Assembly (NCBI GenBank): GCA_049280815.1
Contig: JBAPQW010000087.1
Coordinates: forward strand, 2,522 to 66,521
Source of the DNA: Verrucomicrobiia bacterium
Lineage (GTDB): Bacteria > Verrucomicrobiota > Verrucomicrobiia > Limisphaerales > UBA11358
DNA: 64,000 bases
Direction: 5' to 3'
Part shown: positions 1 through 64,000 of the stretch, one piece after another
How the letters are laid out: the number at the start of each line of letters is the position of its first letter
Position numbering within the stretch: the first letter of the stretch is position 1
Made by a program: the position numbers and the translations under genes
Notes under the pieces: generated by a model
Databases searched by the model: none
What the model saw: the letters and a program-made list of their open reading frames with translations, nothing else
What the model was told of the DNA's origin: nothing

Positions 1-1648
1 ACACGGACGGCTTTACGGCGTCTTCGAGCGGTTTTTTGATGAGGTGCGCAATAAATATGACCGCACCTTGCAGATCGCCATGCGGCACCGCCGCGCCACC
101 GTCATCCTGTCGCTGGGGATTTTTATTGCGACGCTGTTTTTGTTTGTGATCATACCGAAAGGATTTTTTCCCGACGAAGACACCGGCCAGATCTTTGCCA
201 TCACCGAGGCATCCCAGGACATTTCTTTCGATGCGATGAAAGCGCATCAGCAGGCCGCGGCGAAAATTGTCGCCGCCGACCCGAACGTGGATGGATTCAT
301 GTCCGCCATCGGCGCGGGCGGTTCGTCCGCCAGCCTGAACAACGGACGCATGTTCATGCGCCTGAAGCCCGCCTCGGAACGCAAATTAAATGCGAATCAG
401 ATCATTCAGGAACTCCGCGTCAAGCTGTCACAAATTCCCGGGTTCAATGTTTACATGCAAAATCCGCCGCTCATCCGGGTCGGCGGCCAGTTGACCAAGG
501 CGTTGTATCAATACAGTTTGCAGGATACTGACACCAAGGAGCTTTTCCATTGGGTGCCCATTCTGATGGCCAAGATGGCGGCGCAGACCAATCTGCTTCA
601 GGACGTGACGAGCGACCTGCAAATTGCCAATCCCCAGGTCAACGTTGAAATTGACCGCGACAAAGCCGCCGCCCTCGGGGTCACGCCGGAGCAAATTGAA
701 AACGGGCTTTATGACGCCTACGGGGAACGCCAGTCGTCCACCATCTATGGCGACGTGGCCGAATACTGGGTGGTTTTTGAGGTCGAACCGCAATTCCAGC
801 TCGATCCGGACGCACTCGCGCAACTTTACATCACCAGTTCATTCACCGGGACGAACGGCGCGCCCAAACTGATTCCGTTGAGCGCCGTCGCCAAGTTGAC
901 CCGCAATATCGGGCCGACCAGCATTTCGCATGTCGGGCAACTGCCGTCCGCGACCATCTCCTTCAACCTCGCCCCCGGCATGTCCCTCGGCACCGCCGTC
1001 GAACAAGTTCAAAAAATAGAAAGCGACCTGCACCTGCCCGCGACCATCTCCGGCAGTTTTCAAGGCTCGGCGGCGGTTTTCCAATCGTCGGTCAAAGGGC
1101 TCGGCCTGTTGCTCATCGCCTCCATCATCGTCATCTATATCATTCTTGGAATTCTTTACGAAAGTTTCATTCATCCGCTGACCATTCTGTCCGGCCTGCC
1201 GTCGGCGGGTTTCGGCGCACTGCTGACACTGATGCTTTTTCGCCTCGACCTGAACATCTACGGCTTCGTCGGCCTCATCATGCTCGTCGGCATCGTGAAA
1301 AAAAACGCCATCATGATGATTGACTTCGCCATTGAAGCGCAGCGGAGCGGAAAATCCGCCGCCGAAGCGATTCACGAAGGCTGCCTGCTGCGGTTCCGCC
1401 CGATCATGATGACCACGATGGCCGCGCTCATGGCCACGCTGCCCATTGCGCTGGGCCTCGGCGCGGGCGGTGCCTCCCGAAAATCCCTCGGCCTCACCGT
1501 CGTCGGCGGACTGGTGGTGTCGCAATGCCTGACGCTCTACATCACACCGGTGGTTTATCTTTACCTCGAAGGATTCCACCAATGGTTCTTGCGCCAGCGC
1601 ACCAAGCGCGCGGCTATGCAAACGGGCATCAAGCCGGCAGCGGCGTGA
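1..1648 (+). CDS. RND-family efflux transporter permease (AcrB/MdtB-like), 5'-truncated by window edge
   Basis: Frame 2 is open from nt 2 (HGRLYGVFERFFDEVRNKYDRTL...) to the stop at 1646-1648. The translation shows a periplasmic loop followed by a C-terminal TM bundle, with RND-typical strings GLIMLVGIVKKNAIMMIDFA and RFRPIMMTTMAALMATLPIALG. Confidence 0.9.
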   Translation, partial: HGRLYGVFERFFDEVRNKYDRTLQIAMRHRRATVILSLGIFIATLFLFVIIPKGFFPDEDTGQIFAITEASQDISFDAMKAHQQAAAKIVAADPNVDGFMSAIGAGGSSASLNNGRMFMRLKPASERKLNANQIIQELRVKLSQIPGFNVYMQNPPLIRVGGQLTKALYQYSLQDTDTKELFHWVPILMAKMAAQTNLLQDVTSDLQIANPQVNVEIDRDKAAALGVTPEQIENGLYDAYGERQSSTIYGDVAEYWVVFEVEPQFQLDPDALAQLYITSSFTGTNGAPKLIPLSAVAKLTRNIGPTSISHVGQLPSATISFNLAPGMSLGTAVEQVQKIESDLHLPATISGSFQGSAAVFQSSVKGLGLLLIASIIVIYIILGILYESFIHPLTILSGLPSAGFGALLTLMLFRLDLNIYGFVGLIMLVGIVKKNAIMMIDFAIEAQRSGKSAAEAIHEGCLLRFRPIMMTTMAALMATLPIALGLGAGGASRKSLGLTVVGGLVVSQCLTLYITPVVYLYLEGFHQWFLRQRTKRAAMQTGIKPAAA

Positions 1649-1713
1649 TTTCCAGATTGTGTCACGCAGACCTTCCTGGGATCGCCAGCGCTCCCAGGTT
1701 TGCATTGCGAGTT

Positions 1714-3684
1714 TCAATTCAACGCGGCCGCTTCCACCTCGGTCACCTGGGGAATGTCCGTGACCTTGAGCACGCCCAGGTAATCTGGGCCTTCCATCTG
1801 CGATTGGGGCAGGTCTTCGAGATCCAGTTTGCGCACGCCCGTTTCGAACAGCGCGGCGTAAAGCGCGTTGACGCCCATGGAACCTTCGGCATGGAGTTTG
1901 ATTTTCGCCGCTCCCAGCCCGGGCAAGGCGGAAAGCACCTGCACCGCGCGGCGGATGTCCCACACCCGCATTCCGTCCAGGGTCTGGCCAAGCAGCATGA
2001 AACGGCGCCGGATCTTCGTCAGACGATCGTCCCCGCCCGACCACGCCGTGAGCCCAACGCCGCGCGGGGCCAAAAACCCAAGGGCCACGCGCTGGTCCAG
2101 CAATTCGCGTTGCCAGGCCTCAAACACGGCTGAATGGCTCGCCAACACGTCTCCACTGGCAAGTTCCTCCGTCAGCGCACCGCCGAATTCCGTGTTCATC
2201 GTGGCCAGCCAGTTGGTCCAACCAGTGGGATCAAGCACGCTGATTTCAACCTGCTCCGCCGGTTTCACCGCCGCGCTTTCGAGGAGGTAGAGCCGCAGGG
2301 AAACGTCGTGCTGGCTGGTGAAATCCCACGCGCTGAAACGGAGGCCGGCCCGCTCGACCGCAAAGGCGCGTATCGGTTCCAGCGGCGCCCCCTCGTCCGG
2401 CCAGCCCGCAAAGACTTTTTCCCGCAGCGCGGCGCGGAGTTCGGCGGCGGACTTCTTTTCCGGTTTGGCCAGCGGCACAAAGGTGTCCGCAATGTTGGTG
2501 TTGATCGAGTTGGTCGGCAGGGTATCAAACACCCTGAGTGATTCGGGCGGAAAGAACTTTTTGGCGGCGGTCTCCACGGGCCTTTCCGCACCCTTGAGCT
2601 GGCGGTTGAACCAGCGCAGGGTGGCTAGTTGCAATTCCGGGGTTTCGCTGTGCAGTCCGGGCGCCACCGCGAGGCCGAGTTGGTTGGAGGCGCCGTAAAG
2701 CCCATAAATACGCCGGACCTGCTCATAAATGCGCAGCGTGCTGGACAGCGGAAAAAGAGGGTCCTGGTCGGTGCCGCCAATCAGGAGCGGCCGCGGCGCC
2801 GCCAGGGCGGCGACCTGGGGAAAATCCCAGCGGTAGATGTTGATGAAGAAATTGCAATCACAGTGGCCGTCGATGACGCCGTCGAGCAGGTGGCTTTGCA
2901 CATCGGCCATGCCGGCCAGCGGCGCGGCCGCCTTGATGCGGTCGTCAAGGGCAGTGATGGTCCAGCTGTATGCGCCGCCGCCGGAATGTCCGGTGATGCC
3001 GAACCGGTTGGTGTCCACCTCCGGCCGCGTGCAGAGATAATCCAGCGCGCGAATGCCGAACCACGCCTCGACCCCTCCCGGCGTGTAACCGCGCGAGTTC
3101 CACCACCACAGGCCGTGGTTGCGCGTGCCGGTATGGATGCCCTCAATTTCGCCCGCCAGTAGCGTGTCCAACACCAGGCAGACGTAACCATTGCGGGCGT
3201 ACCACGCACCGTCGGACTGGTAAATCGCCTTGTTACCCAGACTCATGCCATTCGTCACAGCCCGGACGTGGCCGCATTCGTAAAGAATGGCCGGCGCGCG
3301 ATTGGTCAGGTTTTTGGGCAGGTACAAACTGGCCGTGCAGTAAAGGTCCGGAGACGCCTGAAAATAAATTTTCTCGACCGTGAAGCCGTCATTCGTAAGA
3401 CGCCCGGTGACCACCGGTTGGAGATCCGTCAGTTCCGGCATCGGCCACAACCCGAGCATCTCCTGCAATTGCCGGCGGTATTCGCCGCGCTTGGCCTTCC
3501 ATTCGTCCAGCGTGCGGATGTCCGCCAAACAACGCTGCGACAGCGCGGCTGTTTCGAAGCGAAAATAATCGGCGAGCCTGGCATCCCCGGGCGTGGGTTT
3601 GCCGGCGAGCCTGGGAATCTGTGCCTCGCCGGACAGAAATGTCCCCAATAGCAACGTCATCAGCAGAAGGGTCGCGCGCTGCAT
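1714..3684 (-). CDS. Secreted alpha/beta-hydrolase (acetyl-xylan-esterase / dienelactone-hydrolase-like)
   Basis: Long ORF. The likely start is M13 (MQRATLLLMTLLLGTFLSGEAQ), which gives a signal peptide. Nucleophile elbow GHSGGG (GxSxG). The N-terminal region resembles AXE1-type esterases. The family call is from motif recognition only. Confidence 0.75.
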   Translation of the reverse strand: MQRATLLLMTLLLGTFLSGEAQIPRLAGKPTPGDARLADYFRFETAALSQRCLADIRTLDEWKAKRGEYRRQLQEMLGLWPMPELTDLQPVVTGRLTNDGFTVEKIYFQASPDLYCTASLYLPKNLTNRAPAILYECGHVRAVTNGMSLGNKAIYQSDGAWYARNGYVCLVLDTLLAGEIEGIHTGTRNHGLWWWNSRGYTPGGVEAWFGIRALDYLCTRPEVDTNRFGITGHSGGGAYSWTITALDDRIKAAAPLAGMADVQSHLLDGVIDGHCDCNFFINIYRWDFPQVAALAAPRPLLIGGTDQDPLFPLSSTLRIYEQVRRIYGLYGASNQLGLAVAPGLHSETPELQLATLRWFNRQLKGAERPVETAAKKFFPPESLRVFDTLPTNSINTNIADTFVPLAKPEKKSAAELRAALREKVFAGWPDEGAPLEPIRAFAVERAGLRFSAWDFTSQHDVSLRLYLLESAAVKPAEQVEISVLDPTGWTNWLATMNTEFGGALTEELASGDVLASHSAVFEAWQRELLDQRVALGFLAPRGVGLTAWSGGDDRLTKIRRRFMLLGQTLDGMRVWDIRRAVQVLSALPGLGAAKIKLHAEGSMGVNALYAALFETGVRKLDLEDLPQSQMEGPDYLGVLKVTDIPQVTEVEAAALN

Positions 3685-3804
3685 AGGAACATCATGTTTC
3701 GAACGAGGACGGCGGGGCAAGACATTTGGCAGGTGCGCAAAAGCATGGTCGCGACCCGGTGACAGCGCCCCTCATGTGATCCCTCTACCCATATCGCGAC
3801 ACCA

Positions 3805-5892
3805 TCAGGGAGTGACCGTGACCGCCGAACTTGTGGCGTCAGGAATGGTCCCGCCAGCCGCTACACCATGAATGATGTCCGTAGCCGTGACCGTCTGTGG
3901 TCCGGCAGTTTTAAATTGCAGCGGCGCAAACGTCACCGTTCCATTCGCCATCGCGGTGTTAAGCGGGGTAATGGCGGCGCCGTCCGAGGTGGTCAGATTC
4001 ACATAGTCATATATGTCATTGATCACGTGCCAGGTGGCGTCACACGCATTGACGGTGACGTTCACGAGGCCGCCAGCGCCCAGACTGATGGGAGCGGGCG
4101 TTCCGGTCTTGCCGGCGGGTGTTCCCGGAGCGGCGGTCTCACCTGGAAGCAGGATCTGCAATTGGGTGTAAACCCGCTTGATCAGGTTGAAGAACGCAGT
4201 AGGCCCGGCAGGCAGCTCACTGCTGTCAACGAGCTGTTGCTTTTCTGCAATAATATTGATCCCTGAATACATCGTCGGTGATGTCCAAACAGACAGATTT
4301 GTCAGCTGATTGCCGCACTCCAAATAGAAGCCGCCAGCGGGAACCGTCCAGGCAACCCAATAGGCCGCACTGGCTGGCACGACGAGCACCCCGGCAGGAC
4401 CAATCGCCTGCGAGTTAGACCAAAGGTTGGTGTTCAGGGTGGCATCGGTCAGGAAGTTGTCATCCATGGCCGTGGGCGTGCCCGAAAGGGTGAAGTGTGA
4501 ATAAACCACCGCTTGATTCAACGCGTTGGCATTATTCGCCTGCCCGCCCAGATACATCCTGAGCCCGCCAGCGGCCGGGTCAAGATAACTGGCGTAGTAA
4601 GGCGTGATCACAAAGCTGGCGGTATCGCCACCCGGCGCAACCAGCATCACATTGGTGTTGGACGTGAACCGGATGGTCCAGGTTCCGGCGGCGGTCGCCG
4701 GGTTGGTGACACTGCCCAAATTACCGGTTTCGTTGGTGATGTTGTTGATCCCGGGAGCGATGGGAACCGTGATTGGCCCGCCAGGCTGGCTGCCCACAGC
4801 ACCGGTGTAATACACATAATTGGTGTAGGTGGCATTATCCGTCAGGGTCTGGCTGCCGCCATTATACATCGCCTGTTGATTAGGTCCGTTGACCTTGTAC
4901 TGGAGGTGCAACGTGGCGTTGCCGTTGGTATCTTGTTGGACTAACGCAATGACCATGTTGGGTTCATTCAAATCCGGAGAGTTATTCGCCGCATTCGGAT
5001 TCGGGCTCAGGAACAGATAAGCTTCGCAGCCGGCGGTGGCGCTTGCCGGTGCGGGCATGCTGGCGATGGTAAAGGAATAGGTGACGGGGTTGCCCGCGTT
5101 AGCCACGCCATACCAGGACGTGCCGGCATTGCTGATGCTATAGACCTCCTGGCGGTCATAGAAGGAATTGCCCCAGGTGCTGTTGAACACGTTCAAACCT
5201 GGAATCGCTTTGGCCACCCTTTCAATCACAGGGGGAGGAAAGCATATACACCTGAACCCTGGTTCTATAACGACATCGTCAATCCAAAAGGCAACGTCAC
5301 CGCTCCACGGAGTGGGCTTGTTGTCGTAGTAATCCAAGCCCAAAACTTGATTGATTTGGGGAATGGTATTGATCAACTGGTAGTTCAACTGCACCCAGCC
5401 ATTGGACGCCGTGTTCGGGACCAGCGAGAAAATTCTGTATTGATCCCAGCCGTTGACGGTTTGGAGGCTGATGCCCATCCCGGAAAAACCTGGTCCAGAA
5501 TTGAAGGCGGACAAGGGCATGGTGCTGACGTTCGTATCCCATTTGAACCAAAGGGAAACATTGGTGTACAACGTGAGATCAACCGGGGCGCCCCCATTCC
5601 AGATGCCACTGCCAGGGGCAAAGGTTTCCGGCACCATGATGGTGTCGGTTGAGTTGGTGGCAATCTTCGAGATGTAAAGCGCCCCGCCGCCGTTGCCGGT
5701 GTGGTCCTGGGTGCTGTCCCAGGCGAAGGTGGCGCCGCCGTACCAATTCCACATGTGGGTGGTGGAGGTGGTGGCATTGTCGAAGGTGTCCACGGTGATC
5801 ACCTGAATGCTGAATCCGACCGAGGTGGATAAGGCCAGCCCGAGAAGGACTGAAAGCAACCTGCTTTGGGTTTTCGGTTTCATGTTTTTCAT
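3805..5892 (-). CDS. Large secreted protein of unknown function (N-terminal jelly-roll/CBM-like region, C-terminal Ig-like region)
   Basis: 2.1 kb ORF. The internal start MKNMKPKTQSRLLSVLLGLALSTSVG gives a signal peptide. The composition is rich in N/T/G/A, typical of beta-rich extracellular proteins. No catalytic motif was recognised. Confidence 0.7.
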   Translation of the reverse strand: MKNMKPKTQSRLLSVLLGLALSTSVGFSIQVITVDTFDNATTSTTHMWNWYGGATFAWDSTQDHTGNGGGALYISKIATNSTDTIMVPETFAPGSGIWNGGAPVDLTLYTNVSLWFKWDTNVSTMPLSAFNSGPGFSGMGISLQTVNGWDQYRIFSLVPNTASNGWVQLNYQLINTIPQINQVLGLDYYDNKPTPWSGDVAFWIDDVVIEPGFRCICFPPPVIERVAKAIPGLNVFNSTWGNSFYDRQEVYSISNAGTSWYGVANAGNPVTYSFTIASMPAPASATAGCEAYLFLSPNPNAANNSPDLNEPNMVIALVQQDTNGNATLHLQYKVNGPNQQAMYNGGSQTLTDNATYTNYVYYTGAVGSQPGGPITVPIAPGINNITNETGNLGSVTNPATAAGTWTIRFTSNTNVMLVAPGGDTASFVITPYYASYLDPAAGGLRMYLGGQANNANALNQAVVYSHFTLSGTPTAMDDNFLTDATLNTNLWSNSQAIGPAGVLVVPASAAYWVAWTVPAGGFYLECGNQLTNLSVWTSPTMYSGINIIAEKQQLVDSSELPAGPTAFFNLIKRVYTQLQILLPGETAAPGTPAGKTGTPAPISLGAGGLVNVTVNACDATWHVINDIYDYVNLTTSDGAAITPLNTAMANGTVTFAPLQFKTAGPQTVTATDIIHGVAAGGTIPDATSSAVTVTP

Positions 5893-6209
5893 GGTCTGTT
5901 TTCCGGTGTGGTTACCATGCAAAATCCAGGCTGAACAACGCCCAAGAAAGCCAGTGCGTCCACTGCCTCAGGCCTTGATTCTTAAGGTTATATTAACACA
6001 ACCGCCCGGTGCTGCAGAAATAATTTTTATAAAAACTTATCCTCAAAATTACTAAACTGTTTTCCCACAGGAAGATACCGGCCATGGCAATTCATCCCCA
6101 ACCGGTTCGCATCCGTTCCCGCAGTGCCCAGCAAATGTGCCGTCCGAATGGGGCGGGGATGAAGAACGACATCTTTCGCTGCCTTGAAGCGATCCGCCGG
6201 CTCCGGCCA

Positions 6210-8060
6210 TCACGCGGGCGGGGTCGTCTCGCTTTGCAAGACCACGTAGAAGGTGCAGCCCTGGCCAGGTGGGCTTCTCACTCCGATGCGGCCGCCATGG
6301 GACACGGTGATTTCCCGGGCGATGGACAGCCCCAGCCCGGCACCGGTCTTGGTCTGGCCGGGCACCCGGAAAAAGCGGTCAAAAATCCGGGTATGATATT
6401 CCGCCGGAATGCCCGGACCCTGGTCAGTGACCCGGAATTCGATCCCATGGTCCGCGACCGGCGTGGCGCTCAGAACAATTCGGCCATTGAGGGACGAATA
6501 CTTGACGGCATTGGAGATGAGGTTGGTGAAAACATGGTTGATGCGCTGCCGGTCCACGGAAACGGCGGGCAGATCCGGCCGCACCTTGAAATCCACCTGG
6601 AGATTCTTGGTTGAAATCTTATCGGCCAGTTCCTTCGCCGCCCCGGCCAGCAATTCGGACGGAGAAACGGGTTCGCGGCGCAATTCGGCATTGCCTTCCT
6701 CCAACCGGGCGAGGTCGAGCAGGTCGTTCAAAATTCGCAACAGCCGTTCGGTGTCGCTCCGGGCCGCCGAGAGCAGTTCGGCCTGTTTGGGGGTGAGCGT
6801 CCCGACGGTTTTTTCGAGCAGGATATGCAGACCCATCCGGACACTGGTCAGGGGGCTCTTCAATTCGTGGCTGACCGTCGCGACGAGGTTGGTCTTGGTG
6901 GCATCCAGCAGGCGGAAGCGGGTGACGTCATACAAAACCACCGCCACCCCCAGCAGGGCGTCCTCCTTGCTCCGCATGGCCAGGATGCGCGGCAGGAAAA
7001 ACTTGTCCTCGCCGCGAATGCGATAGGTGATCGCTTCCTTGAAACTGTGGGGGAGGAAATTTTCCCCGCTGGCGAGGGTGTTCCGGGCGATGGCCTGCAA
7101 CCGGTCGGGCAACTGGACCTCCAATTGCAGGCTGGACATCAGACCATCCGCCGCCGGGTTCTTCAATTCGATGCGTCCCTCCTGGTCCAGGACGAAAATG
7201 GGGTCCGGAAACGATGCGAGCGTCGTTTCCATCGTGCGATGCAGGCGGACGATTTTTTCCGTGGTGCTCTGGCGATATTCCTGGAGTTGGGCCGCCATTT
7301 TGTTGAAGGCCAGGGCCAGTTCCCCCAGCTCGTCCCGGGTGGTGACCGGCACGGGCTGGTCGAGTTTGCCTTCGCCCAATTCCCGGGTCGCCCGGGTCAG
7401 CAGTTGAATCGGCTGCAGGATCGAGCGGCTGAGCTGATAACCGGCATAGGCGGAAATCAACAGCGCGACGACCGTGCCGAAAATCATGAGCCGCGTCATC
7501 TCCCGCGTGATGGTCCGGATGTTCTGGCTGGTGGCCAGGATGGCCTTGTGGTTCAGGTCATGGACCTTCTCCAGCAGCAGGTTGATCATCTGTCCGTTGG
7601 CGACCAGATCCCGTTCATAAACCAGCCGCTGGTTTTCCGGGGAATCCAGGGTGCTGATGGTGTCGACCGCCTTCAGGAAAGCCTGGTAATTGGTCGCCAC
7701 CTGCTGGCTCAGGTCCGTTTCACCGGGCAGCGTGCTGGCGTTGAGCAGCAAATCCAGGTTTTCATCGAAGCGCCGCTTGTTTTGATTGAAGGCTTTTTGG
7801 TCAATTTTGCGCTTGGGGTATACCAGCAGGTTGTTTTTATCGCCGGCACCCGATCCGGCCACCACCCAGGACACCTCCCGATCCATTCCCGCCAGGGCCA
7901 GACTCATCGCCGAGGCCGCCGTAAAACTCTGGTAATTGTTCGTCACCGTGGCGTCGACGGTGTTGGCCAGGCGCTCAAAGAGCACGATGGCATAAGCGCC
8001 CCCCGCCAGCAGAATGACGACGAATGGCGTCAGGTAAAGAAACAACCGGGTGCGTAACAT
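6210..8060 (-). CDS. Sensor histidine kinase (TM-sensor, HAMP, PAS-like, HisKA, HATPase_c)
   Basis: N-terminal TM helix. HAMP segment LGELALAFNKMAAQL. H-box VATVSHELKSPLTSV. G-boxes TDQGPGIP and GAGLGLSIAREI. It lies 14 nt downstream of an NtrC-type regulator on the same strand. Confidence 0.9.
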   Translation of the reverse strand: MLRTRLFLYLTPFVVILLAGGAYAIVLFERLANTVDATVTNNYQSFTAASAMSLALAGMDREVSWVVAGSGAGDKNNLLVYPKRKIDQKAFNQNKRRFDENLDLLLNASTLPGETDLSQQVATNYQAFLKAVDTISTLDSPENQRLVYERDLVANGQMINLLLEKVHDLNHKAILATSQNIRTITREMTRLMIFGTVVALLISAYAGYQLSRSILQPIQLLTRATRELGEGKLDQPVPVTTRDELGELALAFNKMAAQLQEYRQSTTEKIVRLHRTMETTLASFPDPIFVLDQEGRIELKNPAADGLMSSLQLEVQLPDRLQAIARNTLASGENFLPHSFKEAITYRIRGEDKFFLPRILAMRSKEDALLGVAVVLYDVTRFRLLDATKTNLVATVSHELKSPLTSVRMGLHILLEKTVGTLTPKQAELLSAARSDTERLLRILNDLLDLARLEEGNAELRREPVSPSELLAGAAKELADKISTKNLQVDFKVRPDLPAVSVDRQRINHVFTNLISNAVKYSSLNGRIVLSATPVADHGIEFRVTDQGPGIPAEYHTRIFDRFFRVPGQTKTGAGLGLSIAREITVSHGGRIGVRSPPGQGCTFYVVLQSETTPPA

Positions 8061-8074
8061 GACGTTCGGAAACG

Positions 8075-9439
8075 TTATTTGCCCGGGGCTTCCGGTTCAC
8101 CGGACATTTCCTTCTTCTTGCGATGCAACGTGTCGCGGGTGATGCCCAAAATCCGCGCCGCTTCACTCATCGTGGACGCCTGTTTCATCACCCGGGCGAT
8201 ATGTTCGGTTTCAATTTCCTTCAACGACACCCGGGCGCCAATTTGGACTCCCGGTGTCGGCGTCAGGGGCGAACCCTCGGACAGCTTGTCCGGCAGATCG
8301 AGCCGGCTGATTTCACCGGTATCGGTCAAAATGACGGTCCGTTCGATGACATTCCGCAATTCGCGCAGGTTGCCCGGCCAGGCATATTGCTGGAGGAGCG
8401 CCCCCGCCTCCCGGGAAAAACCGTTGAGCTGTTTGCCGCATTGTTTGGAGAAAAATTGCAGGTAATTTTCCGCGATTTTCAGCAGGTCGCCGGGACGTTC
8501 CCGCAAGGGCGGAATTTGCACGGCAATCACGTGGAGCCGGTAATATAAATCCTCCCGGAAACGCCCCTCCTGAACGGCCTTTTCGAGTTTTCGGTTCGTG
8601 GCGGAAATCACCCGCACATGGGCATGGCGCGCCCGGGCTTCGCCAACGCGTTCGTATTCCTTCTCCTGCAGGAGGCGCAGCAGCTTGGGCTGGATCTCCA
8701 GCGGCAACTCCCCGATTTCATCCAGAAACAGCGTGCCGCCATTCGCCAGCGCGACCTTGCCCAGCTTGTCGCTCACCGCGCCGGTGAAGGCGCCCTTGAC
8801 ATGACCGAACAACTCGCTCTCCAGCAGCTCCCGCGACAGGCTCGGACAACTGACCGTCACAAAGGCGTTTTCCTTTTGCGGACTTTTTTCGTGCAGCGCA
8901 CGCGCCACCACCGATTTCCCGGTGCCGCTTTCCCCCAGCAGCAGGATGGTGGCCGGGGTCGCCGCGGCCTTGAACGCCAGGTCCAGCGCCTTCTGCATCG
9001 CCGGCTCGGACGTGGTCAGGTCAATCGTCAGGGCTTCGGTCGAAAGCCGGGATTCCAGTTCCGCCACGCGGCCCCGGAGCTTGCGGGCCTGGATCAGCCG
9101 GCCCAGCGCCTGCCGGATTTGTTCGGGAGTGAATGGTTTGGGAATGTAATCCACCGCGCCTCGCCGCATCGCCTCCACCGCCGTTTCAATCGAGGCGTAG
9201 GCGGTGAACACGATGATCTCCAACTGCGGATGAATCTCCAGCAGCTTGGGCAACAGATCCAGCCCGCTATCCCCGCCCAGTTTCAAGTCCAGAAACGCGA
9301 CGTCGAATGCCCCGCCTTCCGCCTGCTTCAACGCGGCGGCGGCATTTTCCACGCACACCGTTTCGTGCCCGATCGCCTCCAGCACGACCACCGTGGCCCG
9401 GCGGATGTTTTCCTCATCATCAATAATCAGTATGCGCAT
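8075..9439 (-). CDS. Sigma-54-dependent response regulator (NtrC/AtoC family)
   Basis: REC domain (MRILIIDDEE...FLDLKLGG). AAA+ Walker A GESGTGKS. GAFTGA sigma-54 contact motif. C-terminal Fis-type HTH (AARILGITRDTLHRK). Start taken at ATG 9439 (MRILII). Confidence 0.92.
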   Translation of the reverse strand: MRILIIDDEENIRRATVVVLEAIGHETVCVENAAAALKQAEGGAFDVAFLDLKLGGDSGLDLLPKLLEIHPQLEIIVFTAYASIETAVEAMRRGAVDYIPKPFTPEQIRQALGRLIQARKLRGRVAELESRLSTEALTIDLTTSEPAMQKALDLAFKAAATPATILLLGESGTGKSVVARALHEKSPQKENAFVTVSCPSLSRELLESELFGHVKGAFTGAVSDKLGKVALANGGTLFLDEIGELPLEIQPKLLRLLQEKEYERVGEARARHAHVRVISATNRKLEKAVQEGRFREDLYYRLHVIAVQIPPLRERPGDLLKIAENYLQFFSKQCGKQLNGFSREAGALLQQYAWPGNLRELRNVIERTVILTDTGEISRLDLPDKLSEGSPLTPTPGVQIGARVSLKEIETEHIARVMKQASTMSEAARILGITRDTLHRKKKEMSGEPEAPGK

Positions 9440-9524
9440 GGGATATCCTTCTTCCGACATTCATGGCAGTCAGAATAATGAACCGGCGCGAAAAAGCGAA
9501 ACGGTTTCTTCCGCCCGGCATCTT

Positions 9525-9565
9525 AAAAATCCGTGTGCATCCGTGTGCATCTGTGGTAAAAATTC
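9525..9565 (+). repeat. ATCCGTG-type short repeat (tandem 10-11 nt units ending in GTGGTAAAAA)
   Basis: aaaaATCCGTGTGCATCCGTGTGCATCTGTGGTAAAAAtt lies 12 nt upstream of the gatB ATG. Near-identical copies are at 38575-38612 (inverted) and 38695-38722. Confidence 0.5.
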
Positions 9566-9576
9566 TCCGGCAATAT

Positions 9577-11073
9577 ATGGAATACGAAGCGGTCATCGGC
9601 TTGGAAACCCACGTCCAGCTCAAGACGAAATCGAAGATGTGGTGCGGATGCACCAACACATTCGGCTCGCCGCCCAATACCAACGTCTGCCCCGTCTGCC
9701 TCGGCCTGCCCGGCGTGCTGCCCGTGCCCAACGACGAGGCATTGCGCCTGACGGTGCTCACCGGCTTCCTGCTGAACTGCGAGATCCCCCGCTTCGCCAA
9801 GTTCGACCGGAAAAGTTATTTCTACCCGGACATGCCGAAGAATTACCAGATCACGCAGTACGACAAGCCGTCCACCGCCAATGGCCACGTCGAGTTTGAA
9901 TTCAACGGCGGTCTGGCGCGCGTGCGCATCACCCGCGCGCACCTGGAGGAGGACGTCGGCAAGAGCACGCACTTCGAGCGCAGCAGCGGCGTGGATTTCA
10001 ACCGCGCCGGCGTGCCGCTCATGGAAATCGTTTCCGAGCCGGACCTCACCAGCGCCGACATGGCCTGCGACTATCTCAACGCGCTCAAGGACATCCTGAT
10101 TTACGGCGGCGTGAGCGATTGCGACATGGAAAAGGGCATGGTGCGCTGCGACGTGAACGTGAGCGTGCGGCCCAAGGGCACGAAGGAACTCGGCGCGAAG
10201 ATCGAAATTAAAAACATGAACAGCTTCTCCGGCGTGCGCCGCGCGCTGGAATACGAAATCCCGCGCCAGATCGAGGTCGTGTCCAAAGGCGGCAAGCTGG
10301 TCCAATCCACGCGCCGCTGGGATGATGTGGCGGGCATCACCGAGGAGATGCGCACCAAGGAGGATGCGCACGATTACCGGTATTTTCCCGACCCCGACCT
10401 GATGCCGCAGGCGCCGACGGATGCCTGGCTGGCGGAGGTAAAAGCCCGCGTGGTGGAGCTGCCGCGGGCGCGCAAACAGCGGTTCATGAAAGAATACGGT
10501 CTGCCCGCCTCTGATGCCCAAACGTTTGTATGGGACGTGCCTCTGGGAAATTATTTTGAATGCGTCGCGAAGCAGTCAAAAAATCCAAAGGCAATCGCCA
10601 ATTGGGTCATCAACAACCTCCGCGCGAAACTCGCTGAAAGTAGCAGCCGACGTGAGTCGGCTCCATCTGAAGAATCCGAGATTAGTCAGAGCGGACTCAC
10701 GTCCGCTGCGACGGGGACGACGCTCGCCGACCTCAAGTTTGCGCCCGCCACCTTGCTGGAGCTCATTGCCCTCGTCGAAGCCAAGACCATCAGCAGTTCC
10801 GCCGCCCAGCAGGTGTTCGCCGAGATGTTCGAGACCGGCAAATCCCCTGCAGCGATTGTCCAGGAAAAGGGGCTGGCGCAGGTGAGCGACACCGGTGCGA
10901 TTGAAAAATTCTGCGATGAAGCCATTGCCGCGAATCCCGGCCCCGCCGCCGATTTCCAGGCCGGCAAGGCCGCCGCGCTGAACTTCCTCAAGGGCCAGGT
11001 GATGAAACTGAGCAAGGGCAAGGCGAACCCGGCGCTTGCCGGGGAAATTCTGGAGCGGAAGCTGAAGGGTTGA
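9577..11073 (+). CDS. gatB: Aspartyl/glutamyl-tRNA(Asn/Gln) amidotransferase subunit B
   Basis: MEYEAVIGLETHVQLKTKSKMWCGC... is the canonical GatB N-terminus. The ORF-track start at 9463 only adds residues read through an intergenic repeat. The YqeY-like C-terminal domain is present. The gene carries an in-frame repeat insertion at 10640-10712. Confidence 0.95.
   Translation: MEYEAVIGLETHVQLKTKSKMWCGCTNTFGSPPNTNVCPVCLGLPGVLPVPNDEALRLTVLTGFLLNCEIPRFAKFDRKSYFYPDMPKNYQITQYDKPSTANGHVEFEFNGGLARVRITRAHLEEDVGKSTHFERSSGVDFNRAGVPLMEIVSEPDLTSADMACDYLNALKDILIYGGVSDCDMEKGMVRCDVNVSVRPKGTKELGAKIEIKNMNSFSGVRRALEYEIPRQIEVVSKGGKLVQSTRRWDDVAGITEEMRTKEDAHDYRYFPDPDLMPQAPTDAWLAEVKARVVELPRARKQRFMKEYGLPASDAQTFVWDVPLGNYFECVAKQSKNPKAIANWVINNLRAKLAESSSRRESAPSEESEISQSGLTSAATGTTLADLKFAPATLLELIALVEAKTISSSAAQQVFAEMFETGKSPAAIVQEKGLAQVSDTGAIEKFCDEAIAANPGPAADFQAGKAAALNFLKGQVMKLSKGKANPALAGEILERKLKG
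10640..10712. repeat. Double-hairpin palindromic element, subtype 1, inserted in frame in gatB
   Basis: Left arm GTAGCAGCCGACGTGAGTCGGCTC, 25-nt spacer, right arm GAGCGGACTCACGTCCGCTGCGAC. Each arm is a 6-bp-stem hairpin, and the arms are inverted copies of each other. It encodes roughly SSSRRESAPSEESEISQSGLTSAAT. Confidence 0.8.
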
Positions 11074-11115
11074 CTCAAACCATCGCCGGCAGTCACCACC
11101 CGGCGCGGGAAAGTT

Positions 11116-11134
11116 GGAATTAATTATTAATTCC
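11116..11134. promoter_or_regulatory. Perfect 9+1+9 AT-rich palindrome, candidate operator upstream of vapBC
   Basis: GGAATTAAT-T-ATTAATTCC, located 12 nt upstream of a -35-like hexamer. Confidence 0.4.
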
Positions 11135-11146
11135 TACAATTATCTA

Positions 11147-11175
11147 TTGACGGACTATTTGCACCATGCAATACT
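11147..11175 (+). promoter_or_regulatory. Sigma-70-like promoter candidate for vapBC
   Basis: TTGACG (11147-11152), a 17-nt spacer, then AATACT (11170-11175). The ATG at 11182 follows closely, so the transcript would be leaderless or short-leader. Confidence 0.35.
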
Positions 11176-11181
11176 CTGCCA

Positions 11182-11448
11182 ATGAATACGACTGAAACCG
11201 CAAACGCCGTCTGGTTCACCACCAAGGGCCAGGTGGTGATTCCCCTGCGGCTGCGCAAACAATTTCACATCGAGGACGGCACCAAGGCCATCGTGGAGGC
11301 TACCCCCGACGGCATTCTCCTGAAACCCGTCACCCGCTGGGCGATTGAGCGGGGCTATGGCCTGCTTAAACGGAAGCCCGGCAGCAAGCCGTTTGCCGAG
11401 GAATGGGCGGAGCACAAACGCGAGGAACGGGAACTGGAGGACAAGTAA
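11182..11448 (+). CDS. AbrB/SpoVT-family antitoxin (VapB-like)
   Basis: 88 aa. Swapped-hairpin motif KGQVVIPLRLRKQFHIEDGTK. The C-terminus is acidic. Its stop abuts the next start (TAAATG). Confidence 0.8.
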   Translation: MNTTETANAVWFTTKGQVVIPLRLRKQFHIEDGTKAIVEATPDGILLKPVTRWAIERGYGLLKRKPGSKPFAEEWAEHKREERELEDK

Positions 11449-11850
11449 ATGTCCGCCGCCGTTCTCGACTCGCACGCGCTGCTGGCTTTTTTCCGGGGCG
11501 AGGCGGGTGCCGCCCTCGTCAAGGATTTGCTGCACAGGGCCGCCAGCGCCGACCGGCCGCTGCAAATGACCGAGGTGAACTACGCGGAGGTGAAATACAC
11601 GCTGCTCAAAAAAGACGGCCCGGATGAATGGAACCGGGCCGCCGACATCCTGACAAGTCTACCCGTCGAATTTCATCCCGCGACCCGCCGGCTGGCCGAA
11701 CTGGCCGCTGAATTTAAAGCCCGCCACAAAATCAGCCTGGCCGACGCCTTTGCCGCCGCGCTGGCGAAGGAAAAGAAAACCGACCTCGTCACCGGCGACC
11801 CGGAATTCAAGGCGCTGGAAAAGGAAATCAAAATCATCTGGCTAAAATGA
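11449..11850 (+). CDS. PIN-domain ribonuclease toxin (VapC-like)
   Basis: 133 aa. N-terminal VLDSHALLAFF (first acidic residue), LADAFAAALA, and C-terminal VTGDPEFKALE. Size and pairing with an AbrB-type partner are typical of type II TA modules. Confidence 0.85.
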   Translation: MSAAVLDSHALLAFFRGEAGAALVKDLLHRAASADRPLQMTEVNYAEVKYTLLKKDGPDEWNRAADILTSLPVEFHPATRRLAELAAEFKARHKISLADAFAAALAKEKKTDLVTGDPEFKALEKEIKIIWLK

Positions 11851-12029
11851 TTTCGCCAAAAGCCAAAGCACTCTCGAATCACGAGATCGTTACGCTCGCG
11901 GTGTATTTGCTGGGCGGTGATTCGAAACGAATTGATACCGAAGATATTGCGGTGAAAGCTAACGAGCTTGCGCCGGGACGATTTAATTGGAGGAAATATC
12001 GTGACCAGACAGCAGCACAATTGGCGTAA
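11847..12029 (+). pseudogene. Short ORF overlapping the vapC stop (ATGA), possibly a truncated remnant of a longer gene
   Basis: 60 aa (MISPKAKALSNHEIVTLAVYLLGGDSKRIDTEDIAVKANELAPGRFNWRKY...). The N-terminal part looks globular and conserved. It then ends abruptly, followed by 125 nt of non-coding sequence. The truncation is my inference. Confidence 0.3.
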
Positions 12030-12154
12030 CCGTCCGATGGCCTGTCCGTTTGGGTAGGATGGTTCATCCACTCGACTCACAAACTCGTTTTACCATCCCG
12101 CACTGAATTCAAAAAACTTTGTTTCTTCGTTCCTTGGTGGTTTAATGATCGGGC

Positions 12155-13552
12155 ATGTTTTCATCGGGAATCAAATCCGTCCACTTTACCGGCATTGGCG
12201 GCACGGCCATGGCGTCCGCCGCCGCGGCCATGAAGGACAAGGGCTATGCCGTCACCGGCGCGGACCAGAATGTTTATCCGCCCATGTCCACGTTCCTCGC
12301 CGCCAAACAAATCGAGGTGATGAACGGTTACGCGGAGCGGAACCTTGCCCACAAACCCGATCTGGTGGTGGTTGGCAACGCCATTTCGCGCGGCAACCCG
12401 GAAGCCGAGTTCGTGCTCGACCACAAACTCCGTTATTGCTCGCTGCCCGCCCTGCTGGCGGAATTCTTCATCCGCGGCAAACGCTCCATCGTCGTCGCCG
12501 GCACCCATGGCAAGACCACCACCACCTCGCTGCTGACCTGGGTGTTTGAGCACAACAGGCTGAACCCGAGCTATCTCATCGGCGGCATCCCGAACAATCT
12601 CAGCCAGGGCGCGCGGTTCACCGACTCCGAATGGTTCATCATCGAGGGGGACGAATACGACACCGCATTTTTCGACAAGCGCAGCAAGTTCATCCATTAC
12701 CAGCCGGAAATCGCCGTCGTCAACAACCTCGAGTTTGACCACGCGGACATTTTTGAAAACCTGGACGCCATCAAGAAAACGTTCTCGCATTTCATCCGGC
12801 TCGTGCCGCGCAACGGCCTGCTGCTCGGCAACGGCGACGACCCGAATCTCGCATCCCTGCTGGAGGTGACGCATTGTCCGGTCAAACGTTTCGGCCTCGG
12901 CGAAGGCAACGCCGTTCAGGCCTTCAATCTCCGCTTCGGCCCGACGGCGACGGAATTTGAAATTCCGAGCTTCAAATTTCACCTGAACCTGGTCGGCGAG
13001 CTGAATGTGCGCAACGCCCTGGCGGTGGTCGCGTGCGCCAAGCACTGCGGATTGAAGAACCAGCAGATTCAGGCCGCGTTTGACACCTTCACCGGCATCA
13101 AGCGCCGGATGGAAGTGCGCGGCATCGCCGGAGGCGTGACGGTGGTGGACGATTTTGGCCATCATCCGACGGCCATCCGCGAAACGCTGAAGGCGGTGCG
13201 CCTGAAATATCCGCGAGAGAAAATCTGGGCCGTCTTCGAGCCGCGGAGCAACACCACGCGGCGAAACGTGTTTCAGGCCGAGCTGGCCAGTGCGTTTGCC
13301 GACGCCGATGCCGTCGTGGTTTCCGAAGTGGCGCGGCTGGAACAAATCTCCGCCGGGGAACGGCTCAACCCGGAAAAGCTGATGCAGGATTTAAAGGCGG
13401 CGGGCAAAAATGCGGCCTACCTGCCGGACGTGGATTCCATCGTTACGCACGTTGCGAAGAACGCCCAGGGCGGCGACATCGTCGTGGTTTTCAGCAACGG
13501 CGGCTTCGGCGGCATCCACGGCAAGCTGCTGGAGCGGCTGGGGCGGCGATAG
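12155..13552 (+). CDS. mpl: UDP-N-acetylmuramate:L-alanyl-gamma-D-glutamyl-meso-DAP ligase (murein peptide ligase)
   Basis: N-terminal HFTGIGGTAMASAAAAM, Mur-ligase P-loop GTHGKTTTTS, and about 460 aa length with an Mpl-type N-terminus (not MurC). Confidence 0.88.
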   Translation: MFSSGIKSVHFTGIGGTAMASAAAAMKDKGYAVTGADQNVYPPMSTFLAAKQIEVMNGYAERNLAHKPDLVVVGNAISRGNPEAEFVLDHKLRYCSLPALLAEFFIRGKRSIVVAGTHGKTTTTSLLTWVFEHNRLNPSYLIGGIPNNLSQGARFTDSEWFIIEGDEYDTAFFDKRSKFIHYQPEIAVVNNLEFDHADIFENLDAIKKTFSHFIRLVPRNGLLLGNGDDPNLASLLEVTHCPVKRFGLGEGNAVQAFNLRFGPTATEFEIPSFKFHLNLVGELNVRNALAVVACAKHCGLKNQQIQAAFDTFTGIKRRMEVRGIAGGVTVVDDFGHHPTAIRETLKAVRLKYPREKIWAVFEPRSNTTRRNVFQAELASAFADADAVVVSEVARLEQISAGERLNPEKLMQDLKAAGKNAAYLPDVDSIVTHVAKNAQGGDIVVVFSNGGFGGIHGKLLERLGRR

Positions 13553-13700
13553 TTCGGGAACATCGGGAGATTTCGGTCCGGCGAATCCGAGCCCGCATCA
13601 AGGTGCATTTTCAATTGGGGCTGGAAACCATGGCACGCTAATTGCGAAGAAAGCGTAAAAACATGGCCTTGCGCAATAGCCTGCGCCCAGGCCCGGACAG

Positions 13701-15539
13701 ATGACAAGCATCTCAAACAATCCAAGACCTTGGCGCGAGTGGGCCTGGCTTTACCTCGGAAACTGCATTTTAACGGTGGTTCTCCAGCTGGGTTACGTCC
13801 TGGGCATTTCCCTGGAACTTCACGGCACTGCCCGTCTGGCCTTCGCGATGGCCATCGTAAGTCAGGCCGGTTTTCTAAATCTGATTCCCGCCTTGTTGAC
13901 CGTCTGGCCGTTGCTCTGCTGGCGGCACCGAACATTGGCCCGACTCTTCGCCGGAGCGGTCTTTGCCCTGCTTCAGGTCGCCTTGCTCGTGGATATCATC
14001 ATCTTCCGGCTTTTTCAGCGACATTTCGACAATCTGGTCTGGACTGACCTGACCACCAAGGGCGTCGGTGACAGTGTGCGGATCGACCCGGCCAGCATTG
14101 TGATGGCCACGGCCATTGGGTTCCTGTTCATCGGCGCCAGCATGGCATTTGCCTTGTGGATCGTACCGCGGCTGGCGCACCGGCGGTTCAGGTTTGGGCT
14201 GGCGGCGATTCTCCTCGCCCTCCTTGTGGAGCGAACCACCTTTGCGACGATGGACCTGTGGGACAACTCGGTGGTACAGACCGTACGACACACGCTGCCA
14301 TGGTATCAACCCTTGACCATCCAAAAACTGGCCAAGAAGTTTGGTTACACCTGCAGTGAAATATATGTGCCACCGAACAGCCTCGGGTTGCTCCAACTGC
14401 CCCAGCATCCGCTTGGCCTGGGGCCGGAAGCGCGCGAACCGAACATTTTGTTTATCGCCGTCGAGGGCGGCCGGTTTGATGCGCTCGACGACAAGACGAT
14501 GCCCAATCTGTCCCAACTCAGCCGCGACAGTTTCCGCCTCACCAAGCATTTTTCAACCGGCAACGAAACACGCTTTGGCATATTCGGTTTGCTGTATGGG
14601 ATCCCGGGCACCTACTGGCATCGGGCGTTGAAACAAGGCATAAGCCCTCCGTGGTTCGACCTGCTGGCCAGCCAAGGTTACGAATTCAAACTCCTGAGTT
14701 GCGGAGACCTCAACTTCCCGGGGTTCCGGCAGACTTGCTTTCTCAAGCTGGCGCCCATGCTTACGGACCACTGGAATAATACGCCCCGCGTGGACCGCGA
14801 CCGGGTAATGACTGACAATTTCCTCACCTGGCTTGAGCACCGCGCCGGCCAGCCGACCCCATCGCACCCGTTCTTTGGCTTCATTTTCTTCGACGCGTCG
14901 CATCAGCCGTACGAGCATCCACCGGAGGACAGCATTTATGACGGCGCAAAATCCGGTGAAATCAACTATTTGCAACTGGCGGTGTCCCCCGCCGGGGCCC
15001 AGGCCTTGAAAGGTTCGTATCTCAACTCCCTGCACTATATTGACCGGCAGATTGGCAGGGTTGTGAAGGCGCTACAGGACCGGGGTGAGTACGAACGGAC
15101 CATCATCGTCGTGGTTGGCGACCACGGCGAGGAATTCGGTGAATTGGGACATTGCGGACACGGCAGTTCCTTCAATCATTTTCAGACACAAACCTTCGCC
15201 GTATTGCACCTGCCGGGAGAGGCGCCCCGGGTCATCGAGCACGTAACTTCACACGTCGATTTCATGCCCTCCGTGCTGACCTGGATGGGCATCACGAACA
15301 CCCTTGGAGATTACACCACGGGCGAACCGGTCCAAGGGCAGGAAACCCGGAACAGCACCCTGCTGGCCAGCTGGCAGGACACCGCGTTGTTCAACGGAAA
15401 CAGTGTCACGGTTTTTGAGCAGGATCGAACGCGATATCTGGATCTCAATGACCAGGCCCTGCCAACGCACGACCCGCGCCGTGCGTCCAGCGCCGAAACC
15501 GCCCGGGCTTTGCAGGAAATCCGGGTGTTCTTGAAATAG
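13701..15539 (+). CDS. Inner-membrane sulfatase-superfamily protein (YejM/PbgA- or LTA-synthase-like)
   Basis: About five N-terminal TM helices, then an alkaline-phosphatase/sulfatase fold (ILFIAVEGGRFD, FFDASHQPY, VVVGDHGEEFGE). Confidence 0.85.
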   Translation: MTSISNNPRPWREWAWLYLGNCILTVVLQLGYVLGISLELHGTARLAFAMAIVSQAGFLNLIPALLTVWPLLCWRHRTLARLFAGAVFALLQVALLVDIIIFRLFQRHFDNLVWTDLTTKGVGDSVRIDPASIVMATAIGFLFIGASMAFALWIVPRLAHRRFRFGLAAILLALLVERTTFATMDLWDNSVVQTVRHTLPWYQPLTIQKLAKKFGYTCSEIYVPPNSLGLLQLPQHPLGLGPEAREPNILFIAVEGGRFDALDDKTMPNLSQLSRDSFRLTKHFSTGNETRFGIFGLLYGIPGTYWHRALKQGISPPWFDLLASQGYEFKLLSCGDLNFPGFRQTCFLKLAPMLTDHWNNTPRVDRDRVMTDNFLTWLEHRAGQPTPSHPFFGFIFFDASHQPYEHPPEDSIYDGAKSGEINYLQLAVSPAGAQALKGSYLNSLHYIDRQIGRVVKALQDRGEYERTIIVVVGDHGEEFGELGHCGHGSSFNHFQTQTFAVLHLPGEAPRVIEHVTSHVDFMPSVLTWMGITNTLGDYTTGEPVQGQETRNSTLLASWQDTALFNGNSVTVFEQDRTRYLDLNDQALPTHDPRRASSAETARALQEIRVFLK

Positions 15540-15770
15540 GGCCGGGCGCTGTTCCCCAACACGCCTTTCGACCCGCCAAGGTGGTTGCCTTGATTGCGGC
15601 CAGCGTCAATTCGAAGGTCAAACCCCTTACCCAGCCAAGTAACCGGTCTTATTTTTTCCGACGGGATGCGCTGTTTCCTTGAAAATCACAACCTCCACGT
15701 CCATGCTGAGGCTTGTGAATTGTGCCGTGGCGGTCCCGGTTAAGATGCCGTGCCGCGCGGCACAGGAAAG

Positions 15771-17123
15771 ATGACGATGCCATACCGAGCCTGGTTTCAA
15801 TGTATCAACCCGGAGTGCGGAGAAACGTATCCGCTGAACTCCATCGTGTACCAATGCCGGCGCTGCGAGTCGCTGCTGGAGGTGCAACACGATCTGGCGG
15901 CGTTGAAACGCCGCAGTGCCGCAAGCTGGAAACAACTTTTCGAAAAGCGCTACAAAAGCAACGAGTGGCCCTACGGCTCCGGCGTGTGGGGCAAGAAGGA
16001 ATGGATCCTGCCGCAGATCAAAAACGACGACGTGGTTTCACTTTATGAAGGCGGCACCAATCTTTTCTGGGCCGAACGTTTCGGAAAGCTCATCGGGGTC
16101 AATGAACTCTGGATCAAGCTCTGCGGCAACACCCACAGCGGCTCGTTCAAGGATCTCGGCATGACCGTGCTGGTTTCGCAGGTCCGGCAGATGATTTCCG
16201 AGGGCGCCCCCATCAAGGCCGTCGCGTGCGCCTCCACCGGCGACACCTCGGCGGCGCTGGCCACTTATTGCGCCGCGGCCGGCATCCCGTCCATCGTGCT
16301 CCTCCCGCGCGGAAAAATCTCCATTGCGCAACTCGTCCAGCCGATTTCCAACGGCGCGTTGGTGCTGTCGCTGGACACCGACTTCGACGGCTGCATGAAG
16401 GTCGTCCAGGAAATCACCAAGGATGAATCGATTTACCTGGCCAACTCGATGAATTCACTGCGCGTGGAAGGCCAGAAGACCGTCGGCATCGAAATCGTCC
16501 AGCAGTTCGATTGGAAGGCGCCGGATGTCATCGTCATTCCGGGCGGCAACCTCGGCAACGTCTCCGCGCTCGGCAAAGGCTTGCTGATGATGAAGGATCT
16601 CGGCTTGATCTCGAAGCTGCCGCGCATCGTCGTCGCCCAGGCCGAACGGGCGAACCCGTTGTATCGCTCGTATTTAAAGAACTTCGAAAGCTTTGCGCCG
16701 ATTCAGGCGCAGAAGACGCTGGCCAGCGCGATCCAGATCGGCAATCCGGTCAGCATTGAAAAGGCAATCCGCACCTTGAAGCAATTCAACGGCATTGTCG
16801 AACAGGCCACCGAGGAGGAACTCGCCGACGCCGCGGCGCTGGGCGACCGTACCGGCATGTTCAACTGCCCGCATACCGGCGTGGCCCTGGCGGTTCTCAT
16901 CAAGCTGCTCAAGGCCGGCAAGATCGACAAATCCGAGCGCGTGGTCGTTATTTCGACGGCACACGGCTTGAAATTCGTCGAGATGAAGGTCCAGTATCAC
17001 CAGCGGAAACTGGGTTTCCCGTGCCGTCACGTGAACCAGCCGATTGAACTGCCCGCGCGCCTGGACGCGGTGAAGGCAGCGCTCAAAACAGCCCTCAAGG
17101 AAAGGGGCCGGTTCGATGTATAA
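15771..17123 (+). CDS. thrC: Threonine synthase
   Basis: N-terminal Cys4 ribbon (CINPECG...CRRC). PLP-lysine motif [11 protein letters not shown]. Length and overall pattern match ThrC. Start taken at MTMPYRAWF. Confidence 0.92.
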
Positions 17124-17157
17124 TCTGGCGGAGGGCCGAGTTCCATGAGGCCATGAA

Positions 17158-17212
17158 CTGGCAGGGCGGTGCTGCCGCGCCGCCGGGCTGACCAGCAGGT
17201 CAGCCCTACCAG
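17158..17212. repeat. Intergenic double-hairpin element (variant subtype); possible terminator after thrC
   Basis: ctGGCAGggcggtgCTGCC...GGGCTGACC-agca-GGTCAGCCC-tacc. On the reverse strand it begins GTAGGGCTGACC..., which parallels the GTAGC-hairpin architecture of the other elements. No T-tract follows. Confidence 0.5.
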
Positions 17213-17269
17213 GGACATAAAGACTCCGGGACTCGCAGAGTTCGCTCCTTCGAAAAGCCGATTTGTTGC

Positions 17270-18478
17270 ATGAATTCTAAAATTAAAAAAACCCACGCAT
17301 GGAGCCCGGCGACGCTGGCGATTCACGGTCACGGCAAGCATCGCAAGGCGTACCACGCCGTTTCCACGCCTATCGTCCATACCTCGAACTACAGTTTCGA
17401 TTCCACGTCCGAGGTTTTTGAGTTCATGAAGGCCAAGGGCCAGGGCCGCGTCATTCGCGAGCACGAATACGGCCGGTACGGTAATCCCACCCAGCAGGAA
17501 ACGGAAAGCAAGCTCGCCGCCATTGAGGGCGCCGAACGTGCCATCCTGTTTTCCACCGGCATGAGCGCGGTCATTCTCACGCTCATGGCCTACATGAAAA
17601 AGGACGGCCACATCATTTTCACGAGCGATTGCTACCGGCAGACCCGCGATTTCGCGACGAATGTGCTCGGAAAATTCGGGGTTCAAACCAGCCTGGTCGC
17701 CCCGACGGCGGCCGCCATCGAGGAGGCCGTCCGCCCCAACACCAACATCATTTTCACCGAACTGCCGACCAATCCCTACCTGCGCGTGCCGGACCTGCCA
17801 GCCATCGTGAAAGTGGCCAGGCGGCACAAGGTTTTGACGATGGTGGATTCCACGTTGGCGACTCCGTTCAACATCCGCCCGCTGGAGCTGGGCGTGGACA
17901 TCGTGATCCACTCAGCCACGAAATATCTCGGCGGTCACAACGACCTGCTCGCCGGCGTCACCCTCGGCAACCACGTACAACTGGAAGACCTGATCAAGCT
18001 GCAACGGATGATCGGCTCCATTCCCGGTCCCCTCACCTGCTTCCTGCTGGAACGCGGCTTGAAAACCTTCGGCCTGCGGATGGAACATCACAACCGCGCC
18101 GGACTGGAAATCGCGCGTTTCCTCGAATCGCATCCCAAAATCAAGAAAGTCTGGTATCCTGGCTTGAAATCGCATCCCGATCACCGGCTGGCAAAAAAAC
18201 ACATGCGCGGATTTGGCAGCGTCATCAGTTTCCTGGTGAAAGGCGACGACAAGGCGACACGCCGGTTCATTGACTCGCTGGAGCTCTTTCTCATCACGCC
18301 CAGCCTGGGCGGTTCCGAAAGCCTGGTCACCCAGATGTCCATGATGTCGTACTTCGATTATCCGGCGGCCTACCGCGAATCCATCGGCATGGTGGACAAC
18401 CTCGTCCGCATCGCCCTCGGCCTGGAAGACATGAAAGATTTGATCGCCGACCTGAAGCAGGCGCTGGCAAAGATCTAA
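17270..18478 (+). CDS. Cys/Met-metabolism PLP-dependent enzyme (cystathionine gamma-synthase / beta-lyase family)
   Basis: 402 aa. PLP-lysine motif SATKYLGGHNDL. N-terminal ...AIHGHGK...VSTPIVHTSNY. The exact reaction specificity cannot be resolved by eye. Confidence 0.9.
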   Translation: MNSKIKKTHAWSPATLAIHGHGKHRKAYHAVSTPIVHTSNYSFDSTSEVFEFMKAKGQGRVIREHEYGRYGNPTQQETESKLAAIEGAERAILFSTGMSAVILTLMAYMKKDGHIIFTSDCYRQTRDFATNVLGKFGVQTSLVAPTAAAIEEAVRPNTNIIFTELPTNPYLRVPDLPAIVKVARRHKVLTMVDSTLATPFNIRPLELGVDIVIHSATKYLGGHNDLLAGVTLGNHVQLEDLIKLQRMIGSIPGPLTCFLLERGLKTFGLRMEHHNRAGLEIARFLESHPKIKKVWYPGLKSHPDHRLAKKHMRGFGSVISFLVKGDDKATRRFIDSLELFLITPSLGGSESLVTQMSMMSYFDYPAAYRESIGMVDNLVRIALGLEDMKDLIADLKQALAKI

Positions 18479-18534
18479 CCCAAAAGCTGAAGCAGCCGCC
18501 GACCCGTCCTCCGGAGTCGCGCATAGCGAAACGG

Positions 18535-18592
18535 AGGGCGGACGTGAGTCGGCGCAAACTTTTGAAGATGGGTGCGGACTGACGTCCACGGC
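18535..18592. repeat. Degenerate copy of the subtype-1 palindromic element (intergenic)
   Basis: GGGCGGACGTGAGTCGGCGC, 16 nt, GTGCGGACTGACGTCCACGGC. The arm cores GGACGTGAGTC and GGACTGACGTCC match the family, but the stems are eroded. Confidence 0.35.
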
Positions 18593-18671
18593 GTCGACCC
18601 GATTAATGCCGGGTTACTTGCGGAACCCGTTTGAAAAGTGCCAGGATGATGGCGTACTCCCAAGATTAATT

Positions 18672-19382
18672 TCAAACCGCTGGGCCGGGGGAATCATGGG
18701 CTTCCGGTTTTTGGACATCGCCCGGCTCCGTTTGGGCAGGTTGCAACGCCAGTTGTTCCGGTGGGTTGGTGGCCAGGCCAGGTTCGGCAGTGACCGGGCC
18801 GGGCGGCTTTTCAACCACAATGCGGCGGAGTTCATCCGCGGCAGGCAAATCGCCCAGGCTGCCCAGACCAAAATATTCCAGGAACAGCGCGGTCGTACCG
18901 TAGGTTGGCGGACGGCCCACCACATCGGCCCGGCCCACCGTCTCGACCAAACCGCGTTCCGTAAGCGTCTGCATCGTGCCGTCCACGTTCACGCCGCGAA
19001 TCTGCTCGACCTCGGCACGCGTGATGGGCTGGCGATAAGCGATGATGGCCAGCGTCTCGAGCGCCGGCTGCGAAAGCCGCGTTGGACGCAGCTTTACGCC
19101 AACGAGCGCGCGCAACCACGGTCCATAATCCGGCTGGGTCACGAATTGCCACGAACCGGCAACGCACGCGAGGCGATAGCTGCGCGCAAGGGATTCGTGT
19201 TCGCGCGCCAATTGTTCCAGCGCATCCGTCAGGTCGCTTTCCTTGACTTTGGCAAGTGATTTGGCAGTGGCATCGGCGGCTTCCGCCCCGGCCGCCGCCG
19301 CGAGCACGTCGCGAAGTTCCTTTACGCTCAGCGGTTTTTGCGCCGAGAAAAGCAGTGATTCCAAAATGTTTTTTAATTCCAT
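18672..19382 (-). CDS. scpB: Segregation and condensation protein B
   Basis: MELKNILESLLFSAQKPLSVKELRDVL... and ...AYRQPITRAEVEQIRGV are typical ScpB winged-helix strings. It lies directly downstream of scpA. The C-terminal tail is Pro-rich. Confidence 0.9.
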   Translation of the reverse strand: MELKNILESLLFSAQKPLSVKELRDVLAAAAGAEAADATAKSLAKVKESDLTDALEQLAREHESLARSYRLACVAGSWQFVTQPDYGPWLRALVGVKLRPTRLSQPALETLAIIAYRQPITRAEVEQIRGVNVDGTMQTLTERGLVETVGRADVVGRPPTYGTTALFLEYFGLGSLGDLPAADELRRIVVEKPPGPVTAEPGLATNPPEQLALQPAQTEPGDVQKPEAHDSPGPAV

Positions 19383-19403
19383 TTTTGATTTACGATATGG
19401 GAT

Positions 19404-20288
19404 TTACGATTGACGCGACTCCGTGGCAGCAGATGCCTCGTCTGCCGTAGAGCTCGGCGTCCCGCCAGACGGACTAATCGCCGGACCTTCCGGGCTGGCA
19501 GACAATCCGGGCGCATTTCCGGGCGGCAGGATGCCGCCCTCCACGGCTGGCGGGACGCCTGCCGCTACAGCGCGGGAGATTTCGATTTCGGCAAAAGGCT
19601 CTGCCTGGGCGCAGACGAGCTGGCGCAGGCGGATCAATTCCAGCAGCGCCAGAAACGTGCAGATGACTTCGGTGCGGCTGGCGGCGCCCGCGAACAACTC
19701 GACAAAGCGCACGCTGTCGCGCCCGGCCATCATTTTGAGGATGAAGTCGATTTTCTCGCTGACCGTCCATTTGTCCTCGAAAATGTCGCCCAGGTTCTCG
19801 CGCTTGTTGAAGCGCTGCAGCACGCCGCTGACGGCGTTGAGGAGGTCAAAGATGGAGACATCCGGCTTGGGCGGCGGAGTGGCTGTCTCAAATTCCAATT
19901 TGCCCGGCACCCGCGGGAAGATGTTTTCCTGTTCGGCTTCGAGCGCCTGCAGGCGCGCGGCGGCGTCCTTGAATTTCTTGTATTCCACCAGCTGCCGGAT
20001 CAATTCCCAGCGCGGATCCTCGCCTTCCTCCTCGCCTTCAACCTGCACCTGCTGATCCACCGGCAGCAGTTCGCGGCTTTTGATGTACATGAGCGTCGAG
20101 GCCATGACGAGAAATTCGCCGGCAATCTCCAGGTCGAACTGACGCATGAGGTCGATATACTCGATGAACTGCGTGGCGAGTTTGGTGAGGTTGACTTCGT
20201 AAATGTCCACCTCCTCCTTCTTGATGAGATAAAGGAGCAAATCGAGCGGGCCTTCGAAGACCTCGAACTGGACTTTGTATTCCGCCAT
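19404..20288 (-). CDS. scpA: Segregation and condensation protein A (kleisin)
   Basis: Start taken at ATG 20288: MAEYKVQFEVFEGPLDLLLYLIKKEEVDIYEVNL (canonical ScpA). The ORF-track start at 20474 adds 62 non-homologous residues. The roughly 60-aa low-complexity C-terminal tail overlaps a palindromic element. Confidence 0.9.
   Translation of the reverse strand: MAEYKVQFEVFEGPLDLLLYLIKKEEVDIYEVNLTKLATQFIEYIDLMRQFDLEIAGEFLVMASTLMYIKSRELLPVDQQVQVEGEEEGEDPRWELIRQLVEYKKFKDAAARLQALEAEQENIFPRVPGKLEFETATPPPKPDVSIFDLLNAVSGVLQRFNKRENLGDIFEDKWTVSEKIDFILKMMAGRDSVRFVELFAGAASRTEVICTFLALLELIRLRQLVCAQAEPFAEIEISRAVAAGVPPAVEGGILPPGNAPGLSASPEGPAISPSGGTPSSTADEASAATESRQS
19447..19568. repeat. Long (about 120 bp) variant of the palindromic element forming the scpA C-terminal tail
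   Basis: Read on the minus strand: GTAGCGGCAGGCGTCCCGCC...GGCGGGACGCCGAGCTCTAC. The arms are inverted copies matching over GGCGGGACGCC. It encodes AVAAGVPPAVEGG..., which resembles the AVAAPRQSAAS peptide of the purL copy. Confidence 0.5.
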
Positions 20289-20731
20289 GAACCAAAAAAT
20301 TCTAAAACGGGTGCCAGCGGTTTGCAATGGCGGAACGCAAATGAAAGGCTGGTCATGGCGCCCCGCCTTTTGGTAAACGCCACCTAACGCTGCATTGCGA
20401 GTTGCCCATGGCCCACGACGCCATAACCATCGATTACCCCAAAAATCACGAGCCCGCCATTCCCCTGCTGGCAACTCCTTTGTATCAAAAGTGGAGACCG
20501 GTCCATGACCGGGCGCAAACGCCCCTTGCTGACGTAGTCAGATCCTATGCACAAAGGGTCAAAAAACTCGATCATGCAAAGGGAGTTGCATCGTTGATAT
20601 TAATGCAATTCTGCAAATGTCCAAATAATGGACACAGCCGTGAGACAAAGCTTCTTGACTTATGGCCGGAATAATTGCAAAACAGTGGAAAATCCAGAAC
20701 GATGGGTGAAGAAATTGGGAGTTAGGAGTTT

Positions 20732-20917
20732 ATGAGTCGAATAACTGGTCAGGTTTGTAATGTTTCCGGAGTATACCGTGCGGTTGGTAACTGTGGTCAT
20801 TCCGTTGAGCGGGCTATTCCCGAAGGACAAGTGTTTCCACCCTGTGAATATTGCCGGGAACGGGGTGATCGCAAAGACATCACCTGGGTCTTGGTGGTGG
20901 AAACTCAAGCCATGTAG
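20732..20917 (+). CDS. Small Cys-rich (zinc-ribbon-like) protein
   Basis: 61 aa with C-x12-C...C-x2-C (CNVSGVYRAVGNCGH...FPPCEYC). GGAG-type RBS (gggagttaggagtttATG). Low-GC surroundings. Confidence 0.45.
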   Translation: MSRITGQVCNVSGVYRAVGNCGHSVERAIPEGQVFPPCEYCRERGDRKDITWVLVVETQAM

Positions 20918-21186
20918 TCGCCCACCCAGATTTCCGACCAACCCGCCCAGGGCGTTGGCCGGTCTTCAACAAAGCGCCGCTGACGTTCGGCCATCTTCAC
21001 CAATCGGGTTGCGTTCATGGCCAGGCAGAGAGTCTGAAATCGTTGTCCTGTTTTGAGTCGCTGCCGGAACATTTGCCATTCAACTCCGAGAGCGAAGGCC
21101 ACTTCTGAGCTGACTCCATTTAACGAACTTCCGTCCGTATTAAACGGTTCAACCAAGTCAAAATCACCTTCGTCCATTTCCTTCAT
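20905..21186 (-). CDS. Hypothetical protein
   Basis: 93-aa ORF convergent with the zinc-ribbon ORF. Balanced amino-acid composition. No recognisable motif. Confidence 0.35.
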   Translation of the reverse strand: MKEMDEGDFDLVEPFNTDGSSLNGVSSEVAFALGVEWQMFRQRLKTGQRFQTLCLAMNATRLVKMAERQRRFVEDRPTPWAGWSEIWVGDYMA

Positions 21187-21397
21187 TCGCCCGGCTAAAA
21201 AGCAAGAACCGTGCTAAGGCTGGCTGGAACGGTCTTTTATTAGGTGACTTTTCAAATCATGCCCATTATGGGATATTGCCTGATTTTAACCTGGTGCGCG
21301 CAAGGCCGCTCCAAATCGGGGACTACTCACACAACGCGGTAATTTCCTGATCCGAGCAGGTGGAAAGCGGAGCCATGCTCAGTGCTCTGGCAAATTA

Positions 21398-21422
21398 GGG
21401 GGATTATATACTTGACTCACCA
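21398..21422. repeat. Left terminal inverted repeat of the IS1595-type element
   Basis: GGGGGATTATATACTTGACTCACCA, the reverse complement of 23492-23516 with one mismatch. Confidence 0.8.
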
Positions 21423-21446
21423 TAGGCTTTATGCGATATTTGGGGC

Positions 21447-22415
21447 ATGAAGAACGACAACGAGTTTCCCGAGACGCTGGCAAGCGCGATTAAATACTTC
21501 TCTGACGCCGACAAGGCGTTGCAGTTCATGGTTTCGATTCGCTGGCCTGACGGCAATGTGGTTTGCCCTTGCTGCCAGAAGTCCAACGTCGCCTTCCTTG
21601 AGACGCGCAAAATTTGGAAGTGCCGGGACACCAAGAAACAATTCTCCGTCAAGGTCGGCACCATTTTCGAGGACAGTCCCCTTGGTCTGGACAAATGGCT
21701 TCCCGCTTTCTGGATGATTGTAAACGCCAAAAATGGAATCAGTTCGTGTGAACTTGGCCGCGCCTTGGGTGTCACCCAAAAGACCGCATGGTTCATGCTT
21801 CACCGTATCCGGCTGGCGATGCAGAACGGCAGCATGGACAAACTTTCCGGCGAAGTGGAAGCGGACGAAACCTATATCGGCGGCAAGGCTCGCAGCATGA
21901 ACAATGCACAGCGCAGCAAGCGCGGTCGCGGAACTGGCGGTACTGGCAAAGAAATTGTCATGGGACTTTTGCAGCGGGGCGGAAAAATCAAATTGAAGCA
22001 CGTTGCAAAAGCTCGTCGCAATATCCTTCAAGCCGAAATTCGCCAGCAAGTTGAAACTGGCTCGCAGGTGTTCACCGATGCGCTTCCCTCGTACAATGGT
22101 TTGAGTCAGGATTACGTCCATGCAGCGATTGACCACGCGAAGGAATATGTTCGCGGCAATGTCCACACCAACGGGCTTGAAAACTTCTGGAGCCTGCTCA
22201 AGCGCGGGATTCGCGGGACATATATCAGCGTTGAACCTTTTCATTTGTTTCGTTACCTCGACGAACAGGCTTTCCGTTTCAACGAGCGCGAGAACACTGA
22301 TTCCGGCAGATTCCTGAAAGGCATCATCGGCATCATCGGTCGTAGGCTCCAGTACGCCAAACTCATTGGCGAACAAAGCAGATTTGCGACGTCAGGGGCG
22401 TGGCAAGCGGCGTAA
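21447..22415 (+). CDS. IS1595-family DDE transposase
   Basis: N-terminal transposase zinc-ribbon (RWPDGNVVCPCC...WKC). HTH (SSCELGRALGVTQKTAWFMLHRIR). DDE region strings EADETYIGG, VFTDALPSYNGL and HTNGLENFWSLLKRG. Confidence 0.92.
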   Translation: MKNDNEFPETLASAIKYFSDADKALQFMVSIRWPDGNVVCPCCQKSNVAFLETRKIWKCRDTKKQFSVKVGTIFEDSPLGLDKWLPAFWMIVNAKNGISSCELGRALGVTQKTAWFMLHRIRLAMQNGSMDKLSGEVEADETYIGGKARSMNNAQRSKRGRGTGGTGKEIVMGLLQRGGKIKLKHVAKARRNILQAEIRQQVETGSQVFTDALPSYNGLSQDYVHAAIDHAKEYVRGNVHTNGLENFWSLLKRGIRGTYISVEPFHLFRYLDEQAFRFNERENTDSGRFLKGIIGIIGRRLQYAKLIGEQSRFATSGAWQAA

Positions 22416-22416
22416 A

Positions 22417-22566
22417 TCATAGGCTGCGGCGCTTTGCTTTTCTGGCCTTTTGGTATTGTTGTTCCCGCCGATCAATTTCGGCTTTCGGGACTGATACTAT
22501 TTCCTTCGTGAATTGATGGAATTTTTCAAATGGAGTTGCTCTTTCTGGACTCGACTCTTTTTTCAT
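22417..22566 (-). CDS. Small basic protein (49 aa), passenger ORF inside the IS
   Basis: MKKESSPERATPFEKFHQFTKEIVSVPKAEIDRREQQYQKARKAKRRSL. It starts 13 nt after the stop of the upstream Rx4H-protein ORF, and its stop abuts the transposase stop. The upstream part of the 120-aa ORF-track frame overlaps the preceding gene and is discounted. Confidence 0.4.
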   Translation of the reverse strand: MKKESSPERATPFEKFHQFTKEIVSVPKAEIDRREQQYQKARKAKRRSL

Positions 22567-22579
22567 CGTATGGTGATTT

Positions 22580-23428
22580 CTAAGGTTTCTTGGCGACTTG
22601 GGCCAGAGCAGCAGATAAACCGGGCTGTGCGGGTTGTGAGGGATTGGCCTGTGACATAGCCAACACCATTTGGACAATTGCACTGCAAGCAGCACCCAGC
22701 AAAACCACAGCATCATCGGATGAAAGCATTTCCTCTGGGTGAAGAATTGGATTGCGATATTCTTCTCGAATATGTTCAAGAAATGCGGTTATTTTTTTAT
22801 CAGCACCCGCCGTGTTCAGATTTAAGATATAGCTACCCCAGTTCCGCAGCTTGGCCTTCGGCGGGTGGCCGATGACAAACGTATAGTAAGCACGGATTAC
22901 CGATTCTGTGCCCCTAAGGATGTGAAATGCGGCCGCAGTCGGAATATCAAAGGCGATGCATTTCCCAGCTTGTCGGATGTCAGCAATACATTGCCTCGGG
23001 AGGGCCTTCCGAACCATTTCCGGGAAAAGATTTTCCGGGCGCTCAATTAAGTCTGTTGTCGAGTAAATCAATTTTTGAGACACAAAATAACTTGCGAGGG
23101 TCTGAAGTTCGGCGGAAAACACCGTCTCAAATTCAGTTAGGCTATTCGTAATATTATAAGCCTCCAAAAAGCTTATGGTTTTATTGAAATCTAACTCTTT
23201 CCCTTCGGACGGTTCTGTAACTGCATTTATGGCATTGAGAAGTTTCCAGGCGGTGGGCCTGCAAACAATCATTGGAATTAACCCGTCGTTACAAACTGTC
23301 TCTAGCCAATCTTTGGCCATAAAAAGTTTGTAATACACGTTTTTTAGAACGTCCTTTTCTTGAACGCTCTGGAGCGGATGAAGCACCGTCCCCAAACTGT
23401 AAAATTGATAAAGATTTACTGTTTTCAT
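22580..23428 (-). CDS. HEPN-like (Rx4H motif) protein, passenger gene inside the IS
   Basis: Start taken at ATG 23428 (MKTVNLYQF...), because the ORF-track start at 23518 lies beyond the right terminal inverted repeat (IRR). The C-terminal helical region contains EHIREEYRNPILHPEE, that is R-N-x3-H, the HEPN RNase signature also seen in Abi_2/AbiD-F-type proteins. GC is low (23 G+C in the 60 nt at 23101-23160). Confidence 0.6.
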   Translation of the reverse strand: MKTVNLYQFYSLGTVLHPLQSVQEKDVLKNVYYKLFMAKDWLETVCNDGLIPMIVCRPTAWKLLNAINAVTEPSEGKELDFNKTISFLEAYNITNSLTEFETVFSAELQTLASYFVSQKLIYSTTDLIERPENLFPEMVRKALPRQCIADIRQAGKCIAFDIPTAAAFHILRGTESVIRAYYTFVIGHPPKAKLRNWGSYILNLNTAGADKKITAFLEHIREEYRNPILHPEEMLSSDDAVVLLGAACSAIVQMVLAMSQANPSQPAQPGLSAALAQVAKKP

Positions 23429-23491
23429 ATCCGTTTCCCCCACACTGACAAATAATGCCTTGGGGGGAATACATGGATAATCCACCGCCCT

Positions 23492-23516
23492 TGGTGAGTC
23501 AAGTGTATAATCCCCC
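23492..23516. repeat. Right terminal inverted repeat of the IS1595-type element
   Basis: TGGTGAGTCAAGTGTATAATCCCCC. Confidence 0.8.
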
Positions 23517-23588
23517 AAATTAGGGCACTACCCGCCACGCGGCGAACTTGACGGATGCGCGCAATCGACATAGCCTGTTTACCCGGCT

Positions 23589-23664
23589 GGTGGTCGTAGC
23601 TCAACGGTAGAGTCCAAGCTTGTGGAGCTTGTTGTTGCGGGTTCGAATCCCGTCGGCCACCCCA
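23589..23664 (+). tRNA. tRNA-His (anticodon GTG) with encoded G-1 and CCA
   Basis: Manual fold. G-1 is present. Acceptor GTGGTCG pairs with CGGCCAC. D-arm GCTC-AACGGTA-GAGT. Anticodon stem CAAGC/GCTTG with loop TTGTGGA (GTG). Variable loop TTGTT. T-arm GCGGG-TTCGAAT-CCCGT. Discriminator C, then CCA. Confidence 0.93.
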
Positions 23665-23906
23665 CCCTTCGCTTGCTGCGTCGCGAACGTGGGATTGAAC
23701 CCGTGCCTTTGGCCGGGCCCGGTTCCAAGCGGCGTTGCATTCGTTTCGGCCGGATGCATCAATGATAGCGCCGGCGGGATGGAACATTGAACGCTTCCCT
23801 CAACTCGCGTTAGGGTTAGACCCCATGGCGAAAAATCACCCAGCCGGGTAGCTTCCCCCAATTGGCAGTTTAACCGCAGACGAACACGCAACAAAATCAA
23901 AACATT

Positions 23907-24353
23907 ATGAATAATAAAATTTGGGCCATCGCTTTCCTCTTCACCGCCGCCTTTGCGGCGGGATGTGACAAGCCGCCGACCGCGTCGCAGCAGCTGGATA
24001 CGGTCAAGACCGAAACCAAACAAGCCGCGCAGGACATGAAGGACTATACCTTCGCGCAAAAAGCTGAATTTGTCGCAGCCATGCAGATTCAGTTGGACAA
24101 TCTCAATCATGATCTGGACCAGCTCTCTGCCAAGATCGACGGCTCCAGCGACGCGGTCAAGGCCGAGGCCAAACCCAAGCTTCAAGCGTTGCGCGACCAG
24201 GCGGCCCAGTTGAACAGGCAGTTGGATGGGGCCAGGAACGCCACCGATTCCACCTGGGATAATGTCAAGGGCGGCTTCCAGAAGGCTTACGAATCGACGA
24301 AGGACGGGTTCAACTCAGCGCGTCAGTGGGTAAGCGACAAAATCGCACCTTGA
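23907..24353 (+). CDS. Lipoprotein of unknown function (coiled-coil-like)
   Basis: Signal peptide with lipobox (IAFLFTAAFAAGC). The mature part is Q/A/K/D-rich and helical. Confidence 0.7.
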   Translation: MNNKIWAIAFLFTAAFAAGCDKPPTASQQLDTVKTETKQAAQDMKDYTFAQKAEFVAAMQIQLDNLNHDLDQLSAKIDGSSDAVKAEAKPKLQALRDQAAQLNRQLDGARNATDSTWDNVKGGFQKAYESTKDGFNSARQWVSDKIAP

Positions 24354-24387
24354 GACGAAAGTCATTCACATCAGATCAGTCAAATTT

Positions 24388-24410
24388 TAAAAAGACCGAA
24401 CGGTCTATTT
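24388..24410. terminator. Candidate bidirectional terminator hairpin between convergent genes
   Basis: aaaaAGACC-gaac-GGTCTattt: a short 5-bp stem flanked by an A-run and a T-run. It overlaps the ACP stop codon. The stem is weak. Confidence 0.3.
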
Positions 24411-24677
24411 GGGCAGGGATTGGTGTTTTTGAACTGCCGCGGCAATCGTGTTGACGTCCTGCAATATACCTTTGGCGGCCTCGGGATCGGAAATCTTCAG
24501 CCCATAATTTTTGTCCAGGGCCACCACCAGTTGCAGGGCGTCAACGGAATCCAACCCCAGTCCGCCCGGACCAAACAACGGCAGATTGTCCGCAATTTCT
24601 TCCGCGGAAGTTTGGAGCATGAGGTTTTCCACCAGCAAGTGTTTAATTTGCGTTTTAAGGGCCGGGGTATTGTTCAT
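24405..24677 (-). CDS. Acyl carrier protein
   Basis: 90 aa. Phosphopantetheine attachment motif GLGLDSVDALQLV. Last gene of the coupled operon. Confidence 0.9.
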   Translation of the reverse strand: MNNTPALKTQIKHLLVENLMLQTSAEEIADNLPLFGPGGLGLDSVDALQLVVALDKNYGLKISDPEAAKGILQDVNTIAAAVQKHQSLPK

Positions 24678-25405
24678 TAGAATATGCCACCGTCAATTTT
24701 GAGGGTTGAACCTGTGATGTAGCTGGCTTCGGCGCAAGCCAAAAATCGGACGGCGGCAGCGACTTCGTCAGGTCGGCCGAACCGTCGCATGGGAATCCGC
24801 TCCAGGGCTCTATTGCGTTCCGTCTCATCCATCGCCTGCGACCCGGTCTCCACATATCCCGGACATATGGCATTGACCGTGATGCCAATCCGGGCAACTT
24901 CCTTGGCCAGAGATTGGGACAGCGCCACCACCCCGGCTTTGGCGGCGGCATAGTTTGCCTGACCGGCAGGCGCCAGCAACGCGCTCAGCGAGGCGATATT
25001 GATGATGCGGCCGTTACGCTGGCCAATCATCGTGGGAAGAACCGCCTGACAACCGTGAAAGACCCCATCCAAATTAAGGGCCAGAATTCTTTGCCACGAG
25101 TCCAAAGCCATGGTGGCCAGCAGGGCATCCTCGTGACACCCGGCATTGTTCACGAGCACATCCAACCGCTGGTGGTGGACCAGAATCTCGGCCACGGCCG
25201 CCTTCCATGAGTCAGGCCGGGTGACATCCATGGCAATTGTGCGGCAGCGGTCCGGACTTTCCGCAACAAGTTTTTCGGCCTGATCAAGGCGCTCGTGGAT
25301 ACCCAACCAGATTTTATTTTCCGCGGATTCATGGAGAAATGACCGGGCAATGGCCTGCCCCAAACCGCCGTTGGCGCCCGTGATCAAGATAACGCGCGGA
25401 TTCAT
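24677..25405 (-). CDS. 3-oxoacyl-ACP reductase (SDR, FabG-like)
   Basis: TGANGGLGQAI (TGxxxGxG), VLVNNAG, and the Ser...YAAAK catalytic pattern. Its start overlaps the upstream stop by 4 nt. Confidence 0.9.
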   Translation of the reverse strand: MNPRVILITGANGGLGQAIARSFLHESAENKIWLGIHERLDQAEKLVAESPDRCRTIAMDVTRPDSWKAAVAEILVHHQRLDVLVNNAGCHEDALLATMALDSWQRILALNLDGVFHGCQAVLPTMIGQRNGRIINIASLSALLAPAGQANYAAAKAGVVALSQSLAKEVARIGITVNAICPGYVETGSQAMDETERNRALERIPMRRFGRPDEVAAAVRFLACAEASYITGSTLKIDGGIF

Positions 25406-26478
25406 CGCGCAAGCCTGCCCGCCGTTGTCGGCAATGACAAATCTGAAATGGCCCGGTCGCCATGGTTAAATCGAACCCCAATGGCCTGTTGGTTTGCCCC
25501 CACCAGGCTGACATTGGCGGCACTGAATCTTCGGCTGGCGATCCCATCGCACGCGGCCACGCATTGCCAGGCTGCCGCAGCCATCAAGCCTTCGCCCAAT
25601 ACCAGCTTAGGACTGAGGCGTGGCCCGCTCCAATCAGCCCAGGCATTGGATTCAGCCGCATCGGCACGCGGACTATCATTCCGACCATCACACAAGATTT
25701 CTGTCTGGTCTTGCGCCGGCATCTGTGCCCGCATTTTCTGCGCGGCCAGCTTTCGACTCGTCTGTGCGGTGTAAGCGTGTGCGTCGGTGATCAATTCGAG
25801 CCCGGCTCCCAACGACCATTCCGGATTCAGGCTCAAGCAGAGCGCGGCGGCGCCGCTGCTGAGGACGGTGCGGCGGTCAAAATGCCGGAGGGCGTCGGCA
25901 GACAACCAGTGAACTTCCTCCGCGCCGATCGCGAGGCAGGCATCCACCCGCCCCTCGTGCAACCAGTCAATTCCGAGGGCCAGTCCTTGCGCATAGGCGG
26001 ACGCGTCTCCGGTCAGGGTGCAGACCAGCGGGGTATTATCCAACAGGGCGGCCACATGGCAGGCCGGCGCGGCAAAAACGGTCTCGGGAAACAGCAGTGG
26101 ACTGGCGGTGGCGGCGTTCTTTAACGTCTCCTCGAAAAATCGGGAGGAAAATTGCACGCAGCCGGTTTGCAGACAGACAATAATTCCAATTCGGGGATGC
26201 GCTCCACCGCCGGGCCGGACCTTGCTTGCGGCCTCCAGCGCTGCCGCGGCCGCATGCTGTGTCAATGGACTGGTGCGCCGCATATGGGGATGGGTCAGAA
26301 AGGGTGGCCGGACTGACGGGTTGGGCACGGGTCGCAGGTTCAATGGTTTTTGCCAGCCCGGACGCATCAGCGGCTGGATCGGCAGAGCCGCTTTTTTTTC
26401 CAAGGCAGCGCGAAGAGCTTCCACACCCCAACCCGCCGGGCTGACGCTGCCCAGGCCGCAGACGAATACCCGACTCAT
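25402..26478 (-). CDS. Beta-ketoacyl-synthase-like protein lacking the active-site Cys (CLF-like partner)
   Basis: Thiolase-fold-like N-terminus (MSRVFVCGLGSVSPAGWG). The position of the KS 'ACxSG' motif reads TLTGDASAYA (Cys replaced). No HGTGT or GH His motifs. It overlaps the upstream KS by 4 nt. Confidence 0.8.
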   Translation of the reverse strand: MSRVFVCGLGSVSPAGWGVEALRAALEKKAALPIQPLMRPGWQKPLNLRPVPNPSVRPPFLTHPHMRRTSPLTQHAAAAALEAASKVRPGGGAHPRIGIIVCLQTGCVQFSSRFFEETLKNAATASPLLFPETVFAAPACHVAALLDNTPLVCTLTGDASAYAQGLALGIDWLHEGRVDACLAIGAEEVHWLSADALRHFDRRTVLSSGAAALCLSLNPEWSLGAGLELITDAHAYTAQTSRKLAAQKMRAQMPAQDQTEILCDGRNDSPRADAAESNAWADWSGPRLSPKLVLGEGLMAAAAWQCVAACDGIASRRFSAANVSLVGANQQAIGVRFNHGDRAISDLSLPTTAGRLAR

Positions 26479-27716
26479 GACCCCCTCCGCATGATCAGGG
26501 TGGCATTGACGCCACCAAACCCAAACGAATTTGAAAGCGCCACCTTGACGGATGCCTCTTCCGGCCGGGCGACAATGCGAAAAGCGCAGGCCGGGTCGGG
26601 GGTCTCAAAGGCCAGTTCCGGTGGCAGCCATTGCTCGCGCAAACACATGAGGCAAACCACGGCCTCCACCGAACCAGCCCCGCCCAGAAGATGTCCGATG
26701 CCAGCTTTCGTTGAACTGACCGGCAGAGTGCCTGCACGGCTGCCTGCCCAGCGGCTGATGGCTTTTGCCTCGGCTTGGTCATTCAACGGGGTTCCGGTGC
26801 CGTGGGCGTTGATGTAATCAACATCTTCAGCCGTGACCTGCGCGCCCGTGCAGGCCGATTGCATCGCCTGGTATGCCGCGTCTCCTTCCGGATGCGGTTG
26901 AGTAAGATGGTGGCGGTCCATGCTGGTGCCATAGCCAATGATTTCCCCCAAAATGTCGGCGCCCCGATTCCGTGCTGATTCAAAGGTTTCGAGGGTCAAC
27001 ACCGCCGCGCCTTCGCCCATGGCCAAGCCATCGCGATGCGCGTCAAACGGCCGGCAACTCGTGGGCGACAACGTTTGCAGCGAATCAAAGCCGGAAAACA
27101 CCATCTGGCTGAGGGCGTCATAACCGCCGGTCAAAACCCGGTCGGCTTGTCCGCGCCGGATCATTTCCCAGGCCTCACCGATGGCGCTGGTCCCGGAGGC
27201 ACAGGCGTTGGAGAGGATCGTGATCGGCCCGGCGAAACCCAGGGCGTCCAACAGCATCCGTGCCTGGAAGTGCGACTGATAATGCAAAACCCGCGTGGGC
27301 TGTCCTTTGTGGTGATGGGGCAAACTGACGGCCTGGCGAAAGTAATCCTCCCCAACCGTCATGCCGCCGGCCGTGGTGCCCAAAACAACCGGCAAATGAT
27401 TGGACGTTTCCCAACCGGACTGCTGCCAGGCTTCGTGGGCCGCCAGCAACAACATGATGCTGGCCCGGTCCAACCGTTTGTTTTGGCGCTCCGTCAATCG
27501 CGTTGCCGGCAGCATGGCGGGCAACTCCACCACCGCCGCGGTTTTGACCCGTTGCTGGCTGACATCGAAGTGGGTGACGGGACGGAAACCTGTCTTCCCC
27601 GCGCGAAACGCTGCGGCGTTCTGTTTCCATCCCTGCCCCAGCGACGTCACGATCCCGGCGCCGGTGACCACCACGCGCGGTTTGGTCGAAGGGAAGGAGT
27701 TTTTGGGAAAAAGCAT
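26475..27716 (-). CDS. Beta-ketoacyl-ACP synthase (FabF/KAS II-like)
   Basis: Catalytic triad motifs SNACASGTSAIGEA (Cys), INAHGTGTPLND (His) and SSTKAGIGHLLGGAG (His). Confidence 0.92.
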   Translation of the reverse strand: MLFPKNSFPSTKPRVVVTGAGIVTSLGQGWKQNAAAFRAGKTGFRPVTHFDVSQQRVKTAAVVELPAMLPATRLTERQNKRLDRASIMLLLAAHEAWQQSGWETSNHLPVVLGTTAGGMTVGEDYFRQAVSLPHHHKGQPTRVLHYQSHFQARMLLDALGFAGPITILSNACASGTSAIGEAWEMIRRGQADRVLTGGYDALSQMVFSGFDSLQTLSPTSCRPFDAHRDGLAMGEGAAVLTLETFESARNRGADILGEIIGYGTSMDRHHLTQPHPEGDAAYQAMQSACTGAQVTAEDVDYINAHGTGTPLNDQAEAKAISRWAGSRAGTLPVSSTKAGIGHLLGGAGSVEAVVCLMCLREQWLPPELAFETPDPACAFRIVARPEEASVKVALSNSFGFGGVNATLIMRRGS

Positions 27717-27731
27717 GTGGCGGCTTTTGAA

Positions 27732-29051
27732 TCATGCGGGCACGGTCTGCGCGAGCCGGTAAACGCTTTGCCGGAAACCGAAGTTCATCGGGTAAAACAA
27801 GTTCTTCCAGGCGGTTGTTCCCCACAGGCGTTTGAAAATGGAGGGAATCGAATACACCTCCTTGAACACGCGGTAATAACCTTTCAGCAACTGGTCGGCG
27901 GTCAGGCTCTTGGGTTTGAAGACCACGTGGTTGGCGTCGTACAGCGACCAGTCCTGGGTCAGAATCCGATCTTCCCGGGCCAGCCGTTGATGCAGCCGGG
28001 TGCCGGGATACGGCGTGAGGATGGAAAAATAGGTCACTTCAATTTTCGCCTTCAAAACAAATTCCAGCGTGCGGTCGAAAACCCCCTCGTCATCGTTGTC
28101 AAAACCAAACACGAATGAGCCGTCGATGCCGATGCCGTGGTCGTGAATTTTTTGCACGATATCGAAATACTGGTCCGGGTGATTCACGCGCTTGCCCATC
28201 GCGGCGATGGTTTCGGGCGAGAGCGATTCGAAGCCCATGAAGAGTCCCTTGCAGCCGCTTTGCTGGCAAAGCTTCAGGATTTCCGGATCGCTGGCAATGT
28301 TGACCGAGGCCTGGCCAAACCAGTTCAGCTTCAAATCGGCGATGCGGGGCAAAAACTCCCGGGCATAGGCGCGGTTGCTGATGATGTTGTCATCCGTAAA
28401 AAACACGCAGTTCTTCAACGAGAACGTTCCCCGATCGAAAGGGGTCAGTCCCCGCAGTTCCGCCAGCACCTCCTCCTGCGGACGGTTGCGATATTTCCCG
28501 CCAAAGGCGCTCGTCACGGCGCAAAATTCGCAGTCAATCGGGCAGCCCCGGGTCGTTTCGACAAAATGAACCGGCAGATATTTTTTATTTTCGTAAAGAT
28601 TCCAATCCGGCGGCGGCAGCCCGGCCAGCGATGGCAGACTGTCTTGATGGCGGTAGACGGGCTTGAGCTGGTGGAGTTCGAAATCGCGCAACAAAGCAGG
28701 CCACAGCGCCTCGGCTTCTCCCATCACCAGACTGTCGCAGTGCGGTTGAGCCTCATCCGGCAGGCAGGAAACGTGCATCCCGCCCAGCACCACCTTGATG
28801 CCGCGCTGGCGGAAATGATCAGCAATTTCATAAGCCCGCTGGACGGTGGTGGTCATGGCGGTGATGCCCACCAGATCAGCCTCCTGGTTCAAATCCAACG
28901 GTTCGCTTTTCTCATCCACAATCGTGACCTGCCAGTCGGACGGCGTCAGCGCCGCCACTTTGAGGAGGCCGAGACCGGGCATGCGGAAAAAGAATTTATC
29001 ACCCATCAGGCTTTTCCTGGAGAGCGGGGAGATGAGCAATAATTTTTTCAT
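27732..29051 (-). CDS. B12-binding-domain radical SAM enzyme (class B)
   Basis: N-terminal cobalamin-binding-like Rossmann segment (MKKLLLISPL...ADLVGITAMT). Radical SAM cluster motif TTRGCPIDCEFCAV (CxxxCxxC). About 440 aa. Confidence 0.88.
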   Translation of the reverse strand: MKKLLLISPLSRKSLMGDKFFFRMPGLGLLKVAALTPSDWQVTIVDEKSEPLDLNQEADLVGITAMTTTVQRAYEIADHFRQRGIKVVLGGMHVSCLPDEAQPHCDSLVMGEAEALWPALLRDFELHQLKPVYRHQDSLPSLAGLPPPDWNLYENKKYLPVHFVETTRGCPIDCEFCAVTSAFGGKYRNRPQEEVLAELRGLTPFDRGTFSLKNCVFFTDDNIISNRAYAREFLPRIADLKLNWFGQASVNIASDPEILKLCQQSGCKGLFMGFESLSPETIAAMGKRVNHPDQYFDIVQKIHDHGIGIDGSFVFGFDNDDEGVFDRTLEFVLKAKIEVTYFSILTPYPGTRLHQRLAREDRILTQDWSLYDANHVVFKPKSLTADQLLKGYYRVFKEVYSIPSIFKRLWGTTAWKNLFYPMNFGFRQSVYRLAQTVPA

Positions 29052-29055
29052 CGGT

Positions 29056-30459
29056 TCATTTTCCATTTACGCCATGCGGCCACAGGCGTTGAATGGTTGA
29101 AAAGTAGCTCCACAACGGCCCGACGGCACCTTTTTTACGCAACCGTTCGACCAGGCGGGTGTAGGCCGGCCCCGGATCACCGATAATCCAGCTGGGCGCG
29201 AGGCGGGCAAAGGCCTGGAGCCGGGCAAAGACCTCATCCGCCATCAGACCGGGCGCGAGATAATAAGCGGGGGCAAGCAAATCGGTCTCCTGGTCAATGC
29301 AGCCTTCGGCGACCGCCTGCTGAAACAGGCGCGTGCCCGGATAAATCCGCATCCCCACCACCGCAATGATGACGGCGTTCTTGATCCGCAACGATGCCTC
29401 AAATCCGCACCGCAAGGTTTCCCTGGTTTCACCCGGGCCGCCGCTGATGAGAAAATGGCAGAAATCGATGTTCTCCTGGTTGGCCAGTTCGCTCGCATGC
29501 AGGATGTCGTCGAAAGTCAGCCCTTTTTGGTAAGCCGCCAGAACCTCGTCACAGAAACTGTCCGAACCAAACTCAATGTGCGCCAGCCCGGCCCGCTTCA
29601 TCAGCTTCATCAATTCCGGCGTCAATCCTTGAGGTCGCAGAAAACAACCCCAGGCCAGCTTCACATTGCGGCGCAGAATGGCCTCGCAGATTTCCGCGAC
29701 ATGACGCGGGGAAGAATTGAAGACCGAATCCACGATGAACACATAGCGGGCCCCCAGCCTTTGCACCTGCTCGAATTCATCGCCCACGGCGTCAGCGGAG
29801 CGACTCCGGTGATGCCGGCCTTCAATGATCGGATACGTGCAATAACAACATTGGCTGGCACAACCGCGCTGGGTCTGGATGTTCAGCATGCCGCTGGTGC
29901 GCAGGTAATAGTCCGAGACGGTGGCCGGACGGTCGCCCTCGGCCAGAATTTGTCCGTCCGGACTGCCGGCGGGCGGATTGATGAGGATATTCCCGTTTTC
30001 GCGGTAAACCAGGCCGGGAATACCGGAGAAATCGCAGCCGTTGTTCAAGGCGGCCAGCAGGGAAACAAAACCGGCTTCGCCTTCGCCGCAGATGCCATAT
30101 TCTGCGCCGGTCAATTGCAGCAACTGCCGGGGAAAAATGCTGAAGCCGCTGCCGCCCAGCACCACCGGACATTTGACTGTCTGCCGGATCGTTTCACCCA
30201 GCGCGGAGAGGTGGTCAAAAAAAGTTTCCCGTTTGCGGATGATCACATCGTCAATGTTACGGACGGAAATACCAACGACATCCGGTGGATAACCGTCCAA
30301 AACATCCTCGATTCGTTCGGCACCAGCCAGGCTGTCGACCCAATGGGTGTCGTGGCCAGCCCGGCGCAACGCAGAATTCAGGTAGGCCAGCCCCAGCGGA
30401 AAGACCGGGTCGGGCAGGGTGCAGCGGTTGTCGCTGATCAGTAGAACTTTGTTACCCAT
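29056..30459 (-). CDS. B12-binding-domain radical SAM enzyme (class B), second paralogue-type
   Basis: MGNKVLLISDN...PDVVGISVRN (B12-like domain). QRGCASQCCYCTYP supplies CxxxCxxC. About 467 aa. The longest possible ORF of the downstream rSAM (start 29066) would overlap this gene's stop at 29056; with the chosen start at 29051 the two genes are separated by about 4 nt. Confidence 0.88.
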   Translation of the reverse strand: MGNKVLLISDNRCTLPDPVFPLGLAYLNSALRRAGHDTHWVDSLAGAERIEDVLDGYPPDVVGISVRNIDDVIIRKRETFFDHLSALGETIRQTVKCPVVLGGSGFSIFPRQLLQLTGAEYGICGEGEAGFVSLLAALNNGCDFSGIPGLVYRENGNILINPPAGSPDGQILAEGDRPATVSDYYLRTSGMLNIQTQRGCASQCCYCTYPIIEGRHHRSRSADAVGDEFEQVQRLGARYVFIVDSVFNSSPRHVAEICEAILRRNVKLAWGCFLRPQGLTPELMKLMKRAGLAHIEFGSDSFCDEVLAAYQKGLTFDDILHASELANQENIDFCHFLISGGPGETRETLRCGFEASLRIKNAVIIAVVGMRIYPGTRLFQQAVAEGCIDQETDLLAPAYYLAPGLMADEVFARLQAFARLAPSWIIGDPGPAYTRLVERLRKKGAVGPLWSYFSTIQRLWPHGVNGK

Positions 30460-30590
30460 GCAATGGCGGGTTTGTGATTCCGGCAACTGGACCAGTGACC
30501 GTGGTCACTCCAAGGCTGCGGCAGAACCCCTCAAGACGTTGGCATGAGGACACAGGTTGTTCAGCGATGACAGCTTTAAGCACGTGCGCC

Positions 30591-31697
30591 TTACGATTGA
30601 ACTCTGCGGGCGATCTCCTTTCCTGCGGCGTCCGCTCCCTGGCCCTGATAAAAATCGGCCAGCCCGGTTTTCGAAGGCGCGAGTCCTTCCGCGGAAAGCG
30701 CGTTGAGCACATGTTCTTCCGTCATGATGAACCGGCCGCGTTTGTAAATGACGTAATCACCGCGCAAATCACCGGGGGTCATGTTGATCGTCACGAGATT
30801 CGCCCCCGCGCGCAAGCCGCGACGATAGCCATCCGGCGCGGCAAGGTTGAACGCGCTGACGGCGGGGATCACCCAGTCCGGCCGCATCAACCGCATGGCG
30901 CTCACACAATTGAAGGTCCAGTCGGCCTGGGCCGTCGAGCCCCCGGCGAACGGCGTGTTTTCACCGGGAATGAACGGGCTGACGCTGCAACCGTGCAGCG
31001 GGAGCGTGCGGGCGAGTTCCAGGTTTTTCCACAAATCCCGCGGCTGTTGTCCGGGCAATCCAACGATGAATCCGGAGCTGACAAACCATCCATTTTCCGC
31101 GAGCAGGCGGATGTGCCGCAGCCGTTCGGCCAGGGTGCCGGGCGCTTCCAGTTGTTCATAGTGCGCGGCATTGCCGGTTTCGAACTTCATGATAAAAATA
31201 CCCGCGCCCGCGGCCTGCAGCTCGGAATAAACTTCCGGCGACAAGGTCCCCAGGCAAACGCTGATCCCGAGCGGTGTTTCGCGCCGCAGGGTTTCGATGA
31301 GCGGCAGCACGACCTCGCGCACCGCCACCGGGTCTTCGCCCGACTGGATGTTGACGTCCGTCACGCTGTCCGGGCGATGCTCGACAAGCAGTTCGGCGAT
31401 TTTTTCATGCTGCGCGCGGTAGCGGGCGAGGCTGCGATTATCGCGGCGCATGCCACAGTAGCCGCAATTTTCGCGGCAGAAATTCGAAACTTCGACCACG
31501 GCGCGCACGAAAACTTTCTTGCCAAATCGAGTTCGCGTGGCGGCCGCGGCGCGTTCGTGCAAGCCCGCTTGGGCCGCGCCGTTCAAGGCGAGTTCCGACT
31601 CGGTGGGAAAATGGCCGTTACTTGACACCAGGTGATGATAGTACGCCCGCCATCCTGGCGCAACCAGCGGGGTGAAGATCCCATATCCATCAGCCAA
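30591..31697 (-). CDS. Radical SAM enzyme of the BioB/ThiH/HydE-like subgroup
   Basis: VSNFCRENCGYCGM (CxxxCxxC) follows an N-terminal extension. TIM-barrel-length body of about 368 aa. Confidence 0.85.
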   Translation of the reverse strand: MADGYGIFTPLVAPGWRAYYHHLVSSNGHFPTESELALNGAAQAGLHERAAAATRTRFGKKVFVRAVVEVSNFCRENCGYCGMRRDNRSLARYRAQHEKIAELLVEHRPDSVTDVNIQSGEDPVAVREVVLPLIETLRRETPLGISVCLGTLSPEVYSELQAAGAGIFIMKFETGNAAHYEQLEAPGTLAERLRHIRLLAENGWFVSSGFIVGLPGQQPRDLWKNLELARTLPLHGCSVSPFIPGENTPFAGGSTAQADWTFNCVSAMRLMRPDWVIPAVSAFNLAAPDGYRRGLRAGANLVTINMTPGDLRGDYVIYKRGRFIMTEEHVLNALSAEGLAPSKTGLADFYQGQGADAAGKEIARRVQS

Positions 31698-31876
31698 CGG
31701 CCGGCTTAAGTCAGGCCCCCAATGACGACACGAACATTGGAGTTACGGAGGTCTCCGCCGCTGAAGGCCCGGTCGTCAAAACCGGCCTGCCTTCCAACCG
31801 CCTGGATCGATGGCGCATCGCACGCCCAGTTTTCCCAAGGTTATGGATTGGAAACGCCAAAGTGCCGGCGGCGGGT

Positions 31877-32566
31877 TCAAGGCAACGATTTCCGCGCCTG
31901 CAGCACGATCCGGGTGCCGAAATACAGCCATATTTTGGCATTGGGAATTTCGGCCCGGTCCGCCAGTTTGCGCCATTCACCCAGACGAAAACCGCGCCGC
32001 ACCGAAATCAATCCATCACTGCGCAAGGTTCGACTGACCCGCAGGAAATGCATGCCGAGCCAGACCAGGGCATAAAGCCCGGCGTTGCGGTGGAGGTCGC
32101 AAAAGAACACCGCTCCGCGCGTCACCCGCCAGGCCTCGCGCCAGTGCGTGACGATTTGTTCGTCGGTCAAGTGATGGGTCATTTGCGAGGTGACCACCAG
32201 GTCGAAGCTGCCGTCGGCGAACGGCAGTTGCAATGCCGAACCGACCACGCTGTCCGGGCGGTTGCCAATTTTTAGCGCGACCGGGTTGGTGTCCAGATCA
32301 GTGAAATGCCAGTGCCAGCCGCGGCGGCACGCCCAGTCGGTTAATCGTTCCCCGAGCAGACCGGTGCCCGCGCCCACGTCGAGAATGTTTAACCGCTCGC
32401 AATTCACCCGCCCCAGCCATCGGGGCAGCCCCGCGGCAAATGGATGCGAAAACTGAAAGACCGAGTTGACGCGGTTGAGATCACGAAACGAAGCGACGGT
32501 CTCCGCCTCGGTGCGGCCGGGCAAATCAAAAAATTCTGTTTGCGTGGAGCGATGCCGCAAAAACAT
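31877..32566 (-). CDS. Class I SAM-dependent methyltransferase
   Basis: Motif I ILDVGAGTGLLGERL and an acidic motif II region (HFTDLD). 229 aa. Confidence 0.8.
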   Translation of the reverse strand: MFLRHRSTQTEFFDLPGRTEAETVASFRDLNRVNSVFQFSHPFAAGLPRWLGRVNCERLNILDVGAGTGLLGERLTDWACRRGWHWHFTDLDTNPVALKIGNRPDSVVGSALQLPFADGSFDLVVTSQMTHHLTDEQIVTHWREAWRVTRGAVFFCDLHRNAGLYALVWLGMHFLRVSRTLRSDGLISVRRGFRLGEWRKLADRAEIPNAKIWLYFGTRIVLQARKSLP

Positions 32567-32658
32567 GATTTCAATTAGAAGAAACCCGGACTTTATTCAA
32601 GCTCCGGTCGCAAAACTGCTTCGAATCCAGGCCGTCGCGCATGCGCACCAGGCCGCCT

Positions 32659-34311
32659 TCAGAGAAAATCCGCTTCCTCCGGCACGGTGAAAACATAGCC
32701 TTCCGCCGCCAGCCGGGTAAGCACGGTTTCGGCCAGAATCACATTAATCGGTCGTCCGTGTCGATCGCGCCGGCCTTCATGCAACAATATGATCGCGCCG
32801 GGTTGGACGGAGCGGTGGATCCGATCCGCCATGGCTTCAGGATCCTGAAACAGTCCATCAAATCCGCGCGCCGACCAGCCGATGAGCTTCAGGTTCCGGT
32901 CGCACAGTAGAATGTGCAGAAACAGATTGGCCATGCCCGCCGGCGCCCGAAACCATCGGGGTGGTTCGCCGGTGGCTTCGCGCAAGGCCTGGCTGCATTG
33001 ATCAATTTCCCGCGTCAACCAAGTTTCGAGAAAACTCCAGAAAAACAATACCGGATGGGTCTGCGTGTGATTGGCCAGCGAGTGACCGTCGCGCAAAATC
33101 GCCCGGGCCAGTTCCGGATATTCTTGAACCCGCCGGCCAATCACAAAAAAGGTCGCCCGCGCGTTGTATTTTTTTAGCAGCTTGAGCAGCTGCGGCGTGT
33201 CCTCGGGATGCGGGCCGTCATCAATGGTCAGCCAGACGGCCTTTTTCTGCGTGCGAAAGCGGGTGACGACCCGGCCAAACCAGCCACAATTGGCGCGAAT
33301 CGCCGGAAAAATAATCAAAGTTTTTGTGGCCAGATCCAGGCTTAAAAAAAACAGCTTGTGATTCCAGTTAAGGGCCAGCAGCACGGGTGTGGTCAAACAT
33401 ACGGCGAAGACCAGAATTAAGGCAAACCGGCGGCGCGTGAAAAACCAGAGGCCCACCCTGGTCAGCACGGTTTCCGGTGCAATGGCAATGCTTTTTGCCT
33501 GCGACAGGCCGATGGGCTGCGGAGTCCTCCCCCCGTGTTTTGCCCGCTGCCGCAATCTCCAGATCCGCCGCATTTGCGGCAACAGTTCCAGCACCAAAAG
33601 CGTGTGCCGCTGAATGAGCAGCAGATTATCCCGCCAATAATGGAAGTGGGAAATTCCGCCGTCCGCCGGATTGAAATACCTGACCGGTGCGGAAAGATTG
33701 ATCGGTGGCACCCCGGCCCAAAATAGCCGCACGGCCAGTTCCGTGTCGAAATCAAACCGCCGCGCGCCGGGCGTACTTTGCAGGATGCGCACCGATTCCT
33801 GGAGGGGATAAACCCGGAAACCGAAAAGCGAATCTTCAATCCCGCCCCAGAACGTCTCCAGATTGGCCCACCAGTTCCCCACGCGCCGGCCGTGACGGCG
33901 CAATGCCGGCGCATCCATGGCAAATTGGGGCACACCCAAAATCATGGCGGCGGGATTTTTCTGCGACGCCTGCATGAAACGGGAAATATCGGCCGCCGAA
34001 TGCTGGCCATCCGCGTCCAGCACCAGCGCATGGGTGAAGCCCGCCTGACCGGCAGCCAGCATCGCGTGCAGCACGGCGGCGCCCTTGCCCGAGTTGCAAT
34101 CGAGGGATAAAACCCGCAGGCCACTTCCCGGCCGGTTCATTTCCGCCAACGCCGCCGCGCTGCCATCCGTGCTGCCATCCAGCACGACCCACACGGGCTG
34201 CCAGCAAACCAGGGCTTCCTTCACCGTTTCGGCGAGCCGGCTTCCCGTGTTGTAACTCGGGATGATGACCAGATGCGACTGGCTTGGCGCCGGCTGGTTC
34301 GGGTCGCTCAT
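32659..34311 (-). CDS. Fusion protein: family-2 glycosyltransferase + TM segment + NodB-type polysaccharide deacetylase
   Basis: N-terminal GT2 strings (LVIIPSYNTGSRL, VLDGSTDGS, VLDADGQH). Central hydrophobic helices. C-terminal NodB motifs (WLTIDDGPHPEDT, GHSLANHTQTH, LLHEG). Confidence 0.85.
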   Translation of the reverse strand: MSDPNQPAPSQSHLVIIPSYNTGSRLAETVKEALVCWQPVWVVLDGSTDGSAAALAEMNRPGSGLRVLSLDCNSGKGAAVLHAMLAAGQAGFTHALVLDADGQHSAADISRFMQASQKNPAAMILGVPQFAMDAPALRRHGRRVGNWWANLETFWGGIEDSLFGFRVYPLQESVRILQSTPGARRFDFDTELAVRLFWAGVPPINLSAPVRYFNPADGGISHFHYWRDNLLLIQRHTLLVLELLPQMRRIWRLRQRAKHGGRTPQPIGLSQAKSIAIAPETVLTRVGLWFFTRRRFALILVFAVCLTTPVLLALNWNHKLFFLSLDLATKTLIIFPAIRANCGWFGRVVTRFRTQKKAVWLTIDDGPHPEDTPQLLKLLKKYNARATFFVIGRRVQEYPELARAILRDGHSLANHTQTHPVLFFWSFLETWLTREIDQCSQALREATGEPPRWFRAPAGMANLFLHILLCDRNLKLIGWSARGFDGLFQDPEAMADRIHRSVQPGAIILLHEGRRDRHGRPINVILAETVLTRLAAEGYVFTVPEEADFL

Positions 34312-35093
34312 GAATTTGTTTCCCGGGTTGGTGCCAGGGTTTCCCTGAAATAATTTTCCACCGCGAGGCCAAATGGTTTTGCTTCCTGTGCCGGCTCCGG
34401 CTGAAACCGCCTGCCCAGGCGCAGGGAATAGCGCACCGGAAAGGCCGGCCTTTTGAAAAACGGCCGGCCTTTGCCCAGGCAGTTGCCCTCCGCACGGATA
34501 ATGACGGTCTGCACCGGCGACCGGGTCAAAACCGCGGCCAGGGCGAACCCCATCTTGAAGGGCAGCAATTCCCCCCCCACGGTCCGCGTGCCCTCGGGAA
34601 ACACCAGCAGATTGGACCCCTCTTTCAGCCGCTCCTCACATTTTTTAACGAGGCCCAAACCGGATTGATTATGGATGTACCCGGCCAGCCGCGCCGTGCC
34701 CGACAACACAATGTTGCGCGCCAGACTTCCCTTCATCAGGCAGACGGCTCGCGGCACCAGGGAAACCAGCAACACCGCGTCCAGCAGACCGGGATGATTC
34801 GCCACCACGATCAATCCGCTGGCAGGGCGCAGTGCGGACAACCCGCCAGCGTCCAGTTCGAGCAGCCCAAACGCGCGCAAATACCCTACAAAAAAGACGA
34901 ACAACGTATGAATCAGCTTTTGGCCAAAAAAACGCGCGCCGACCCCTCGAAATAAAATTGCCGGAACCGCACAAGCCACGCTGACCACCGATCCGACGAC
35001 CGCAAAAATAAAAAACGCCCCAAAAAAGGCCGCAGTTTGCAAAACGTCTTGGAACCAGTTTTTGGTTGGTGTCGAAATCAGTTCGAAAGGCAT
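34308..35093 (-). CDS. Lysophospholipid/glycerol-3-phosphate-type acyltransferase (PlsC/LPLAT family)
   Basis: N-terminal TM helix. HX4D motif VANHPGLLDAV. VFPEGTRT motif. First gene of the operon. 4-nt overlap with the next gene. Confidence 0.85.
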   Translation of the reverse strand: MPFELISTPTKNWFQDVLQTAAFFGAFFIFAVVGSVVSVACAVPAILFRGVGARFFGQKLIHTLFVFFVGYLRAFGLLELDAGGLSALRPASGLIVVANHPGLLDAVLLVSLVPRAVCLMKGSLARNIVLSGTARLAGYIHNQSGLGLVKKCEERLKEGSNLLVFPEGTRTVGGELLPFKMGFALAAVLTRSPVQTVIIRAEGNCLGKGRPFFKRPAFPVRYSLRLGRRFQPEPAQEAKPFGLAVENYFRETLAPTRETNS

Positions 35094-35400
35094 AACCTCA
35101 ATCCGCCGAGGTCAGCCTGCGTTTCCGGGATGCCCTTTTCAAGGGTGAAGTTTGCGGGCCTTCCCACAGGCGCATCCGAGCACTGCCCCGCCCCGACCGC
35201 AACAAGCTTGCAGCGCCACTGGGTGCGAAGCACCAGCCGCAGCGCCTGGAAAAGCTCGCGGCATCAGGTGTATTCCAGCAGGCCACGGATGCGAAGCTGC
35301 GGCGGCTGGTCTGCGACCCAGCCGCGCTCCGGGGCAGTATGCGGATGCATCCCCCAAGGTGCGTCTTCATTTCTTTAAATTCTGCTTGCGTGCAACCGCC

Positions 35401-35793
35401 ATGGAAAATCATGCTGTGATTGAAATGCTGCCAATATCAGATCCTGCACGAACCCTCCCCGCGCGCCGGAAGTTCTGGTTCACCAAAATCGCCACCTTTT
35501 TAACCGCCTCCGCGCTGTTGGGCTGGTCCTATGGCTGGTCGTCAGCCCGGGCATTTCCCAAAGGTAAAACCTTTGGATTTGGTTACGGCATGTTGCACGG
35601 CGCGTTGATGCCGCTCGCGCTGCCAAGCCTGCTCCTCGGCCGGGACGTGGAAATTTTTGCAGCGGACAATTCGGGGCGCCTCTACAAAATCGGCTACATT
35701 TGCGGCATCAACGCCTGCGGCCTGGCCTTCTTCGGGCCTTTGTTCTGGCGTCCGAAACGGGGCGCGGCGGATCATAAAAACCAATTTCGATAA
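35401..35793 (+). CDS. Small integral membrane protein of unknown function
   Basis: Start taken at ATG 35401 (MENHAVIEML...). Three or four hydrophobic segments. Divergent from the lipid operon. The 5' extension in the ORF track is Ala/Pro-rich shadow sequence. Confidence 0.45.
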   Translation: MENHAVIEMLPISDPARTLPARRKFWFTKIATFLTASALLGWSYGWSSARAFPKGKTFGFGYGMLHGALMPLALPSLLLGRDVEIFAADNSGRLYKIGYICGINACGLAFFGPLFWRPKRGAADHKNQFR

Positions 35794-36518
35794 ATCTCGA
35801 TGAGGTTCAGGCTGCCGCCCACCCAGTAAAGATTCCCCGGCAGAAAGAACGTTTGCGACGCCCGGTCAAACGTCAATTGCGAAGGTCGGATCGGGTCGTT
35901 CGGGTCGTAGGCTTGAAATTCAAAACCGCGCCCGGTTTCCACCCCGTCGAAAACCACCATGCTGTGATTGATGGACAGGGAAGGGAAATTCACCAGATGG
36001 ATGATGGGCGAAATATTTTGTTTGAGGGTGACGAACAATTGCGCGGCTGTGCGCGCCTGGTGGGCGCGCGTAATCGGAAACACCATCCGCCAATGGCTCC
36101 GCAAAAAGTACGAACGCCATGCGCCGCCGCACTCGACCTTGAACAGTTGTTCGCGCGCCCGGCTGAATTCGTGCAAACTGGCATATCCGGGGATGACAAT
36201 CTGCCTCCCGCCCGGGCACGGCGTCCGCGGGTCGCGCGAAAGGACTTCGCGAATCAAATGCCGGCAGGTTTCGTCATCAGCGGTGGGTTGGCCGGCGTCG
36301 AACTGCGCATGACCATGGAATTGCCGCACCGCGCGGGTCAGGACAAAACAGCGATGCGTGTAGTCCGGCTTCGGCTTGCGCCGGCGGATGATGGTTTTGC
36401 CGGTCGCTGGATCGAATTGATAGGTCCACACCAATTCATTGGCAAAGGCGAAGGTGTCGCGGGCAAATTCAAAGCGCCGCCCGACAGCCTCGCCTGGATC
36501 TATTTTGGTCGATATCAT
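35772..36518 (-). CDS. Hypothetical protein (possible Cys/His hydrolase- or transferase-like fold)
   Basis: Start taken at ATG 36518 (MISTKIDPGE...). 248 aa with a globular composition. Conserved-looking Cys (YTHRCFVLTRA) and His (SINHSMVVFD) in the order seen in papain-like folds. The fold assignment is speculative. Confidence 0.55.
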   Translation of the reverse strand: MISTKIDPGEAVGRRFEFARDTFAFANELVWTYQFDPATGKTIIRRRKPKPDYTHRCFVLTRAVRQFHGHAQFDAGQPTADDETCRHLIREVLSRDPRTPCPGGRQIVIPGYASLHEFSRAREQLFKVECGGAWRSYFLRSHWRMVFPITRAHQARTAAQLFVTLKQNISPIIHLVNFPSLSINHSMVVFDGVETGRGFEFQAYDPNDPIRPSQLTFDRASQTFFLPGNLYWVGGSLNLIEIYRNWFL

Positions 36519-36563
36519 CAATTCGCTTGCGGAGGAAGTTAGTCGTGCATTAACAAGCTGACA

Positions 36564-37829
36564 ATGCTTTACGACCGGTGGCGGAAAATTGCGGGAGAAC
36601 AGCGCAACGAACTGGCGCTGCGCGATACCGCTTCGGGGCGTCGCTGGACGTTCGCCGGACTGTTCGCTGCGGGTGAAAGCTGGAATGGAGCGCCGGTCTC
36701 CGACCCGGCCCGCACCTCCGACGTTATCTGCCCCCAGGGCCATTCGCCGGAATTCATCCTCGATTTGCTCGCCGCGTGGCGCGAAAATAAAATGGTTTGT
36801 CCGCTTGAACCGGGACAATCGCCGCCGGAAATCTCCCGGCCGTCAAAAAATTGTGTTCACTTCAAATTCACCTCGGCCACCGCCGGTGCGCCGCGCCTCG
36901 TCGCCCTCACGGCGGAACAGCTCATGGCCGATGCGGATAATATCGCCGTCACGATGGGCTTGCGCGCGGATTGGCCGAACTTGGGCGTCGTTTCCATGGC
37001 GCATTCGTATGGATTTTCCAATCTGGTGCTGCCGTTGCTGCTGCATGGCCTTCCCCTGATACTCGCGCCTGCGCCCTTGCCCGAAATCATCCGGCGCGCC
37101 GCTGAAAACGAACCGGCCATCACCCTCGCCGCGGTGCCGGCGCTGTGGCGCGCGTGGCATGAGGCGAAGGCGATTCCCGCCAGCGTGCGACTCGCCATTT
37201 CCGCCGGCGCGCCCCTGTCGGTGGATCTGGAACAGGTAATTTTCAAGTCCCGCGCGCTCAAAATCCACAATTTTTACGGCGCGTCCGAATGCGGCGGCAT
37301 CGCCTTTGACGCCGGTAAAACGCCGCGCACGGACGCCGAGCTGGTCGGAACGCCGATGCAAAATGTCAATTTGTCGCTCAACGAGCAGGGCTGTCTGGTG
37401 GTGCGCAGCCGCGCGGTGGCCGAAACGTATTGGCCGGGTGAATTGAATTCGCTCGGCGGCGGCGTTTTCCAGTCGGGCGACCTCGCGGAGTTGAAACAGG
37501 GCGCTGTTTTCTTGCAGGGACGGTTGGGGGATCAGATCAACATCGCCGGACGCAAACTATCGCCGGAAACCGTCGAGCGCGCGTTGCTCGCGCATCCGCA
37601 GGTCCGCGAGTGCCTGGTTTTAGGCGTGCCGAGCCATGACGAGGAACGGACGGAAACCATCGTCGCGGTCATCGTGGGGAGGGCGGCGGAGAAGGAATTG
37701 AAACACTTTCTGCTGCAAACGTTGCCCGCCTGGCAGGTCCCGCGCGAATGGCGTTTTGTCGAATCACTTTCGGCCAATGCCCGCGGGAAGCTTTCCCGCG
37801 CGGAATGGCGGCGGATTTTAATGACTTAA
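36564..37829 (+). CDS. AMP-dependent synthetase/ligase (adenylate-forming enzyme, short form)
   Basis: FKFTSATAGAPRLV (variant AMP-binding core). GDLAEL...QINIAGRKLSPETVE. C-terminal NARGKLSRAEW (catalytic Lys). 421 aa. Confidence 0.88.
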   Translation: MLYDRWRKIAGEQRNELALRDTASGRRWTFAGLFAAGESWNGAPVSDPARTSDVICPQGHSPEFILDLLAAWRENKMVCPLEPGQSPPEISRPSKNCVHFKFTSATAGAPRLVALTAEQLMADADNIAVTMGLRADWPNLGVVSMAHSYGFSNLVLPLLLHGLPLILAPAPLPEIIRRAAENEPAITLAAVPALWRAWHEAKAIPASVRLAISAGAPLSVDLEQVIFKSRALKIHNFYGASECGGIAFDAGKTPRTDAELVGTPMQNVNLSLNEQGCLVVRSRAVAETYWPGELNSLGGGVFQSGDLAELKQGAVFLQGRLGDQINIAGRKLSPETVERALLAHPQVRECLVLGVPSHDEERTETIVAVIVGRAAEKELKHFLLQTLPAWQVPREWRFVESLSANARGKLSRAEWRRILMT

Positions 37830-37883
37830 CACCGCCTCGGCTTTTTGTTTCCGGATCGCGCCGCTTGCTGCACTCTTGGATGC

Positions 37884-38600
37884 ATGGATTCGCCGCACAC
37901 GCGCGCACCCGGGGCTGGCTGGCTAAATCAGGCCTGGGTCCGTGGGCTCAAGTGGTGGCCGGCCAAGTTGATTGGCGCGACCCTCGGCATGGCGTTGTTT
38001 TTTGCCGCCTATTTCTGGGTGCTGCATCACCCGCTGTTCCCCGTCACCACCATGCCGCTCACCGCGGTTGACCGGCTGATCGGTTTCCGACCGGAAGCCC
38101 TGCCGCTCTATTTGTCGTTGTGGATTTATGTGACCCTCGTGCCCGCACTGCTGGTTGATCGCCGCGAGCTCGTGTCCTATGCCCTGGCCGCCGTCGGGAT
38201 CAGTGTCATCGGTCTGGGGATATTTCTCCTGTGGCCGACGACCGTGTTTTGGCCTGACGCTGACTGGTCGCAGCATCCGGCATTTGCGTTTCTCCAGTCG
38301 GTGGATGCCTCGGGCAACGCCTGTCCTTCCCTGCATGTGGCGTTTGCCATGTTCACCTCCATCTGGCTCAACCGCCTGCTAAGGCAGATCGGCGCCGGGC
38401 GCGGCCTGCGGGCGTTCAACTGGCTGTGGTGTCTGGGCATTCTGTATTCCACGGTCGCCATCCGCCAGCATGTCGCGCTCGATGTCCTCGCCGGAGCCGG
38501 ACTGGGGGCGGCTGTCGGCGTGATGCATCTGCGCTGGCTGCGCTTTTCAGCCGTATCCATGCAGCAGAAAAACCTTTTTACCACGGATGAACACCGATGA
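37884..38600 (+). CDS. PAP2-superfamily membrane protein (phosphatase / phosphotransferase-like)
   Basis: Multi-TM protein. Motifs CPSLHVAFAM and IRQHVALDVLAG (PAP2 C2/C3-like). An alternative start is at 37845. The last codons and the stop (FTTDEHR*) lie inside an ATCCGTG-type repeat. Confidence 0.75.
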   Translation: MDSPHTRAPGAGWLNQAWVRGLKWWPAKLIGATLGMALFFAAYFWVLHHPLFPVTTMPLTAVDRLIGFRPEALPLYLSLWIYVTLVPALLVDRRELVSYALAAVGISVIGLGIFLLWPTTVFWPDADWSQHPAFAFLQSVDASGNACPSLHVAFAMFTSIWLNRLLRQIGAGRGLRAFNWLWCLGILYSTVAIRQHVALDVLAGAGLGAAVGVMHLRWLRFSAVSMQQKNLFTTDEHR

Positions 38601-38612
38601 ACACGGATAGGA
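38575..38612 (-). repeat. ATCCGTG-type short repeat (inverted orientation), overlapping the 3' end of the PAP2 gene
   Basis: The reverse complement reads cctATCCGTGTTCATCGGTGTTCATCCGTGGTAAAAAg, nearly identical to 9525-9565. Confidence 0.55.
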
Positions 38613-38694
38613 AAAGGATTTTAGGCATGCTAAGGAATTCACTGATCAGTGAGGTTCTCCAAGGCTGCGTGAAGGTTTCTTTTTCTTGTCTAAA

Positions 38695-38722
38695 TCCGTG
38701 TTCATCCGTGGTTTAAATGAAT
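38695..38722 (+). repeat. ATCCGTG-type short repeat (single unit)
   Basis: ATCCGTGTTCATCCGTGGTTTAAATG. It is inverted relative to 38575-38612, so the two copies bracket about 82 bp. Confidence 0.5.
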
Positions 38723-38807
38723 GGTTACGGCTTCTTGCTGAAGGCCGCAGACTTTGAAACTGACATCCAAACGCGTTTGACTTCCCGGCATCTGTTGCCA
38801 AGTTAAG

Positions 38808-39575
38808 TTGATGGACGAACAACTGCGAACCGATTTGCCGGTGGCACCCTTGTCGCCGCATCGTCCGCTCTCCGAGTTCTACCGGGCATCGGCGGAACGA
38901 CAGCATTTTGTCAACGATCTGTTCGACGAGGCGGCGCCGGACTACGACTGGGTGAGCAGCCTGATGTCGTTTTGGAGCGACCGGTTCTATCGCCGGGCTG
39001 CTTTGCGGCGAGCCGGGTTACAGAGCGGCATGCAGGTGCTGGACGTGGCGAGTGGCACGGGATTGATGATCAAGGCCGCGCTGGAACTCGGAGTGGACCC
39101 CGCGCAGGTGACCGGCGTTGATCCCAGCCGGGGCATGCTGGCAAAGAATCGGGAACGCAACCCGGTCACGTTGCTGGAAGGCACGGGAGAAGCCCTCCCT
39201 TGTGCGGATGCTTCGTTCGATTTCGTGTGCATGGGTTACGCCCTGCGCCACGTTGAGGATTTGCGCAAGCTCTTCGGCGAATTCCATCGCGTGTTGCGGC
39301 CGGAGGGGCGGGTGTTGATCCTGGAGATCACCCGGCCAACCAGTGCGGTGGCGTTAAACTTGATGCGTTTCTACATGCAAAAGCTGGTGCCACGCCTGGG
39401 CTGGCTGCGCCGGCGGAACCGGTCCACGGCCAAGTTGATGCAATATTACTGGGCCACGATTGAAGAGTGTGTTCCACCCCCGGTCATCCTCTCGGCGCTG
39501 GAAGCCAGCGGCTTCAGGCAGGTCAAGCGCACCACCACCGGCGCGGTCTTGAGCGAATATGTAGCCAGGCGTTGA
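38808..39575 (+). CDS. UbiE/MenG-family SAM-dependent methyltransferase
   Basis: VLDVASGTGLMIKAA (motif I). LRPEGRVLILE. N-terminal YDWVSSLMSFW region typical of UbiE/COQ5-type enzymes. Confidence 0.85.
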   Translation: MMDEQLRTDLPVAPLSPHRPLSEFYRASAERQHFVNDLFDEAAPDYDWVSSLMSFWSDRFYRRAALRRAGLQSGMQVLDVASGTGLMIKAALELGVDPAQVTGVDPSRGMLAKNRERNPVTLLEGTGEALPCADASFDFVCMGYALRHVEDLRKLFGEFHRVLRPEGRVLILEITRPTSAVALNLMRFYMQKLVPRLGWLRRRNRSTAKLMQYYWATIEECVPPPVILSALEASGFRQVKRTTTGAVLSEYVARR

Positions 39576-39620
39576 CCGAACGCCGCCGAACGGAAGTGAA
39601 AGCGTTGCTGCGCCAGTGAC

Positions 39621-39689
39621 GTAGCGGCGACTCGGTAGAGCGCCGCCATTTTGAATTCAGTCAGCGGCGGTCTGCCGACCCGCCGCTAC
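39621..39689. repeat. Double-hairpin palindromic element, subtype 2 (intergenic)
   Basis: Left arm GTAGCGGCGACTCGGTAGAGCGCCGCC, spacer, right arm GCGGCGGTCTGCCGACCCGCCGCTAC. GCGGCG/CGCCGC stems. Confidence 0.75.
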
Positions 39690-39720
39690 GGAGCAGAAGT
39701 TCTCGTCCTCGCTTATCGAT

Positions 39721-39789
39721 GTAGCAGCGGACATGCGTCCGCTCATTCTCATCCTGCGAAAGTTAGAGCCGACTCATGTCGGCTGCTAC
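39721..39789. repeat. Double-hairpin palindromic element, subtype 1 (intergenic, tandem to the subtype-2 copy)
   Basis: GTAGCAGCGGACATGCGTCCGCTC, 21 nt, GAGCCGACTCATGTCGGCTGCTAC. Confidence 0.85.
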
Positions 39790-39806
39790 GGTGAAAGGTG
39801 ACGGCG

Positions 39807-40232
39807 TCAGCTTCCGCTGAGCGTCAATTCCGCCGTCAGAACAGTTTCACCGGCGACGCGGGCCGTTGCCTGCGCCTGAACCAGATTGCCGAGCCGTCCG
39901 GTGATGCGCGCTTCAAGCTGGATGATTTCGCCGGGTCTGGCGGTGCCAAGAATTTTCACATTTCGCAGCGCGGTAAGCTTCAGTCCGGCCAGCGGCGGGA
40001 TTTTCGGATCGCTTTGCGCCACCACGCCCGCCAGCTGCGCCGCCGCCTCGACGAGCAGCACGCCCGGAAAAAACGGCTGGCCGGGAAAATGGCCGCGCAA
40101 AAAAGGCTCGTCGCCGCGAACCTTGTATTCGCCTTCACCGTTTTGCCCCGGATCCAATTTCATCAGCCGGTCAATGAACCGGAACTCGGCACCGTGGGGC
40201 AGAAGACCCAAGGCTGTATCAAGATGTTTCAT
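39807..40232 (-). CDS. 3-hydroxyacyl-ACP dehydratase (FabZ/FabA hot-dog family)
   Basis: LLPHGAEFRFIDRL...RGHFPGQPFFPGVLLVEAAAQLAG (catalytic His and FabZ signature). 141 aa. Confidence 0.88.
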   Translation of the reverse strand: MKHLDTALGLLPHGAEFRFIDRLMKLDPGQNGEGEYKVRGDEPFLRGHFPGQPFFPGVLLVEAAAQLAGVVAQSDPKIPPLAGLKLTALRNVKILGTARPGEIIQLEARITGRLGNLVQAQATARVAGETVLTAELTLSGS

Positions 40233-40450
40233 TGTGTTGTGGCAGCCGATGGCGGGAAAACGATTTCACTGTTCGAACCCTAAACCCCCATTTTCGCCGC
40301 GTCCAGTTTGATTTTCCAATTCACGGCAGGAGGCGAGGTGACGAGTCTCCAATGAAATTCAAATCTTCCTTTCATTTTTGAAATGAGCCCCGTCAATTGT
40401 AAAAGAAAATTCATTCGCCTGCTGCCCGGTTTTTTTGCATATTGCGCCGG

Positions 40451-41332
40451 ATGAAATCCATGACAGGTTACGGTCGCGGCGAGAGCGCCCGGGACGGCTT
40501 CAAGATCACCGTGGAGCTCAGCGCGGTGAACCGCCGGCAGACGGAAATTTCCGTCAACCTGCCGCGCGAGCTGGACATGCTGGAAACGCCGGTGCGCGAC
40601 GCGATCAACCACCACATCGCGCGCGGACGCGTGGCCGCAAGGATATCCATCCACGCCGCCGAGGGCAAGCAATCGGCGCGCGCCCACATCAATCTGCCGC
40701 TGGCCAAGGCCTACATGACCGAACTCAACCGCCTCGCCAAGCAGCTCAAACTCGCCGACCAGGTGACGCTGGATCAACTGGTCCGCGCCCCCGGCGTGTT
40801 TCAATCGGACGAGGAACTGGTCAACGCCGACAATCTCTGGCCGGTCGTGGAAAAAGCGTTGAAACAGGCGCTGGCCGCCCTGGTGAAAATGCGCGAACGC
40901 GAGGGCGCGCATCTGGCACAGGATCTGACCACCCGCACCGGAGTCATGCGGCTCTGCACCGGGCGCATCCAGAAACAGGCGCCCCAGACGGCGGAGCGCT
41001 ACCGCCAGCAGCTCGTCGAGCGCATCCAGAGCGCCGGGCTGGAATCCCCCGCGCCGGACGACGAGCGTTTGTTGAAGGAAATTGTCCTGTTTGCCGATCG
41101 CTCGGATATTTCCGAGGAATTGACCCGGCTGCAAAGCCATTTCCAGCAGTTCGAAGACTGCCGGAAATCGAAGGAGCCGGTGGGCCGGACGCTGGACTTT
41201 CTCGCACAGGAAATGAACCGCGAAATCAACACCATCGGCTCGAAAGCCAATGACGCGCTGATTTCACGCGACGTCGTTACCTTGAAGGCGGAGTTGGAAA
41301 AGTTCCGCGAACAGGCGCAGAACGTGGAATGA
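40451..41332 (+). CDS. yicC: YicC/YloC-family stress-induced protein
   Basis: MKSMTGYGRGE N-terminus. C-terminal DFLAQEMNREINTIGSKAND motif. Confidence 0.9.
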   Translation: MKSMTGYGRGESARDGFKITVELSAVNRRQTEISVNLPRELDMLETPVRDAINHHIARGRVAARISIHAAEGKQSARAHINLPLAKAYMTELNRLAKQLKLADQVTLDQLVRAPGVFQSDEELVNADNLWPVVEKALKQALAALVKMREREGAHLAQDLTTRTGVMRLCTGRIQKQAPQTAERYRQQLVERIQSAGLESPAPDDERLLKEIVLFADRSDISEELTRLQSHFQQFEDCRKSKEPVGRTLDFLAQEMNREINTIGSKANDALISRDVVTLKAELEKFREQAQNVE

Positions 41333-41409
41333 AGAAGGAAGAATGCAGAATGAAGAATGCTTCCGTCAAAACCGGTTGTCTGGTTTCTTCATTCTTCACT
41401 CTTCATTCC
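41327..41409. repeat. Imperfect long inverted repeat (GAATGAAGA-type) spanning the yicC stop; possible terminator
   Basis: Left arm GGAATGAAGAAGGAAGAATGCAGAA. The right arm's reverse complement is GGAATGAAGAGTGAAGAATGAAGAA (22 of 25 matches). The loop is about 33 nt. Confidence 0.5.
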
Positions 41410-41425
41410 GCTTTCGATACAAAGC

Positions 41426-42049
41426 ATGACTGACCGAATTCAATCACCGCTTTTGATTGTCATCTCCGCCCCGTCCGGCGGCGGGAAAACGACCTTGTGC
41501 CAGCAATTGCTCGCGGCCCGGCCGGACATGACACGCGCGGTCACCTGCACCACCCGCGCGCCGCGCCCCGGCGAGAAGGACGGCGTGGATTATTATTTTT
41601 TTGACCCGACGGAATTTCAGGCGCGCGTGCGGGCGGGTGAATTCATCGAGCATGCGACGGTTTTTGGCCGCAGTTACGGCATTTTGCGTTCCGAGCTGCT
41701 GGATAAATTGCGCCGGGGCCGGGATGTGCTGCTGAACATAGACGTGCAAGGCGCCGCAACGATTCGTGACCGGACGCAGGCCGAGCCCGAATTGCGGCAG
41801 GCGCTGGTGACGGTCTTTTTGACCCCGCCCTCCATCCGGGTGCTGGAAGAGCGTTTGAAAAAGCGCGCGGCGGACGCGCCGGAGGAAATCCAAAAACGGC
41901 TCGGGGTCGCCCGGAAGGAAATCGCGCAGTGGAATCATTTTGATTACCTGCTGATCAGCTCGACCATCCCGGAGGATTTGCGGCGGATGCTGGCGATTGT
42001 CGACGCGGAGAAAATGCGCGCCGCGCGGGCGCAACCGCCGGAATTTTGA
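41426..42049 (+). CDS. gmk: Guanylate kinase
   Basis: Start at MTDRIQSPLLIVISAPSGGGKTTL (P-loop). ...TTRAPRPGEKDGVDYYF. The usual yicC-gmk synteny is present. Confidence 0.93.
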   Translation: MTDRIQSPLLIVISAPSGGGKTTLCQQLLAARPDMTRAVTCTTRAPRPGEKDGVDYYFFDPTEFQARVRAGEFIEHATVFGRSYGILRSELLDKLRRGRDVLLNIDVQGAATIRDRTQAEPELRQALVTVFLTPPSIRVLEERLKKRAADAPEEIQKRLGVARKEIAQWNHFDYLLISSTIPEDLRRMLAIVDAEKMRAARAQPPEF

Positions 42050-42135
42050 GCCGGCCGCTTTCGCATTCCGGGTTGCATCCAGCGTTATTCGCAGCCATTA
42101 CTTGACGCCGCACGCAACCCGCAACACGGTTATAT

Positions 42136-42678
42136 ATGAACAAAAACATCATTCTGGGCGTGACCGGCTCCATCGCCGCGCACAAGGCGGCCGACCTGGC
42201 CAGCCTGCTGACCAAACAAAAATGCAGCGTGCGGGTGGTGATGACCGCCGATGCGCAGCGGTTCATCACGCCGCTGCCTTTCAAGGTGCTCTCGCGCCAT
42301 CCGGTTGTCACCGACCTGTATGACGAGGAGGAAGGCTGGAAGCCGACGCACATTGAATGCGCCGACCAGGCCGGTCTTTTGCTGATCGCGCCGGCGACGG
42401 CGAATGTGCTGGCGAAGCTGGCCCAGGGGCTGGCGGACGATGCGTTGACGTGCATCGCGCTGGCGCTGAATCCGAAGGCAAAAATTTTAATCGCGCCGGC
42501 CATGAACGGCAAAATGTGGCTGCACCCGGCCACCCGGCAGAATGTAAAGACTCTGAAGGCGCGCGGCGCGGAATTCATTGGTCCGGACGAAGGAATGCTT
42601 TCGTGTGGCTACGAAGGTGTTGGCCGGATGTGGCCAGTGGAGCAGGTGGCGGCGCGAGCCCTGAAGCTCCTGGCTTAA
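42136..42678 (+). CDS. coaC: Phosphopantothenoylcysteine decarboxylase (stand-alone CoaC flavoprotein domain)
   Basis: GVTGSIAAHKA, APATANVLAKLA, APAMNGKMW and MLSCGYEGVGRM. Only 180 aa. No CoaB half follows. Confidence 0.82.
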   Translation: MNKNIILGVTGSIAAHKAADLASLLTKQKCSVRVVMTADAQRFITPLPFKVLSRHPVVTDLYDEEEGWKPTHIECADQAGLLLIAPATANVLAKLAQGLADDALTCIALALNPKAKILIAPAMNGKMWLHPATRQNVKTLKARGAEFIGPDEGMLSCGYEGVGRMWPVEQVAARALKLLA

Positions 42679-42702
42679 GGTGCCGCCCTTGCAAGTGCGG
42701 TC

Positions 42703-44202
42703 TTGCCCATGAAACCCTTGGATTGGCAAACGTTTAGAGGCCTGCCCAAGTTGCTGGCGACATCCCCGGCGGAGCCGCCGCAACAGGCTGAACGCATCGT
42801 GGCGGTGCAGCTCCACATCGTTTTGCCGGTCAAGGTGGGGGTGATCGCAGTTGTGCTCTATTACCTGTTTTATGCCGGCTGGTTTTCCGAAGAGCTGACC
42901 ACCCGCTGGGTGGTGCAGCAAACGCTGCAGAGATTCTTTCTGCTTTACGTTTTCTGCAACGCCGTGGCCGGCCTCGTGCTGTGGTTCTGGCGCCGGTTCC
43001 CGCCGGGCATTTTTCAATGGCTCGTATTTTCGCTGGGGCTGCTGGACGGCCTTTTTGTGGCGGAACTGACCATCCTGACCGGCGGCTTTGGCAGCACCAC
43101 CTACTGGCTTTTTCCCGGCTTGATTGTATTGAACGCCGTCAGCATTCCCCTGGCGACGCCGCAGATTACGCTCAATCTCCTGTTGAGCCTCTTCTACCTG
43201 AGCGCGGGAACCTTGTATGCCAACGTGCCTGATCCGACCTCCGGGAATCTGCCCCCCATTGCCTTCCATCCCGCCAACACCAACCTGATCGGATGGCTGC
43301 CGGGCACCAACGAGATTTCCCGGCCGATCCGGCCGATCCGGCCGATCCGGGTCAGCGACCTGCCTTACAGTTCGATGCCACCGGAAAATGCCGAAGGACC
43401 GGACCTGCCGCGGCTTTTCATGTTATGGCTCCTGACGGCGTGTTGTTATGGCGTGCAAGTACTGGCCGAACGACAGCGCCAGGCGGTGGAGGAAGCCCGT
43501 GAATTTGCCCTGCGCGAAGGACAACTGCATTCCGCCGGCCGGCTCGCCGCCGAATTTGCGCATCAAATCAAAAATCCGCTGGCCATCATCAACAACACCG
43601 CTTTTTCGCTCCAACGCGCCCTGCCGGGCGCCAAAACGGAACTGGCAGAGCAAATCGAGATCATCCAGGAGGAAGTCGCGCGGGCCGACCAGGTCATCAC
43701 GCAAATCATGGGCTATGCCCAATTAAGCGAAGGTCATGTCGAAAAACTCAATGTCATCGAGGAGATTGAACGGGCTCTGGCGCAGGTGTTTCCCGCCGCC
43801 GTCCCGACGGGCATACGGGTTCATCGCAATTTCGGCCAAGATTTGCCGCCGTTGCTGATGCAGCGCGGCCATTTGTCCGAAGCGTTCTCAAACCTTTTGC
43901 TGAATGCGCGGGAAGCGCTTGGGGCCCGGGGAAACGTGAGGGTCGCCGCCGACCGTCACCGCGATCATTCGGTGGAGATTTCCGTGCGGGACGACGGCCC
44001 TGGAATCGCCTCCGACAAGATCGGGCGGATCTTCGAGGCCTATTATACGACCAAGGAACGCGGGACGGGCCTGGGGCTGGCGATTGTGAAGCATAACGTT
44101 GAACTTTATGGCGGTTCGGTGCGCGTTGAATCCGAGCTTGGAAAAGGGGCGAAATTCACGTTAATCTTTCCGGCGAAAGCACTGATGAAACCAGCCAGAT
44201 GA
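42703..44202 (+). CDS. Sensor histidine kinase with polytopic N-terminal membrane domain
   Basis: About 6 TM helices. H-box EFAHQIKNPLAIINN. HATPase boxes NLLLNAREA, DDGPGI and GTGLGLAIV. Confidence 0.88.
   Translation: MPMKPLDWQTFRGLPKLLATSPAEPPQQAERIVAVQLHIVLPVKVGVIAVVLYYLFYAGWFSEELTTRWVVQQTLQRFFLLYVFCNAVAGLVLWFWRRFPPGIFQWLVFSLGLLDGLFVAELTILTGGFGSTTYWLFPGLIVLNAVSIPLATPQITLNLLLSLFYLSAGTLYANVPDPTSGNLPPIAFHPANTNLIGWLPGTNEISRPIRPIRPIRVSDLPYSSMPPENAEGPDLPRLFMLWLLTACCYGVQVLAERQRQAVEEAREFALREGQLHSAGRLAAEFAHQIKNPLAIINNTAFSLQRALPGAKTELAEQIEIIQEEVARADQVITQIMGYAQLSEGHVEKLNVIEEIERALAQVFPAAVPTGIRVHRNFGQDLPPLLMQRGHLSEAFSNLLLNAREALGARGNVRVAADRHRDHSVEISVRDDGPGIASDKIGRIFEAYYTTKERGTGLGLAIVKHNVELYGGSVRVESELGKGAKFTLIFPAKALMKPAR
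43321..43350 (+). repeat. Perfect 9-bp tandem repeat x3 inside the kinase gene
   Basis: (CGGCCGATC)x3 followed by CGG. It encodes RPIRPIRPIR in the linker between the membrane and kinase domains. Confidence 0.8.
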
Positions 44203-45602
44203 GTGTGTTGTTGCCACCCGTGCTCGTCGTGGACGACGAGAAGAACATGCGCCTGTCCCTCCAGACGGTGCTGAAGGGCGAAAACTACGCCACCCGCATG
44301 GCTGAATCCGCCGAGGAGGCGCTGCAGATCCTGGCGCACGAGGAATTTTTCATGGTCATCACCGATGCCCGGCTCGGCGGCATGAGCGGCTATGAATTCC
44401 TCGCCAAAATCCACCACCAATGGCCCGACCTGCCGGCGCTCATGCTGACCGCCTACGCCACCCCCAAGCTGGCCGTGGAAGCCATCAAGGCCGGGGCGAT
44501 GGACTACCTGTCCAAACCGTTCGCGCCGGAGGAATTGTTGCATGCCGTCGCCCGCTGCGCCGAGCGCTGCCGGCTCCTGCAGGAAAACGCCGCGCTGCGC
44601 TCGCGCGCCAACGAAACTTTCAGCCTCGAGCAAATCGTGGGTGAATCGCAATCCATCCGCGAGTTGCGGAAATTGATCCAGACCGTCGCCCCCACGGACG
44701 CGCGGGTGCTCATTCTGGGCGAAAGCGGCACGGGCAAGGAACTGGTCGCCGGCGCGCTGCATGCATTGAGCCTGCGGCATGCAGCAAATTACGTCCGCAT
44801 CAATTGCGCGGCCATTCCAGAAACCCTGCTCGAAAGCGAGTTGTTCGGACACGAAAAGGGCGCGTTCACCGGCGCGTTGAAACAAAAACCCGGCCGGGTC
44901 GAAGAAGCCGACAATGGCACGATTTTTCTCGATGAAATCGCGGACATGAGCAAGTCGCTGCAAGCCAAGCTGCTGCGGTTTTTGGAAGACGGCACGTTCA
45001 CCCGCGTCGGCGGCACGCGGGAACTCCGGGTCAACGTCCGCCTGATCGCCGCAACCAACCGAAACATTGTGCAAGCCATCGCCGCCGATCAGTTTCGCGA
45101 GGACTTGTTTCATCGCCTGAACGTGGTGCAATTCCGCCTCCCGCCGCTGCGCGAACGGGAGGGTGACGTCTTGCTGCTGGCCGGACATTTTTTGAAATTG
45201 TTCCGCACCACGCTGAACAAGAATGTGAAGGGTATTTTGCCCGGCGCATGCCAAAAATTGCAGTCGCACTCCTGGCCGGGCAACGTCCGCGAATTGCGCA
45301 ATGTCATCGAACGCGCGTTGATTCTGGAAACGACCCCCGAAGTCCAGCCGTCCAGCCTGCCGGATTTCCAGGTTGAAACCCGGCTGCAAAAGGCCACGGC
45401 CCCGCAAATCGCGCCCGACGAATCGCTCGACGACGCGATGGCGCGTTTGGAACGTGAATTGATTGCCCGGGCGATGGAACAAAACGAATTCAACCTGACG
45501 CGCGCCTCCGAACAGCTTAAACTGACCCGGCATTCGCTCCGTTATCGGATGCAACGGCTGAAGATGGACTTCCGCGACAACGGCCCGGAGGAAAGCCTGT
45601 GA
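44199..45602 (+). CDS. Sigma-54-dependent response regulator (NtrC family)
   Basis: REC (VLVVDDEKNMR...ITDARLGGMSG), GESGTGKE, GAFTGA, and a C-terminal HTH (ASEQLKLTRHSLRYRM). ATGA overlap with the kinase gene. Confidence 0.92.
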   Translation: MSVLLPPVLVVDDEKNMRLSLQTVLKGENYATRMAESAEEALQILAHEEFFMVITDARLGGMSGYEFLAKIHHQWPDLPALMLTAYATPKLAVEAIKAGAMDYLSKPFAPEELLHAVARCAERCRLLQENAALRSRANETFSLEQIVGESQSIRELRKLIQTVAPTDARVLILGESGTGKELVAGALHALSLRHAANYVRINCAAIPETLLESELFGHEKGAFTGALKQKPGRVEEADNGTIFLDEIADMSKSLQAKLLRFLEDGTFTRVGGTRELRVNVRLIAATNRNIVQAIAADQFREDLFHRLNVVQFRLPPLREREGDVLLLAGHFLKLFRTTLNKNVKGILPGACQKLQSHSWPGNVRELRNVIERALILETTPEVQPSSLPDFQVETRLQKATAPQIAPDESLDDAMARLERELIARAMEQNEFNLTRASEQLKLTRHSLRYRMQRLKMDFRDNGPEESL

Positions 45603-45644
45603 CGTTCAAACGGCAAACTGAGACCCGATGTTATTGTTGATGCC

Positions 45645-45908
45645 ATGGGAAGCGTAATACCAGTAACCGTCCGGATGGCGCCGGAATGGGTGGACGTTTT
45701 GGTCATGACCGGCTCTTTCCTGCTGGTGGCAGCGGGTGCGCTGATCTGGATATTGTTCTTTCACAAGACCCGGCGGCGGCGGCGCAAACACCGCCGTCAC
45801 CATTCCTCCAGTCCGCCCGATGGAGCTCTCGTCCAAGAAGGCGGATTGCCGCCGGATCGCCGGGGAGAGAAATCCTCCGGCCCGCAGCCGCCAACGCCCC
45901 GACCGTGA
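45645..45908 (+). CDS. Small single-pass membrane protein with Arg/His-rich tail
   Basis: 87 aa. TM helix VLVMTGSFLLVAAGALIWILFF followed by KTRRRRRKHRRHH. Its stop overlaps the next ATG (gTGATGc), which suggests translational coupling. Confidence 0.4.
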   Translation: MGSVIPVTVRMAPEWVDVLVMTGSFLLVAAGALIWILFFHKTRRRRRKHRRHHSSSPPDGALVQEGGLPPDRRGEKSSGPQPPTPRP

Positions 45909-46777
45909 TGCAACACAGCCGCGCGATCACCCGCAAAAGCGCCTCCAATCTGGCGCTGGCCTTCGTCATTCTGCCCCGCGCCAAACGCGACGCCATGTCT
46001 GCGCTTTACGCCTTTTGCCGGGAAGTGGACGATGTGGCGGATGAGGAATCGGTTCCGGTTGAAAAACGCCGCGCGCAGCTCGCCGCCTGGCGCGCCGACA
46101 TTCGCCGCGCCTGCGCCAATGATGTTCCACAATTTGACGTCAATCGGGAGTTGCAGCCGGTCATTCGCCAATACCAGCTGCCGTTCGCACTCTTCGACGA
46201 ATTGATCAAAGGCTGCGAGATGGATTTGGAGAACCAGCGCTACGAAACCTTCGCGCAACTCGAACTTTACTGCCATCGCGTGGCTTCGGTGGTCGGCCTT
46301 TTGAGCATCGAGATTTTCGGCTATCAAAACCCCGCGTGCCGGGTTTATGCCGTTCACCTCGGCAAGGCGCTGCAACTCACCAACATCCTGCGCGATGTCC
46401 ACACCGACGCCAAACGCGGCCGGATTTATCTGCCACTCGCCGATTTGCGAAAATTTGGCGTCACGCCCGACCAGATTTTTCAATCCGAATATTCCGACAG
46501 CTACCGCAAACTCGCCGGACACCTTGCTGCCCGCGCCAGGGATTTCTACCGCCTCGCCCGCGAAACACTGCCCGCCGAGGATCGCCGCGCCATGGTCGCC
46601 GCCGAATTGATGGGCGCGGTGTACTGGCGGCTGCTGCTTAAATTGGAATCGCAACAGTTCAACGTTTTTGGACCGCAACCGGCCCGGCTCAGCCGCGGAT
46701 ATAAAATCTTTCTGATTCTTCAAAGCAGGTTGCGTTTTGCGGTTGGAGCGACCGCCTCCCATTATGGACCGCCCTGA
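45908..46777 (+). CDS. Squalene/phytoene synthase family protein (HpnD/CrtB-like)
   Basis: Start MQHSRAITRKSASNLALAFVILPRAKRDAMSALYAFCREVDDVADE (first Asp-rich motif). Second motif NILRDVHTDAKRGRIYLP. 289 aa. Confidence 0.85.
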   Translation: MQHSRAITRKSASNLALAFVILPRAKRDAMSALYAFCREVDDVADEESVPVEKRRAQLAAWRADIRRACANDVPQFDVNRELQPVIRQYQLPFALFDELIKGCEMDLENQRYETFAQLELYCHRVASVVGLLSIEIFGYQNPACRVYAVHLGKALQLTNILRDVHTDAKRGRIYLPLADLRKFGVTPDQIFQSEYSDSYRKLAGHLAARARDFYRLARETLPAEDRRAMVAAELMGAVYWRLLLKLESQQFNVFGPQPARLSRGYKIFLILQSRLRFAVGATASHYGPP

Positions 46778-47612
46778 CACCGCACCTCCGATGGCGGGAC
46801 GGCGGCTGATTGTCAACGCGGATGATTTCGGACGTTCCCGTTCCATCAACGCCGCCGTCATCCGGGCGCATCGCGAAGGCATTTTGACCAGCGCAAGCCT
46901 GATGGTGAACGAGCCGGATTTCGACGAAGCCGCAACCCTGGCCAAGGAAAATCCAAGACTTGGCGTTGGCTTGCACCTCACGCTGCTGATGGGGCATTCA
47001 ACCCTGCCACCGGAAAAAATTCCCGGCCTGGTCAACCGCCATGGCGAATTCAGCAATGCTCCGGTCGCCGTCGGCATGAAATACTATTTTAATCGCGGCC
47101 TGCGCGAACAATTGCGAATGGAAATCCACGCTCAATTCGACCGCTTCCGCGCCACCGGCCTGCCCCTGGATCACGTCAACGGCCATCTCCATCTGCACCT
47201 GCATCCCACCGTATTCCACATTCTGATGGAGGACGCGGAGAAACTGGGCATCCGGCACCTGCGGCTCACGCGTGACTGCCTCGCGCGCAGCCGGCGCATG
47301 ACCCACGGCCGCTGGTTTTACCGCGTCTCCCATGCGGCAATTTACGCCTGGCTCTCGCATCGCGCCCGCGAACCGTTGCGGCAACGCGGCATCAAGCACG
47401 CCCAAATCACCTTCGGCCTGCTGCAAAATGCCTGCGTGAACGAGGCCTACGTTTTGCAGCTGCTGCCGGAACTGCCACCCGGCGATTCCGAGCTTTACTC
47501 GCATCCATCACTCGATGAAGCAAACCCTGAATTTGATGCCCTCGTCAGTCCGCGCGTCCAGGAACTGGTACAAAAGCTCGGCGTCGAGTTGATTCGATAC
47601 CAGGATCTGTGA
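46764..47612 (+). CDS. YdjC/ChbG-family carbohydrate deacetylase (HpnK-like)
   Basis: LIVNADDFGRSRSINAAVIRAHREGILTSASLMV and DHVNGHLHLHLHP are YdjC-family strings. The start is ambiguous (46764 or 46791). Confidence 0.8.
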   Translation: MDRPDTAPPMAGRRLIVNADDFGRSRSINAAVIRAHREGILTSASLMVNEPDFDEAATLAKENPRLGVGLHLTLLMGHSTLPPEKIPGLVNRHGEFSNAPVAVGMKYYFNRGLREQLRMEIHAQFDRFRATGLPLDHVNGHLHLHLHPTVFHILMEDAEKLGIRHLRLTRDCLARSRRMTHGRWFYRVSHAAIYAWLSHRAREPLRQRGIKHAQITFGLLQNACVNEAYVLQLLPELPPGDSELYSHPSLDEANPEFDALVSPRVQELVQKLGVELIRYQDL

Positions 47613-47647
47613 TGTGACGACAATTCCAATCATTCTCCTCAACGCCG

Positions 47648-48337
47648 TCAAATAGACACCCGCGCCAAAACTTCTGCCAACCGTTCCGCGGCAAACCGGG
47701 TTTGTTTCTGCAGCTTCAGCAACGCGCCGATTTTTCCCGGTGATTTGAGGACGGCCAGCGCCAGCTTGCCGTAATCCAGATTCTTGTCGGGCCTGGCCAG
47801 CTGGTTGAAATCCAGCGGCAAATCCTCGCCGGCCGTATCCGAAATCACCCGCACCGTTGCGCAGGGAATCCCGCGCTCGCGGCACACGGCATGAATCGCC
47901 GCCGATTCCATCTCCACCGCGTCCGCGCCGGTTTCAGCACGTAATCTCTTCTTTTCGGCGACGGTTGTGGCAATGCGGTCGGCGCAGAAAAACCTTGCCG
48001 GTTTCGCGCCGGCGGCGACAAATTGGTCGTAGCCGCCGACGTGAGTCGGCTCTGATTGACTTCCGATTCCAGTTTGAGCCGACTCACGTCGGCTGCTACT
48101 GGGAAAACGAGTTTCAAAAACAACCTCGCCCAGTTTCAAATCCGGGTTCAGGCCGCCGGCGAAACCACACGTCAGTACGAGTTTTGGTGAACTTGAGGGG
48201 AGCAATTCGCGCACGGCTTTTTCCGCGTTTTTCCGCCCGATACCGGTGACGAGAACGGAAACCTCCGGCCGGCCGGCCGCGATTTTCCGAAACGGCTCGG
48301 CTTCCACTTTTAGCGCGAAACAGATAAGTATAAACAT
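47648..48337 (-). CDS. PNP/UDP-type nucleoside phosphorylase family protein (HpnG-like)
   Basis: Start MFILICFALKVEAEPF. Motifs TGIGRKNAEKA, CGFAGGLNP and AVEMESAAI. It contains an in-frame palindromic element at 48029-48099. Confidence 0.75.
   Translation of the reverse strand: MFILICFALKVEAEPFRKIAAGRPEVSVLVTGIGRKNAEKAVRELLPSSSPKLVLTCGFAGGLNPDLKLGEVVFETRFPSSSRRESAQTGIGSQSEPTHVGGYDQFVAAGAKPARFFCADRIATTVAEKKRLRAETGADAVEMESAAIHAVCRERGIPCATVRVISDTAGEDLPLDFNQLARPDKNLDYGKLALAVLKSPGKIGALLKLQKQTRFAAERLAEVLARVSI
48029..48099. repeat. Double-hairpin palindromic element, subtype 1, inserted in frame in the HpnG-like gene
   Basis: GTAGCCGCCGACGTGAGTCGGCTC, 23 nt, GAGCCGACTCACGTCGGCTGCTAC. It encodes SSSRRESAQTGIGSQSEPTHVGG on the minus strand. 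Confidence 0.85.
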
Positions 48338-48403
48338 TGGGCTGCTTGGCACGGAGCGCGGACGGCTCGTCCGCGTGTTCGCGGGCAAGCTGCCCGCGCT
48401 CCT

Positions 48404-49183
48404 TCATTTGATTCCCGCCAGCCTTTCTTTCCAAATCCGGTAAAGCTCCACCGTGGCGCGGACGTCGCGCAGGCAGTATTCGGCGATTTCCCGGAATTTG
48501 CCCTCGGCCATCAGCGCGTTCACGTCCATGCCGGTGACGCCATGGCTTTTGGGCGATTCGATGCCGAAGGCCTTGCAGTAGAAATCCAGGTTGAACCGGC
48601 GCGCCGCGCCTTCGCGCCCGCTCACGCCATAAAACGTGAATTGTTCCGCCAAATCGCAATGCGGCTCGACGGCGTAACGGTAGCCCAGCCAGTTCTTCTT
48701 CGAGATGGGCACGTTAAGCAACGCGGAGCGGAGATACATGAACGGCACATCGAAGCCGCGCCCGTTGAAGGTCACCACCGAATCGTAATGCTTCGCCACG
48801 TCCCAGAACGCGGTGAGCAGTTCGGCCTCATCTGCGCACGGCACAAATTCAACCGGCCCGCCTTCGCCCGCCTCCTCCTCGAAATCCTCGGCCAGGAACA
48901 GCGACTGGCCGCGGAGCGACTCGGCATTCAGCATGGCGATGCAAACGACCTGGGCAGTGAACGGCCAGAGATTAAACTGCTGCCGGATTTCGGCGCGTTT
49001 GGTTTCGCGGGCCGGTTCCTCGGCAATTTTTTCCGCCTCGCGGAACAGGTATTCCTGCTGCGCCTCGTCAAAAAGGTCGAGCGGCAGGGCGGAAGTCTCG
49101 ATGTCGAAAACGATGGTGGCCACGTGGGAATTAACCGCCAAGATGCCAGGGACGCCAAGAACATTTTCCAGATTTGTTTCCAA
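48404..49183 (-). CDS. RNase H-fold 3'-5' exonuclease (PolB-exonuclease-like)
   Basis: Exo motifs IVFDIETSAL, VTFNGRGFDVPFMY and EYCLRDVRATVELY. Confidence 0.8.
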   Translation of the reverse strand: METNLENVLGVPGILAVNSHVATIVFDIETSALPLDLFDEAQQEYLFREAEKIAEEPARETKRAEIRQQFNLWPFTAQVVCIAMLNAESLRGQSLFLAEDFEEEAGEGGPVEFVPCADEAELLTAFWDVAKHYDSVVTFNGRGFDVPFMYLRSALLNVPISKKNWLGYRYAVEPHCDLAEQFTFYGVSGREGAARRFNLDFYCKAFGIESPKSHGVTGMDVNALMAEGKFREIAEYCLRDVRATVELYRIWKERLAGIK

Positions 49184-49213
49184 GAACCTTGGCGTCCTTG
49201 GGGTCTTGACGGT

Positions 49214-50953
49214 TCAAACCGGCTCGGCAATCAGGTCATAGTCCGTGTGGCCTGCGATTTTGACCCGGGCAAATTCGCCCGGCGACAATTTCCCGCGCAC
49301 GTAAACCCGGCCGTCAATGTCGGGAGCGTCCGCTTCGCCGCGGCCAATCACATAGTTGAGAGTTGAAAGTTGAACGTTGAAGGTTTGTTTGTCGCGCAGG
49401 AGGCCGTGTTCCCAGGAGGATATATTGGCCTGCTGAAGTTGCTTTTCGTTGGCCTTGCCTTCGATCAGGACTTTCAGCGTGCGGCCGACAAAGGATTGCG
49501 AAACCTGCCGGGCGATTTTGTGCTGCGCGGCCATGGCCAGCTTGCGGCGGCGCCGTTTCACCTTGTCGGAGATTTGTCCGCTCATCGCCCCGGCGCGCGT
49601 GCCGTCTTCCCTGGAATACGCGAACACGCCGAGCCGCTCGAATTTGGTTTCGCGGATGAAATGCAGCAGCGTGTTGAAGCTCGCCTCGGTTTCGCCGGGA
49701 AAGCCGACGATGAACGTCGTCCGCAAGGCGATGCCCGGCACGCCGGCGCGGATTTTCGCCAACAAATCCACGATGTATTGCTGGGACGTCTCGCGCCGCA
49801 TCCGTTCGAGCATGTTCCCGTGGATGTGCTGGAGGGGAATGTCCACGTAGCGCGCCACCTTCGGGGATTCGGCAATGGTCGAGATGAGTTCGTCCGTCCA
49901 ATGCGCCGGATGGGTGTACAGCAGGCGGATCCAGAAATCACCTTCGAGCGCATTCAACTCGCGCAACAAGGAGCAAATGGTCGTGGCATCGGCGGAAAGC
50001 GATCTGGCCGCCGCCGAAAATTTTTCCGGCGATGAAATGGCCCGGCTGTGGTTCGGCCGCAAATCGAGTCCGTAATAGGTTGAGTCCTGCGAAATCAGGT
50101 TCAGTTCCTTCACGCCATCGGCGATCAGCGCCTTCGCCTCGGCAACGATGTCCGCCTGTTGCCGGCTGCGATGCGAACCGCGCATCCGCGGGATGATGCA
50201 GAAACTACAGGGATGATTGCAGCCCTCGGCGATTTTGACGTAGGCAAAGTGTTTGGGCGTAAGACGAAATCGCGGTGTGCCGAAATCCGGGATGAAGGTG
50301 GGGCGCTGGCTCACTTCGAGCAATGGTTCATAAAGCGTAGCGGCGTCTCGGGAGAGCGCCGCCGATGTTTCCTTGGCGGACGGAATGGCGGCGCTCTGCT
50401 GAGTCGCCGCTACGACGGTTTTGGTTTTTCCGAATTTCCCCGTGCCACGAAGGGATTCCTCCTTTTCATGTTCGGCGGACGCACGATTCTTCTCCAATTC
50501 AGCCAAGCGGGAAACAACCTTTCCTTTTTGGGTTGTGGGCTTTGGACTTTGGACTTTTTCAGCGCGCCGGGCGACGGCCTGTTTGACGATATCCGACACC
50601 TGGGCGACCTGGTCGATGCCCATGAAGGCGTCCACCTCGGGCAGGAGCTTGGGCAGTTCGTCGCGGAACCGCTGCGAAAGACAGCCGGAAACGATGACGG
50701 CCTGGCCGCGATGATTCGCCTCGCGCAACTCGGCGGATTCGAGAATGGTATCCACGCTCTCCTCCTGCGCGGCATCAATGAAAGAGCAGGTGTTGACGAT
50801 GACGGCGTCAGCGGACGCGGCGTCGTTGGTGATTTCCACGCCGTCCTGGAGCAGTGCGCCGAGCATGATTTCGGCATCCACCAGGTTTTTGGCGCAACCG
50901 AGTGAAATCAGGCCGACCCGCAGCGGACGGTCAGGGGTAATCTTTTTTTTCAC
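49214..50953 (-). CDS. rimO: Ribosomal protein S12 methylthiotransferase, enlarged by internal insertions
   Basis: MTTase N-domain (LGCAKNLVDAE, NTCSFIDAA). Radical SAM AEGCNHPCSFC. C-terminal TRAM domain (...ADAPDIDGRVYV). At 579 aa it is longer than the roughly 440 aa I recall for typical RimO. Confidence 0.9.
   Translation of the reverse strand: MKKKITPDRPLRVGLISLGCAKNLVDAEIMLGALLQDGVEITNDAASADAVIVNTCSFIDAAQEESVDTILESAELREANHRGQAVIVSGCLSQRFRDELPKLLPEVDAFMGIDQVAQVSDIVKQAVARRAEKVQSPKPTTQKGKVVSRLAELEKNRASAEHEKEESLRGTGKFGKTKTVVAATQQSAAIPSAKETSAALSRDAATLYEPLLEVSQRPTFIPDFGTPRFRLTPKHFAYVKIAEGCNHPCSFCIIPRMRGSHRSRQQADIVAEAKALIADGVKELNLISQDSTYYGLDLRPNHSRAISSPEKFSAAARSLSADATTICSLLRELNALEGDFWIRLLYTHPAHWTDELISTIAESPKVARYVDIPLQHIHGNMLERMRRETSQQYIVDLLAKIRAGVPGIALRTTFIVGFPGETEASFNTLLHFIRETKFERLGVFAYSREDGTRAGAMSGQISDKVKRRRRKLAMAAQHKIARQVSQSFVGRTLKVLIEGKANEKQLQQANISSWEHGLLRDKQTFNVQLSTLNYVIGRGEADAPDIDGRVYVRGKLSPGEFARVKIAGHTDYDLIAEPV
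50337..50413. repeat. Double-hairpin palindromic element, subtype 2, inserted in frame in rimO
   Basis: GTAGCGGCGTCTCGGGAGAGCGCCGCC, 23 nt, GGCGGCGCTCTGCTGAGTCGCCGCTAC. It encodes VAATQQSAAIPSAKETSAALSRDAAT on the minus strand. Confidence 0.85.
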
Positions 50954-50994
50954 AGGCCAGTCAAGCTACGCGAGGCGGCGGGTGGAGTCGAAAA

Positions 50995-52545
50995 TTAATT
51001 GCCAGCTGGACTGGTGGCGGGCGCGTTCGTGGGCGCCTGTGCGGCTGGAACCGGCGCGGGGGTGACAATGGTAGCCGGCGGCGCGTTGGTTTCACCGGGC
51101 ATTCCCAGTTGCGAGCGGATGATGGCCCGCGCGGCGAAAGGCGCCCCTTGTTGCGGGTCGAGCAACTGGTTAAGCACGGCTTGATTCAAGTCGGCAAAAG
51201 GCGGCAGGCTGATGCGGTCCAGATTGGATTTCCGGCCTTCAATTTCCTTTTGGTAATGCTCATAAACCTTGGCGGCGAGCAGCTTGAAGCCGGCGTAGCG
51301 ATCATCCTCCCCGAGGGCCAGGGCGCGATAAGCCTGACCGAGCAGGCCTTCCACCGCCGACGTGGTGCGTTCCTGCGAGGTGTCGCCAATGTCCTCCTGC
51401 ACCCGCGCGACGGCATATTGGTCGAGGGTGAGGTTCCGCGGCAGGGAATTGGTGTCCCCATCAATGATTTGCTTGTCGGGATATCGCTCACCGAGGTACT
51501 GCAGCCAGTGGGCCGCCTCGGCCGTGCGATTGTGTTCATACAAAAAATAAACCGCGTTCCGCAGAAAATTCCGGTGCGCGTTGGCGACGTTGTTGGTGTA
51601 TTTGGGGTCCTCCCACATCATCGTTTCATAGGCCGCATTGACCTTCGGAGCCAGGTCCAGGTTGGGCCCCAGCTCATAGGTCTTGTTGAAGGGATTGGCG
51701 ATGAACCGCCCGTGATAAAATGCCTGGAGCATGGACTGGTAAATGTTGCGGCGCACTGTGATCAAGTCGTCCGTCTTCACCTTGTCGGGATGTTCCCTCG
51801 CCTTTTCCAGGCCCAAGGCGCCCCAGTAAATCGCATGGGCCTCGGGCAGCCGCCAGTCGAGCGGTCCGTAGAGCGCATTCACCTTTTCCGCGAAGGCCGG
51901 GTCGAGCTTGTATTTGTTGGTGAACAATTGCATCCGCGTCACCGCCTCGGCCGTTTGCGGCTGGAGCAACTCGCTGAAATTCGTCCCGTTGGCGCCAAAG
52001 AACGGCATCATCTCCCGCGCCCATTCCTGTTTGTAATACAGATTGGCGTCGTCGAGGTTCTGCCCCATTTTATGCTGAAAGAACCAGGCCAGCTCGCGGT
52101 ACAGGAGAATCTCGTTGGGATTGTAGCGCAGGCCTTCGTCCCGCAGCAGTTCAATGCCCCGCTCCACCCAGCGCCAGCGGTCCGGGGCATCCTTGAACTT
52201 CACCGAAATGTTGTAGGCCATGTTCCACGCCTGAAACAGCCAGACCTGGGTGAAATGCGGCTCCAGGGCCGTGATCCAGTCCGCCAGCTGGGCCGCCTCA
52301 AAAAACTTGTCGTCTATCTGCAAATCGTTGGCGCGAATCCAGAGATAATTTGAAATCAAACCGCGGAAACCGCCCAGCGCGACCGTGGTGAACGCCAGCA
52401 CGGGCGGCGCGCCTGCCAAGGCCGACACGCGCGTCAACCCCAGCTGGTCGCGGTCGCGGTTCAAGGACTGCTGCACCCGGCCGGCACCGAAGAGCAAGGC
52501 GGCCGCCAGCAGCAGCAAAAGGAATTTCCTGGCCCGCGCGTTCAT
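50995..52545 (-). CDS. Membrane-anchored helical-repeat protein of unknown function
   Basis: Start MNARARKFLLLLLAAALLF (ATGA overlap with the upstream permease stop). Long W/Y/F-rich helical body. Pro/Ala-rich tail. Confidence 0.7.
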   Translation of the reverse strand: MNARARKFLLLLLAAALLFGAGRVQQSLNRDRDQLGLTRVSALAGAPPVLAFTTVALGGFRGLISNYLWIRANDLQIDDKFFEAAQLADWITALEPHFTQVWLFQAWNMAYNISVKFKDAPDRWRWVERGIELLRDEGLRYNPNEILLYRELAWFFQHKMGQNLDDANLYYKQEWAREMMPFFGANGTNFSELLQPQTAEAVTRMQLFTNKYKLDPAFAEKVNALYGPLDWRLPEAHAIYWGALGLEKAREHPDKVKTDDLITVRRNIYQSMLQAFYHGRFIANPFNKTYELGPNLDLAPKVNAAYETMMWEDPKYTNNVANAHRNFLRNAVYFLYEHNRTAEAAHWLQYLGERYPDKQIIDGDTNSLPRNLTLDQYAVARVQEDIGDTSQERTTSAVEGLLGQAYRALALGEDDRYAGFKLLAAKVYEHYQKEIEGRKSNLDRISLPPFADLNQAVLNQLLDPQQGAPFAARAIIRSQLGMPGETNAPPATIVTPAPVPAAQAPTNAPATSPAGN

Positions 52546-53927
52546 TGGTTTCCCTGCGCCGTGGCCAGTTCGCGCCGGTTGAACAAGACGACGCCCAAGA
52601 GGCCGAGGAAGCCGCCCAACAACAAAACCACCTGCCCGAAGGCCAGGCCGAGGGTCGTCCACGGGATGCTGCGACCGCTGCTTAACGAATCAATCGGTGA
52701 GAAATTTTTCACCAGGTTTATGACCGCCAAAAAGCCCTTGAACAACGGGATCAATACCAGATCCAGCGACGAATGACCCATGACGCCGGTCTCCCCGTTG
52801 CCGCCGGCGACCGTGCCCGAAGCCACCGCCTCGGCCAGCGTGCCGCTGGATAACACCATCACCACCACTGCCAGGGAAAAAAACGCCGCGACCGGAAACG
52901 TCAAAAAACTCGCCGCCATGAGCCCCAACGCCGCCAGCGCCGCCATCCAGCAGAAAATGATTCCCAGACCGCGCACAAAATTCAGGGTGAAGCCGCCTTC
53001 GGGGTACAGCACCTCCATCCCGTCATCGAGCGGGAACAGCAGCGACGTCTCATTGGGATTTACAAACAAAATGGTCAACACGCCGTGATCGTCGAAGAGG
53101 TTCGGTGGAATCTGAAACTCGTGGAACGTGTCCGGGGCCAGGCTCATCGGCTCGCTGCGCCAGATTTTGGCGGTATCCGGCACCCCGACCTGCCATAACG
53201 CGACGAACGTGCCCGAGGCATTTTTTTGCGCCGAGTTGAATTTCACCCGCAATTGTAGCGGTTTGTCCCGCAGGAAATTTTTCGCGACACCCAGGTCAAT
53301 CCGCCACTGTCGCGAATATCCCGGCGGCACCAGCTGGAAATCCGCCTTGACCTGTTCCTTGATTTGCCCGCGCACTTCCGGCACGTCCACCTTTTCCACC
53401 GGGTTGCTCTTCAGACGTCCCTGCAAAATGCGTTCGGTTTCGGCCTCAATGGCCGCCGTGTTGACGGGTTCCCTGGCCGAACCGCGCGCCACGAGCACCT
53501 CCTCGCGCAACACGGTTTGTTCCGCCACCGGCAATCTGGCCGCGCGCCATTGCAGCAGGCCGTAAACACAGGCGCCCGACAACCCCAGCAACGCGGCATT
53601 CAACGACATGATGCCGATCCATTTGCCGAGCCAGATTTGCCAGCGGGCAATGGGTTTCGTCGCCACGATTTGGATGTGGCATTCCTCGATGTCCCGCGCC
53701 AGCGTGCCGCAGGCCAGCCAGAGCGTGGACAGGCCGAGCAACGCGGTGATGACACTCAACGTGTAGGTCAGCAGGATTTGAGTGAACCCTCGCGCCGTGC
53801 CGTCATCCTTGATCAAAATGGGCAGGCCCACCACCGCCGCCAGCAACAACCCCGCAATGACCAGGAACAGCCGGAATCGAAAAGCGGCCTTCCAGGTCAG
53901 CCAGGCAATGGCAAGCAGTCTTTGCAT
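52542..53927 (-). CDS. ABC-2-type transporter permease with large extracytoplasmic insert
   Basis: Start MQRLLAIAWLTWKAAF. Motif ARDIEECHIQIVATKPIARWQ parallels REIRTGTALAVLSKPVGRAQ of the 61094-62056 protein. Multiple TM helices flank a soluble insert of about 150 aa. Confidence 0.75.
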   Translation of the reverse strand: MQRLLAIAWLTWKAAFRFRLFLVIAGLLLAAVVGLPILIKDDGTARGFTQILLTYTLSVITALLGLSTLWLACGTLARDIEECHIQIVATKPIARWQIWLGKWIGIMSLNAALLGLSGACVYGLLQWRAARLPVAEQTVLREEVLVARGSAREPVNTAAIEAETERILQGRLKSNPVEKVDVPEVRGQIKEQVKADFQLVPPGYSRQWRIDLGVAKNFLRDKPLQLRVKFNSAQKNASGTFVALWQVGVPDTAKIWRSEPMSLAPDTFHEFQIPPNLFDDHGVLTILFVNPNETSLLFPLDDGMEVLYPEGGFTLNFVRGLGIIFCWMAALAALGLMAASFLTFPVAAFFSLAVVVMVLSSGTLAEAVASGTVAGGNGETGVMGHSSLDLVLIPLFKGFLAVINLVKNFSPIDSLSSGRSIPWTTLGLAFGQVVLLLGGFLGLLGVVLFNRRELATAQGNQ

Positions 53928-53946
53928 CGGCTTTATCGTCCTCGAA

Positions 53947-55161
53947 TTATGGCTTCTTTCCCAACAACGACGACAATTTCTCGTCCGCCTTCGCCAGATC
54001 AACCGGTTTTTCACCGGTGGTGGATTTGGCCGGTGTCCCGACGGGTTCCGTGACTCTCGTCAAGGCTTCGAGCTTGCTATCATCCACCTTCGGGGATGCG
54101 GCCATCGGTGTCACGGGTTTGGGTTGGGCTTCAGGCAGATCGGTTCGCGGCAGAGTCAGTCGTTCCAGTATTTTCTCCGCTGGCGGTCTCTCCTCAACAC
54201 CGCCGCGGAGGTAGGCCGCCACACGCGCGCCCGAAGTCGCGCCCGAAGTTTCCGCCGCTGCCTGACGCGCCTTTTGCACCACCGCGAGAAAGTAGCTCTC
54301 CAGGTTCTGCGTGGGCGTATCAATCCGGACCTTGTCCGCCGCCACGTCCTTGCGGATGATTTCCAGCACCCGCTCCAAGGTTGCCCGCGGCAACGCGGGC
54401 GTGGTGATGCGGATCGCATCCGGCGTGGCCAATAAATCCTTGAGCGTGCCCATCGCCTGGATTTTACCGCCGTAATAAATCACGACCCGGTCGCAAACGT
54501 CCTCCACGTCCGACAACAAATGGCTGCTCAAAATCACCGTCTTGCCCCGGCGCGCCAGCGCCAGAATCAAATCCTTCACCTCCCGGCAGCCAATCGGATC
54601 GAGTCCGGAGGTCGGCTCGTCGAGAATCACCAGGTCCGGGTCGTTGATCAGCGCCTGCGCCAGACCGATGCGGCGCTGCATGCCCTTGGAAAATTCGCCG
54701 ACGGAGCGCAAATGGACCTGGCTCAGGCCGACCATTTCGAGCAGTTGTTCGACCCGGCTGTCGCGTTCGGCCTTGCCCAGATGGAAAAGGTTGCCAAAAA
54801 AGTCGAGCGTTTCGCGCGAGTTGAGGTAGCGGTACAGGTAGGATTCCTCCGGCAGATAACCGATGCGCGACTTGGTCTGCACATGCCGCGGCGAATGGCC
54901 GAACACCTCGATGTGGCCTTTCGTCGGGTAAAGCAAACCCAGCAGCAATTTCACGGTGGTGGACTTGCCGGAGCCGTTCGGACCCAGCAGGCCGAACACC
55001 TCGCCACGTCGCACATCAAAATCCACGTTGTCCACCGCGCGCGCCTTGGGCCGGTTCCAGAAATCCTTGAAGATCTTCGTCAAGCCGCGAACGGACACGA
55101 CGACCTCCCCGGATTTCCGATTTTCGATTTTTGATTGCGGAGTTGGTTCGGCAACGGGCAT
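53947..55161 (-). CDS. ABC transporter ATP-binding protein with about 100-aa C-terminal extension
   Basis: Start MPVAEPTPQ.... Walker A GLLGPNGSGKST. Signature FSKGMQRR. Walker B LVILDEPTSGLD. Low-complexity Pro/Lys/Glu tail. Confidence 0.92.
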   Translation of the reverse strand: MPVAEPTPQSKIENRKSGEVVVSVRGLTKIFKDFWNRPKARAVDNVDFDVRRGEVFGLLGPNGSGKSTTVKLLLGLLYPTKGHIEVFGHSPRHVQTKSRIGYLPEESYLYRYLNSRETLDFFGNLFHLGKAERDSRVEQLLEMVGLSQVHLRSVGEFSKGMQRRIGLAQALINDPDLVILDEPTSGLDPIGCREVKDLILALARRGKTVILSSHLLSDVEDVCDRVVIYYGGKIQAMGTLKDLLATPDAIRITTPALPRATLERVLEIIRKDVAADKVRIDTPTQNLESYFLAVVQKARQAAAETSGATSGARVAAYLRGGVEERPPAEKILERLTLPRTDLPEAQPKPVTPMAASPKVDDSKLEALTRVTEPVGTPAKSTTGEKPVDLAKADEKLSSLLGKKP

Positions 55162-55181
55162 AGGGCAGAAGGTTGGGGCCG

Positions 55182-57191
55182 TTACGCCATTTTGGGCGTC
55201 AGTTGACCGGACGCTTCGGGATGTGAACTGGAGCCGGGTATCGGTGCAACCTGTTCGGGATGGAAATGTTCCAGTTCCTCGCCCTTGCGCACCAGCCGCG
55301 CGCTGTTGAAAATCACAATGAGGCTCCCGGTAACGTGCAAGATGGAGGCGGTTATCGGGCCGATGTAGCCAGTCGCTGTTGTCGTCCAACCAACCAGGAT
55401 GAAAACAACGCCAAATATAAAATTCTGGTTGATGACGGTGCGCGTGCTGCGGGAGAGATTCACCAGGAACGGCAGCCGGCGCAGGTCGTTGTTCATCAGC
55501 GCAATCGTCGCGCTGTGGATGGCCACTTCGCTGCCCGCCGCGCCCATCGCAATGCCAATGTCGCCGGCCGCGAGCGCCGGCGCGTCATTTACGCCGTCGC
55601 CGATGACGGCCACGCGATAACCTTTCGCCTTGATTCCGCGGACAAACTCAACCTTGTTCTGCGGCAGGCAATCACCCTTCGCCTCTTCACAGCCGATTTC
55701 CGCCGCCACCCGGGTCACCACCGCCTGACGGTCGCCGGAAACCATCGCGATCCGGCGGACCCCCGCGGCTTTCAACTCGGCGAGCGATTCCCGGGCCTCG
55801 GCGCGGGTCTGGTCCTGCAAGCCGACCCAGCCGATGCATTTGCCGTTGGACGCCACAAAAATCAAACTCCAGCCCTCCGTCTCGTTCAGATCCACGGATT
55901 TCACAAAATCCTCGGTCACGCCATTGTCCTTGAGCCATTGCGCCCGGCCCACCAGAACCTTGGCTCCGCCCACGTCGGCCTTCACGCCGCGACCGGCCGT
56001 CTCGGTAAAATTCTGCGGCTCGGCCAGCGGCACGCCGGCTTCCCCGGCAATCAGGGCAAGCGCCCGGGCCGTCGGATGGTTGCTGTATTTTTCCGCCGAC
56101 GCCGCGACCCGCAACAATTCCGCCGGCTTGGTTTCCCCGAGCGGCGTCAGCCGGCTGACCGCCAGCTGGCCGGTGGTCAGCGTGCCGGTTTTGTCGAACA
56201 CGAAGGCGTTGATTTTGGCCGCCGCTTCAATGTCTGCGACATTTTTGATCAAAATGCCGAGACGGGCGGCGGCGGAAAGCGCAGCCACCATTGCCGTGGG
56301 CGTCGCCAGAATGAAAGCGCATGGACAGGAAACGACGAACACGGCAATAACCCGGTCCAGATCGTGCGTGAAGGCCCAGACGAGGGCGCCAATGACCAGG
56401 ACGAGCGGGGTGTAGAAACCCATGTATTGGTCCACGATCTTCATGATCGGGAGCTTCGTTTTTTCCGCGGCCAGAATCAGTTCCCGCACCCGGCCCAGCG
56501 TCGTGTCCTCGCCCGCCCGGCTGACCTTGATTTCCAGAACCCCGGTAAGATTTTGGGTTCCGGCAAAAACCTCGTCGCCGGACTTTTTATCCACTGGCAA
56601 TGATTCGCCGGTGATGGTCGCCTGATTGAACGAGCCCTGGCCATTGACGATGAGGCCGTCCGCCGCGACGTTGTCGCCGGGACGAATGCGAATCACGTCG
56701 CCGATGGTGAGTTCGCTGGCCGCCACCTCCTCCTCGCTGCCATCCTTTTTTATCCGTCGCGCCTTGGTGGGCGTGAGCTTGATGAGGGATTCGATGGAGG
56801 CGCGGGCGCCTTCGGCGGTGCGCGTCTCGATGATTTCGCCGGTGAGCATGAAGAACGCGACCACCCCGGCGACCTTGTAATTGCCGGAAGCGAAGGCGGC
56901 GAGCACGGCAATGGCCACGAGCTCGTTGATGCTCAGCCGCCCGACGCGTAAATCCTTGACGGCGGTGACGACAATGGGATAGCCCAAAATGATGGCCCCG
57001 ATGAACGCGCTGGCGCTGGCGACGGTGGCGCTCTGCGCGAACAGCCAGTCCACAATGAAGGCGTTGAAAACGAAGACGATGCCCAGGACAACCTGCCACA
57101 GATGCACGACGGAATGTTCGTGGTCGTGACCGCATCCGCACTCCGGGCCGTGCTCGTGTTCGTAATGACTCAACAGCGACGTGACTTGCAT
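55182..57191 (-). CDS. Heavy-metal-translocating P1B-type ATPase (CPC motif; Zn/Cd/Pb-type likely)
   Basis: His/Cys-rich N-terminus (HYEHEHGPECGCGHDHEHS). TM6 SCPCAF. Phosphorylation site DKTGTLT. Hinge GDGVNDAPAL. Confidence 0.93.
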   Translation of the reverse strand: MQVTSLLSHYEHEHGPECGCGHDHEHSVVHLWQVVLGIVFVFNAFIVDWLFAQSATVASASAFIGAIILGYPIVVTAVKDLRVGRLSINELVAIAVLAAFASGNYKVAGVVAFFMLTGEIIETRTAEGARASIESLIKLTPTKARRIKKDGSEEEVAASELTIGDVIRIRPGDNVAADGLIVNGQGSFNQATITGESLPVDKKSGDEVFAGTQNLTGVLEIKVSRAGEDTTLGRVRELILAAEKTKLPIMKIVDQYMGFYTPLVLVIGALVWAFTHDLDRVIAVFVVSCPCAFILATPTAMVAALSAAARLGILIKNVADIEAAAKINAFVFDKTGTLTTGQLAVSRLTPLGETKPAELLRVAASAEKYSNHPTARALALIAGEAGVPLAEPQNFTETAGRGVKADVGGAKVLVGRAQWLKDNGVTEDFVKSVDLNETEGWSLIFVASNGKCIGWVGLQDQTRAEARESLAELKAAGVRRIAMVSGDRQAVVTRVAAEIGCEEAKGDCLPQNKVEFVRGIKAKGYRVAVIGDGVNDAPALAAGDIGIAMGAAGSEVAIHSATIALMNNDLRRLPFLVNLSRSTRTVINQNFIFGVVFILVGWTTTATGYIGPITASILHVTGSLIVIFNSARLVRKGEELEHFHPEQVAPIPGSSSHPEASGQLTPKMA

Positions 57192-57196
57192 ACGAT

Positions 57197-58291
57197 TTAT
57201 GGATTCGCCGGCGCCGGTTTCGGCGCTGCCGGCTCACGATTCAACATTAGCCGAAGTTCGCGCGGTTTGCCATCGGCGCGCGTGGAAAAAAAGATTTTAT
57301 CCTGCACGTTCGTCAACGCCTGGCTCATGGCCTCAACCAGCCGCTGTTGGACAAACAGGTTCGGATTGCTCTCGTATTTCGGCAGGAGATCGGTGAAGGC
57401 GCCGGCATCGGCCTTGACATACTTGACGTAGTTGGCGCTCGCCGCGGCGGCTTCGTTGGTGATGGCGCTGGCCTGCCCGGTGGCCGCCAGCAACGTCTTG
57501 TCCTTGTAGGTGTTTGCGTTGTTGATCTGTTTGCTTTGATTTTGACGCGCGATGGTGACCTGCGCAAAGACGTCCTTCAATTGCCGCGGCGCAATGCTTT
57601 GCACCAGACAGCTGTCAATGACCACGCCCAGTTGTTCCTGCTCGACCAGGTCGCTGACCCGCTGGCGCACGGCGTCCTGAAATCCGGCCACGTCGCGCGT
57701 GAGAATGTCGTCCACGTTGAATTTGGCGGCGGTGAACAGCAGCGCGTTATCCAAGGCGTTCTGAATTGAATTGGAGGCGGAGGCGAAGTCGAAAATATAT
57801 TTGATGGGCTCGACAATGTGGTAATTGAGGGTCGCGCGGGTGTGAATGATGTTGCGGTCCGCCGTGAAGGCGTAGCCATCCACCGCCGGATTCAGCGACG
57901 GGCCGGCCGGCAATTCCTCGCCGCTCAATTCCTGTTCCGGCGTGGTCGCATACCAGCCGGTCGTGGAGGTGACCTTCTGGATTTCCGAGATGGGAATTTT
58001 CACCACTTCGTCGATAGGATACGGAAATGACCAGTGCAGGCCCGCGCCCAGCAAAACCTTCTGGCCTCCGCCGACCGGGCTGCCAAAACGGAGGATGACC
58101 GCTTTTTCCGAGGGCCCGACCGTAAAAAATCCAGAGCTGAAAAAGGCCACCACCATGAGCACCATCGCGACCTTGACAATCGCAAAGCTGCTGCGCAGCG
58201 CCTCGGCCAGCGCCTGCGAACCGGCATCGTCAGGCCCCACGGGCGCGGGCGCCGGATGCTCGTGCACCTGAGGATCGTGTTCGTGGCTCAT
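57197..58291 (-). CDS. SPFH/Band-7 domain protein (HflK-like)
   Basis: His-rich N-terminus (SHEHDPQVHEHP). One TM helix. SPFH core (FTVGPSEKAVILRFGSP...GLHWSFPYPIDEV). It ends 5 nt before the ATPase start. Confidence 0.85.
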   Translation of the reverse strand: MSHEHDPQVHEHPAPAPVGPDDAGSQALAEALRSSFAIVKVAMVLMVVAFFSSGFFTVGPSEKAVILRFGSPVGGGQKVLLGAGLHWSFPYPIDEVVKIPISEIQKVTSTTGWYATTPEQELSGEELPAGPSLNPAVDGYAFTADRNIIHTRATLNYHIVEPIKYIFDFASASNSIQNALDNALLFTAAKFNVDDILTRDVAGFQDAVRQRVSDLVEQEQLGVVIDSCLVQSIAPRQLKDVFAQVTIARQNQSKQINNANTYKDKTLLAATGQASAITNEAAAASANYVKYVKADAGAFTDLLPKYESNPNLFVQQRLVEAMSQALTNVQDKIFFSTRADGKPRELRLMLNREPAAPKPAPANP

Positions 58292-59208
58292 GGCTGTCGG
58301 CCTGTGGTGTTCGTGGGCAGATTGCGGAACAAATCGAAGGGCGGGTAGCGTTCGTCAAAAATCAAAGTCGAGCGCTGGTTGAGCGATTGCTCCCAGGCGT
58401 TGATGCGCAGGAGGAAAACCGCCAGATCGGGATTTTGCTGGAACGTGGACAGCGTTTTGGCCGCTTCGGCTTCGCCCTCGGCGCGAATGCTCGTGGCGGT
58501 GGCCTGGGCGTTGGCGATGGTCCGGACGGCCTCGCTGTCCGCCGTGGACTGGATAATCTGGGCATCTTTTTTGCCTTCGTTTTCCGCCCGGCTAATGAGC
58601 TTTTGCCGGTCCGCTTTCATGCGGTCGAAAACCGCCTGGGTGACGTTTTCCGGCAGGCCGATTTTCTTGAAGCCGAGGAATTCCAGGCTGATGCCATAGT
58701 TGTTCGTGCTCAACTGGGACTGGACCGACTGTTCAATCTCATTTTCGATCGCGGCGAATTTAGAGTCCCGGGGATCCGCATTCACAAAATCGGACAGCGG
58801 ATGCTTGCCGATGACCGCGCTCTTGGCGGTGCGCAAGATGCCTTCCAGTTTTCCCTGAGCGTTCGGCAGCGAAACCGCGGGATCCCCCGGAAAAGTCGAA
58901 AGAAAAACGGAGGCGTCGGAAATCCGCCAGCCGACATAAACACTGGTCAGCAGCATGGTGCTGTCCGCCGTGAGGCTTTCGCTGTTGAGGTCGTTAAAGT
59001 TCTGGATGCGCTGGTCGTATTTATAGACGGTTTGAATCGGCTTCGGCCACTTGAGGTAGGGTCCGGCGTTGGTGATGGCTTGTCCCGGCCGGCCGAAGGT
59101 TGTGACCACCGCCACCTCGGACTTACGCACTTGAAAAACAAACAACAACAGCGCGGTGATGACCACCAGCACTGTCCCGATGAGAACAATCAATGTATTC
59201 CGTTTCAT
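58288..59208 (-). CDS. SPFH/Band-7 domain protein (HflC-like)
   Basis: N-terminal TM helix. VRKSEVAVVTTFGRP...YLKWPKPIQTV. 4-nt overlaps with both neighbours. Confidence 0.85.
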   Translation of the reverse strand: MKRNTLIVLIGTVLVVITALLLFVFQVRKSEVAVVTTFGRPGQAITNAGPYLKWPKPIQTVYKYDQRIQNFNDLNSESLTADSTMLLTSVYVGWRISDASVFLSTFPGDPAVSLPNAQGKLEGILRTAKSAVIGKHPLSDFVNADPRDSKFAAIENEIEQSVQSQLSTNNYGISLEFLGFKKIGLPENVTQAVFDRMKADRQKLISRAENEGKKDAQIIQSTADSEAVRTIANAQATATSIRAEGEAEAAKTLSTFQQNPDLAVFLLRINAWEQSLNQRSTLIFDERYPPFDLFRNLPTNTTGRQP

Positions 59209-61091
59209 GGCGATGAACTGTTGGGGGATGAGGGCACGTTCAAATTTAAAAGGTCCTCGCGAATCTTGTCTTCCAGGTCAAATATCACCACGTCCGAGGT
59301 GTTGGTCACCAGCAGGACATATTTCCGGGCATTGGCCGTCGCGCTGGCGAAGGTCTGGAAATAGGTGCGCTGTTTGTAGACGCCCGGGGCGGCCTCAAAT
59401 GCCGGAATTTGATTGGTAAACAACGCCGCCTCGGCGAATTTCGCGGTCACGAGCCGCACCCGCTCCGCGTCGGCGAGGTTGGTGGTCGTGAACGCCCGCG
59501 CGATGGACAGCGCATTGGTGCGGATGGCCTCCGCCTCGGCGCCCAGGATCGCGGCCAGCTTCGTCTGCTCCGCGCCGACCACCTTTTCATAATCGCCGGC
59601 CACGGGCGTCGGCGGATGGATGTCCTGCAACCCGACAAAGATGATTTTCGCGCCAAGCTGATGTTCATTCGCGGCGGATTGAATTTGCATCTGCAACTCC
59701 TGCGCCGCCTCCAGCCGCGCGGACGACATGACCTCATTCAAGTCCACGCCGGCGAGAAAATGCACCACTTCGCGCGTGGCCAGATCCTCCAGCAAGCCGG
59801 CCGGGTCCGTGTTATGGTAAGCCCAGGCCAGCACATTGGTGATTTGAAATTGCACCGGAATGCTGACCGTGATGAGGCTGACGGGCGGAGCCTTGAGCGT
59901 ATTGTTCGTGTCGGTGTTGGCATCCTGGATGGTGACCGGCGCCCGGTTGGCCACGAGGAAATTCTCCTCCTTGGCGTGAGGCAGGCTCCACAGGATGGTC
60001 TTCTGCTGCTCACTTTGGGCGTCCGGGGTGTAGCCGACTTCGAACGTCTGGATTTGTTCCGTGCGATAGCGGTAAATCCGGTCCGCCGGCCACGGTAATT
60101 TGAAATGAGCCCCGGGGGCCAGCACCCCGGCCGGCCGGCCAAACCGCTCCAGCACCGCCTGTTCACCGGCATCAATGAACACCACGCCCGTGGACAGGAA
60201 CAACACCGCCAGCTGGGCCAGCAGCAGCAGGAGCAGGTTTTTCTGGAGCAGTTGAAAAAACCAGGTTTCCGAAACCTTGAAGCCGAACTGATAATCGAGC
60301 GTCTGCGCCGCCGTCGTAAACAGGCTTTCCGGCTGGGCCAGCAGTCCGACCACCCGGCTGTCGTAAAGCGGCCGGGCGATTTTGCCTTTGACGCGGGGCC
60401 GGTAAATTTCCAGCAGCAGGGTGACCAGCATTTCCACCGCCATCAGACCCAGCAGGACGCACAAACCACGGGCAATGTAAAAATCCAGCTTCGGCAGTTC
60501 CATCGAGACCCCGGCGAGGCCGAGGGCGGTGACGAAGCAGACATAGGCGCCGGCCAGCAAAAAGCTGGCGCTGGGGCGCAACAGCCGCTGGTTTTCCAGG
60601 CGCGCGATGGTCACGGAGAAACGGCCGAGCAGGAACAGCAGCAGCGCAAAAATGGCGAACAGCGAGAGTGACGGCAGGGCGCGCTCGGGCACCACGCCAC
60701 CGGTATTCTTGGCCAACCAGCGCCAGAGCAGATAAGCCCCGCCCGCTTCGAGCAAAAACAGCAGCACGCCGAAACCCGGAACAAAAAAACGCTCGAATTG
60801 CGCCCGCGCGTGCCGGGCCGGAAAATTCTCCGTGTCCCTCGTTTCAAACAGCGCGGATTCGCCCCGCGCCCGGGCGAGTTCCTCGACTTCAAGCCTTTCC
60901 AGCCGCTCGTTTTCGGCGAGCCGCATCTGGAACCAGCCGGTGAAGGCCACCAGCACGGCGAGGCCCAGAAAAATCGAGCCGGCCTGCCCGGCCAGCGAAT
61001 TCACAAAAGTGGTCACGACAAAGGCGGCGATGAAAATCACCACTGCCGCGACCAGATTCACCAGTCCGTTTTTTTGACCGTTGTGTTCCAT
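59205..61091 (-). CDS. Polytopic membrane domain fused to an SPFH domain
   Basis: About 300 aa with 7-8 hydrophobic helices, then QAVLERFGRPAGVLAPGAHFKLPWPADRIY (SPFH core) and a coiled C-terminal region. Confidence 0.8.
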   Translation of the reverse strand: MEHNGQKNGLVNLVAAVVIFIAAFVVTTFVNSLAGQAGSIFLGLAVLVAFTGWFQMRLAENERLERLEVEELARARGESALFETRDTENFPARHARAQFERFFVPGFGVLLFLLEAGGAYLLWRWLAKNTGGVVPERALPSLSLFAIFALLLFLLGRFSVTIARLENQRLLRPSASFLLAGAYVCFVTALGLAGVSMELPKLDFYIARGLCVLLGLMAVEMLVTLLLEIYRPRVKGKIARPLYDSRVVGLLAQPESLFTTAAQTLDYQFGFKVSETWFFQLLQKNLLLLLLAQLAVLFLSTGVVFIDAGEQAVLERFGRPAGVLAPGAHFKLPWPADRIYRYRTEQIQTFEVGYTPDAQSEQQKTILWSLPHAKEENFLVANRAPVTIQDANTDTNNTLKAPPVSLITVSIPVQFQITNVLAWAYHNTDPAGLLEDLATREVVHFLAGVDLNEVMSSARLEAAQELQMQIQSAANEHQLGAKIIFVGLQDIHPPTPVAGDYEKVVGAEQTKLAAILGAEAEAIRTNALSIARAFTTTNLADAERVRLVTAKFAEAALFTNQIPAFEAAPGVYKQRTYFQTFASATANARKYVLLVTNTSDVVIFDLEDKIREDLLNLNVPSSPNSSSP

Positions 61092-61093
61092 GC

Positions 61094-62056
61094 TTAACTT
61101 AGTTCCCGTTCCTCAAACAGGGCCGTGCCGACGGCCAGCGCCGCTCCCGTGTAGGCAACCACATAGGCAAAGGCCTTGCCGACGTAGCCCCAGTGGAAGG
61201 TGCTTTTGCCCATGTCCAGGGCGTCTGCGAGCCAGAAAAGCTGCCAGTTTGGCACGATGGTGTAAAGCGTCGAAGCCCACCATTTGCCCGCTTCCGCGCG
61301 CGTGCCAAAGAAATAATCCGAGACCAGGCCGATCAAAAAGAATGCCGAGCAGATCGCCAGCGTGGCAATCGTGTCCAGCCGCGTCGAGCACGCCAGCGCC
61401 AGCGCCGCCAGAATCCACAGCGCAAACAGGATCAGGATTCCGGCCGGCACCAGCCGCCAGTCCACGTGCGCCTCCACGCCCATGGTCTGCATTTGCCGGA
61501 CGAAGTGGAAAACCAAAAAGGCCGCGAGGGTGGCGGTCACCACCAGCGCCAGGACCGCGTCACTCGCAAACGGCCGCCGCAGGAAAAAATTGCTGAAGCC
61601 CGCCAGCGCGTAAGCCACCAGCACCCCCGCCGCAAAAATGCCGAGCGCGGGCAGATTGGTCTTGCCATAGGCATCGAACGACATCCAACTGGCGAGCAGC
61701 ACCCCGATGAGGTTGACATAGGCCAGCAGCGTCAGGGCGGCGGCAAGTCCCGCATATTTGGCCAGAAAAAACTGCGCCCGACCGACCGGCTTCGACAGCA
61801 CCGCCAGCGCCGTGCCGGTGCGGATTTCACGCGCCAGCGACGCCGACGCGCTCAACACCGCGCCGAGCAGTCCTGACAGCAACATCACCGCCAACGCACT
61901 GGTGGCGACCAGTTTTGGTTCGTCCCCCAGCGCAAAATAATAGGGCACGGCCAGAAAAATCTCAAACAGCACGGACACCGTCATCAGCAGCAGGAAAACC
62001 GGCTGCCGGATGAGTTCCATGAAGGCATTGGTGGCGATGGTTAAAAATTGTCGCAT
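61094..62056 (-). CDS. ABC-2-type permease-like membrane protein
   Basis: Six to eight TM helices. Motif LAREIRTGTALAVLSKPVGRAQFF, shared with the 52542-53927 permease. Confidence 0.7.
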   Translation of the reverse strand: MRQFLTIATNAFMELIRQPVFLLLMTVSVLFEIFLAVPYYFALGDEPKLVATSALAVMLLSGLLGAVLSASASLAREIRTGTALAVLSKPVGRAQFFLAKYAGLAAALTLLAYVNLIGVLLASWMSFDAYGKTNLPALGIFAAGVLVAYALAGFSNFFLRRPFASDAVLALVVTATLAAFLVFHFVRQMQTMGVEAHVDWRLVPAGILILFALWILAALALACSTRLDTIATLAICSAFFLIGLVSDYFFGTRAEAGKWWASTLYTIVPNWQLFWLADALDMGKSTFHWGYVGKAFAYVVAYTGAALAVGTALFEERELS

Positions 62057-62186
62057 GTCGAATGTCAGCCGAAAGATTAGTTATCCTGCGGCTGATTGCC
62101 AACGGTTAAACCATCTGAAACGCGGGTCATACTCGAGTTTTCAGGGAAATGGAGCGTCCGGCAGGTGATTTTGTTCAAAATAACCG

Positions 62187-64000
62187 TCACGCCATCGCCC
62201 GCGCGATGCTGTTCCACCAGGCGTCGTGCAATCCCGTAAGCGGCGCACTGAATTCGCCGGCGGCGGTTTTAATGGTCAATTGGTCGCCGCCAACCCTGCC
62301 AATCAGCCCGGCTGGAACCCCCATCAACCTGGCCCGCTCAACCACTTTCACCGCGTCGAGCGCCTGACAGCTGATGACCACGCGGCTTTGCGTCTCGCCA
62401 AAAAGCAAGGCATCCAACCGCACCGTGGCGGCGTCTCGGGAGAGCGCCGCATTCTCTTCTTCGGACTGACTGGCGGCACTCTGCCGAGGCGCCGCTACAG
62501 CAGAAAGATCAATTTGGGCGCCGATCAATCGCGGCGTCTCGCGCGCGATGAGCTGGCTGATGCAGCTTTCGGCCAGGCAAACCGCCAGACCGCCTTCGCT
62601 GCAATCGTGGGCGCTGCGCACCAGGCCGGATTGAATCAGCCCAAGCAAAGTCGTGTGCAGCGTGCGCGCCTTTTCCAAATCGCAACGCGGCGGGCTGCCA
62701 TTCTTTTGCCCGTGAATGACCTGCAAATACGCGCTGCCGCCCAAGCCTTGCAACGGATCGCCCGGATCCACCGCGCTGCCCAGCAAAATGACCGCGTCGC
62801 CTTCGTCCTTGAACCATTGCGTCGTCACGTGCTCCAGTTTTTCAACGATACCAACCACCGCGACGGTTGGCGTGGGGTCAATCGGTCCGGCCGGGCTCTG
62901 GTTATAGAGCGAGCAATTGCCGCCGGTGACCGGGGCATTGAACGCCAGGCATGCCTCGGCCAGGCCGCGCACGCTTTCCTTGATCTGCCAGAACAGCTCC
63001 GGTTTAAGCGGGCTGGGCATGTTCAAATTGTCGGTCGTGCCCAGCGGCACCGCGCCGGAACAGGCCAGATTGCGGCACGCCTCCACCATCGCCGCCTTCG
63101 CGCCTTCATAGGGATCGAGATAAACGTAGGTGCCGTTGCAATCGACCGTCAGGGCGATGAGTTTTTCCGGCGTGGCCTGGCCGTTCAGCTCGGGTAATGA
63201 ATCGCCCTTGATGCGCAACACCGCCGCATCGCTGCCCGGACAAACCACCGAACCATCACGCACCATGTGATCATACTGGCGATAAACCCAGTTTTTCGAG
63301 GCAATCGTCGGCCACGCAAGCAGTTTCATGAGATCCGCTTTGGCATCCCGGGTCTCGGGAATGCCGTCCAACCGGAACGCGCGAACAGCCTGCAAATACT
63401 CCGGTTCCTTGGCCTTGCGATGATAAACCGGCGACTCATCCGCAATTTTTTTGGCCGGGATATCGGCGACGACCTGGCCGTGATGCCTCACAACCATGCG
63501 GCCGGTATCAGTGACCACACCGACTTCCGACCACGGCAGATCCCATTTGTCAAAAATGCGCTTCACCTCGGCCTCGCGGCCTTTGTGGACGATGATCAGC
63601 ATCCGCTCCTGCGATTCCGAGAGCATGATTTCGTAGCTGGTCATGTTCGGCGCGCGCTGCGGCACCTTGTCCAATTCGATCTCGATGCCCGTGCCGGCGC
63701 GGGCGGCGGTTTCACAGGTCGAACAGGTCAGGCCGGCCGCTCCCATGTCCTGAATGCCGGCGACCGCGCCCGTGGCCAGCAGTTCGAGGCAGGCTTCGCA
63801 AACCAGTTTTTCCATGAAGGGATCGCCCACCTGCACCGCACCGCGTTGCTGCTCCGCGGATTCCTCGGTCAAATCCTGCGATGCAAAGGCCGCGCCTGCA
63901 AGACCATCACGACCCGTGGCCGGACCGACGTAAAACACCGGATTGCCGAGGCCCTTGGCCGCCCCGCGCGCGATTTGTTCATGCCGGAGAACGCCAAGGC
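62187..64000 (-). CDS. purL: Phosphoribosylformylglycinamidine synthase subunit II, 5' end beyond the window
   Basis: The reading frame stays open upstream of the ORF-track start to nt 64000 (...GLGNPVFYVGPATGRDGLAGAAFAS...). PurL strings VQVGDPFMEKL and DCNGTYVYLDPYEGAK. It carries an in-frame repeat at 62425-62498. Confidence 0.93.
   Translation of the reverse strand, partial: LGVLRHEQIARGAAKGLGNPVFYVGPATGRDGLAGAAFASQDLTEESAEQQRGAVQVGDPFMEKLVCEACLELLATGAVAGIQDMGAAGLTCSTCETAARAGTGIEIELDKVPQRAPNMTSYEIMLSESQERMLIIVHKGREAEVKRIFDKWDLPWSEVGVVTDTGRMVVRHHGQVVADIPAKKIADESPVYHRKAKEPEYLQAVRAFRLDGIPETRDAKADLMKLLAWPTIASKNWVYRQYDHMVRDGSVVCPGSDAAVLRIKGDSLPELNGQATPEKLIALTVDCNGTYVYLDPYEGAKAAMVEACRNLACSGAVPLGTTDNLNMPSPLKPELFWQIKESVRGLAEACLAFNAPVTGGNCSLYNQSPAGPIDPTPTVAVVGIVEKLEHVTTQWFKDEGDAVILLGSAVDPGDPLQGLGGSAYLQVIHGQKNGSPPRCDLEKARTLHTTLLGLIQSGLVRSAHDCSEGGLAVCLAESCISQLIARETPRLIGAQIDLSAVAAPRQSAASQSEEENAALSRDAATVRLDALLFGETQSRVVISCQALDAVKVVERARLMGVPAGLIGRVGGDQLTIKTAAGEFSAPLTGLHDAWWNSIARAMA
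62425..62498. repeat. Double-hairpin palindromic element, subtype 2, inserted in frame in purL
   Basis: GTGGCGGCGTCTCGGGAGAGCGCCGC, 21 nt, GGCGGCACTCTGCCGAGGCGCCGCTAC. It encodes VAAPRQSAASQSEEENAALSRDAAT on the minus strand. Confidence 0.85.

Follow-up and report, generated by a model that had tools for sequence, protein, structure and literature searches.

The window analysed here, a 64-kb (64,000-nt) stretch of DNA from a Verrucomicrobiia bacterium, contains six intact GTAGC...GCTAC double-hairpin elements, three of subtype 1 and three of subtype 2, at the places where an earlier note on this DNA had described two arm subtypes. Four of the six lie inside genes and, as had been claimed, the gatB, HpnG-like, rimO and purL open reading frames read through them, gaining 25, 24, 26 and 25 residues, respectively. 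The earlier count of at least nine copies is reached only when a decayed remnant, a doublet in the scpA tail and a GGAGC-headed doublet are added. The features are listed below, the name REP doublet anticipating the likely classification of the elements.

9577-11073, + strand: gatB, host gene
10640-10712: subtype 1 REP doublet in gatB, heterodimer (left stem GCCGAC/GTCGGC, right stem GCGGAC/GTCCGC); insert peptide SSSRRESAPSEESEISQSGLTSAAT, residues 355-379 of the 498-aa protein
18492-18600: remnant of a decayed subtype 1-like copy, with arm fragments at 18538-18553 and 18574-18592, intergenic, 3' of a Cys/Met PLP enzyme gene
19446-19568: long-spacer doublet from a third GTAG family, with arm GTAGCGGCAGGCGTCCCGCCAGC, in the scpA tail
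21447-22415: DDE transposase, IS1595-type
38808-39575, + strand: ubiE-like methyltransferase gene, convergent with the FabA-like gene
39621-39689: subtype 2 REP doublet, intergenic, between the convergent ubiE-like and FabA-like genes
39721-39789: heterodimeric subtype 1 REP doublet, likewise between these convergent genes and 31 nt away from the subtype 2 copy
39807-40232, - strand: FabA-like gene
47648-48388, - strand: HpnG-like phosphorylase gene
48029-48099: subtype 1 REP doublet in the HpnG-like gene, both arms of C-G type; insert peptide SSSRRESAQTGIGSQSEPTHVGGY, residues 97-120, its two arms read in different frames
48353-48402: GGAGC-headed doublet
49214-50953, - strand: rimO
50337-50413: subtype 2 REP doublet in rimO, encoding VAATQQSAAIPSAKETSAALSRDAAT, residues 181-206
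62187 to beyond 64000, - strand: purL, cut by the window end
62425-62498: subtype 2 REP doublet in purL, encoding VAAPRQSAASQSEEENAALSRDAAT

The pattern GTAGC-N50-80-GCTAC occurred four times in the window vs. 0.15 expected. Scanning of the window with arm profiles detected all 12 arms of the intact elements with E-values of 4e-7 to 4e-5; the next-best match was the decayed copy at about 18492-18600, and the rest were far weaker. All 12 arms open with GTAG, GTGG or GTCG. Each window element folds far better than its shuffles (z from -5 to -10.7), and the minimum-energy fold of the doublets is a long hairpin. A search of the window with Rfam at gathering thresholds gave a tRNA as the sole match, and the elements are thus covered by no known RNA family. 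The spacers of the three subtype 1 copies are unrelated to one another, so none of these is demonstrably a recent copy. The scpA tail, proposed earlier as a probable further copy, does hold a doublet, which makes up most of a 53-aa ScpA C-terminal tail reaching past the ScpA profile; yet this doublet belongs to a different GTAG family, neither subtype 1 nor subtype 2.

Related arms are widely distributed. Subtype 1 arms were found in at least 119 stretches of Verrucomicrobiota genomes and subtype 2 arms on at least 120 metagenome contigs, with several MAGs each yielding three to five separate loci (read as 8-kb stretches, among the matches listed). The subtype 1 sample comprised 229 arms from other genomes among the matches listed; one stem pair was C-G in 122 of these, G-C in 101 and non-complementary in six, which bears out the C-G/G-C covariation proposed in the earlier note. 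Positions G1, T2 and G4 were each kept in at least 90% of 74 distinct subtype 1 arms. The 7-bp subtype 1 stem was 93.6% paired, with compensatory changes in six of seven pairs, and the bulged, 9-bp subtype 2 stem was 95.4% paired, with such changes in three of nine; both exceeded shuffled and slid controls. Among the matches listed, 182 of the 229 arms pair up into 91 head-out doublets, 71 of which are heterodimers (vs. 50% expected, p 3e-10). The arms show two features of the GTAG-type REP superfamily: a GTAG or degenerate GTRG head and a G+C-rich stem-loop with complementary sub-family changes.

We hold with good confidence that the elements are GTAG-type REPs arranged as head-out inverted doublets (REPIN-like, BIME-like 'HH' dimers) and moved by a RAYT (REP-associated tyrosine transposase). 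Each arm consists of a GTAG(C) head and, next to it, a short hairpin rich in G+C. Two inverted arms enclose a variable spacer of 10-40 nt; most doublets are heterodimers, with a single compensatory stem pair distinguishing the two arms. Such doublets would be non-autonomous. A RAYT (HUH/Y1, IS200/IS605 type) encoded elsewhere in the genome would recognise the GTAG-plus-hairpin in single-stranded DNA and copy or move the doublet without target-site duplication. The sequence is G+C-rich and open in two of three frames, its codons giving small polar residues (Ser, Ala, Arg, Glu, Thr). Given this polar open sequence, landing in flexible linkers or loops and a net length divisible by three, the insertions would be tolerated and translated as 24-26-residue inserts that are probably near-neutral. 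Other copies are found where convergent genes have their 3' ends, as are classical REPs. The palindrome yields the same peptides in both orientations, as had been pointed out. Special avoidance of stop codons was considered and rejected, two open frames out of three being, by our own estimate, about what is expected at 60% G+C.

The elements are not of a new kind. GTAG REPs, their doublets and their association with RAYTs were reported by Di Nocera, De Gregorio and Rocco (2013; BMC Genomics 14:522, PMC3733652), whose supplementary table holds 70 intragenic REP listings for Opitutus terrae, including purL and uvrA. In-gene copies in Verrucomicrobia were thus already described in 2013, and the novelty that the earlier note had attached to an equivalent in this lineage falls away. 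Those GTAG REPs and the elements studied here share the GTAG head, a G+C-rich stem-loop of 6-9 bp with alternative complementary stem residues, head-out dimers (GTAG outside) with spacers of 20-100 nt, heterodimers, and copies between convergent genes. Further likenesses are the intragenic dimers of O. terrae, also of the Verrucomicrobia, which encode 20-30 residues in hosts such as purL, uvrA and helicase genes, the occurrence of different REPs at nearly the same position of a given gene among related species, and RAYT-flanking REPtrons (PMC3733652). In the part of that source compared here, the arm sequences of the O. terrae families differ from ours and the listed peptides include VGPALAAG, GTGVPPV and VAGVADPG. 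The present set also differs in its order (Limisphaerales/Pedosphaera-type MAGs), in that over half of the sampled doublets are intragenic, and in its variable HH spacers, whereas conserved HH spacers are the published rule of thumb (PMC3733652).

REPIN-RAYT systems (Bertels and Rainey, 2011, PMC3116915) are alike in their two inverted REPs with a short spacer, a long hairpin of about 70 nt, replication of the whole doublet and an associated RAYT flanked by REPs. Unlike them, many present copies lie in frame inside genes, and the RAYT clade is divergent, with no Pfam match and scores below the NCBIfam cutoff. The word 'intragenic' is absent from the REPIN papers that we searched. The REP/BIME elements of E. 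coli have the same GTAG head followed by a hairpin, and E. coli TnpA-REP (4ER8) matches the present RAYT in fold and in HUH/Tyr motifs, but with a sequence identity of only about 18%. In BIMEs two REP variants (Y and Z) alternate in inverted orientation, to which the present heterodimers are alike, and E. coli REPs are known as extragenic elements. REPIN papers from 2011 on reportedly treat REPINs as extragenic and as elements of Pseudomonas and enterobacteria. The extragenic location typical of REPIN-RAYT systems does not hold here, as four of the six window copies and 51 of the 91 listed doublets lie in open frames. A majority-intragenic location is atypical for REPs.

RAYT genes directly flanked by subtype 2 arms or doublets were found on five related contigs (L107, L178, L204, L225 and L244, the last of 3.5 Mb), which makes these REPtrons of subtype 2 in related genomes. 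Motif and phmmer searches found no RAYT in the 64-kb window, and about 1.5 Mb of related DNA yielded no RAYT flanked by subtype 1 arms, hence no subtype 1 REPtron; the nearest to it is the L100 RAYT, which is flanked by a sister family whose arm is three of 24 positions off subtype 1. The best 120 matches of a profile search for RAYT homologues belonged nearly all to the subtype 2-associated clade. The RAYT ORF matched the NCBIfam model REP_Tyr_transpos (NF047646) with E-values of 1e-11 to 2e-14 at 44-54 bits, below the 80-bit trusted cutoff, and a Pfam search of the RAYT-like ORF gave no match. The name 'REP element-mobilizing transposase RayT' is given to homologues by JGI and NCBI. Members of the clade share the HUH motif (D-H-L/V-H) and Y-x3-N-P, and the AlphaFold model (pLDDT 87) has TnpA-REP (4ER8) as its best PDB match (E 1.6e-7, TM 0.69, target-normalised), with IS200/IS608 TnpA next. 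Motifs and predicted fold indicate that the associated protein is an HUH/Y1 transposase of RAYT type from a divergent clade. A RAYT would presumably also mobilise the window copies and subtype 1.

We regard as improbable an independent family resembling the Rickettsia palindromic elements (RPEs), i.e., selfish in-frame palindromes without a dedicated transposase and unrelated to REP/RAYT. The 24-26-residue lineage-specific inserts in frame in housekeeping genes do recall the RPE phenomenon, as do the palindromic sequence and the short, probably surface-exposed peptide segments, and a cognate subtype 1 RAYT was found neither in the 1.5 Mb of related DNA nor among the best 120 homologues. However, R. 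conorii RPE-4 and RPE-6 are placed in a separate, CGTC-tagged superfamily that apparently lacks a dedicated transposase (PMC3733652), and the present elements, which share in-frame insertion with RPEs, are neither of that CGTC-tagged type nor like the longer RPE-1; they have a GTAG head with a hairpin, form doublets of about 70 nt and are probably unrelated to RPEs in sequence. The RAYT genes flanked by subtype 2 on five contigs and the L100 RAYT with its subtype 1 sister family also argue against it. RPEs, put forward earlier as the closest precedent, are accordingly displaced by REP/REPIN, whose GTAG head, stem-loop and inverted doublet these elements possess.

Among the matches listed, 51 of the 91 subtype 1 doublets (56%) lie inside long open frames, compared with 75.6% of random 70-nt segments. 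The ten ORFs with intragenic copies that were tested all proved to be real genes, and in-gene hosts in Verrucomicrobiota MAGs include uvrA, mutS and helicase genes. The GatB, RimO and PurL inserts are missing from solved homologues, and close orthologues show presence/absence or replacement, in agreement with the claim that the inserts are lineage-specific. The RimO insert (181-206) is present in most close orthologues and missing or replaced in others. The GatB insert, common to many species-level relatives, is located in the linker that joins the helical domain to the C-terminal YqeY/tail domain. Five different palindromic (REP) families are found at this site, depending on the relative. For GatB the AlphaFold model is poor (mean pLDDT 56.6), so the predicted disorder of insert residues 356-381 (pLDDT below 50) lends only weak support to a surface linker. 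Across 63 GatB orthologues, conservation is 0.86-0.90 in the columns encoded by the arms vs. 0.53 in those of the spacer.

This conservation would be expected if the hairpins were structural elements maintained by the host (for mRNA stability, termination, or binding of gyrase or nucleoid proteins), with conservation inside genes reflecting function and not mobility. The intergenic copies between convergent genes, placed as functional REPs are (PMC3733652), point the same way. Such maintenance leaves unexplained the identical doublets at unrelated loci, the replacement of families at the GatB site and the association with RAYTs. As an alternative we give it a low probability; a structural role fits best as a secondary one of RAYT-moved REPs.

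In one MAG, three loci whose flanks are unrelated (L029, L081 and L090) carry doublets with 100% identical spacers. Similar cases of identical-spacer doublets at separate loci were seen in other MAGs. Such recurrence of one spacer at unrelated loci means that the doublet replicates as a whole; as in a REPIN, two inverted REPs form one hairpin-capable unit. These data support the view of a mobile palindromic family. In the 91 doublets, direct repeats of 2-9 nt at the junctions occurred only at chance level. In 85% of doublets GTAG is directly preceded by a pyrimidine, and in 77% CTAC is directly followed by a purine. A fixed length of the mobile unit was ruled out: GTAG-to-CTAC lengths fall into all residues modulo 3, in intragenic and other copies.

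The inverted arms, the length of about 70 nt and the DDE transposase in the window could suggest MITEs of a DDE insertion sequence, the arms being terminal inverted repeats on which a classical transposase acts, for instance that of IS1595 type. This is very improbable, as no target-site duplication exceeds chance, each arm by itself forms a conserved, covarying hairpin headed by GTAG, an unsystematic look showed no arms at IS ends, and subtype 2 is associated with RAYT genes. That the inserts are ancestral protein segments with incidental DNA palindromy deserves next to no credence: the GatB insert is shared by many relatives and RimO residues 300-326 are conserved in all 120 close homologues, but unrelated genes and intergenic DNA contain the same 70-nt sequence, solved homologues lack the segments, RimO orthologues vary in presence/absence and five different palindromic families occupy the GatB site. 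That the RimO segment 300-326, an extra one, is an old REP insert is doubtful, given that full conservation and with just a weak GTGG hairpin visible.

Returning to RAYT-moved REP doublets, we offer a tentative and rather doubtful extension, namely that REPINs in this clade have shifted largely to coding sequence, that linkers such as that of GatB are recolonised by successive families and that arms are long kept. An existing hairpin might attract the next insertion, and arms might be held intact in essential genes by constraint or by RAYT-linked homogenisation. If this is true, REPINs would keep supplying housekeeping proteins with new variation in linkers and loops, and a persistence niche would be added that current REPIN population models leave out. 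Apart from this, a little-cited observation made in a single Opitutus genome, that of REPs in frame inside genes, now extends to a wide range of uncultured Verrucomicrobiota, and specific REP families, the divergent RAYT clade that matches them and clear essential-gene examples are provided. The inserts can serve as markers for strain typing and as a natural experiment on protein tolerance of 25-residue insertions. They make proteins longer and can lead orthology calls, domain models and start-site calls astray; the over-called N-termini of many RAYT homologues are translated subtype 2 arms.

The palindromic elements of the window are doublets of GTAG-headed palindromic repeats (REPs), and belong to the GTAG superfamily. 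Two inverted arms, heads outside, are separated by spacers of 17–25 nt. The subtype 1 arm reads GTAGCAGC[C/G]GACGTGAGTC[G/C]GCTC, in which the GTAGC head is followed by a stem of 7 bp and a loop of 4 nt; that of subtype 2, GTAGCGGCG-N-CTC-GGNA-GAG-CGCCGC, forms a 9-bp stem interrupted by a single bulge. Arm-derived profiles recovered all 12 arms of six intact elements (E 4e-7 to 4e-5), and in the window, which has a base composition of ~60% G+C, the pattern GTAGC-N50-80-GCTAC was matched four times vs. 0.15 expected.

GTAG doublets and similar elements in the window
10640-10712, subtype 1 doublet, intact (arm profiles), inside gatB
~18492-18600, decayed copy, the sole additional signal obtained in the window with the arm profiles
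19446-19568, doublet of a third GTAG family, scpA tail
39621-39689, subtype 2 doublet, intact (arm profiles), intergenic
39721-39789, subtype 1 doublet, intact (arm profiles), intergenic
48029-48099, subtype 1 doublet, intact (arm profiles), inside the HpnG-like gene
48353-48402, GGAGC-headed doublet, two small hairpins with outer ends GGAGC, not GTAGC, and a 4-nt spacer
50337-50413, subtype 2 doublet, intact (arm profiles), inside rimO
62425-62498, subtype 2 doublet, intact (arm profiles), inside purL

The earlier note had counted at least nine copies. Six intact ones of two subtypes stand, but nine is reached only by pooling several families and one remnant. In single-stranded folding, each of the six intact elements strongly outperformed shuffled sequences (z -5.1 to -10.7), and the long arm-to-arm hairpin was the minimum-energy form. 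The spacers of the three subtype 1 copies are unrelated to each other. The GGAGC doublet, situated at or slightly upstream of the HpnG-like gene start, may represent another repeat family or a terminator.

Conservation of the hairpins was evaluated on 229 subtype 1 arms among the matches listed, gathered without any requirement for complementarity. At stem positions 9 and 20 there were 122 C-G and 101 G-C arms and only six non-complementary ones, which bears out the proposed covariation that preserves pairing. Compensatory changes were found in six of the seven stem pairs (74 distinct arms among the matches listed), and the observed pairing was reached by no shuffle and no slid register; subtype 2 followed the same pattern, with such changes in three of nine pairs. 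Doublets combining one C-G with one G-C arm were overrepresented (71/91 among the matches listed vs. ~50% expected, p 3e-10), and this combination introduces two mismatches into the long hairpin. In an exploratory comparison among the matches listed, the G-C arm was the 5′ one, relative to the coding strand, in 30 of 41 intragenic heterodimers (p 0.004).

Four copies are read through by the open reading frames of gatB (Pfam GatB_N and GatB_Yqey), an HpnG-like phosphorylase gene, rimO (NCBIfam equivalog) and purL (truncated by the window end), in agreement with the in-frame insertion postulated earlier. The inserts comprise 25, 24, 26 and 25 residues, respectively, and the HpnG-like gene reads its two arms in differing frames. 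An example of a predicted junction-spanning peptide is LAESSSRRESAPSEESEISQSGLTSAATGTTLADLK. The GatB insert, located between the helical and tail domains, is missing in solved GatB homologues, while those of RimO and PurL lie within extra segments to which solved homologues align over short stretches only. The scpA tail had been suggested as a fifth in-gene copy; the doublet indeed forms most of the 53-residue tail past the ScpA profile, but it belongs to the third GTAG family. The pair at 39621-39789 is located between convergent genes.

To count as intragenic in related DNA, a doublet had to lie in an open frame no shorter than 150 codons and be flanked there by 30 codons or more on either side. 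Among the matches listed, 51 of 91 subtype 1 doublets did so, vs. 75.6% of 70-nt segments drawn at random from those loci, indicating that coding DNA is avoided only mildly. All ten long host frames checked were real genes with Pfam domains (UvrA and MutS, two each, HrpB, a DEAD helicase, an E1 dehydrogenase, a glycoside hydrolase, an M28 peptidase and a FabA-like protein). The copies in uvrA (contigs L001 and L011) and mutS (L062 and L084) of related MAGs are reminiscent of published work in which intragenic REPs were enriched among genes for DNA repair. L001, L011 and L084 carry two subtype 1 doublets each, and L011 additionally a subtype 2 doublet.

Comparison of orthologues showed that the inserts are lineage-specific, as anticipated, with replacement in GatB and presence/absence in RimO. 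Among 120 GatB homologues the linker holds differing inserts of ~24 residues, and at the DNA level five relatives have five different GTAG...CTAC doublets, whose inserts start after differing linker residues. One of these relatives (L240) carries a sister family of subtype 1, the same that flanks a RAYT (REP-associated tyrosine transposase) gene on contig L100. In 63 GatB orthologues with a subtype 1 insert, conservation reached 0.86 and 0.90 in the arm columns and 0.53 in the spacer, vs. a protein average of 0.94. The subtype 2 insert of RimO is found in most close homologues and is absent or replaced by an unrelated short sequence in others; some have additional palindrome-derived inserts at another site.

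Homologues of the window GatB and RimO at 80–93% identity are labelled Limisphaerales, Verrucomicrobiia or Verrucomicrobiota. An exact-pattern scan located the subtype 1 arm on at least 119 stretches, nearly all from Verrucomicrobiota MAGs and a few with other labels, and a second scan, of metagenome contigs, located the subtype 2 arm on at least 120 stretches; both subtypes occur together on the same contigs. Eleven contigs with verrucomicrobial REP arms (L018, L023, L033, L034, L037, L041, L051, L070, L078, L107, and L109) bear MAG titles of Bifidobacterium, Bifidobacteriaceae or Klebsiella, probably wrong taxon labels or mixed bins. For the 91 subtype 1 doublets among the matches listed, no target-site duplications above chance were detected; the base 5′ of GTAG was a pyrimidine in 85% and the base 3′ of CTAC a purine in 77%. 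In one MAG, doublets at three loci with unrelated flanks (L029, L081, and L090) have 100% identical spacers, and comparable sets are present in other MAGs, indicating that the whole doublet is copied as a unit. A clustered, BIME-like arrangement was seen on L075 (85-502), where three subtype 1 doublets with similar flanks form a tandem array of 174-nt period.

Motif and sequence searches revealed no RAYT within the 64-kb window. On five related contigs (L107, L178, L204, L225, and L244), RAYT-like genes have subtype 2 arms or doublets as their direct neighbours; the gene of L225 is frameshifted, and that of L244, on a 3.5 Mb contig, has its stop codon provided by the REP. RAYT association is thus observed for subtype 2, and we infer it for subtype 1 and the window's own genome. 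The L100 homologue is ~51% identical, and the sister-family arm that flanks it matches subtype 1 at all but 3 of its 24 positions. The RAYT-like proteins matched the NCBIfam "REP-associated tyrosine transposase" model at E 1e-11 to 2e-14, under the trusted cutoff, and had no Pfam match. A profile from four of them retrieved 3073 homologues, many named RayT by JGI and NCBI; in gene calls starting too far upstream, subtype 2 arms are translated. The predicted structure (pLDDT 87) best matched 4ER8 (E 1.6e-7), the REP-associated tyrosine transposase of E. coli in complex with a REP hairpin, followed by the IS200, IS608 and ISDra2 TnpA proteins.

GTAG-tagged REPs were defined by Di Nocera et al. 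(2013; PMC3733652), who described sub-families with complementary stems, head-out and tail-out dimers including heterodimers, REPs between convergent genes and REPs flanking RAYT genes. In that study Opitutus terrae (Verrucomicrobia) had the most intragenic GTAG REPs, with dimers encoding 20–30 residues; O. terrae accounts for 70 entries of the supplementary table, which include uvrA, helicases and purL, the last with two dimers. In recB of two Xanthomonas species, different REPs lie near the same site (PMC3733652). The phenomenon, which the earlier note expected to be notable in this lineage, is therefore already known in the phylum; the word "intragenic" is absent from the later REPIN (inverted REP doublet) papers found by literature search. 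The most novel aspects are quantitative: more than half of the doublets are intragenic, linkers may be hot spots that are colonised repeatedly, and arms are conserved within essential genes. Rickettsia palindromic elements (RPEs) had been named as the closest precedent. The intragenic R. conorii repeats, RPE-4 and RPE-6, were grouped with CGTC-tagged repeats (PMC3733652), and the nearest relatives are instead REP/REPIN-RAYT elements. We propose that the doublets would be mobilised in trans by RAYTs, and that in-frame copies may be tolerated in linkers or loops, giving rise to lineage-specific protein segments. Four alternatives explain the data less well, namely an RPE-like family lacking a transposase, a MITE of the DDE type, a hairpin serving host functions alone, and ancestral peptide sequence; each is a poorer fit to the junctions, head motif, RAYT flanks and polymorphism.

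Several other features of the window were recorded. An inverted repeat of 24 nt (ACCACGGATGAACAC...), its halves separated by 95 nt (38575-38717), occupies the intergenic gap before a ubiE-like methyltransferase gene and includes a 10-nt tandem repeat (38582-38608). RimO residues 300-326 (49976-50056) are extra vs. T. maritima RimO and conserved in 120/120 close homologues; the segment includes a GTGG-headed hairpin (49983-50013), albeit a weak one, and encodes SAAARSLSADATT, a peptide resembling that of the subtype 2 arm; it may derive from a REP insertion domesticated long ago. Heptanucleotide tandem repeats of 3–5 copies occur at 41327-41359, 41385-41408, 49354-49385, 50536-50557, and 55112-55136, the third and fourth inside rimO. 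At the same C-terminal site, RimO homologues have varied peptides resembling a 7-residue repeat (QLSTLN.., IRNPQSA.., ELRTPNS.., SRHSSPVTRH); this pattern, as read from the peptides, would fit different heptamers per lineage, which would make up a further kind of lineage-specific insert in coding sequence. Finally, a low-G+C stretch (20300-24700; 0.42–0.55 vs. ~0.60) contains an IS1595/ISXO2-type DDE transposase frame (21447-22415, + strand; Pfam 2.5e-41) adjoined by a tRNA gene (23590-23661), and is probably an IS or small island.

Follow-up and report, generated by a model that had tools for sequence, protein, structure and literature searches.

The transporter IS (tIS) is a published category that is specific to the IS1595 family according to the definition in the TnCentral preprint, and tISCpe8 of Clostridium perfringens and MTnSag1 of Streptococcus agalactiae are described examples (PMC5704250). 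Both combine a single IS1595-type DDE transposase, inverted repeats (IRs) of about 25 bp and a target duplication with passengers inside the IRs (PMC5704250). The same plan was found in an element of the window analysed here, which is the whole stretch of 64,000 nt from contig JBAPQW010000087.1 of a Verrucomicrobiia bacterium (GCA_049280815.1, positions 2,522-66,521, forward strand). The initial annotation had correctly read this element as a "transporter" IS, and the idea of a cargo-carrying IS is known rather than new, because tIS is an established category of IS1595. Unlike tISCpe8 and MTnSag1, which are Firmicutes elements with lincomycin resistance and mobilisation functions as passengers, the window element carries a HEPN-fold gene, possesses a second conserved small gene in its backbone and belongs to a soil/peat clade, which fills its cargo slot with varied toxin-antitoxin, restriction-modification and defence genes. 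We consider it quite probable that an intact IS1595-family tIS, probably still able to move, is present here, with a putative conditionally activated HEPN RNase as the cargo of its slot.

Within ISfinder, the ISNwi1 subgroup is said to have ends of the form GGnnATTAT, 8-bp duplications and a transposase of about 320 aa, and its passenger-carrying variants reportedly measure about 1.7-4.7 kb. The ends of the window element (GGGGATTATA) presumably resemble this end consensus, and the end form, the 8-bp duplication and the transposase length would all be alike if the reported ISNwi1 values are taken as given. Tn7-like transposons with defence cargo and Tn3-family transposons with toxin-antitoxin modules also join a conserved transposition module to a variable defence or toxin-antitoxin region; these are large multi-gene transposons, whereas the vehicle in the window is a single-transposase IS of the 2-4 kb class, typically with one to three cargo genes. 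The searchable literature on ISNwi1, on HEPN with IS1595 and on IS1595 with defence, toxin-antitoxin or cargo genes returned nothing specific. The HEPN cargo, the defence/toxin-antitoxin slot of the relatives and the small backbone protein appear undescribed in the literature searched, and ISfinder or the founding IS1595 paper may contain an earlier description.

The element occupies 21399-23515 (2117 bp), and is bounded by IRL (GGGGATTATATACTTGACTCACCA, 21399-21422, + strand) and IRR (23492-23515, - strand), which matches IRL with one mismatch. When 25-nt arms are compared, IRL (GGGGGATTATATACTTGACTCACCA, 21398-21422) and IRR (23492-23516, reverse complement GGGGGATTATACACTTGACTCACCA) are identical at 24 of 25 positions, in agreement with the 25-bp repeats differing at one position that had been annotated, and the arms stretch imperfectly to 35 nt with an 89% match. 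IRL and IRR are the only IR copies in the 64-kb window at up to three mismatches, where none is expected (100 shuffles), and one copy of the element is visible there; the IR core ATATACTTGAC is common to the IRs of relatives. The AAATTA reported earlier at both ends is present, but the best symmetric solution is a direct repeat of 8 bp, not 6 (CAAATTAG, exact at 21391-21398 on the left and 23516-23523 on the right), and the ends shift by 1 nt because of it, which gives the coordinates above. By chance alone, an 8-bp duplication would be expected in an element with a probability of about 2e-4 (12 offsets x 4^-8), and CAAATTAG matches the weak target consensus C-(A/T)6-G drawn from 32 duplications of related elements. 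Short terminal inverted repeats at both ends together with an 8-bp target duplication are features of IS1595, a duplication of this length being the norm of the family.

The insertion point lies 66 bp upstream of tRNA-His, and the element-free target site would read ...CTCTGGCAAATTAGGGCACTACC...; an Rfam scan of the element recovered the neighbouring tRNA only. When the transposase and the gene on the left flank were looked up by exact protein match, to find a second copy or an empty site, the same locus alone came back.

The gene tnp (21447-22415, + strand) encodes an apparently intact DDE transposase of 322 aa, which is assigned by its domains and conserved residues to the IS1595 family, as first proposed. 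Pfam matched DDE_Tnp_IS1595 (PF12762, 2.5e-41) over the entire model (positions 1-153 of 153) and Zn_ribbon_IS1595 (PF12760, 1.5e-10) at the N-terminus, and NCBIfam NF033547 was matched at 2.8e-55 with 187.5 bits against a cut-off of 75. The protein retains C40, C43, C59, D140, D211, N242, E245, and K252, each at least 95% conserved among 81 homologues; both the DDE domain with its zinc ribbon and the D, D, (N)...E residues with a basic residue at E+7, which define IS1595 transposases, are thus present. A consensus scan also found a promoter-like site for tnp (21412-21440, + strand), with a -35 TTGACT inside IRL, a 17-nt spacer and a -10 TG-GATATT, which may act as the tnp promoter.

Comparison with sibling elements revealed a modular structure of backbone and cargo. 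By blastn, siblings L086-L097 matched the window at 21391-22546 and 23492-23525 only: the DNA shared with these elements, whose transposases are 66-84% identical, consists of IRL, tnp, a small ORF and IRR, and the cargo slot (22547-23491) is without DNA homology to the closest of them. The slot also has the lowest GC content of the region (43-50% vs 58-64% in the host flanks), and we counted the lower GC of the element as pointing to a foreign origin. Passengers unrelated to transposition thus lie inside the IRs, as the tIS definition has it, given a slot that lacks sibling homology and a cargo family that also occurs solo. The 8-bp duplication was found in 12 of 17 IR-bounded relatives with both cargo and transposase, and in 19 of 34 IR-bounded relatives selected by transposase. 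That the cargo inside the IRs is moved as one unit, as had been claimed, agrees with the duplication around the whole 2.1 kb and with the same layout in relatives. The element had also been described as double the usual size, but this size is the rule in the clade, where all 34 IR-bounded siblings measure 1.8-4.4 kb, none of them cargo-less, and no cargo-less minimal copy occurs among 80 transposase relatives.

The slot of the siblings, as confirmed by Pfam and PADLOC, holds varied cargo, which as a whole has a defence or toxin-antitoxin character and includes DUF3800; MazF; PIN; methylase-Mrr; a methylase with MTaX1-HNH; RelA_SpoT, matching PDC-S33 (5e-115); Panacea with an SDH protease; HTH-M78, matching RmrA, with DUF4411; and a D12 methylase with PD-Lambda-5_A (1e-108). 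RES/Xre is also among the sibling cargo modules. HEPN cargo is present in only nine of the 80 elements with closely related transposases, and the others hold unrelated genes. The clade is one of soil and peat, and its genome loci include Acidobacteriota and Verrucomicrobiota. At the clade level, an IS of 2-4 kb with a single transposase can spread anti-phage and toxin-antitoxin genes, a role not confined to large transposons, plasmids and phage satellites. Any gene lying between the right IR and the small ORF or transposase of such an element is a strong candidate for a new defence or toxin system that consists of one gene. We propose only tentatively that this is an obligately cargo-bearing IS1595 lineage, which among soil bacteria might be a minimal shuttle for defence or toxin genes carried singly, with a chassis of about 1.2 kb built from the IRs, the transposase and the strongly conserved protein of about 50 aa, and a slot that turns over faster than the chassis. 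If so, the slot could be mined for new defence genes, including the HEPN family, DUF3800 and several unannotated families, and the small protein would be an unrecognised IS-encoded factor, perhaps a regulator, a partner of the IS ends or a cargo handler.

The cargo gene (22580-23428, - strand) encodes a protein of 282 aa whose N-terminal domain is helical; for the C-terminal domain, motif and model together show a predicted HEPN fold, as the initial annotation had guessed from an Rx4H motif. The protein carries FHxxRxxE at residues 168-175 and RNxxxHP at 225-231, the Rx4H being RNPILH at 225-230, and R225, N226, H230, and P231 do not vary among 43 sequences sharing 26-67% identity with the window protein. 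The AF2 models reached a pLDDT of 91.7 for the full-length protein and 91.8 for the C-terminal domain. A full-length fold search against the PDB and the viral BFVD gave no significant match, with HEPN proteins hinted at among the weak PDB matches, and a domain-only model was therefore needed. With this model, the six best Foldseek matches in the PDB were all HEPN proteins (prob 0.89-1.00, TM 0.47-0.63, best E 0.049), and the best structural matches include HepT toxins, AF_0298, TT1696, and TM0613. The predicted domain therefore has both features of the HEPN superfamily, namely an Rx4-6H motif, in which the R is usually followed by a polar residue, and an all-alpha HEPN fold. Metal-independent RNase activity is a trait of this superfamily, and the cargo is a predicted RNase with a putative defence or toxin role; enzymes of this type serve bacteria in suicidal defence against phages.

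The window protein falls below all Pfam, NCBIfam and PADLOC thresholds, while its relatives gave sub-threshold Pfam matches to DUF4145, Csm6_HEPN and HEPN; DUF4145 (PF13643), a HEPN family (PMC3710099), was matched by 12 of 43 relatives at E up to 1 (best 2.2e-4), and the window protein, with no hit at the gathering threshold, is related to DUF4145 and not a member by the curated cut-off. The protein also matches phrog_32483 (8e-29), whose function is unassigned, and a PDB sequence-profile search with the cargo family gave nothing meaningful. Among the other cargo families with an RNxxxH motif, hhalign related PC3 alone to the window cargo family, and this remote relative retains the motif; two other RNxxxH cargos, PC1 and the L164 protein, were discarded as kin, the relation not being detectable by hhalign. 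A match to DUF7416 at 0.095 in the family searches of cargo and small ORF was not significant.

According to previous work, RAZR, an abortive-infection RNase that consists of one protein, joins a non-catalytic N-terminal domain to a C-terminal DUF4145 (HEPN) domain and cannot do without the catalytic R and H of the latter (PMC13017515). Like RAZR / PD-T7-4, the cargo is one polypeptide with a C-terminal divergent HEPN domain and has relatives with sub-threshold DUF4145 matches. Unlike theirs, its N-terminus is helical without Cys clusters, not a zinc finger; PADLOC matched it neither to PD-T7-4 nor to any other defence model, which places it outside RAZR / PD-T7-4. The cargo shares the C-terminal fold and the Rx4-6H motif with HepT and the minimal HEPN proteins (AF_0298, TT1696, and TM0613), but it is twice as long as these proteins and has an extra N-terminal domain, and there is no adjacent MNT nucleotidyltransferase ORF in the element that would make it a HEPN-MNT system.

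In the mechanism that we propose, two 24-bp IRs, the zinc-ribbon/DDE transposase and a basic protein of about 50 aa form the backbone, with the slot between the small gene and the right repeat. The transposase would recognise both repeats and move everything between them as one unit, and on insertion an AT-rich target of the form C-(A/T)6-G would be duplicated over 8 bp. The slot holds one gene read inward from the right end, which encodes a two-domain protein with a HEPN C-terminal half. This cargo may be an RNase of the abortive-infection or toxin type that works on its own and is activated conditionally. Such an RNase could help to defend the host, make the element more stable, or both, favouring retention and spread of the IS.

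In the alternative that fares best, the cargo would work selfishly, for stabilisation or addiction, or would be a weapon turned on rival mobile elements, and would not serve the host as an anti-phage defence. HEPN domains commonly act as toxins in intragenomic conflict (PMC3710099), and modules of the classical addiction type are found in the siblings (MazF, PIN, RES/Xre, and Panacea-linked toxins); the siblings also hold recognised anti-phage systems, however, such as PD-Lambda-5, PDC-S33, and RmrA. No recurring neighbour family of the cargo other than transposases was found in 80 loci, and classical addiction requires a labile antitoxin, which a single-gene HEPN cargo without such a partner does not have. 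We regard this alternative as rather unlikely. The selfish and the anti-phage roles are not mutually exclusive.

A narrower form of addiction would pair the HEPN protein with the 49-aa protein (22417-22566, - strand) as toxin and antitoxin, the small protein neutralising the RNase and the pair serving as an addiction module for the IS. HEPN toxins often have paired antitoxins (PMC3710099), and the two genes share an orientation, the small ORF following directly downstream after a gap of 13 bp, an order that recurs in nine other HEPN-cargo loci. However, the small ORF is present in 60 of 80 transposase-selected elements irrespective of cargo, including those with complete toxin-antitoxin pairs or restriction-modification genes, where it is often on the transposase strand directly 3' of tnp. 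It accompanies none of the 41 solo homologues of the HEPN cargo, all ten hits in cargo-selected loci are IS-linked, and it lies inside the block of backbone DNA that is conserved with sibling elements, outside the cargo slot. A toxin-antitoxin pair is therefore very unlikely.

The three ORFs lie as initially described, but the 49-aa product, which had been counted as cargo, is judged from its occurrence to be a conserved backbone gene, because it accompanies the transposase whatever the cargo and sits in the DNA block conserved among siblings. IS1595 elements are otherwise regarded as one-ORF elements. The protein (TPFEKF...SVPKAEIDRRE followed by a basic tail) has homologues in 70 loci that are IS-linked every time, with any cargo and on either strand, and its substitutions by codon position (0.54/0.42/0.68) show a coding-type pattern. 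The database holds 63 homologues of 41-68 aa, all labelled "hypothetical", and no exact copy was present among the called genes of the protein collection; Pfam and the PDB gave no match, a PDB sequence-profile search with its family included, and NCBIfam and PADLOC returned no significant family for it. This small protein raises the testable question of whether it takes part in the regulation of IS1595 elements or in cargo acquisition.

The cargo family itself is larger than its association with IS elements. At least 160 homologues exist, none of them annotated, and among 84 loci the gene was IS1595-linked in 30 and IS1-like-linked in 5 (35 in total), and solo in 41; the IS-linked loci span several phyla, usually with a convergent layout inside the IRs. 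This linkage could be taken to mean that the HEPN-like protein is a dedicated transposition accessory, for example in RNA processing or transposase regulation, and not a passenger. With 41 of 84 homologues being solo chromosomal genes, however, the gene is not dependent on the IS, and elements with closely related transposases that lack it have transposed with intact 8-bp duplications and unrelated genes. The identities of cargo and transposase are hardly correlated (Mantel r = 0.13, a value reached or exceeded in 239 of 5000 permutations), which shows essentially no co-divergence and led us to drop an ancient, strictly co-inherited cargo-transposase pair; cargo is exchanged among elements. 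An accessory role is accordingly most improbable. Cargo-only non-autonomous elements were also considered and rejected, as only chance-level repeats or hairpins, and no IRs, were found at solo homologues. By tblastn, the cargo had no match among the plasmids of PLSDB or the phages of INPHARED.

Finally, a chimera would consist of a normal IS of about 1.2 kb, with its end near 22570, and a distal IR from another, partial copy that by accident brackets a chromosomal gene. This reading is effectively refuted: IRL, tnp and the small ORF alone come to about 1.2 kb, reportedly near the size of cargo-less members, but no IR-like sequence lies within 21423-23491 even with 2-3 mismatches, including 22420-22560, where the initial annotation had said a second IR would overturn its reading, the 8-bp duplication brackets the whole 2117 bp, the identical architecture with duplications repeats in dozens of loci, and the GC of the cargo region is below that of the host. 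The boundaries of the element, like its 49-aa gene, are easily overlooked in annotation.

The transporter IS is the best-supported model for the window element at 21399-23515. The central idea of the initial annotation, a cargo-carrying transporter IS, was right but already known, since transporter ISs form an established category, reportedly confined to the IS1595 and IS66 families (TnCentral preprint), with tISCpe8 and MTnSag1 as experimentally studied IS1595 examples (PMC5704250). What appears to be new is a clade of transporter ISs that share a second conserved gene and a slot with fast turnover, rich in genes for defence and toxin-antitoxin systems; the window contains one intact member, whose HEPN cargo is unannotated. 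Searches of the open literature yielded no report on the cargo of ISNwi1 elements, on a HEPN protein linked to IS1595, or on defence or toxin-antitoxin genes carried by IS1595. The ends and size of the element resemble those of the ISNwi1 subgroup, which includes passenger-carrying members.

A repeat finder detected a single outstanding inverted pair in the window (21393-21427 and 23487-23521, 35 nt, 89%), and its core 25-mers differ at one position, as first described. With up to three mismatches, the 25-mer occurs at only two sites in 64 kb and at none in 100 shuffles. A second inverted repeat near 22420-22560, which would have made the distal one part of another copy, was looked for and is absent; the 12-nt core ACTTGACTCACC has no site within the element with two mismatches allowed. 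AAATTA does stand at both ends, while the length of the duplication had to be corrected, as the direct repeat runs on into a G/C run: a scan of symmetric boundary offsets gives the exact 8-bp duplication CAAATTAG. Eight base pairs is the norm for target duplications of the IS1595 family. By the same scan, exact 8-bp duplications bound 12 of 17 related transposase-plus-cargo units with inverted repeats and 19 of 34 likewise bounded elements picked by transposase similarity, against a chance expectation of about 2e-4 per element by our own arithmetic. Because the duplication is present at both ends and in relatives, the whole 2117 bp was inserted as one piece. Across 32 target duplications (window, L010-L070, L088-L164), A+T content is 68% and a weak palindromic C-(A/T)6-G consensus appears (C at position 1 in about 50%, G at position 8 in about 55%), with which CAAATTAG agrees; these sequences suggest a target preference for this IS clade. 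The window element is seen as a single copy, and look-ups with its transposase and the left flanking protein turned up no empty site. A tRNA-His (GTG) gene lies at 23590-23664, 66 bp right of the right-hand duplication, and the insertion may lie in or near its promoter region. Left of the IS, a stretch of 1 kb (about 20400-21400) has a GC content of 47-53% versus 58-64% in the host, and its ORFs are all small and unannotated; the IS may thus have inserted into an older islet next to the tRNA.

All three ORFs are where they had first been placed. The transposase (21447-22415, forward strand, 322 aa) matches DDE_Tnp_IS1595 across the whole model, together with the IS1595 zinc ribbon, and also NCBIfam NF033547. 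It retains all positions that are at least 95% conserved in an alignment of 81 homologues, including C40, C43, C59, D140, D211, N242, E245, and K252. A promoter-like site, by consensus match, would take its -35 (TTGACT) from the left inverted repeat and have an extended -10 immediately ahead of the ATG. The cargo (22580-23428, reverse strand) is read inward from the right end and convergent with the transposase, and the small gene (22417-22566, reverse strand, 49 aa) follows 13 bp downstream. In the proposed mechanism, the transposase would act on the two inverted repeats, moving the chassis and the slot contents and duplicating 8 bp. For related IS1595 transporter ISs, published proposals include a circular intermediate and possibly excision by replication (PMC5704250).

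Chassis and slot are defined by blastn comparison with the closest siblings (66-84% transposase identity): 21391-22546, comprising the left inverted repeat, transposase, and small ORF, aligns, as does the right inverted repeat (23492-23525), and nothing aligns across 22547-23491, which is the slot. Its GC content is the lowest of the region (43-50% versus 58-64% in the host flanks). The wider set of relatives consists of 80 metagenome loci whose transposases are 56-86% identical to that of the window; recognisable inverted repeat pairs were present in 34, all 1841-4449 bp long. No cargo-less IS of about 1.2 kb was found among these 34, also when a nearby right repeat was searched for by motif, and no retained internal right-end copies were seen, as one-ended cargo capture would leave.

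The slot contents of siblings are diverse. The HEPN-like family occupies only nine of the 80 transposase-selected loci (three of the 34 bounded ones). Other cargoes are DUF3800 proteins, a RelA_SpoT protein (PADLOC PDC-S33, 5e-115), Panacea antitoxin with SDH protease, HTH-Peptidase_M78 (RmrA, 1e-21) with DUF4411, MazF, PIN, methylase-Mrr, methylase with MTaX1-HNH, D12 methylase with PD-Lambda-5_A (1e-108), and DUF7689. The cargo family PC3 is a true remote relative of the window family (hhalign 96.6%), and one further family with an RNxxxH motif has no detectable link to it. That the slot is enriched in defence genes is meant descriptively, for 34 elements, and not as a statistical comparison with a background. 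Apart from the RNxxxH families, no single cargo is more frequent than the DUF3800 proteins (about 270-320 aa; L086, L088, L090, L104, L122, L165, and L167), which are always convergent with the transposase and have no PADLOC match; because they recur in a slot otherwise holding defence or toxin-antitoxin genes, they may have a defence or toxin role that has so far gone unrecognised.

The 49-aa protein, at first counted as cargo with the HEPN-like protein, is instead part of the backbone. Iterative protein search over six-frame ORFs found it in 70 loci, of which 60 belong to the 80 selected by transposase and 10 are IS-linked loci from genomes; it was never seen beside solo cargo homologues. 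Wherever inverted repeats were recognised, they enclose it, whatever the cargo and whichever strand it is on; this occurrence makes it very unlikely as an antitoxin of the HEPN protein. Differences by codon position (0.54, 0.42, and 0.68) bear a coding signature, and 63 independently called homologues of 41-68 aa exist in the protein collection, each labelled "hypothetical" and lacking any Pfam domain. The motifs TPFEK and VPKxEIDRRE do not vary in the homologues sampled, conservation that word-based retrieval favours. The small protein matched no known family or structure. Among four distinct long-contig loci sampled from it, three have an adjacent IS1595 transposase and carry DUF3800, a 302-aa ORF, or other cargo. 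In the fourth (L168, 2230-3641) it stands behind an Xre-like antitoxin/RES toxin pair, and the vicinity lacks a transposase. This is probably a decayed element in which cargo and small gene remain; alternatively, the small gene may occur independently of the transposase.

That the 282-aa protein (counted from ATG) is HEPN-like cargo was upheld by motif, domain fold, and sub-threshold Pfam matches. It belongs to no Pfam, NCBIfam, or PADLOC family; its sole match is phrog_32483, with no function assigned, and none of its 160 homologues in a large protein collection is named. In 43 aligned homologues (26-67% identity to the window protein), F168, H169, R172, and E175 (FHxxRxxE) as well as R225, N226, H230, and P231 (RNxxxHP) are invariant; RNxxxHP is the Rx4-6H signature of HEPN proteins. 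AlphaFold2 gave a confident all-helical full-length model (pLDDT 91.7), for which Foldseek returned no significant match. With residues 120-265 modelled alone (pLDDT 91.8), the six best PDB matches are all HEPN (2hsb, 1ufb, 4nqf chains A and B, sacsin 3o10, and 2q00), at probabilities of 0.89-1.00 and TM-scores of 0.47-0.63, the best E-value being only 0.049; HepT toxins stand lower in the list. Members scanned singly gave sub-threshold matches to DUF4145 (12 of 43), Cas_Csm6_HEPN (six), HEPN (three), and Hypoth_Ymh (one). DUF4145 is a recognised HEPN family (PMC3710099), and RAZR, a characterised single-protein abortive-infection RNase, joins an N-terminal domain to DUF4145 (PMC13017515). We conclude that the cargo is a HEPN-fold protein. 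Any function given here to the cargo or to the small protein is one we infer, including RNase activity and a defence or toxin role of the cargo. Since siblings carry validated or candidate defence systems and toxin-antitoxin modules and no partner recurs beside the HEPN protein, we favour, by analogy with single-protein HEPN defences, an RNase that is self-contained and conditionally active.

The cargo family was followed in 84 loci (80 from a scan of one genome per species and four metagenome contexts). When all neighbouring ORFs in the 80 genome loci were clustered, the only recurrent neighbour families were IS1595 transposases (27 loci) and IS1-like transposases (four loci). By locus, 30 of 84 homologues are IS1595-linked (23 convergent as in the window), five are IS1-like-linked, 41 are solo without convincing inverted repeats, and eight lie at contig ends. 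Clear repeats surround both genes in 17 transposase-linked loci, and the IS1595-linked ones among these share the core ...ATTATAnACTTGAC.... Cargo and transposase identities are nearly uncorrelated (Mantel r = 0.13); therefore, the cargo was not co-inherited with one transposase lineage and has moved repeatedly between elements and chromosome.

In five loci (L008 4981-6864, L011 2118-4336, L033 5806-9334, L069 5902-7941, and L083 464-2693), the cargo homologue is in tandem with an IS1-like DDE transposase bearing DEIW...TSxxERxNLTxR motifs (Pfam DDE_Tnp_IS1 faint, IS240 weak), of a family said to be related to IS1595. In L033, 18-bp perfect inverted repeats bound a 3991-bp unit, around which an 8-bp duplication was looked for and not found. 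The Chthoniobacterales contig L010 has two IS1595 transposase genes of this clade about 5 kb apart (2436-3317 and 7346-8338), both 56-57% identical to that of the window; HEPN-like cargo accompanies just one of them, in an element whose small ORF (6863-6994) shares the strand of the transposase. Near-identical elements of about 1960-1980 bp with HEPN-like cargo and the same repeat core (ATACTTGACTCAG) occur in L134, L147, and L151, whose contigs have sequential accessions (Ga0307372, Ga0307373, and Ga0307374) and probably come from related samples; the three could represent one element or strain, or else an abundant element that was active recently. Many short transposase contigs (1.2-1.4 kb; L093, L095, L098, L108, L120, L125, and L161) reach only to the border of the cargo slot, ending no more than a few dozen bases past the transposase or small ORF. 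This looks like an assembly-graph break caused by several same-chassis copies with different cargo in one sample, an indirect sign. In L085 (3998-5825), a 53%-identical cargo homologue stands in tandem behind an IS1595-type transposase. Numerous small ORFs surround it, together with an AAA_25 ATPase and a ClpP-like protease; this may be a phage or plasmid setting, in keeping with the phrog_32483 match.

Follow-up and report, generated by a model that had tools for sequence, protein, structure and literature searches.

The segment 21399-23515 of the window (the whole 64,000-nucleotide stretch of Verrucomicrobiia DNA analysed here) is a transporter IS of the IS1595 family, made up of a transposase, one cargo gene and a conserved small basic protein of the backbone, and inserted as a unit. 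The cargo gene encodes a two-domain protein of the HEPN superfamily. The C-terminal half of this protein is a true HEPN domain whose R-x4-H site is intact, and the gene is most likely a swappable cargo of the IS. The main reading, to which we assign a probability of about 0.6, is that the IS carries a self-contained HEPN RNase of the abortive-infection type, gated by its N-terminal domain, together with a small ORF of the backbone. The anatomy of the IS, the fold of the HEPN domain, the conserved residues and the statistics of co-occurrence are results of the analysis, whereas the RNase activity, its gating, the role in defence and any function of the small protein are inferred.

The element is 2,117 bp long and encloses both the 282-aa HEPN ORF and a 49-aa basic ORF. 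Its terminal inverted repeats (IRs) are 29 nt long, at 21399-21427 on the forward strand (GGGGATTATATACTTGACTCACC...) and at 23487-23515 on the reverse strand (...GGTGAGTCAAGTGTATAATCCCC), and are 89% complementary. The TSD is perfect, as the same octamer CAAATTAG is found at both edges, at 21391-21398 and at 23516-23523. The IR core ACTTGAC is kept across related loci, and the IR end GGGGATTAT presumably fits the pattern ggnnatTAT of the ISNwi1 subgroup in the ISfinder table. The left IR contains an inward-facing TTGACT hexamer resembling a -35 box, with a promoter-like site at 21412-21440. The transposase gene (21447-22415, forward strand) encodes a 322-aa DDE protein recognized by the models of both Pfam (DDE_Tnp_IS1595, 2.5e-41; N-terminal zinc ribbon Zn_ribbon_IS1595, 1.5e-10) and NCBIfam (transpos_IS1595, 2.8e-55, score 187.5 with the cut-off at 75). 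Apart from the transposase gene, the IS contains only the HEPN gene and the small ORF. It is inserted 66 bp upstream of a tRNA-His gene.

An 8-bp TSD is a trait of the IS1595 family (PMC8101967). The window element combines it with GG-initiated IRs and with a transposase containing both DDE_Tnp_IS1595 and the zinc ribbon; these features, together with passenger genes inside the IRs, are shared with the IS1595 transporter ISs. The concept of a transporter IS, that is, an IS with passenger genes, is that of Siguier, Gagnevin & Chandler (2009), as cited in PMC3129680. Here the IRs and the TSD enclose both the HEPN gene and the small ORF. Perfect 8-bp TSDs are present in 33 of 41 related cargo-bearing ISs, and thus the cargo-bearing units move whole. 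The first-pass annotation had placed the gene inside an IS of low GC content. Indeed, the transposase, the IRs and the TSD confirm that the HEPN gene is mobile cargo, and the GC content is 48.8% in the IS, 45.3% in the HEPN gene and 43.3% in the small ORF, compared to 59.1% in the whole window. An Rfam search of the IS and eight related loci yielded tRNA only, and no RNA motifs of the DUF3800 type.

The cargo gene occupies positions 22580-23428 on the reverse strand, with the ATG codon at 23428, and its product carries EEYRNPILHPEE. The codons of the R-x4-H catalytic signature, R225-N-P-I-L-H230, are at 22739-22756 (reverse strand, within ...HIREEYRNPILHPEEML...). This ORF, its motif and the 49-aa ORF 13 nt downstream were all found where they had originally been described. 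The protein has no match in Pfam, NCBIfam or PADLOC (Pfam and PADLOC at E <= 1). Its full-length AF2 model has pLDDT 90.5; the Foldseek matches of this model were non-significant, the highest local probabilities being those of HEPN entries. The C-terminal domain (residues 137-262, encoded at 22643-23020, reverse strand) was modelled separately after the full-length search fell short of significance, with pLDDT 93.8. The top 12 matches of the domain model in PDB are all HEPN, with probabilities of 0.91-1.00, TM of 0.5-0.7 and modest E-values (0.02-0.35). The HEPN structures matched include 2hsb, 1ufb, 3o10, 1wol, 1o3u, 4nqf, 2q00, HepT (6m6u) and Dfer_2879 (3mfn). In BFVD, Foldseek found no match among viral structures; in PHROGs, the sole match of the protein is phrog_32483, whose function is not annotated.

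The domain forms the four-helix up-down HEPN bundle; helices 2 and 3 are separated by an additional helix (197-206). The end of helix 3 is at 223-228 and the start of helix 4 at 237. The placement of R-x4-H agrees with the published description of HEPN domains (PMC3710099). Helix 2 (163-186) holds the pattern FH169xxR172xxE175, where the acidic residue matches the same description. Conservation was assessed in 134 representatives with 23-51% identity to the window protein. H169, R225 and H230 are invariant, and R172, E175, N226 and P231 are conserved in at least 90% of the representatives. Thus the R-x4-H motif is not a chance match, since R225 and H230 have been retained by such divergent proteins. 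The two points on which the initial HEPN assignment had been made to depend, the fold and the conservation of the R and H residues, both hold.

The cargo protein belongs to a large, unannotated family of two-domain proteins that Pfam, NCBIfam and PADLOC do not model. A word index yielded 160 homologues of the 282-aa protein, and an HMM search yielded 7,197 representatives; the family has about 1,270 strong representatives. Among the 134 relatives, 45 match DUF4145, 8 match HEPN and 5 match Csm6_HEPN. The DUF4145 matches are weak (E <= 0.1; the best is 1.2e-6), and two relatives scanned singly scored about 17 bits each, the gathering score of DUF4145 (PF13643) being 23.1 bits. The DUF4145-like HEPN domains (Anantharaman et al. 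2013, PMC3710099) are the closest sequence family, and in them, too, a variable N-terminal module precedes the HEPN domain. However, the window protein is below detection by the Pfam model, its N-terminal domain is absent from the listed fusion partners, and no linkage to ISs is described in that survey (PMC3710099). Membership of the Abi_2/AbiD-AbiF type, named initially, is not supported. The window protein shares with these proteins the HEPN superfamily, the R-x4-6-H motif and the single-gene Abi logic, but it does not match Abi_2, and Abi_2 is absent from the top 25 families matched by the 134 relatives, which match DUF4145, HEPN and Csm6_HEPN instead.

The N-terminal domain (residues 1-136, encoded at 23021-23428, reverse strand) is all-helical by DSSP on the model, with helices at 6-21, 28-46, 57-71 and 87-110, and is a candidate sensor or regulatory domain. 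It has no match in Pfam and no sequence match in PDB, where the family profile produced chance hits only. A second, degenerate copy of HEPN at this position was ruled out (hhalign probability 2%). The early suggestion of an N-terminal sensor agrees, by analogy, with the experimentally studied DUF4145 RNase RAZR (PD-T7-4), a one-protein system in which the sensor is N-terminal; RAZR becomes active only on binding of phage proteins, and its R and H residues are required for defence (PMC13017515). The predicted organization of the window protein is the same: a non-catalytic N-terminal domain, a C-terminal HEPN domain of the DUF4145 type, no antitoxin gene and abortive-infection logic. On the other hand, the N-terminal domain of RAZR is a Cys4 zinc ribbon, whereas that of the window protein is a 135-aa helical bundle with no Cys4 pattern; the catalytic residues of RAZR are R146...H154 instead of R-x4-H; and the window protein does not match the PADLOC model of PD-T7-4 at E <= 1.

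The protein is most likely a self-contained, sensor-gated RNase, either of the abortive-infection kind or toxic. The novel helical domain of about 135 aa would hold the RNase inactive. Upon a trigger, for instance phage infection, the HEPN domains would pair into a composite active site, and cleavage of cellular or phage RNA by this site would lead to growth arrest. Defence of the abortive-infection type would in addition help the IS to be retained. In the HEPN superfamily, the RNase activity expected of such a dimeric composite site is metal-independent. Some HEPN domains, on the other hand, are binders with no catalytic role, which weighs against this reading.

The family is distributed patchily over Acidobacteriota, Verrucomicrobiota, Proteobacteria, Planctomycetota and archaea, with low identities. 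An IS1595 transposase is present in the same locus (within about 3.6 kb) for 29 of 81 genomic members (36%); the other 52 loci contain neither the transposase nor the small ORF. In the family tree, IS-linked and solo members are interleaved. Few relatives reside on viral contigs (13 loci). The 96 genes flanking the solo members belong to 81 Pfam families, none of them common to more than two. Only three of these neighbours match PADLOC models, and thus there is no defence-island signal. Homologues in housekeeping contexts had been named in advance as evidence against a defence gene. Many solo homologues do adjoin assorted housekeeping genes, e.g. ALAD, TGT, RNase P and Thy1, but no neighbour is conserved among them. 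Such a pattern is consistent with a self-contained gene that has moved horizontally, and it speaks against a housekeeping operon.

The cargo apparently occupies a slot between the backbone (the transposase and the small ORF) and the right IR. A sister IS (L095) is 81% identical to the window IS at the nucleotide level over the left IR and the transposase, yet it encodes a different HEPN protein. In other sister ISs the same slot contains genes of DUF3800 (8 proteins), DNA methylases, BglII and Mrr nucleases, DUF4145 and HEPN proteins, or the RelA_SpoT and SocA_Panacea genes of a toxSAS/Panacea pair. Most of the sister ISs with mixed cargo carry the small ORF as well. The searchable literature holds no account of such a defence-type cargo spectrum in this IS1595 clade. 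Judged from the genes filling the sister slots (restriction-modification (R-M) genes, toxSAS/Panacea, DUF3800, other HEPN genes), a role in defence or as a toxin, as proposed in the first-pass annotation, seems the most reasonable reading of the cargo.

The small ORF (22417-22566, reverse strand) begins 13 nt past the stop codon of the HEPN gene. Its product contains 14 K/R residues, has pI 10.3, and shows the motif TPFEKF..h..hhSVPKAEI followed by a K/R tail. The family comprises at least 1,551 protein clusters, and no family match was found in Pfam, in NCBIfam or, by a profile search, in PDB. JGI names it "U3 small nucleolar ribonucleoprotein component", most likely on account of the Lys/Arg-rich tail and not of real homology. 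It had been suggested that this protein is a partner or antitoxin of the HEPN protein, and the two genes might then constitute a toxin-antitoxin (TA) or addiction module, where a constitutively toxic HEPN protein is neutralised by the basic protein and the pair stabilises the IS. The genes are indeed on the same strand and adjacent, and in several relatives the cargo stop codon and the small ORF overlap (ATGA), which suggests translational coupling. Besides, TA modules, including a HEPN-MNT pair in TnSod9, are known in Tn3-family transposons, where conflict-type RNase genes have also been acquired repeatedly and independently (PMC7157771). However, the window element, an IS of about 2 kb, is not of the Tn3 type, it has no MNT or recognizable antitoxin gene, and the gene family stands alone in most genomes (52 of 81 loci). 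The IS1595 transposase accompanies the small ORF always, irrespective of cargo: within the HEPN family, the small ORF is found in 13 of the 29 transposase-linked loci and in none of the 52 transposase-less ones (Fisher p = 2e-7). It co-occurs with unrelated cargo (DUF3800, a TM protein, R-M genes, the toxSAS/Panacea pair), and the small ORFs of the window and L095 are 77% identical at the nucleotide level despite the differing cargo. Of 29 complete ISs whose IRs enclose the small ORF, 18 have it on the same strand as the transposase and 11 on the other strand; in the former orientation it frequently overlaps the transposase stop codon, and in one locus (L010) it is opposite to the HEPN gene. 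Finally, a basic peptide would be an unusual antitoxin for a protein that is near neutral (pI 6.5). The small ORF therefore is not a HEPN-specific partner but belongs to the IS backbone, because its presence tracks the transposase, the cargo varies, and either strand may be used. A two-gene TA module is thus improbable. Other TA architectures were rejected as well. For type II HEPN-MNT, no nucleotidyltransferase gene is adjacent, and the small ORF has no similarity to nucleotidyltransferases. For type III (ToxIN-like), the non-coding parts of the IS contain no tandem array, four weak two-copy repeats of 9-13 nt all being within coding sequence, and there is no Rfam match.

One could also suppose that the HEPN-like protein is an RNA-processing or RNA-binding factor unrelated to defence, housekeeping-like or regulatory, that merely was hitch-hiked by some ISs. 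The housekeeping genes next to many solo relatives and the nearly absent PADLOC signal among the neighbours are in line with this, and some HEPN families are known to be regulatory or non-catalytic (PMC3710099). Against it stand the lack of a conserved operon partner, the patchy phyletic distribution with low identities, the IS-borne location of 36% of the members, the occurrence of some members on viral contigs or in a PHROG, the invariance of the catalytic R and H, and the sharing of the IS slot with R-M and TA genes. Such a factor thus has a low probability. Still less probable is a service of the cargo nuclease to its own transposon, such as the processing of the transposase mRNA or of a transposition RNA, with the small protein as a cofactor. 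The two commonest cargoes, HEPN and DUF3800 (RNase H-like), are each predicted to act as nucleases on RNA or RNA-DNA, and the association is kept over deep divergence in three gene arrangements. However, nearly identical sister backbones hold methylases, restriction enzymes or the toxSAS pair, and thus no particular cargo is needed for movement; and most members of the HEPN family have no IS nearby.

The small protein itself is a new candidate accessory gene of the IS1595 family, and the searchable literature has no description of a conserved small basic ORF in this clade. It may be a nucleic-acid-binding regulator or accessory protein whose gene is expressed at the end of either of the two convergent operons. 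In that position it could be a previously undescribed IS-encoded factor controlling the expression of the cargo or the transposase where the convergent units meet, or it may act as a general silencer of toxic cargo.

For the sensor-gated RNase, the main reading, the consequences are the following. If the protein is an ordinary toxin or inactive, the finding shrinks to a correct annotation of a mobile element. A HEPN family with thousands of members and no model now has a functional hypothesis, that of a sensor-gated RNase similar to RAZR. A bolder possibility, which we regard as rather unlikely, is that this IS1595 clade is a dedicated minimal shuttle for immune effectors of one or two genes, with the small protein as a new factor and the HEPN family as a new Abi system. 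If so, the shuttled cargo would include HEPN, DUF3800, R-M and toxSAS/Panacea genes, placed in a defined slot between the basic protein of about 50 aa and the right IR, and the HEPN family would represent a novel abortive-infection system of one protein, with a sensor domain that is likewise new. Tn7-like transposons are known carriers of conflict or defence-type genes. Defence cargo on ISs would extend this precedent and that of the Tn3 family (PMC7157771): ISs of roughly 2 kb can carry genes of the conflict or defence type, and thus may be a vehicle for defence genes.

The HEPN gene (22580-23428, minus strand) and the small basic ORF (22417-22566, minus strand) are convergent with an IS1595-family transposase gene that adjoins the small ORF (21447-22415, plus strand; Pfam DDE_Tnp_IS1595, 2.5e-41, and Zn_ribbon_IS1595, 1.5e-10; NCBIfam transpos_IS1595, 2.8e-55). 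All three genes are enclosed by one pair of 35-nt inverted repeats (IRs). The end sequences place the element at 21399 (GGGGATTATATACTTGAC...) to 23515 (...GTCAAGTGTATAATCCCC), and the same 8-bp direct repeat, CAAATTAG, is found on both flanks (21391-21398 and 23516-23523). An 8-bp duplication is the hallmark of the IS1595 family (PMC8101967). Thus the transposase, the small ORF and the HEPN gene were inserted as a single unit of 2,117 bp, and the location inside an IS, proposed in the first-pass annotation, is confirmed. So is the low GC content: 45% in the HEPN gene, 43% in the small ORF and 49% in the whole element, compared to 59% in the window. The insertion point lies 66 bp upstream of a tRNA-His gene (23590-23664), and there is no further copy of the element in the window.

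At both ends (21399-21440 and 23487-23515), the conserved IR core ACTTGAC includes a -35-like hexamer, TTGAC(T), that points inwards. The left hexamer and an extended -10-like GATATT form a promoter-like site ahead of the transposase (21412-21440); ahead of the cargo, the right hexamer is accompanied by a poor -10 box. The region that separates the IS from the scpA-like gene (20400-21390) is about 1 kb of approximately 50% GC with two small ORFs lacking family matches, a Cys-rich one of 61 aa (20732-20917, plus strand) and one of 93 aa (20905-21186, minus strand). An older insertion close to the tRNA-His gene may have left it behind.

The HEPN gene starts with ATG at 23428 and encodes a 282-aa protein containing ...EHIREEYRNPILHPEEML..., as described earlier. 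A 312-aa version initiated at a TTG codon within the inverted repeat is unsupported, since the alignment of homologues begins at the ATG. The protein has no match in Pfam, NCBIfam or PADLOC. A word-index search produced 160 full-length homologues, none of them named, and an exhaustive profile search produced 7,197 representatives at E ≤ 1e-3 and 1,269 at E ≤ 1e-30. Residues H169, R225 and H230 are invariant in 134 representatives with 23-51% identity to the window protein, and E107, K119, G155, C157, T164, F168, R172, E175, W197, N226 and P231 are conserved in at least 90% of them. The catalytic R and H residues are thus retained among homologues, as the HEPN assignment had implied.

The AlphaFold2 model (40-sequence alignment, pLDDT 90.5) is all-helical and has two domains. 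With the full-length model, Foldseek matches are weak; the top local probabilities belong to the HEPN domains of sacsin, TT1696 and RnlA, with Csx1, Csm6 and AbiA at lower probability. When residues 137-262 are modelled separately (pLDDT 93.8), the top 12 matches are exclusively HEPN structures, among them AF_0298 (2hsb), TT1696 (1ufb), sacsin (3o10), ST0689 (1wol), TM0613 (1o3u), 4nqf, 2q00, HepT (6m6u) and Dfer_2879 (3mfn), with probability 0.91-1.00, TM-score 0.5-0.7 and E-value 0.02-0.35. This bears out the HEPN fold with R-x4-H in the C-terminal region. Helix 2 carries the conserved acidic E175, and there is an additional helix between helices 2 and 3; both fit the description of the HEPN superfamily (PMC3710099). 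When the 134 relatives were scanned singly, Pfam matches were to DUF4145 (45 proteins, best 1.2e-6), HEPN PF05168 (8) and Csm6_HEPN (5), and Abi_2 was absent from the 25 most frequently matched families. Based on the Foldseek matches, the conserved residues and the Pfam matches of relatives, the C-terminal domain is therefore filed as a HEPN domain nearest to DUF4145, and the suggested membership in Abi_2/AbiD-F is dropped. Residues 1-136 make up a helical domain of their own, for which no relatives were detected; comparison ruled out that it is a second HEPN domain that has degenerated.

A hairpin (-27.3 kcal/mol, z = -1.9) can form in the 5' leader of the HEPN gene (23420-23500, minus strand), pairing UUCCCCCC with the Shine-Dalgarno-like GGGGGAA. 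Such a structure could hold down cargo translation; its signal is modest, since 10 of 200 shuffles fold equally well. One family representative, P0253 (1173 aa), appears to combine PilZ, alpha/beta hydrolase (Acyl_transf_2) and methyltransferase domains with a full HEPN-like family unit (match at residues 903-1162). This may be a true multidomain protein or an artefact of gene calling or assembly.

The small ORF, located as described 13 nt past the HEPN stop codon, encodes a 49-aa peptide (MKKESSPERATPFEKFHQFTKEIVSVPKAEIDRREQQYQKARKAKRRSL; pI 10.3) with no Pfam, NCBIfam or PDB family match. In IS-linked loci a conserved small ORF occurs downstream of the HEPN gene, frequently overlapping its stop codon, with the motif (T)PFE[KR]F..h...hh.V[PS][KH].E[IL] and a K/R tail. 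Its family comprises at least 1,551 clusters, about tenfold the HEPN match list from the same type of search. Among HEPN-family loci it is present in 13 of 29 with the transposase vs. none of 52 without it (Fisher p = 1.8e-7), and it was found in 55 of 80 metagenome loci selected solely by transposase similarity (54-84% identity). In four contexts looked up, it lies between a cargo gene of about 280-310 aa, encoding DUF3800 in three and a divergent HEPN protein in one, and a convergent IS1595 transposase. For 34 elements (1.9-4.4 kb) the contig includes both IRs; in 29 of these the small ORF is inside the IRs, 18 times on the transposase strand and 11 times on the opposite one. In the related locus L010 its strand is opposite that of the HEPN gene, and it comes after the transposase and a 94-aa ORF. 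We read the small ORF as the final gene of either the transposase operon or the cargo operon in the layouts inspected. As it tracks the transposase, accompanies varied cargo and occurs on either strand, there is a strong argument against the antitoxin-like partner envisaged in the first-pass annotation.

The closest IS found, in locus L095, has a transposase 84% identical to that of the window. The left IR and transposase share 81% nucleotide identity with the window element and the small ORF 77%, and the IRs match too; the cargo regions have no similarity, and the L095 slot is occupied by another two-domain HEPN protein, which has RDPIAH. All complete elements are at least 1.9 kb, and thus every one carries cargo. 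Complete sister ISs yielded 45 cargo proteins of 140 aa or more. Eight of these have DUF3800, the RNase H2-like effector found in type VII retrons (PMC7736814); the others include N6_N4 DNA methylases, along with a single BglII and a single Mrr nuclease; single RelA_SpoT and SocA_Panacea proteins; and DUF4145, HEPN, DUF7689, NA-iREase1 and a trypsin-like protease. HEPN-family cargo is found in 5 of 34 complete ISs. Perfect 8-bp duplications were found in 33 of 41 elements, with an evident preference for C-(A/T)6-G targets. Many conform to this pattern: CAAATTAG (the window and L109), CTAAATAG, CAAAATAG, CTAATTTG and CCAATTAG (IS ends of the window and L008-L170). Their non-random look suggests that the clade may prefer an AT-rich, partly palindromic target.

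Several further elements are of note. L095 (5062-5970, minus strand) and L194 (1000-1932) carry in the same slot a sister subfamily of two-domain HEPN cargo with NCLA..TAA..HLMR..E.GL and R-x4-H (RDPIAH or RRHLAH). The L194-type element was found in 89 collection blocks, all on contigs of at most 5 kb, which is what a multi-copy repeat that fragments assemblies should give. L010 contains a second IS of the clade (1402-3361), 2.5 kb from the HEPN-bearing one, where a 241-aa cargo gene whose product by eye looks membrane-anchored and has no Pfam match is followed by a 49-aa basic ORF (MKTTETQAETLDRLALDARKGASAAKRFETLVRRVAKTPTPAAKAKATK), all genes being co-directional with the transposase. DUF3800 is the commonest cargo of the clade (L082-L094, L188-L193), followed each time by the same small basic ORF. 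Weinberg et al. 2017 (PMC5737381) associated DUF3800 genes with eleven RNA motifs that had no explanation; a search of two DUF3800 loci, L082 and L090, gave no match to the Rfam DUF3800 motifs. Just past the IS transposase of L188 is a further pair on one strand (5999-6990, minus strand), a 266-aa ORF and after it a 58-aa ORF, neither matching the HEPN, small-ORF or transposase profiles.

The HEPN family was considered in 81 loci, 80 from a one-genome-per-species scan and L001 from a metagenome contig. An IS1595 transposase is present within about 3.6 kb in 29 of them, mostly convergent as in the window, at times upstream and co-directional; in seven IS-linked loci examined, both genes are inside the IRs, with perfect 8-bp duplications. 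The remaining 52 loci lack the transposase. The 96 genes that flank the family members there represent 81 Pfam families, each in at most two loci and as varied as ALAD, TGT, RNase P, terminases, a resolvase and other transposases; only three of the 96 have PADLOC matches. Solo and IS-linked members are intermixed throughout the neighbor-joining tree. Viral contigs hold few members (13 loci), and the 282-aa protein matches phrog_32483 (function unknown).

The best-supported reading is that the cargo protein is a stand-alone HEPN RNase, probably inactive by default. The fold, the catalytic motif, the lack of a conserved partner and the mobility are established; the activity, gating and trigger we infer. 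The conserved N-terminal domain would gate or sense, and the HEPN domain would act as an RNase upon a biological trigger. The model is RAZR/PD-T7-4. There a zinc-finger sensor is joined to a DUF4145 HEPN domain and gating and sensing have been demonstrated experimentally: phage ring proteins activate RAZR, the R and H residues are needed, and RNA cleavage halts translation (PMC13017515). Confidence in the overall reading is moderate, because there is no defence-island signal.

Other explanations fare worse. A toxin-antitoxin module, with the small ORF as antitoxin to the HEPN toxin, fails mainly on the distribution of the small ORF. A housekeeping role could draw on such neighbors of stand-alone homologues as ALAD, TGT and RNase P; however, none of these is conserved, and the distribution is patchy and mobile. 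Nor is the cargo likely to serve transposition, since it is replaceable.

HEPN RNases on mobile elements are already known (PMC3710099), as are IS1595-family "transporter ISs" (Siguier et al. 2009, as cited in PMC3129680), and the nearest published parallel is toxin-antitoxin modules inside Tn3-family transposons (PMC7157771). In the literature searched, the two-domain HEPN family appears to be undescribed. The same appears to hold for the small basic backbone gene and the defence or conflict cargo spectrum of this IS clade, both of which Siguier et al. 2009 or ISfinder/TnPedia may record. Given the absence of shared neighbors, the mixed tree and the occurrence on viral contigs, the HEPN gene behaves as a self-sufficient single gene that has moved horizontally and for which this IS clade often serves as the vehicle.
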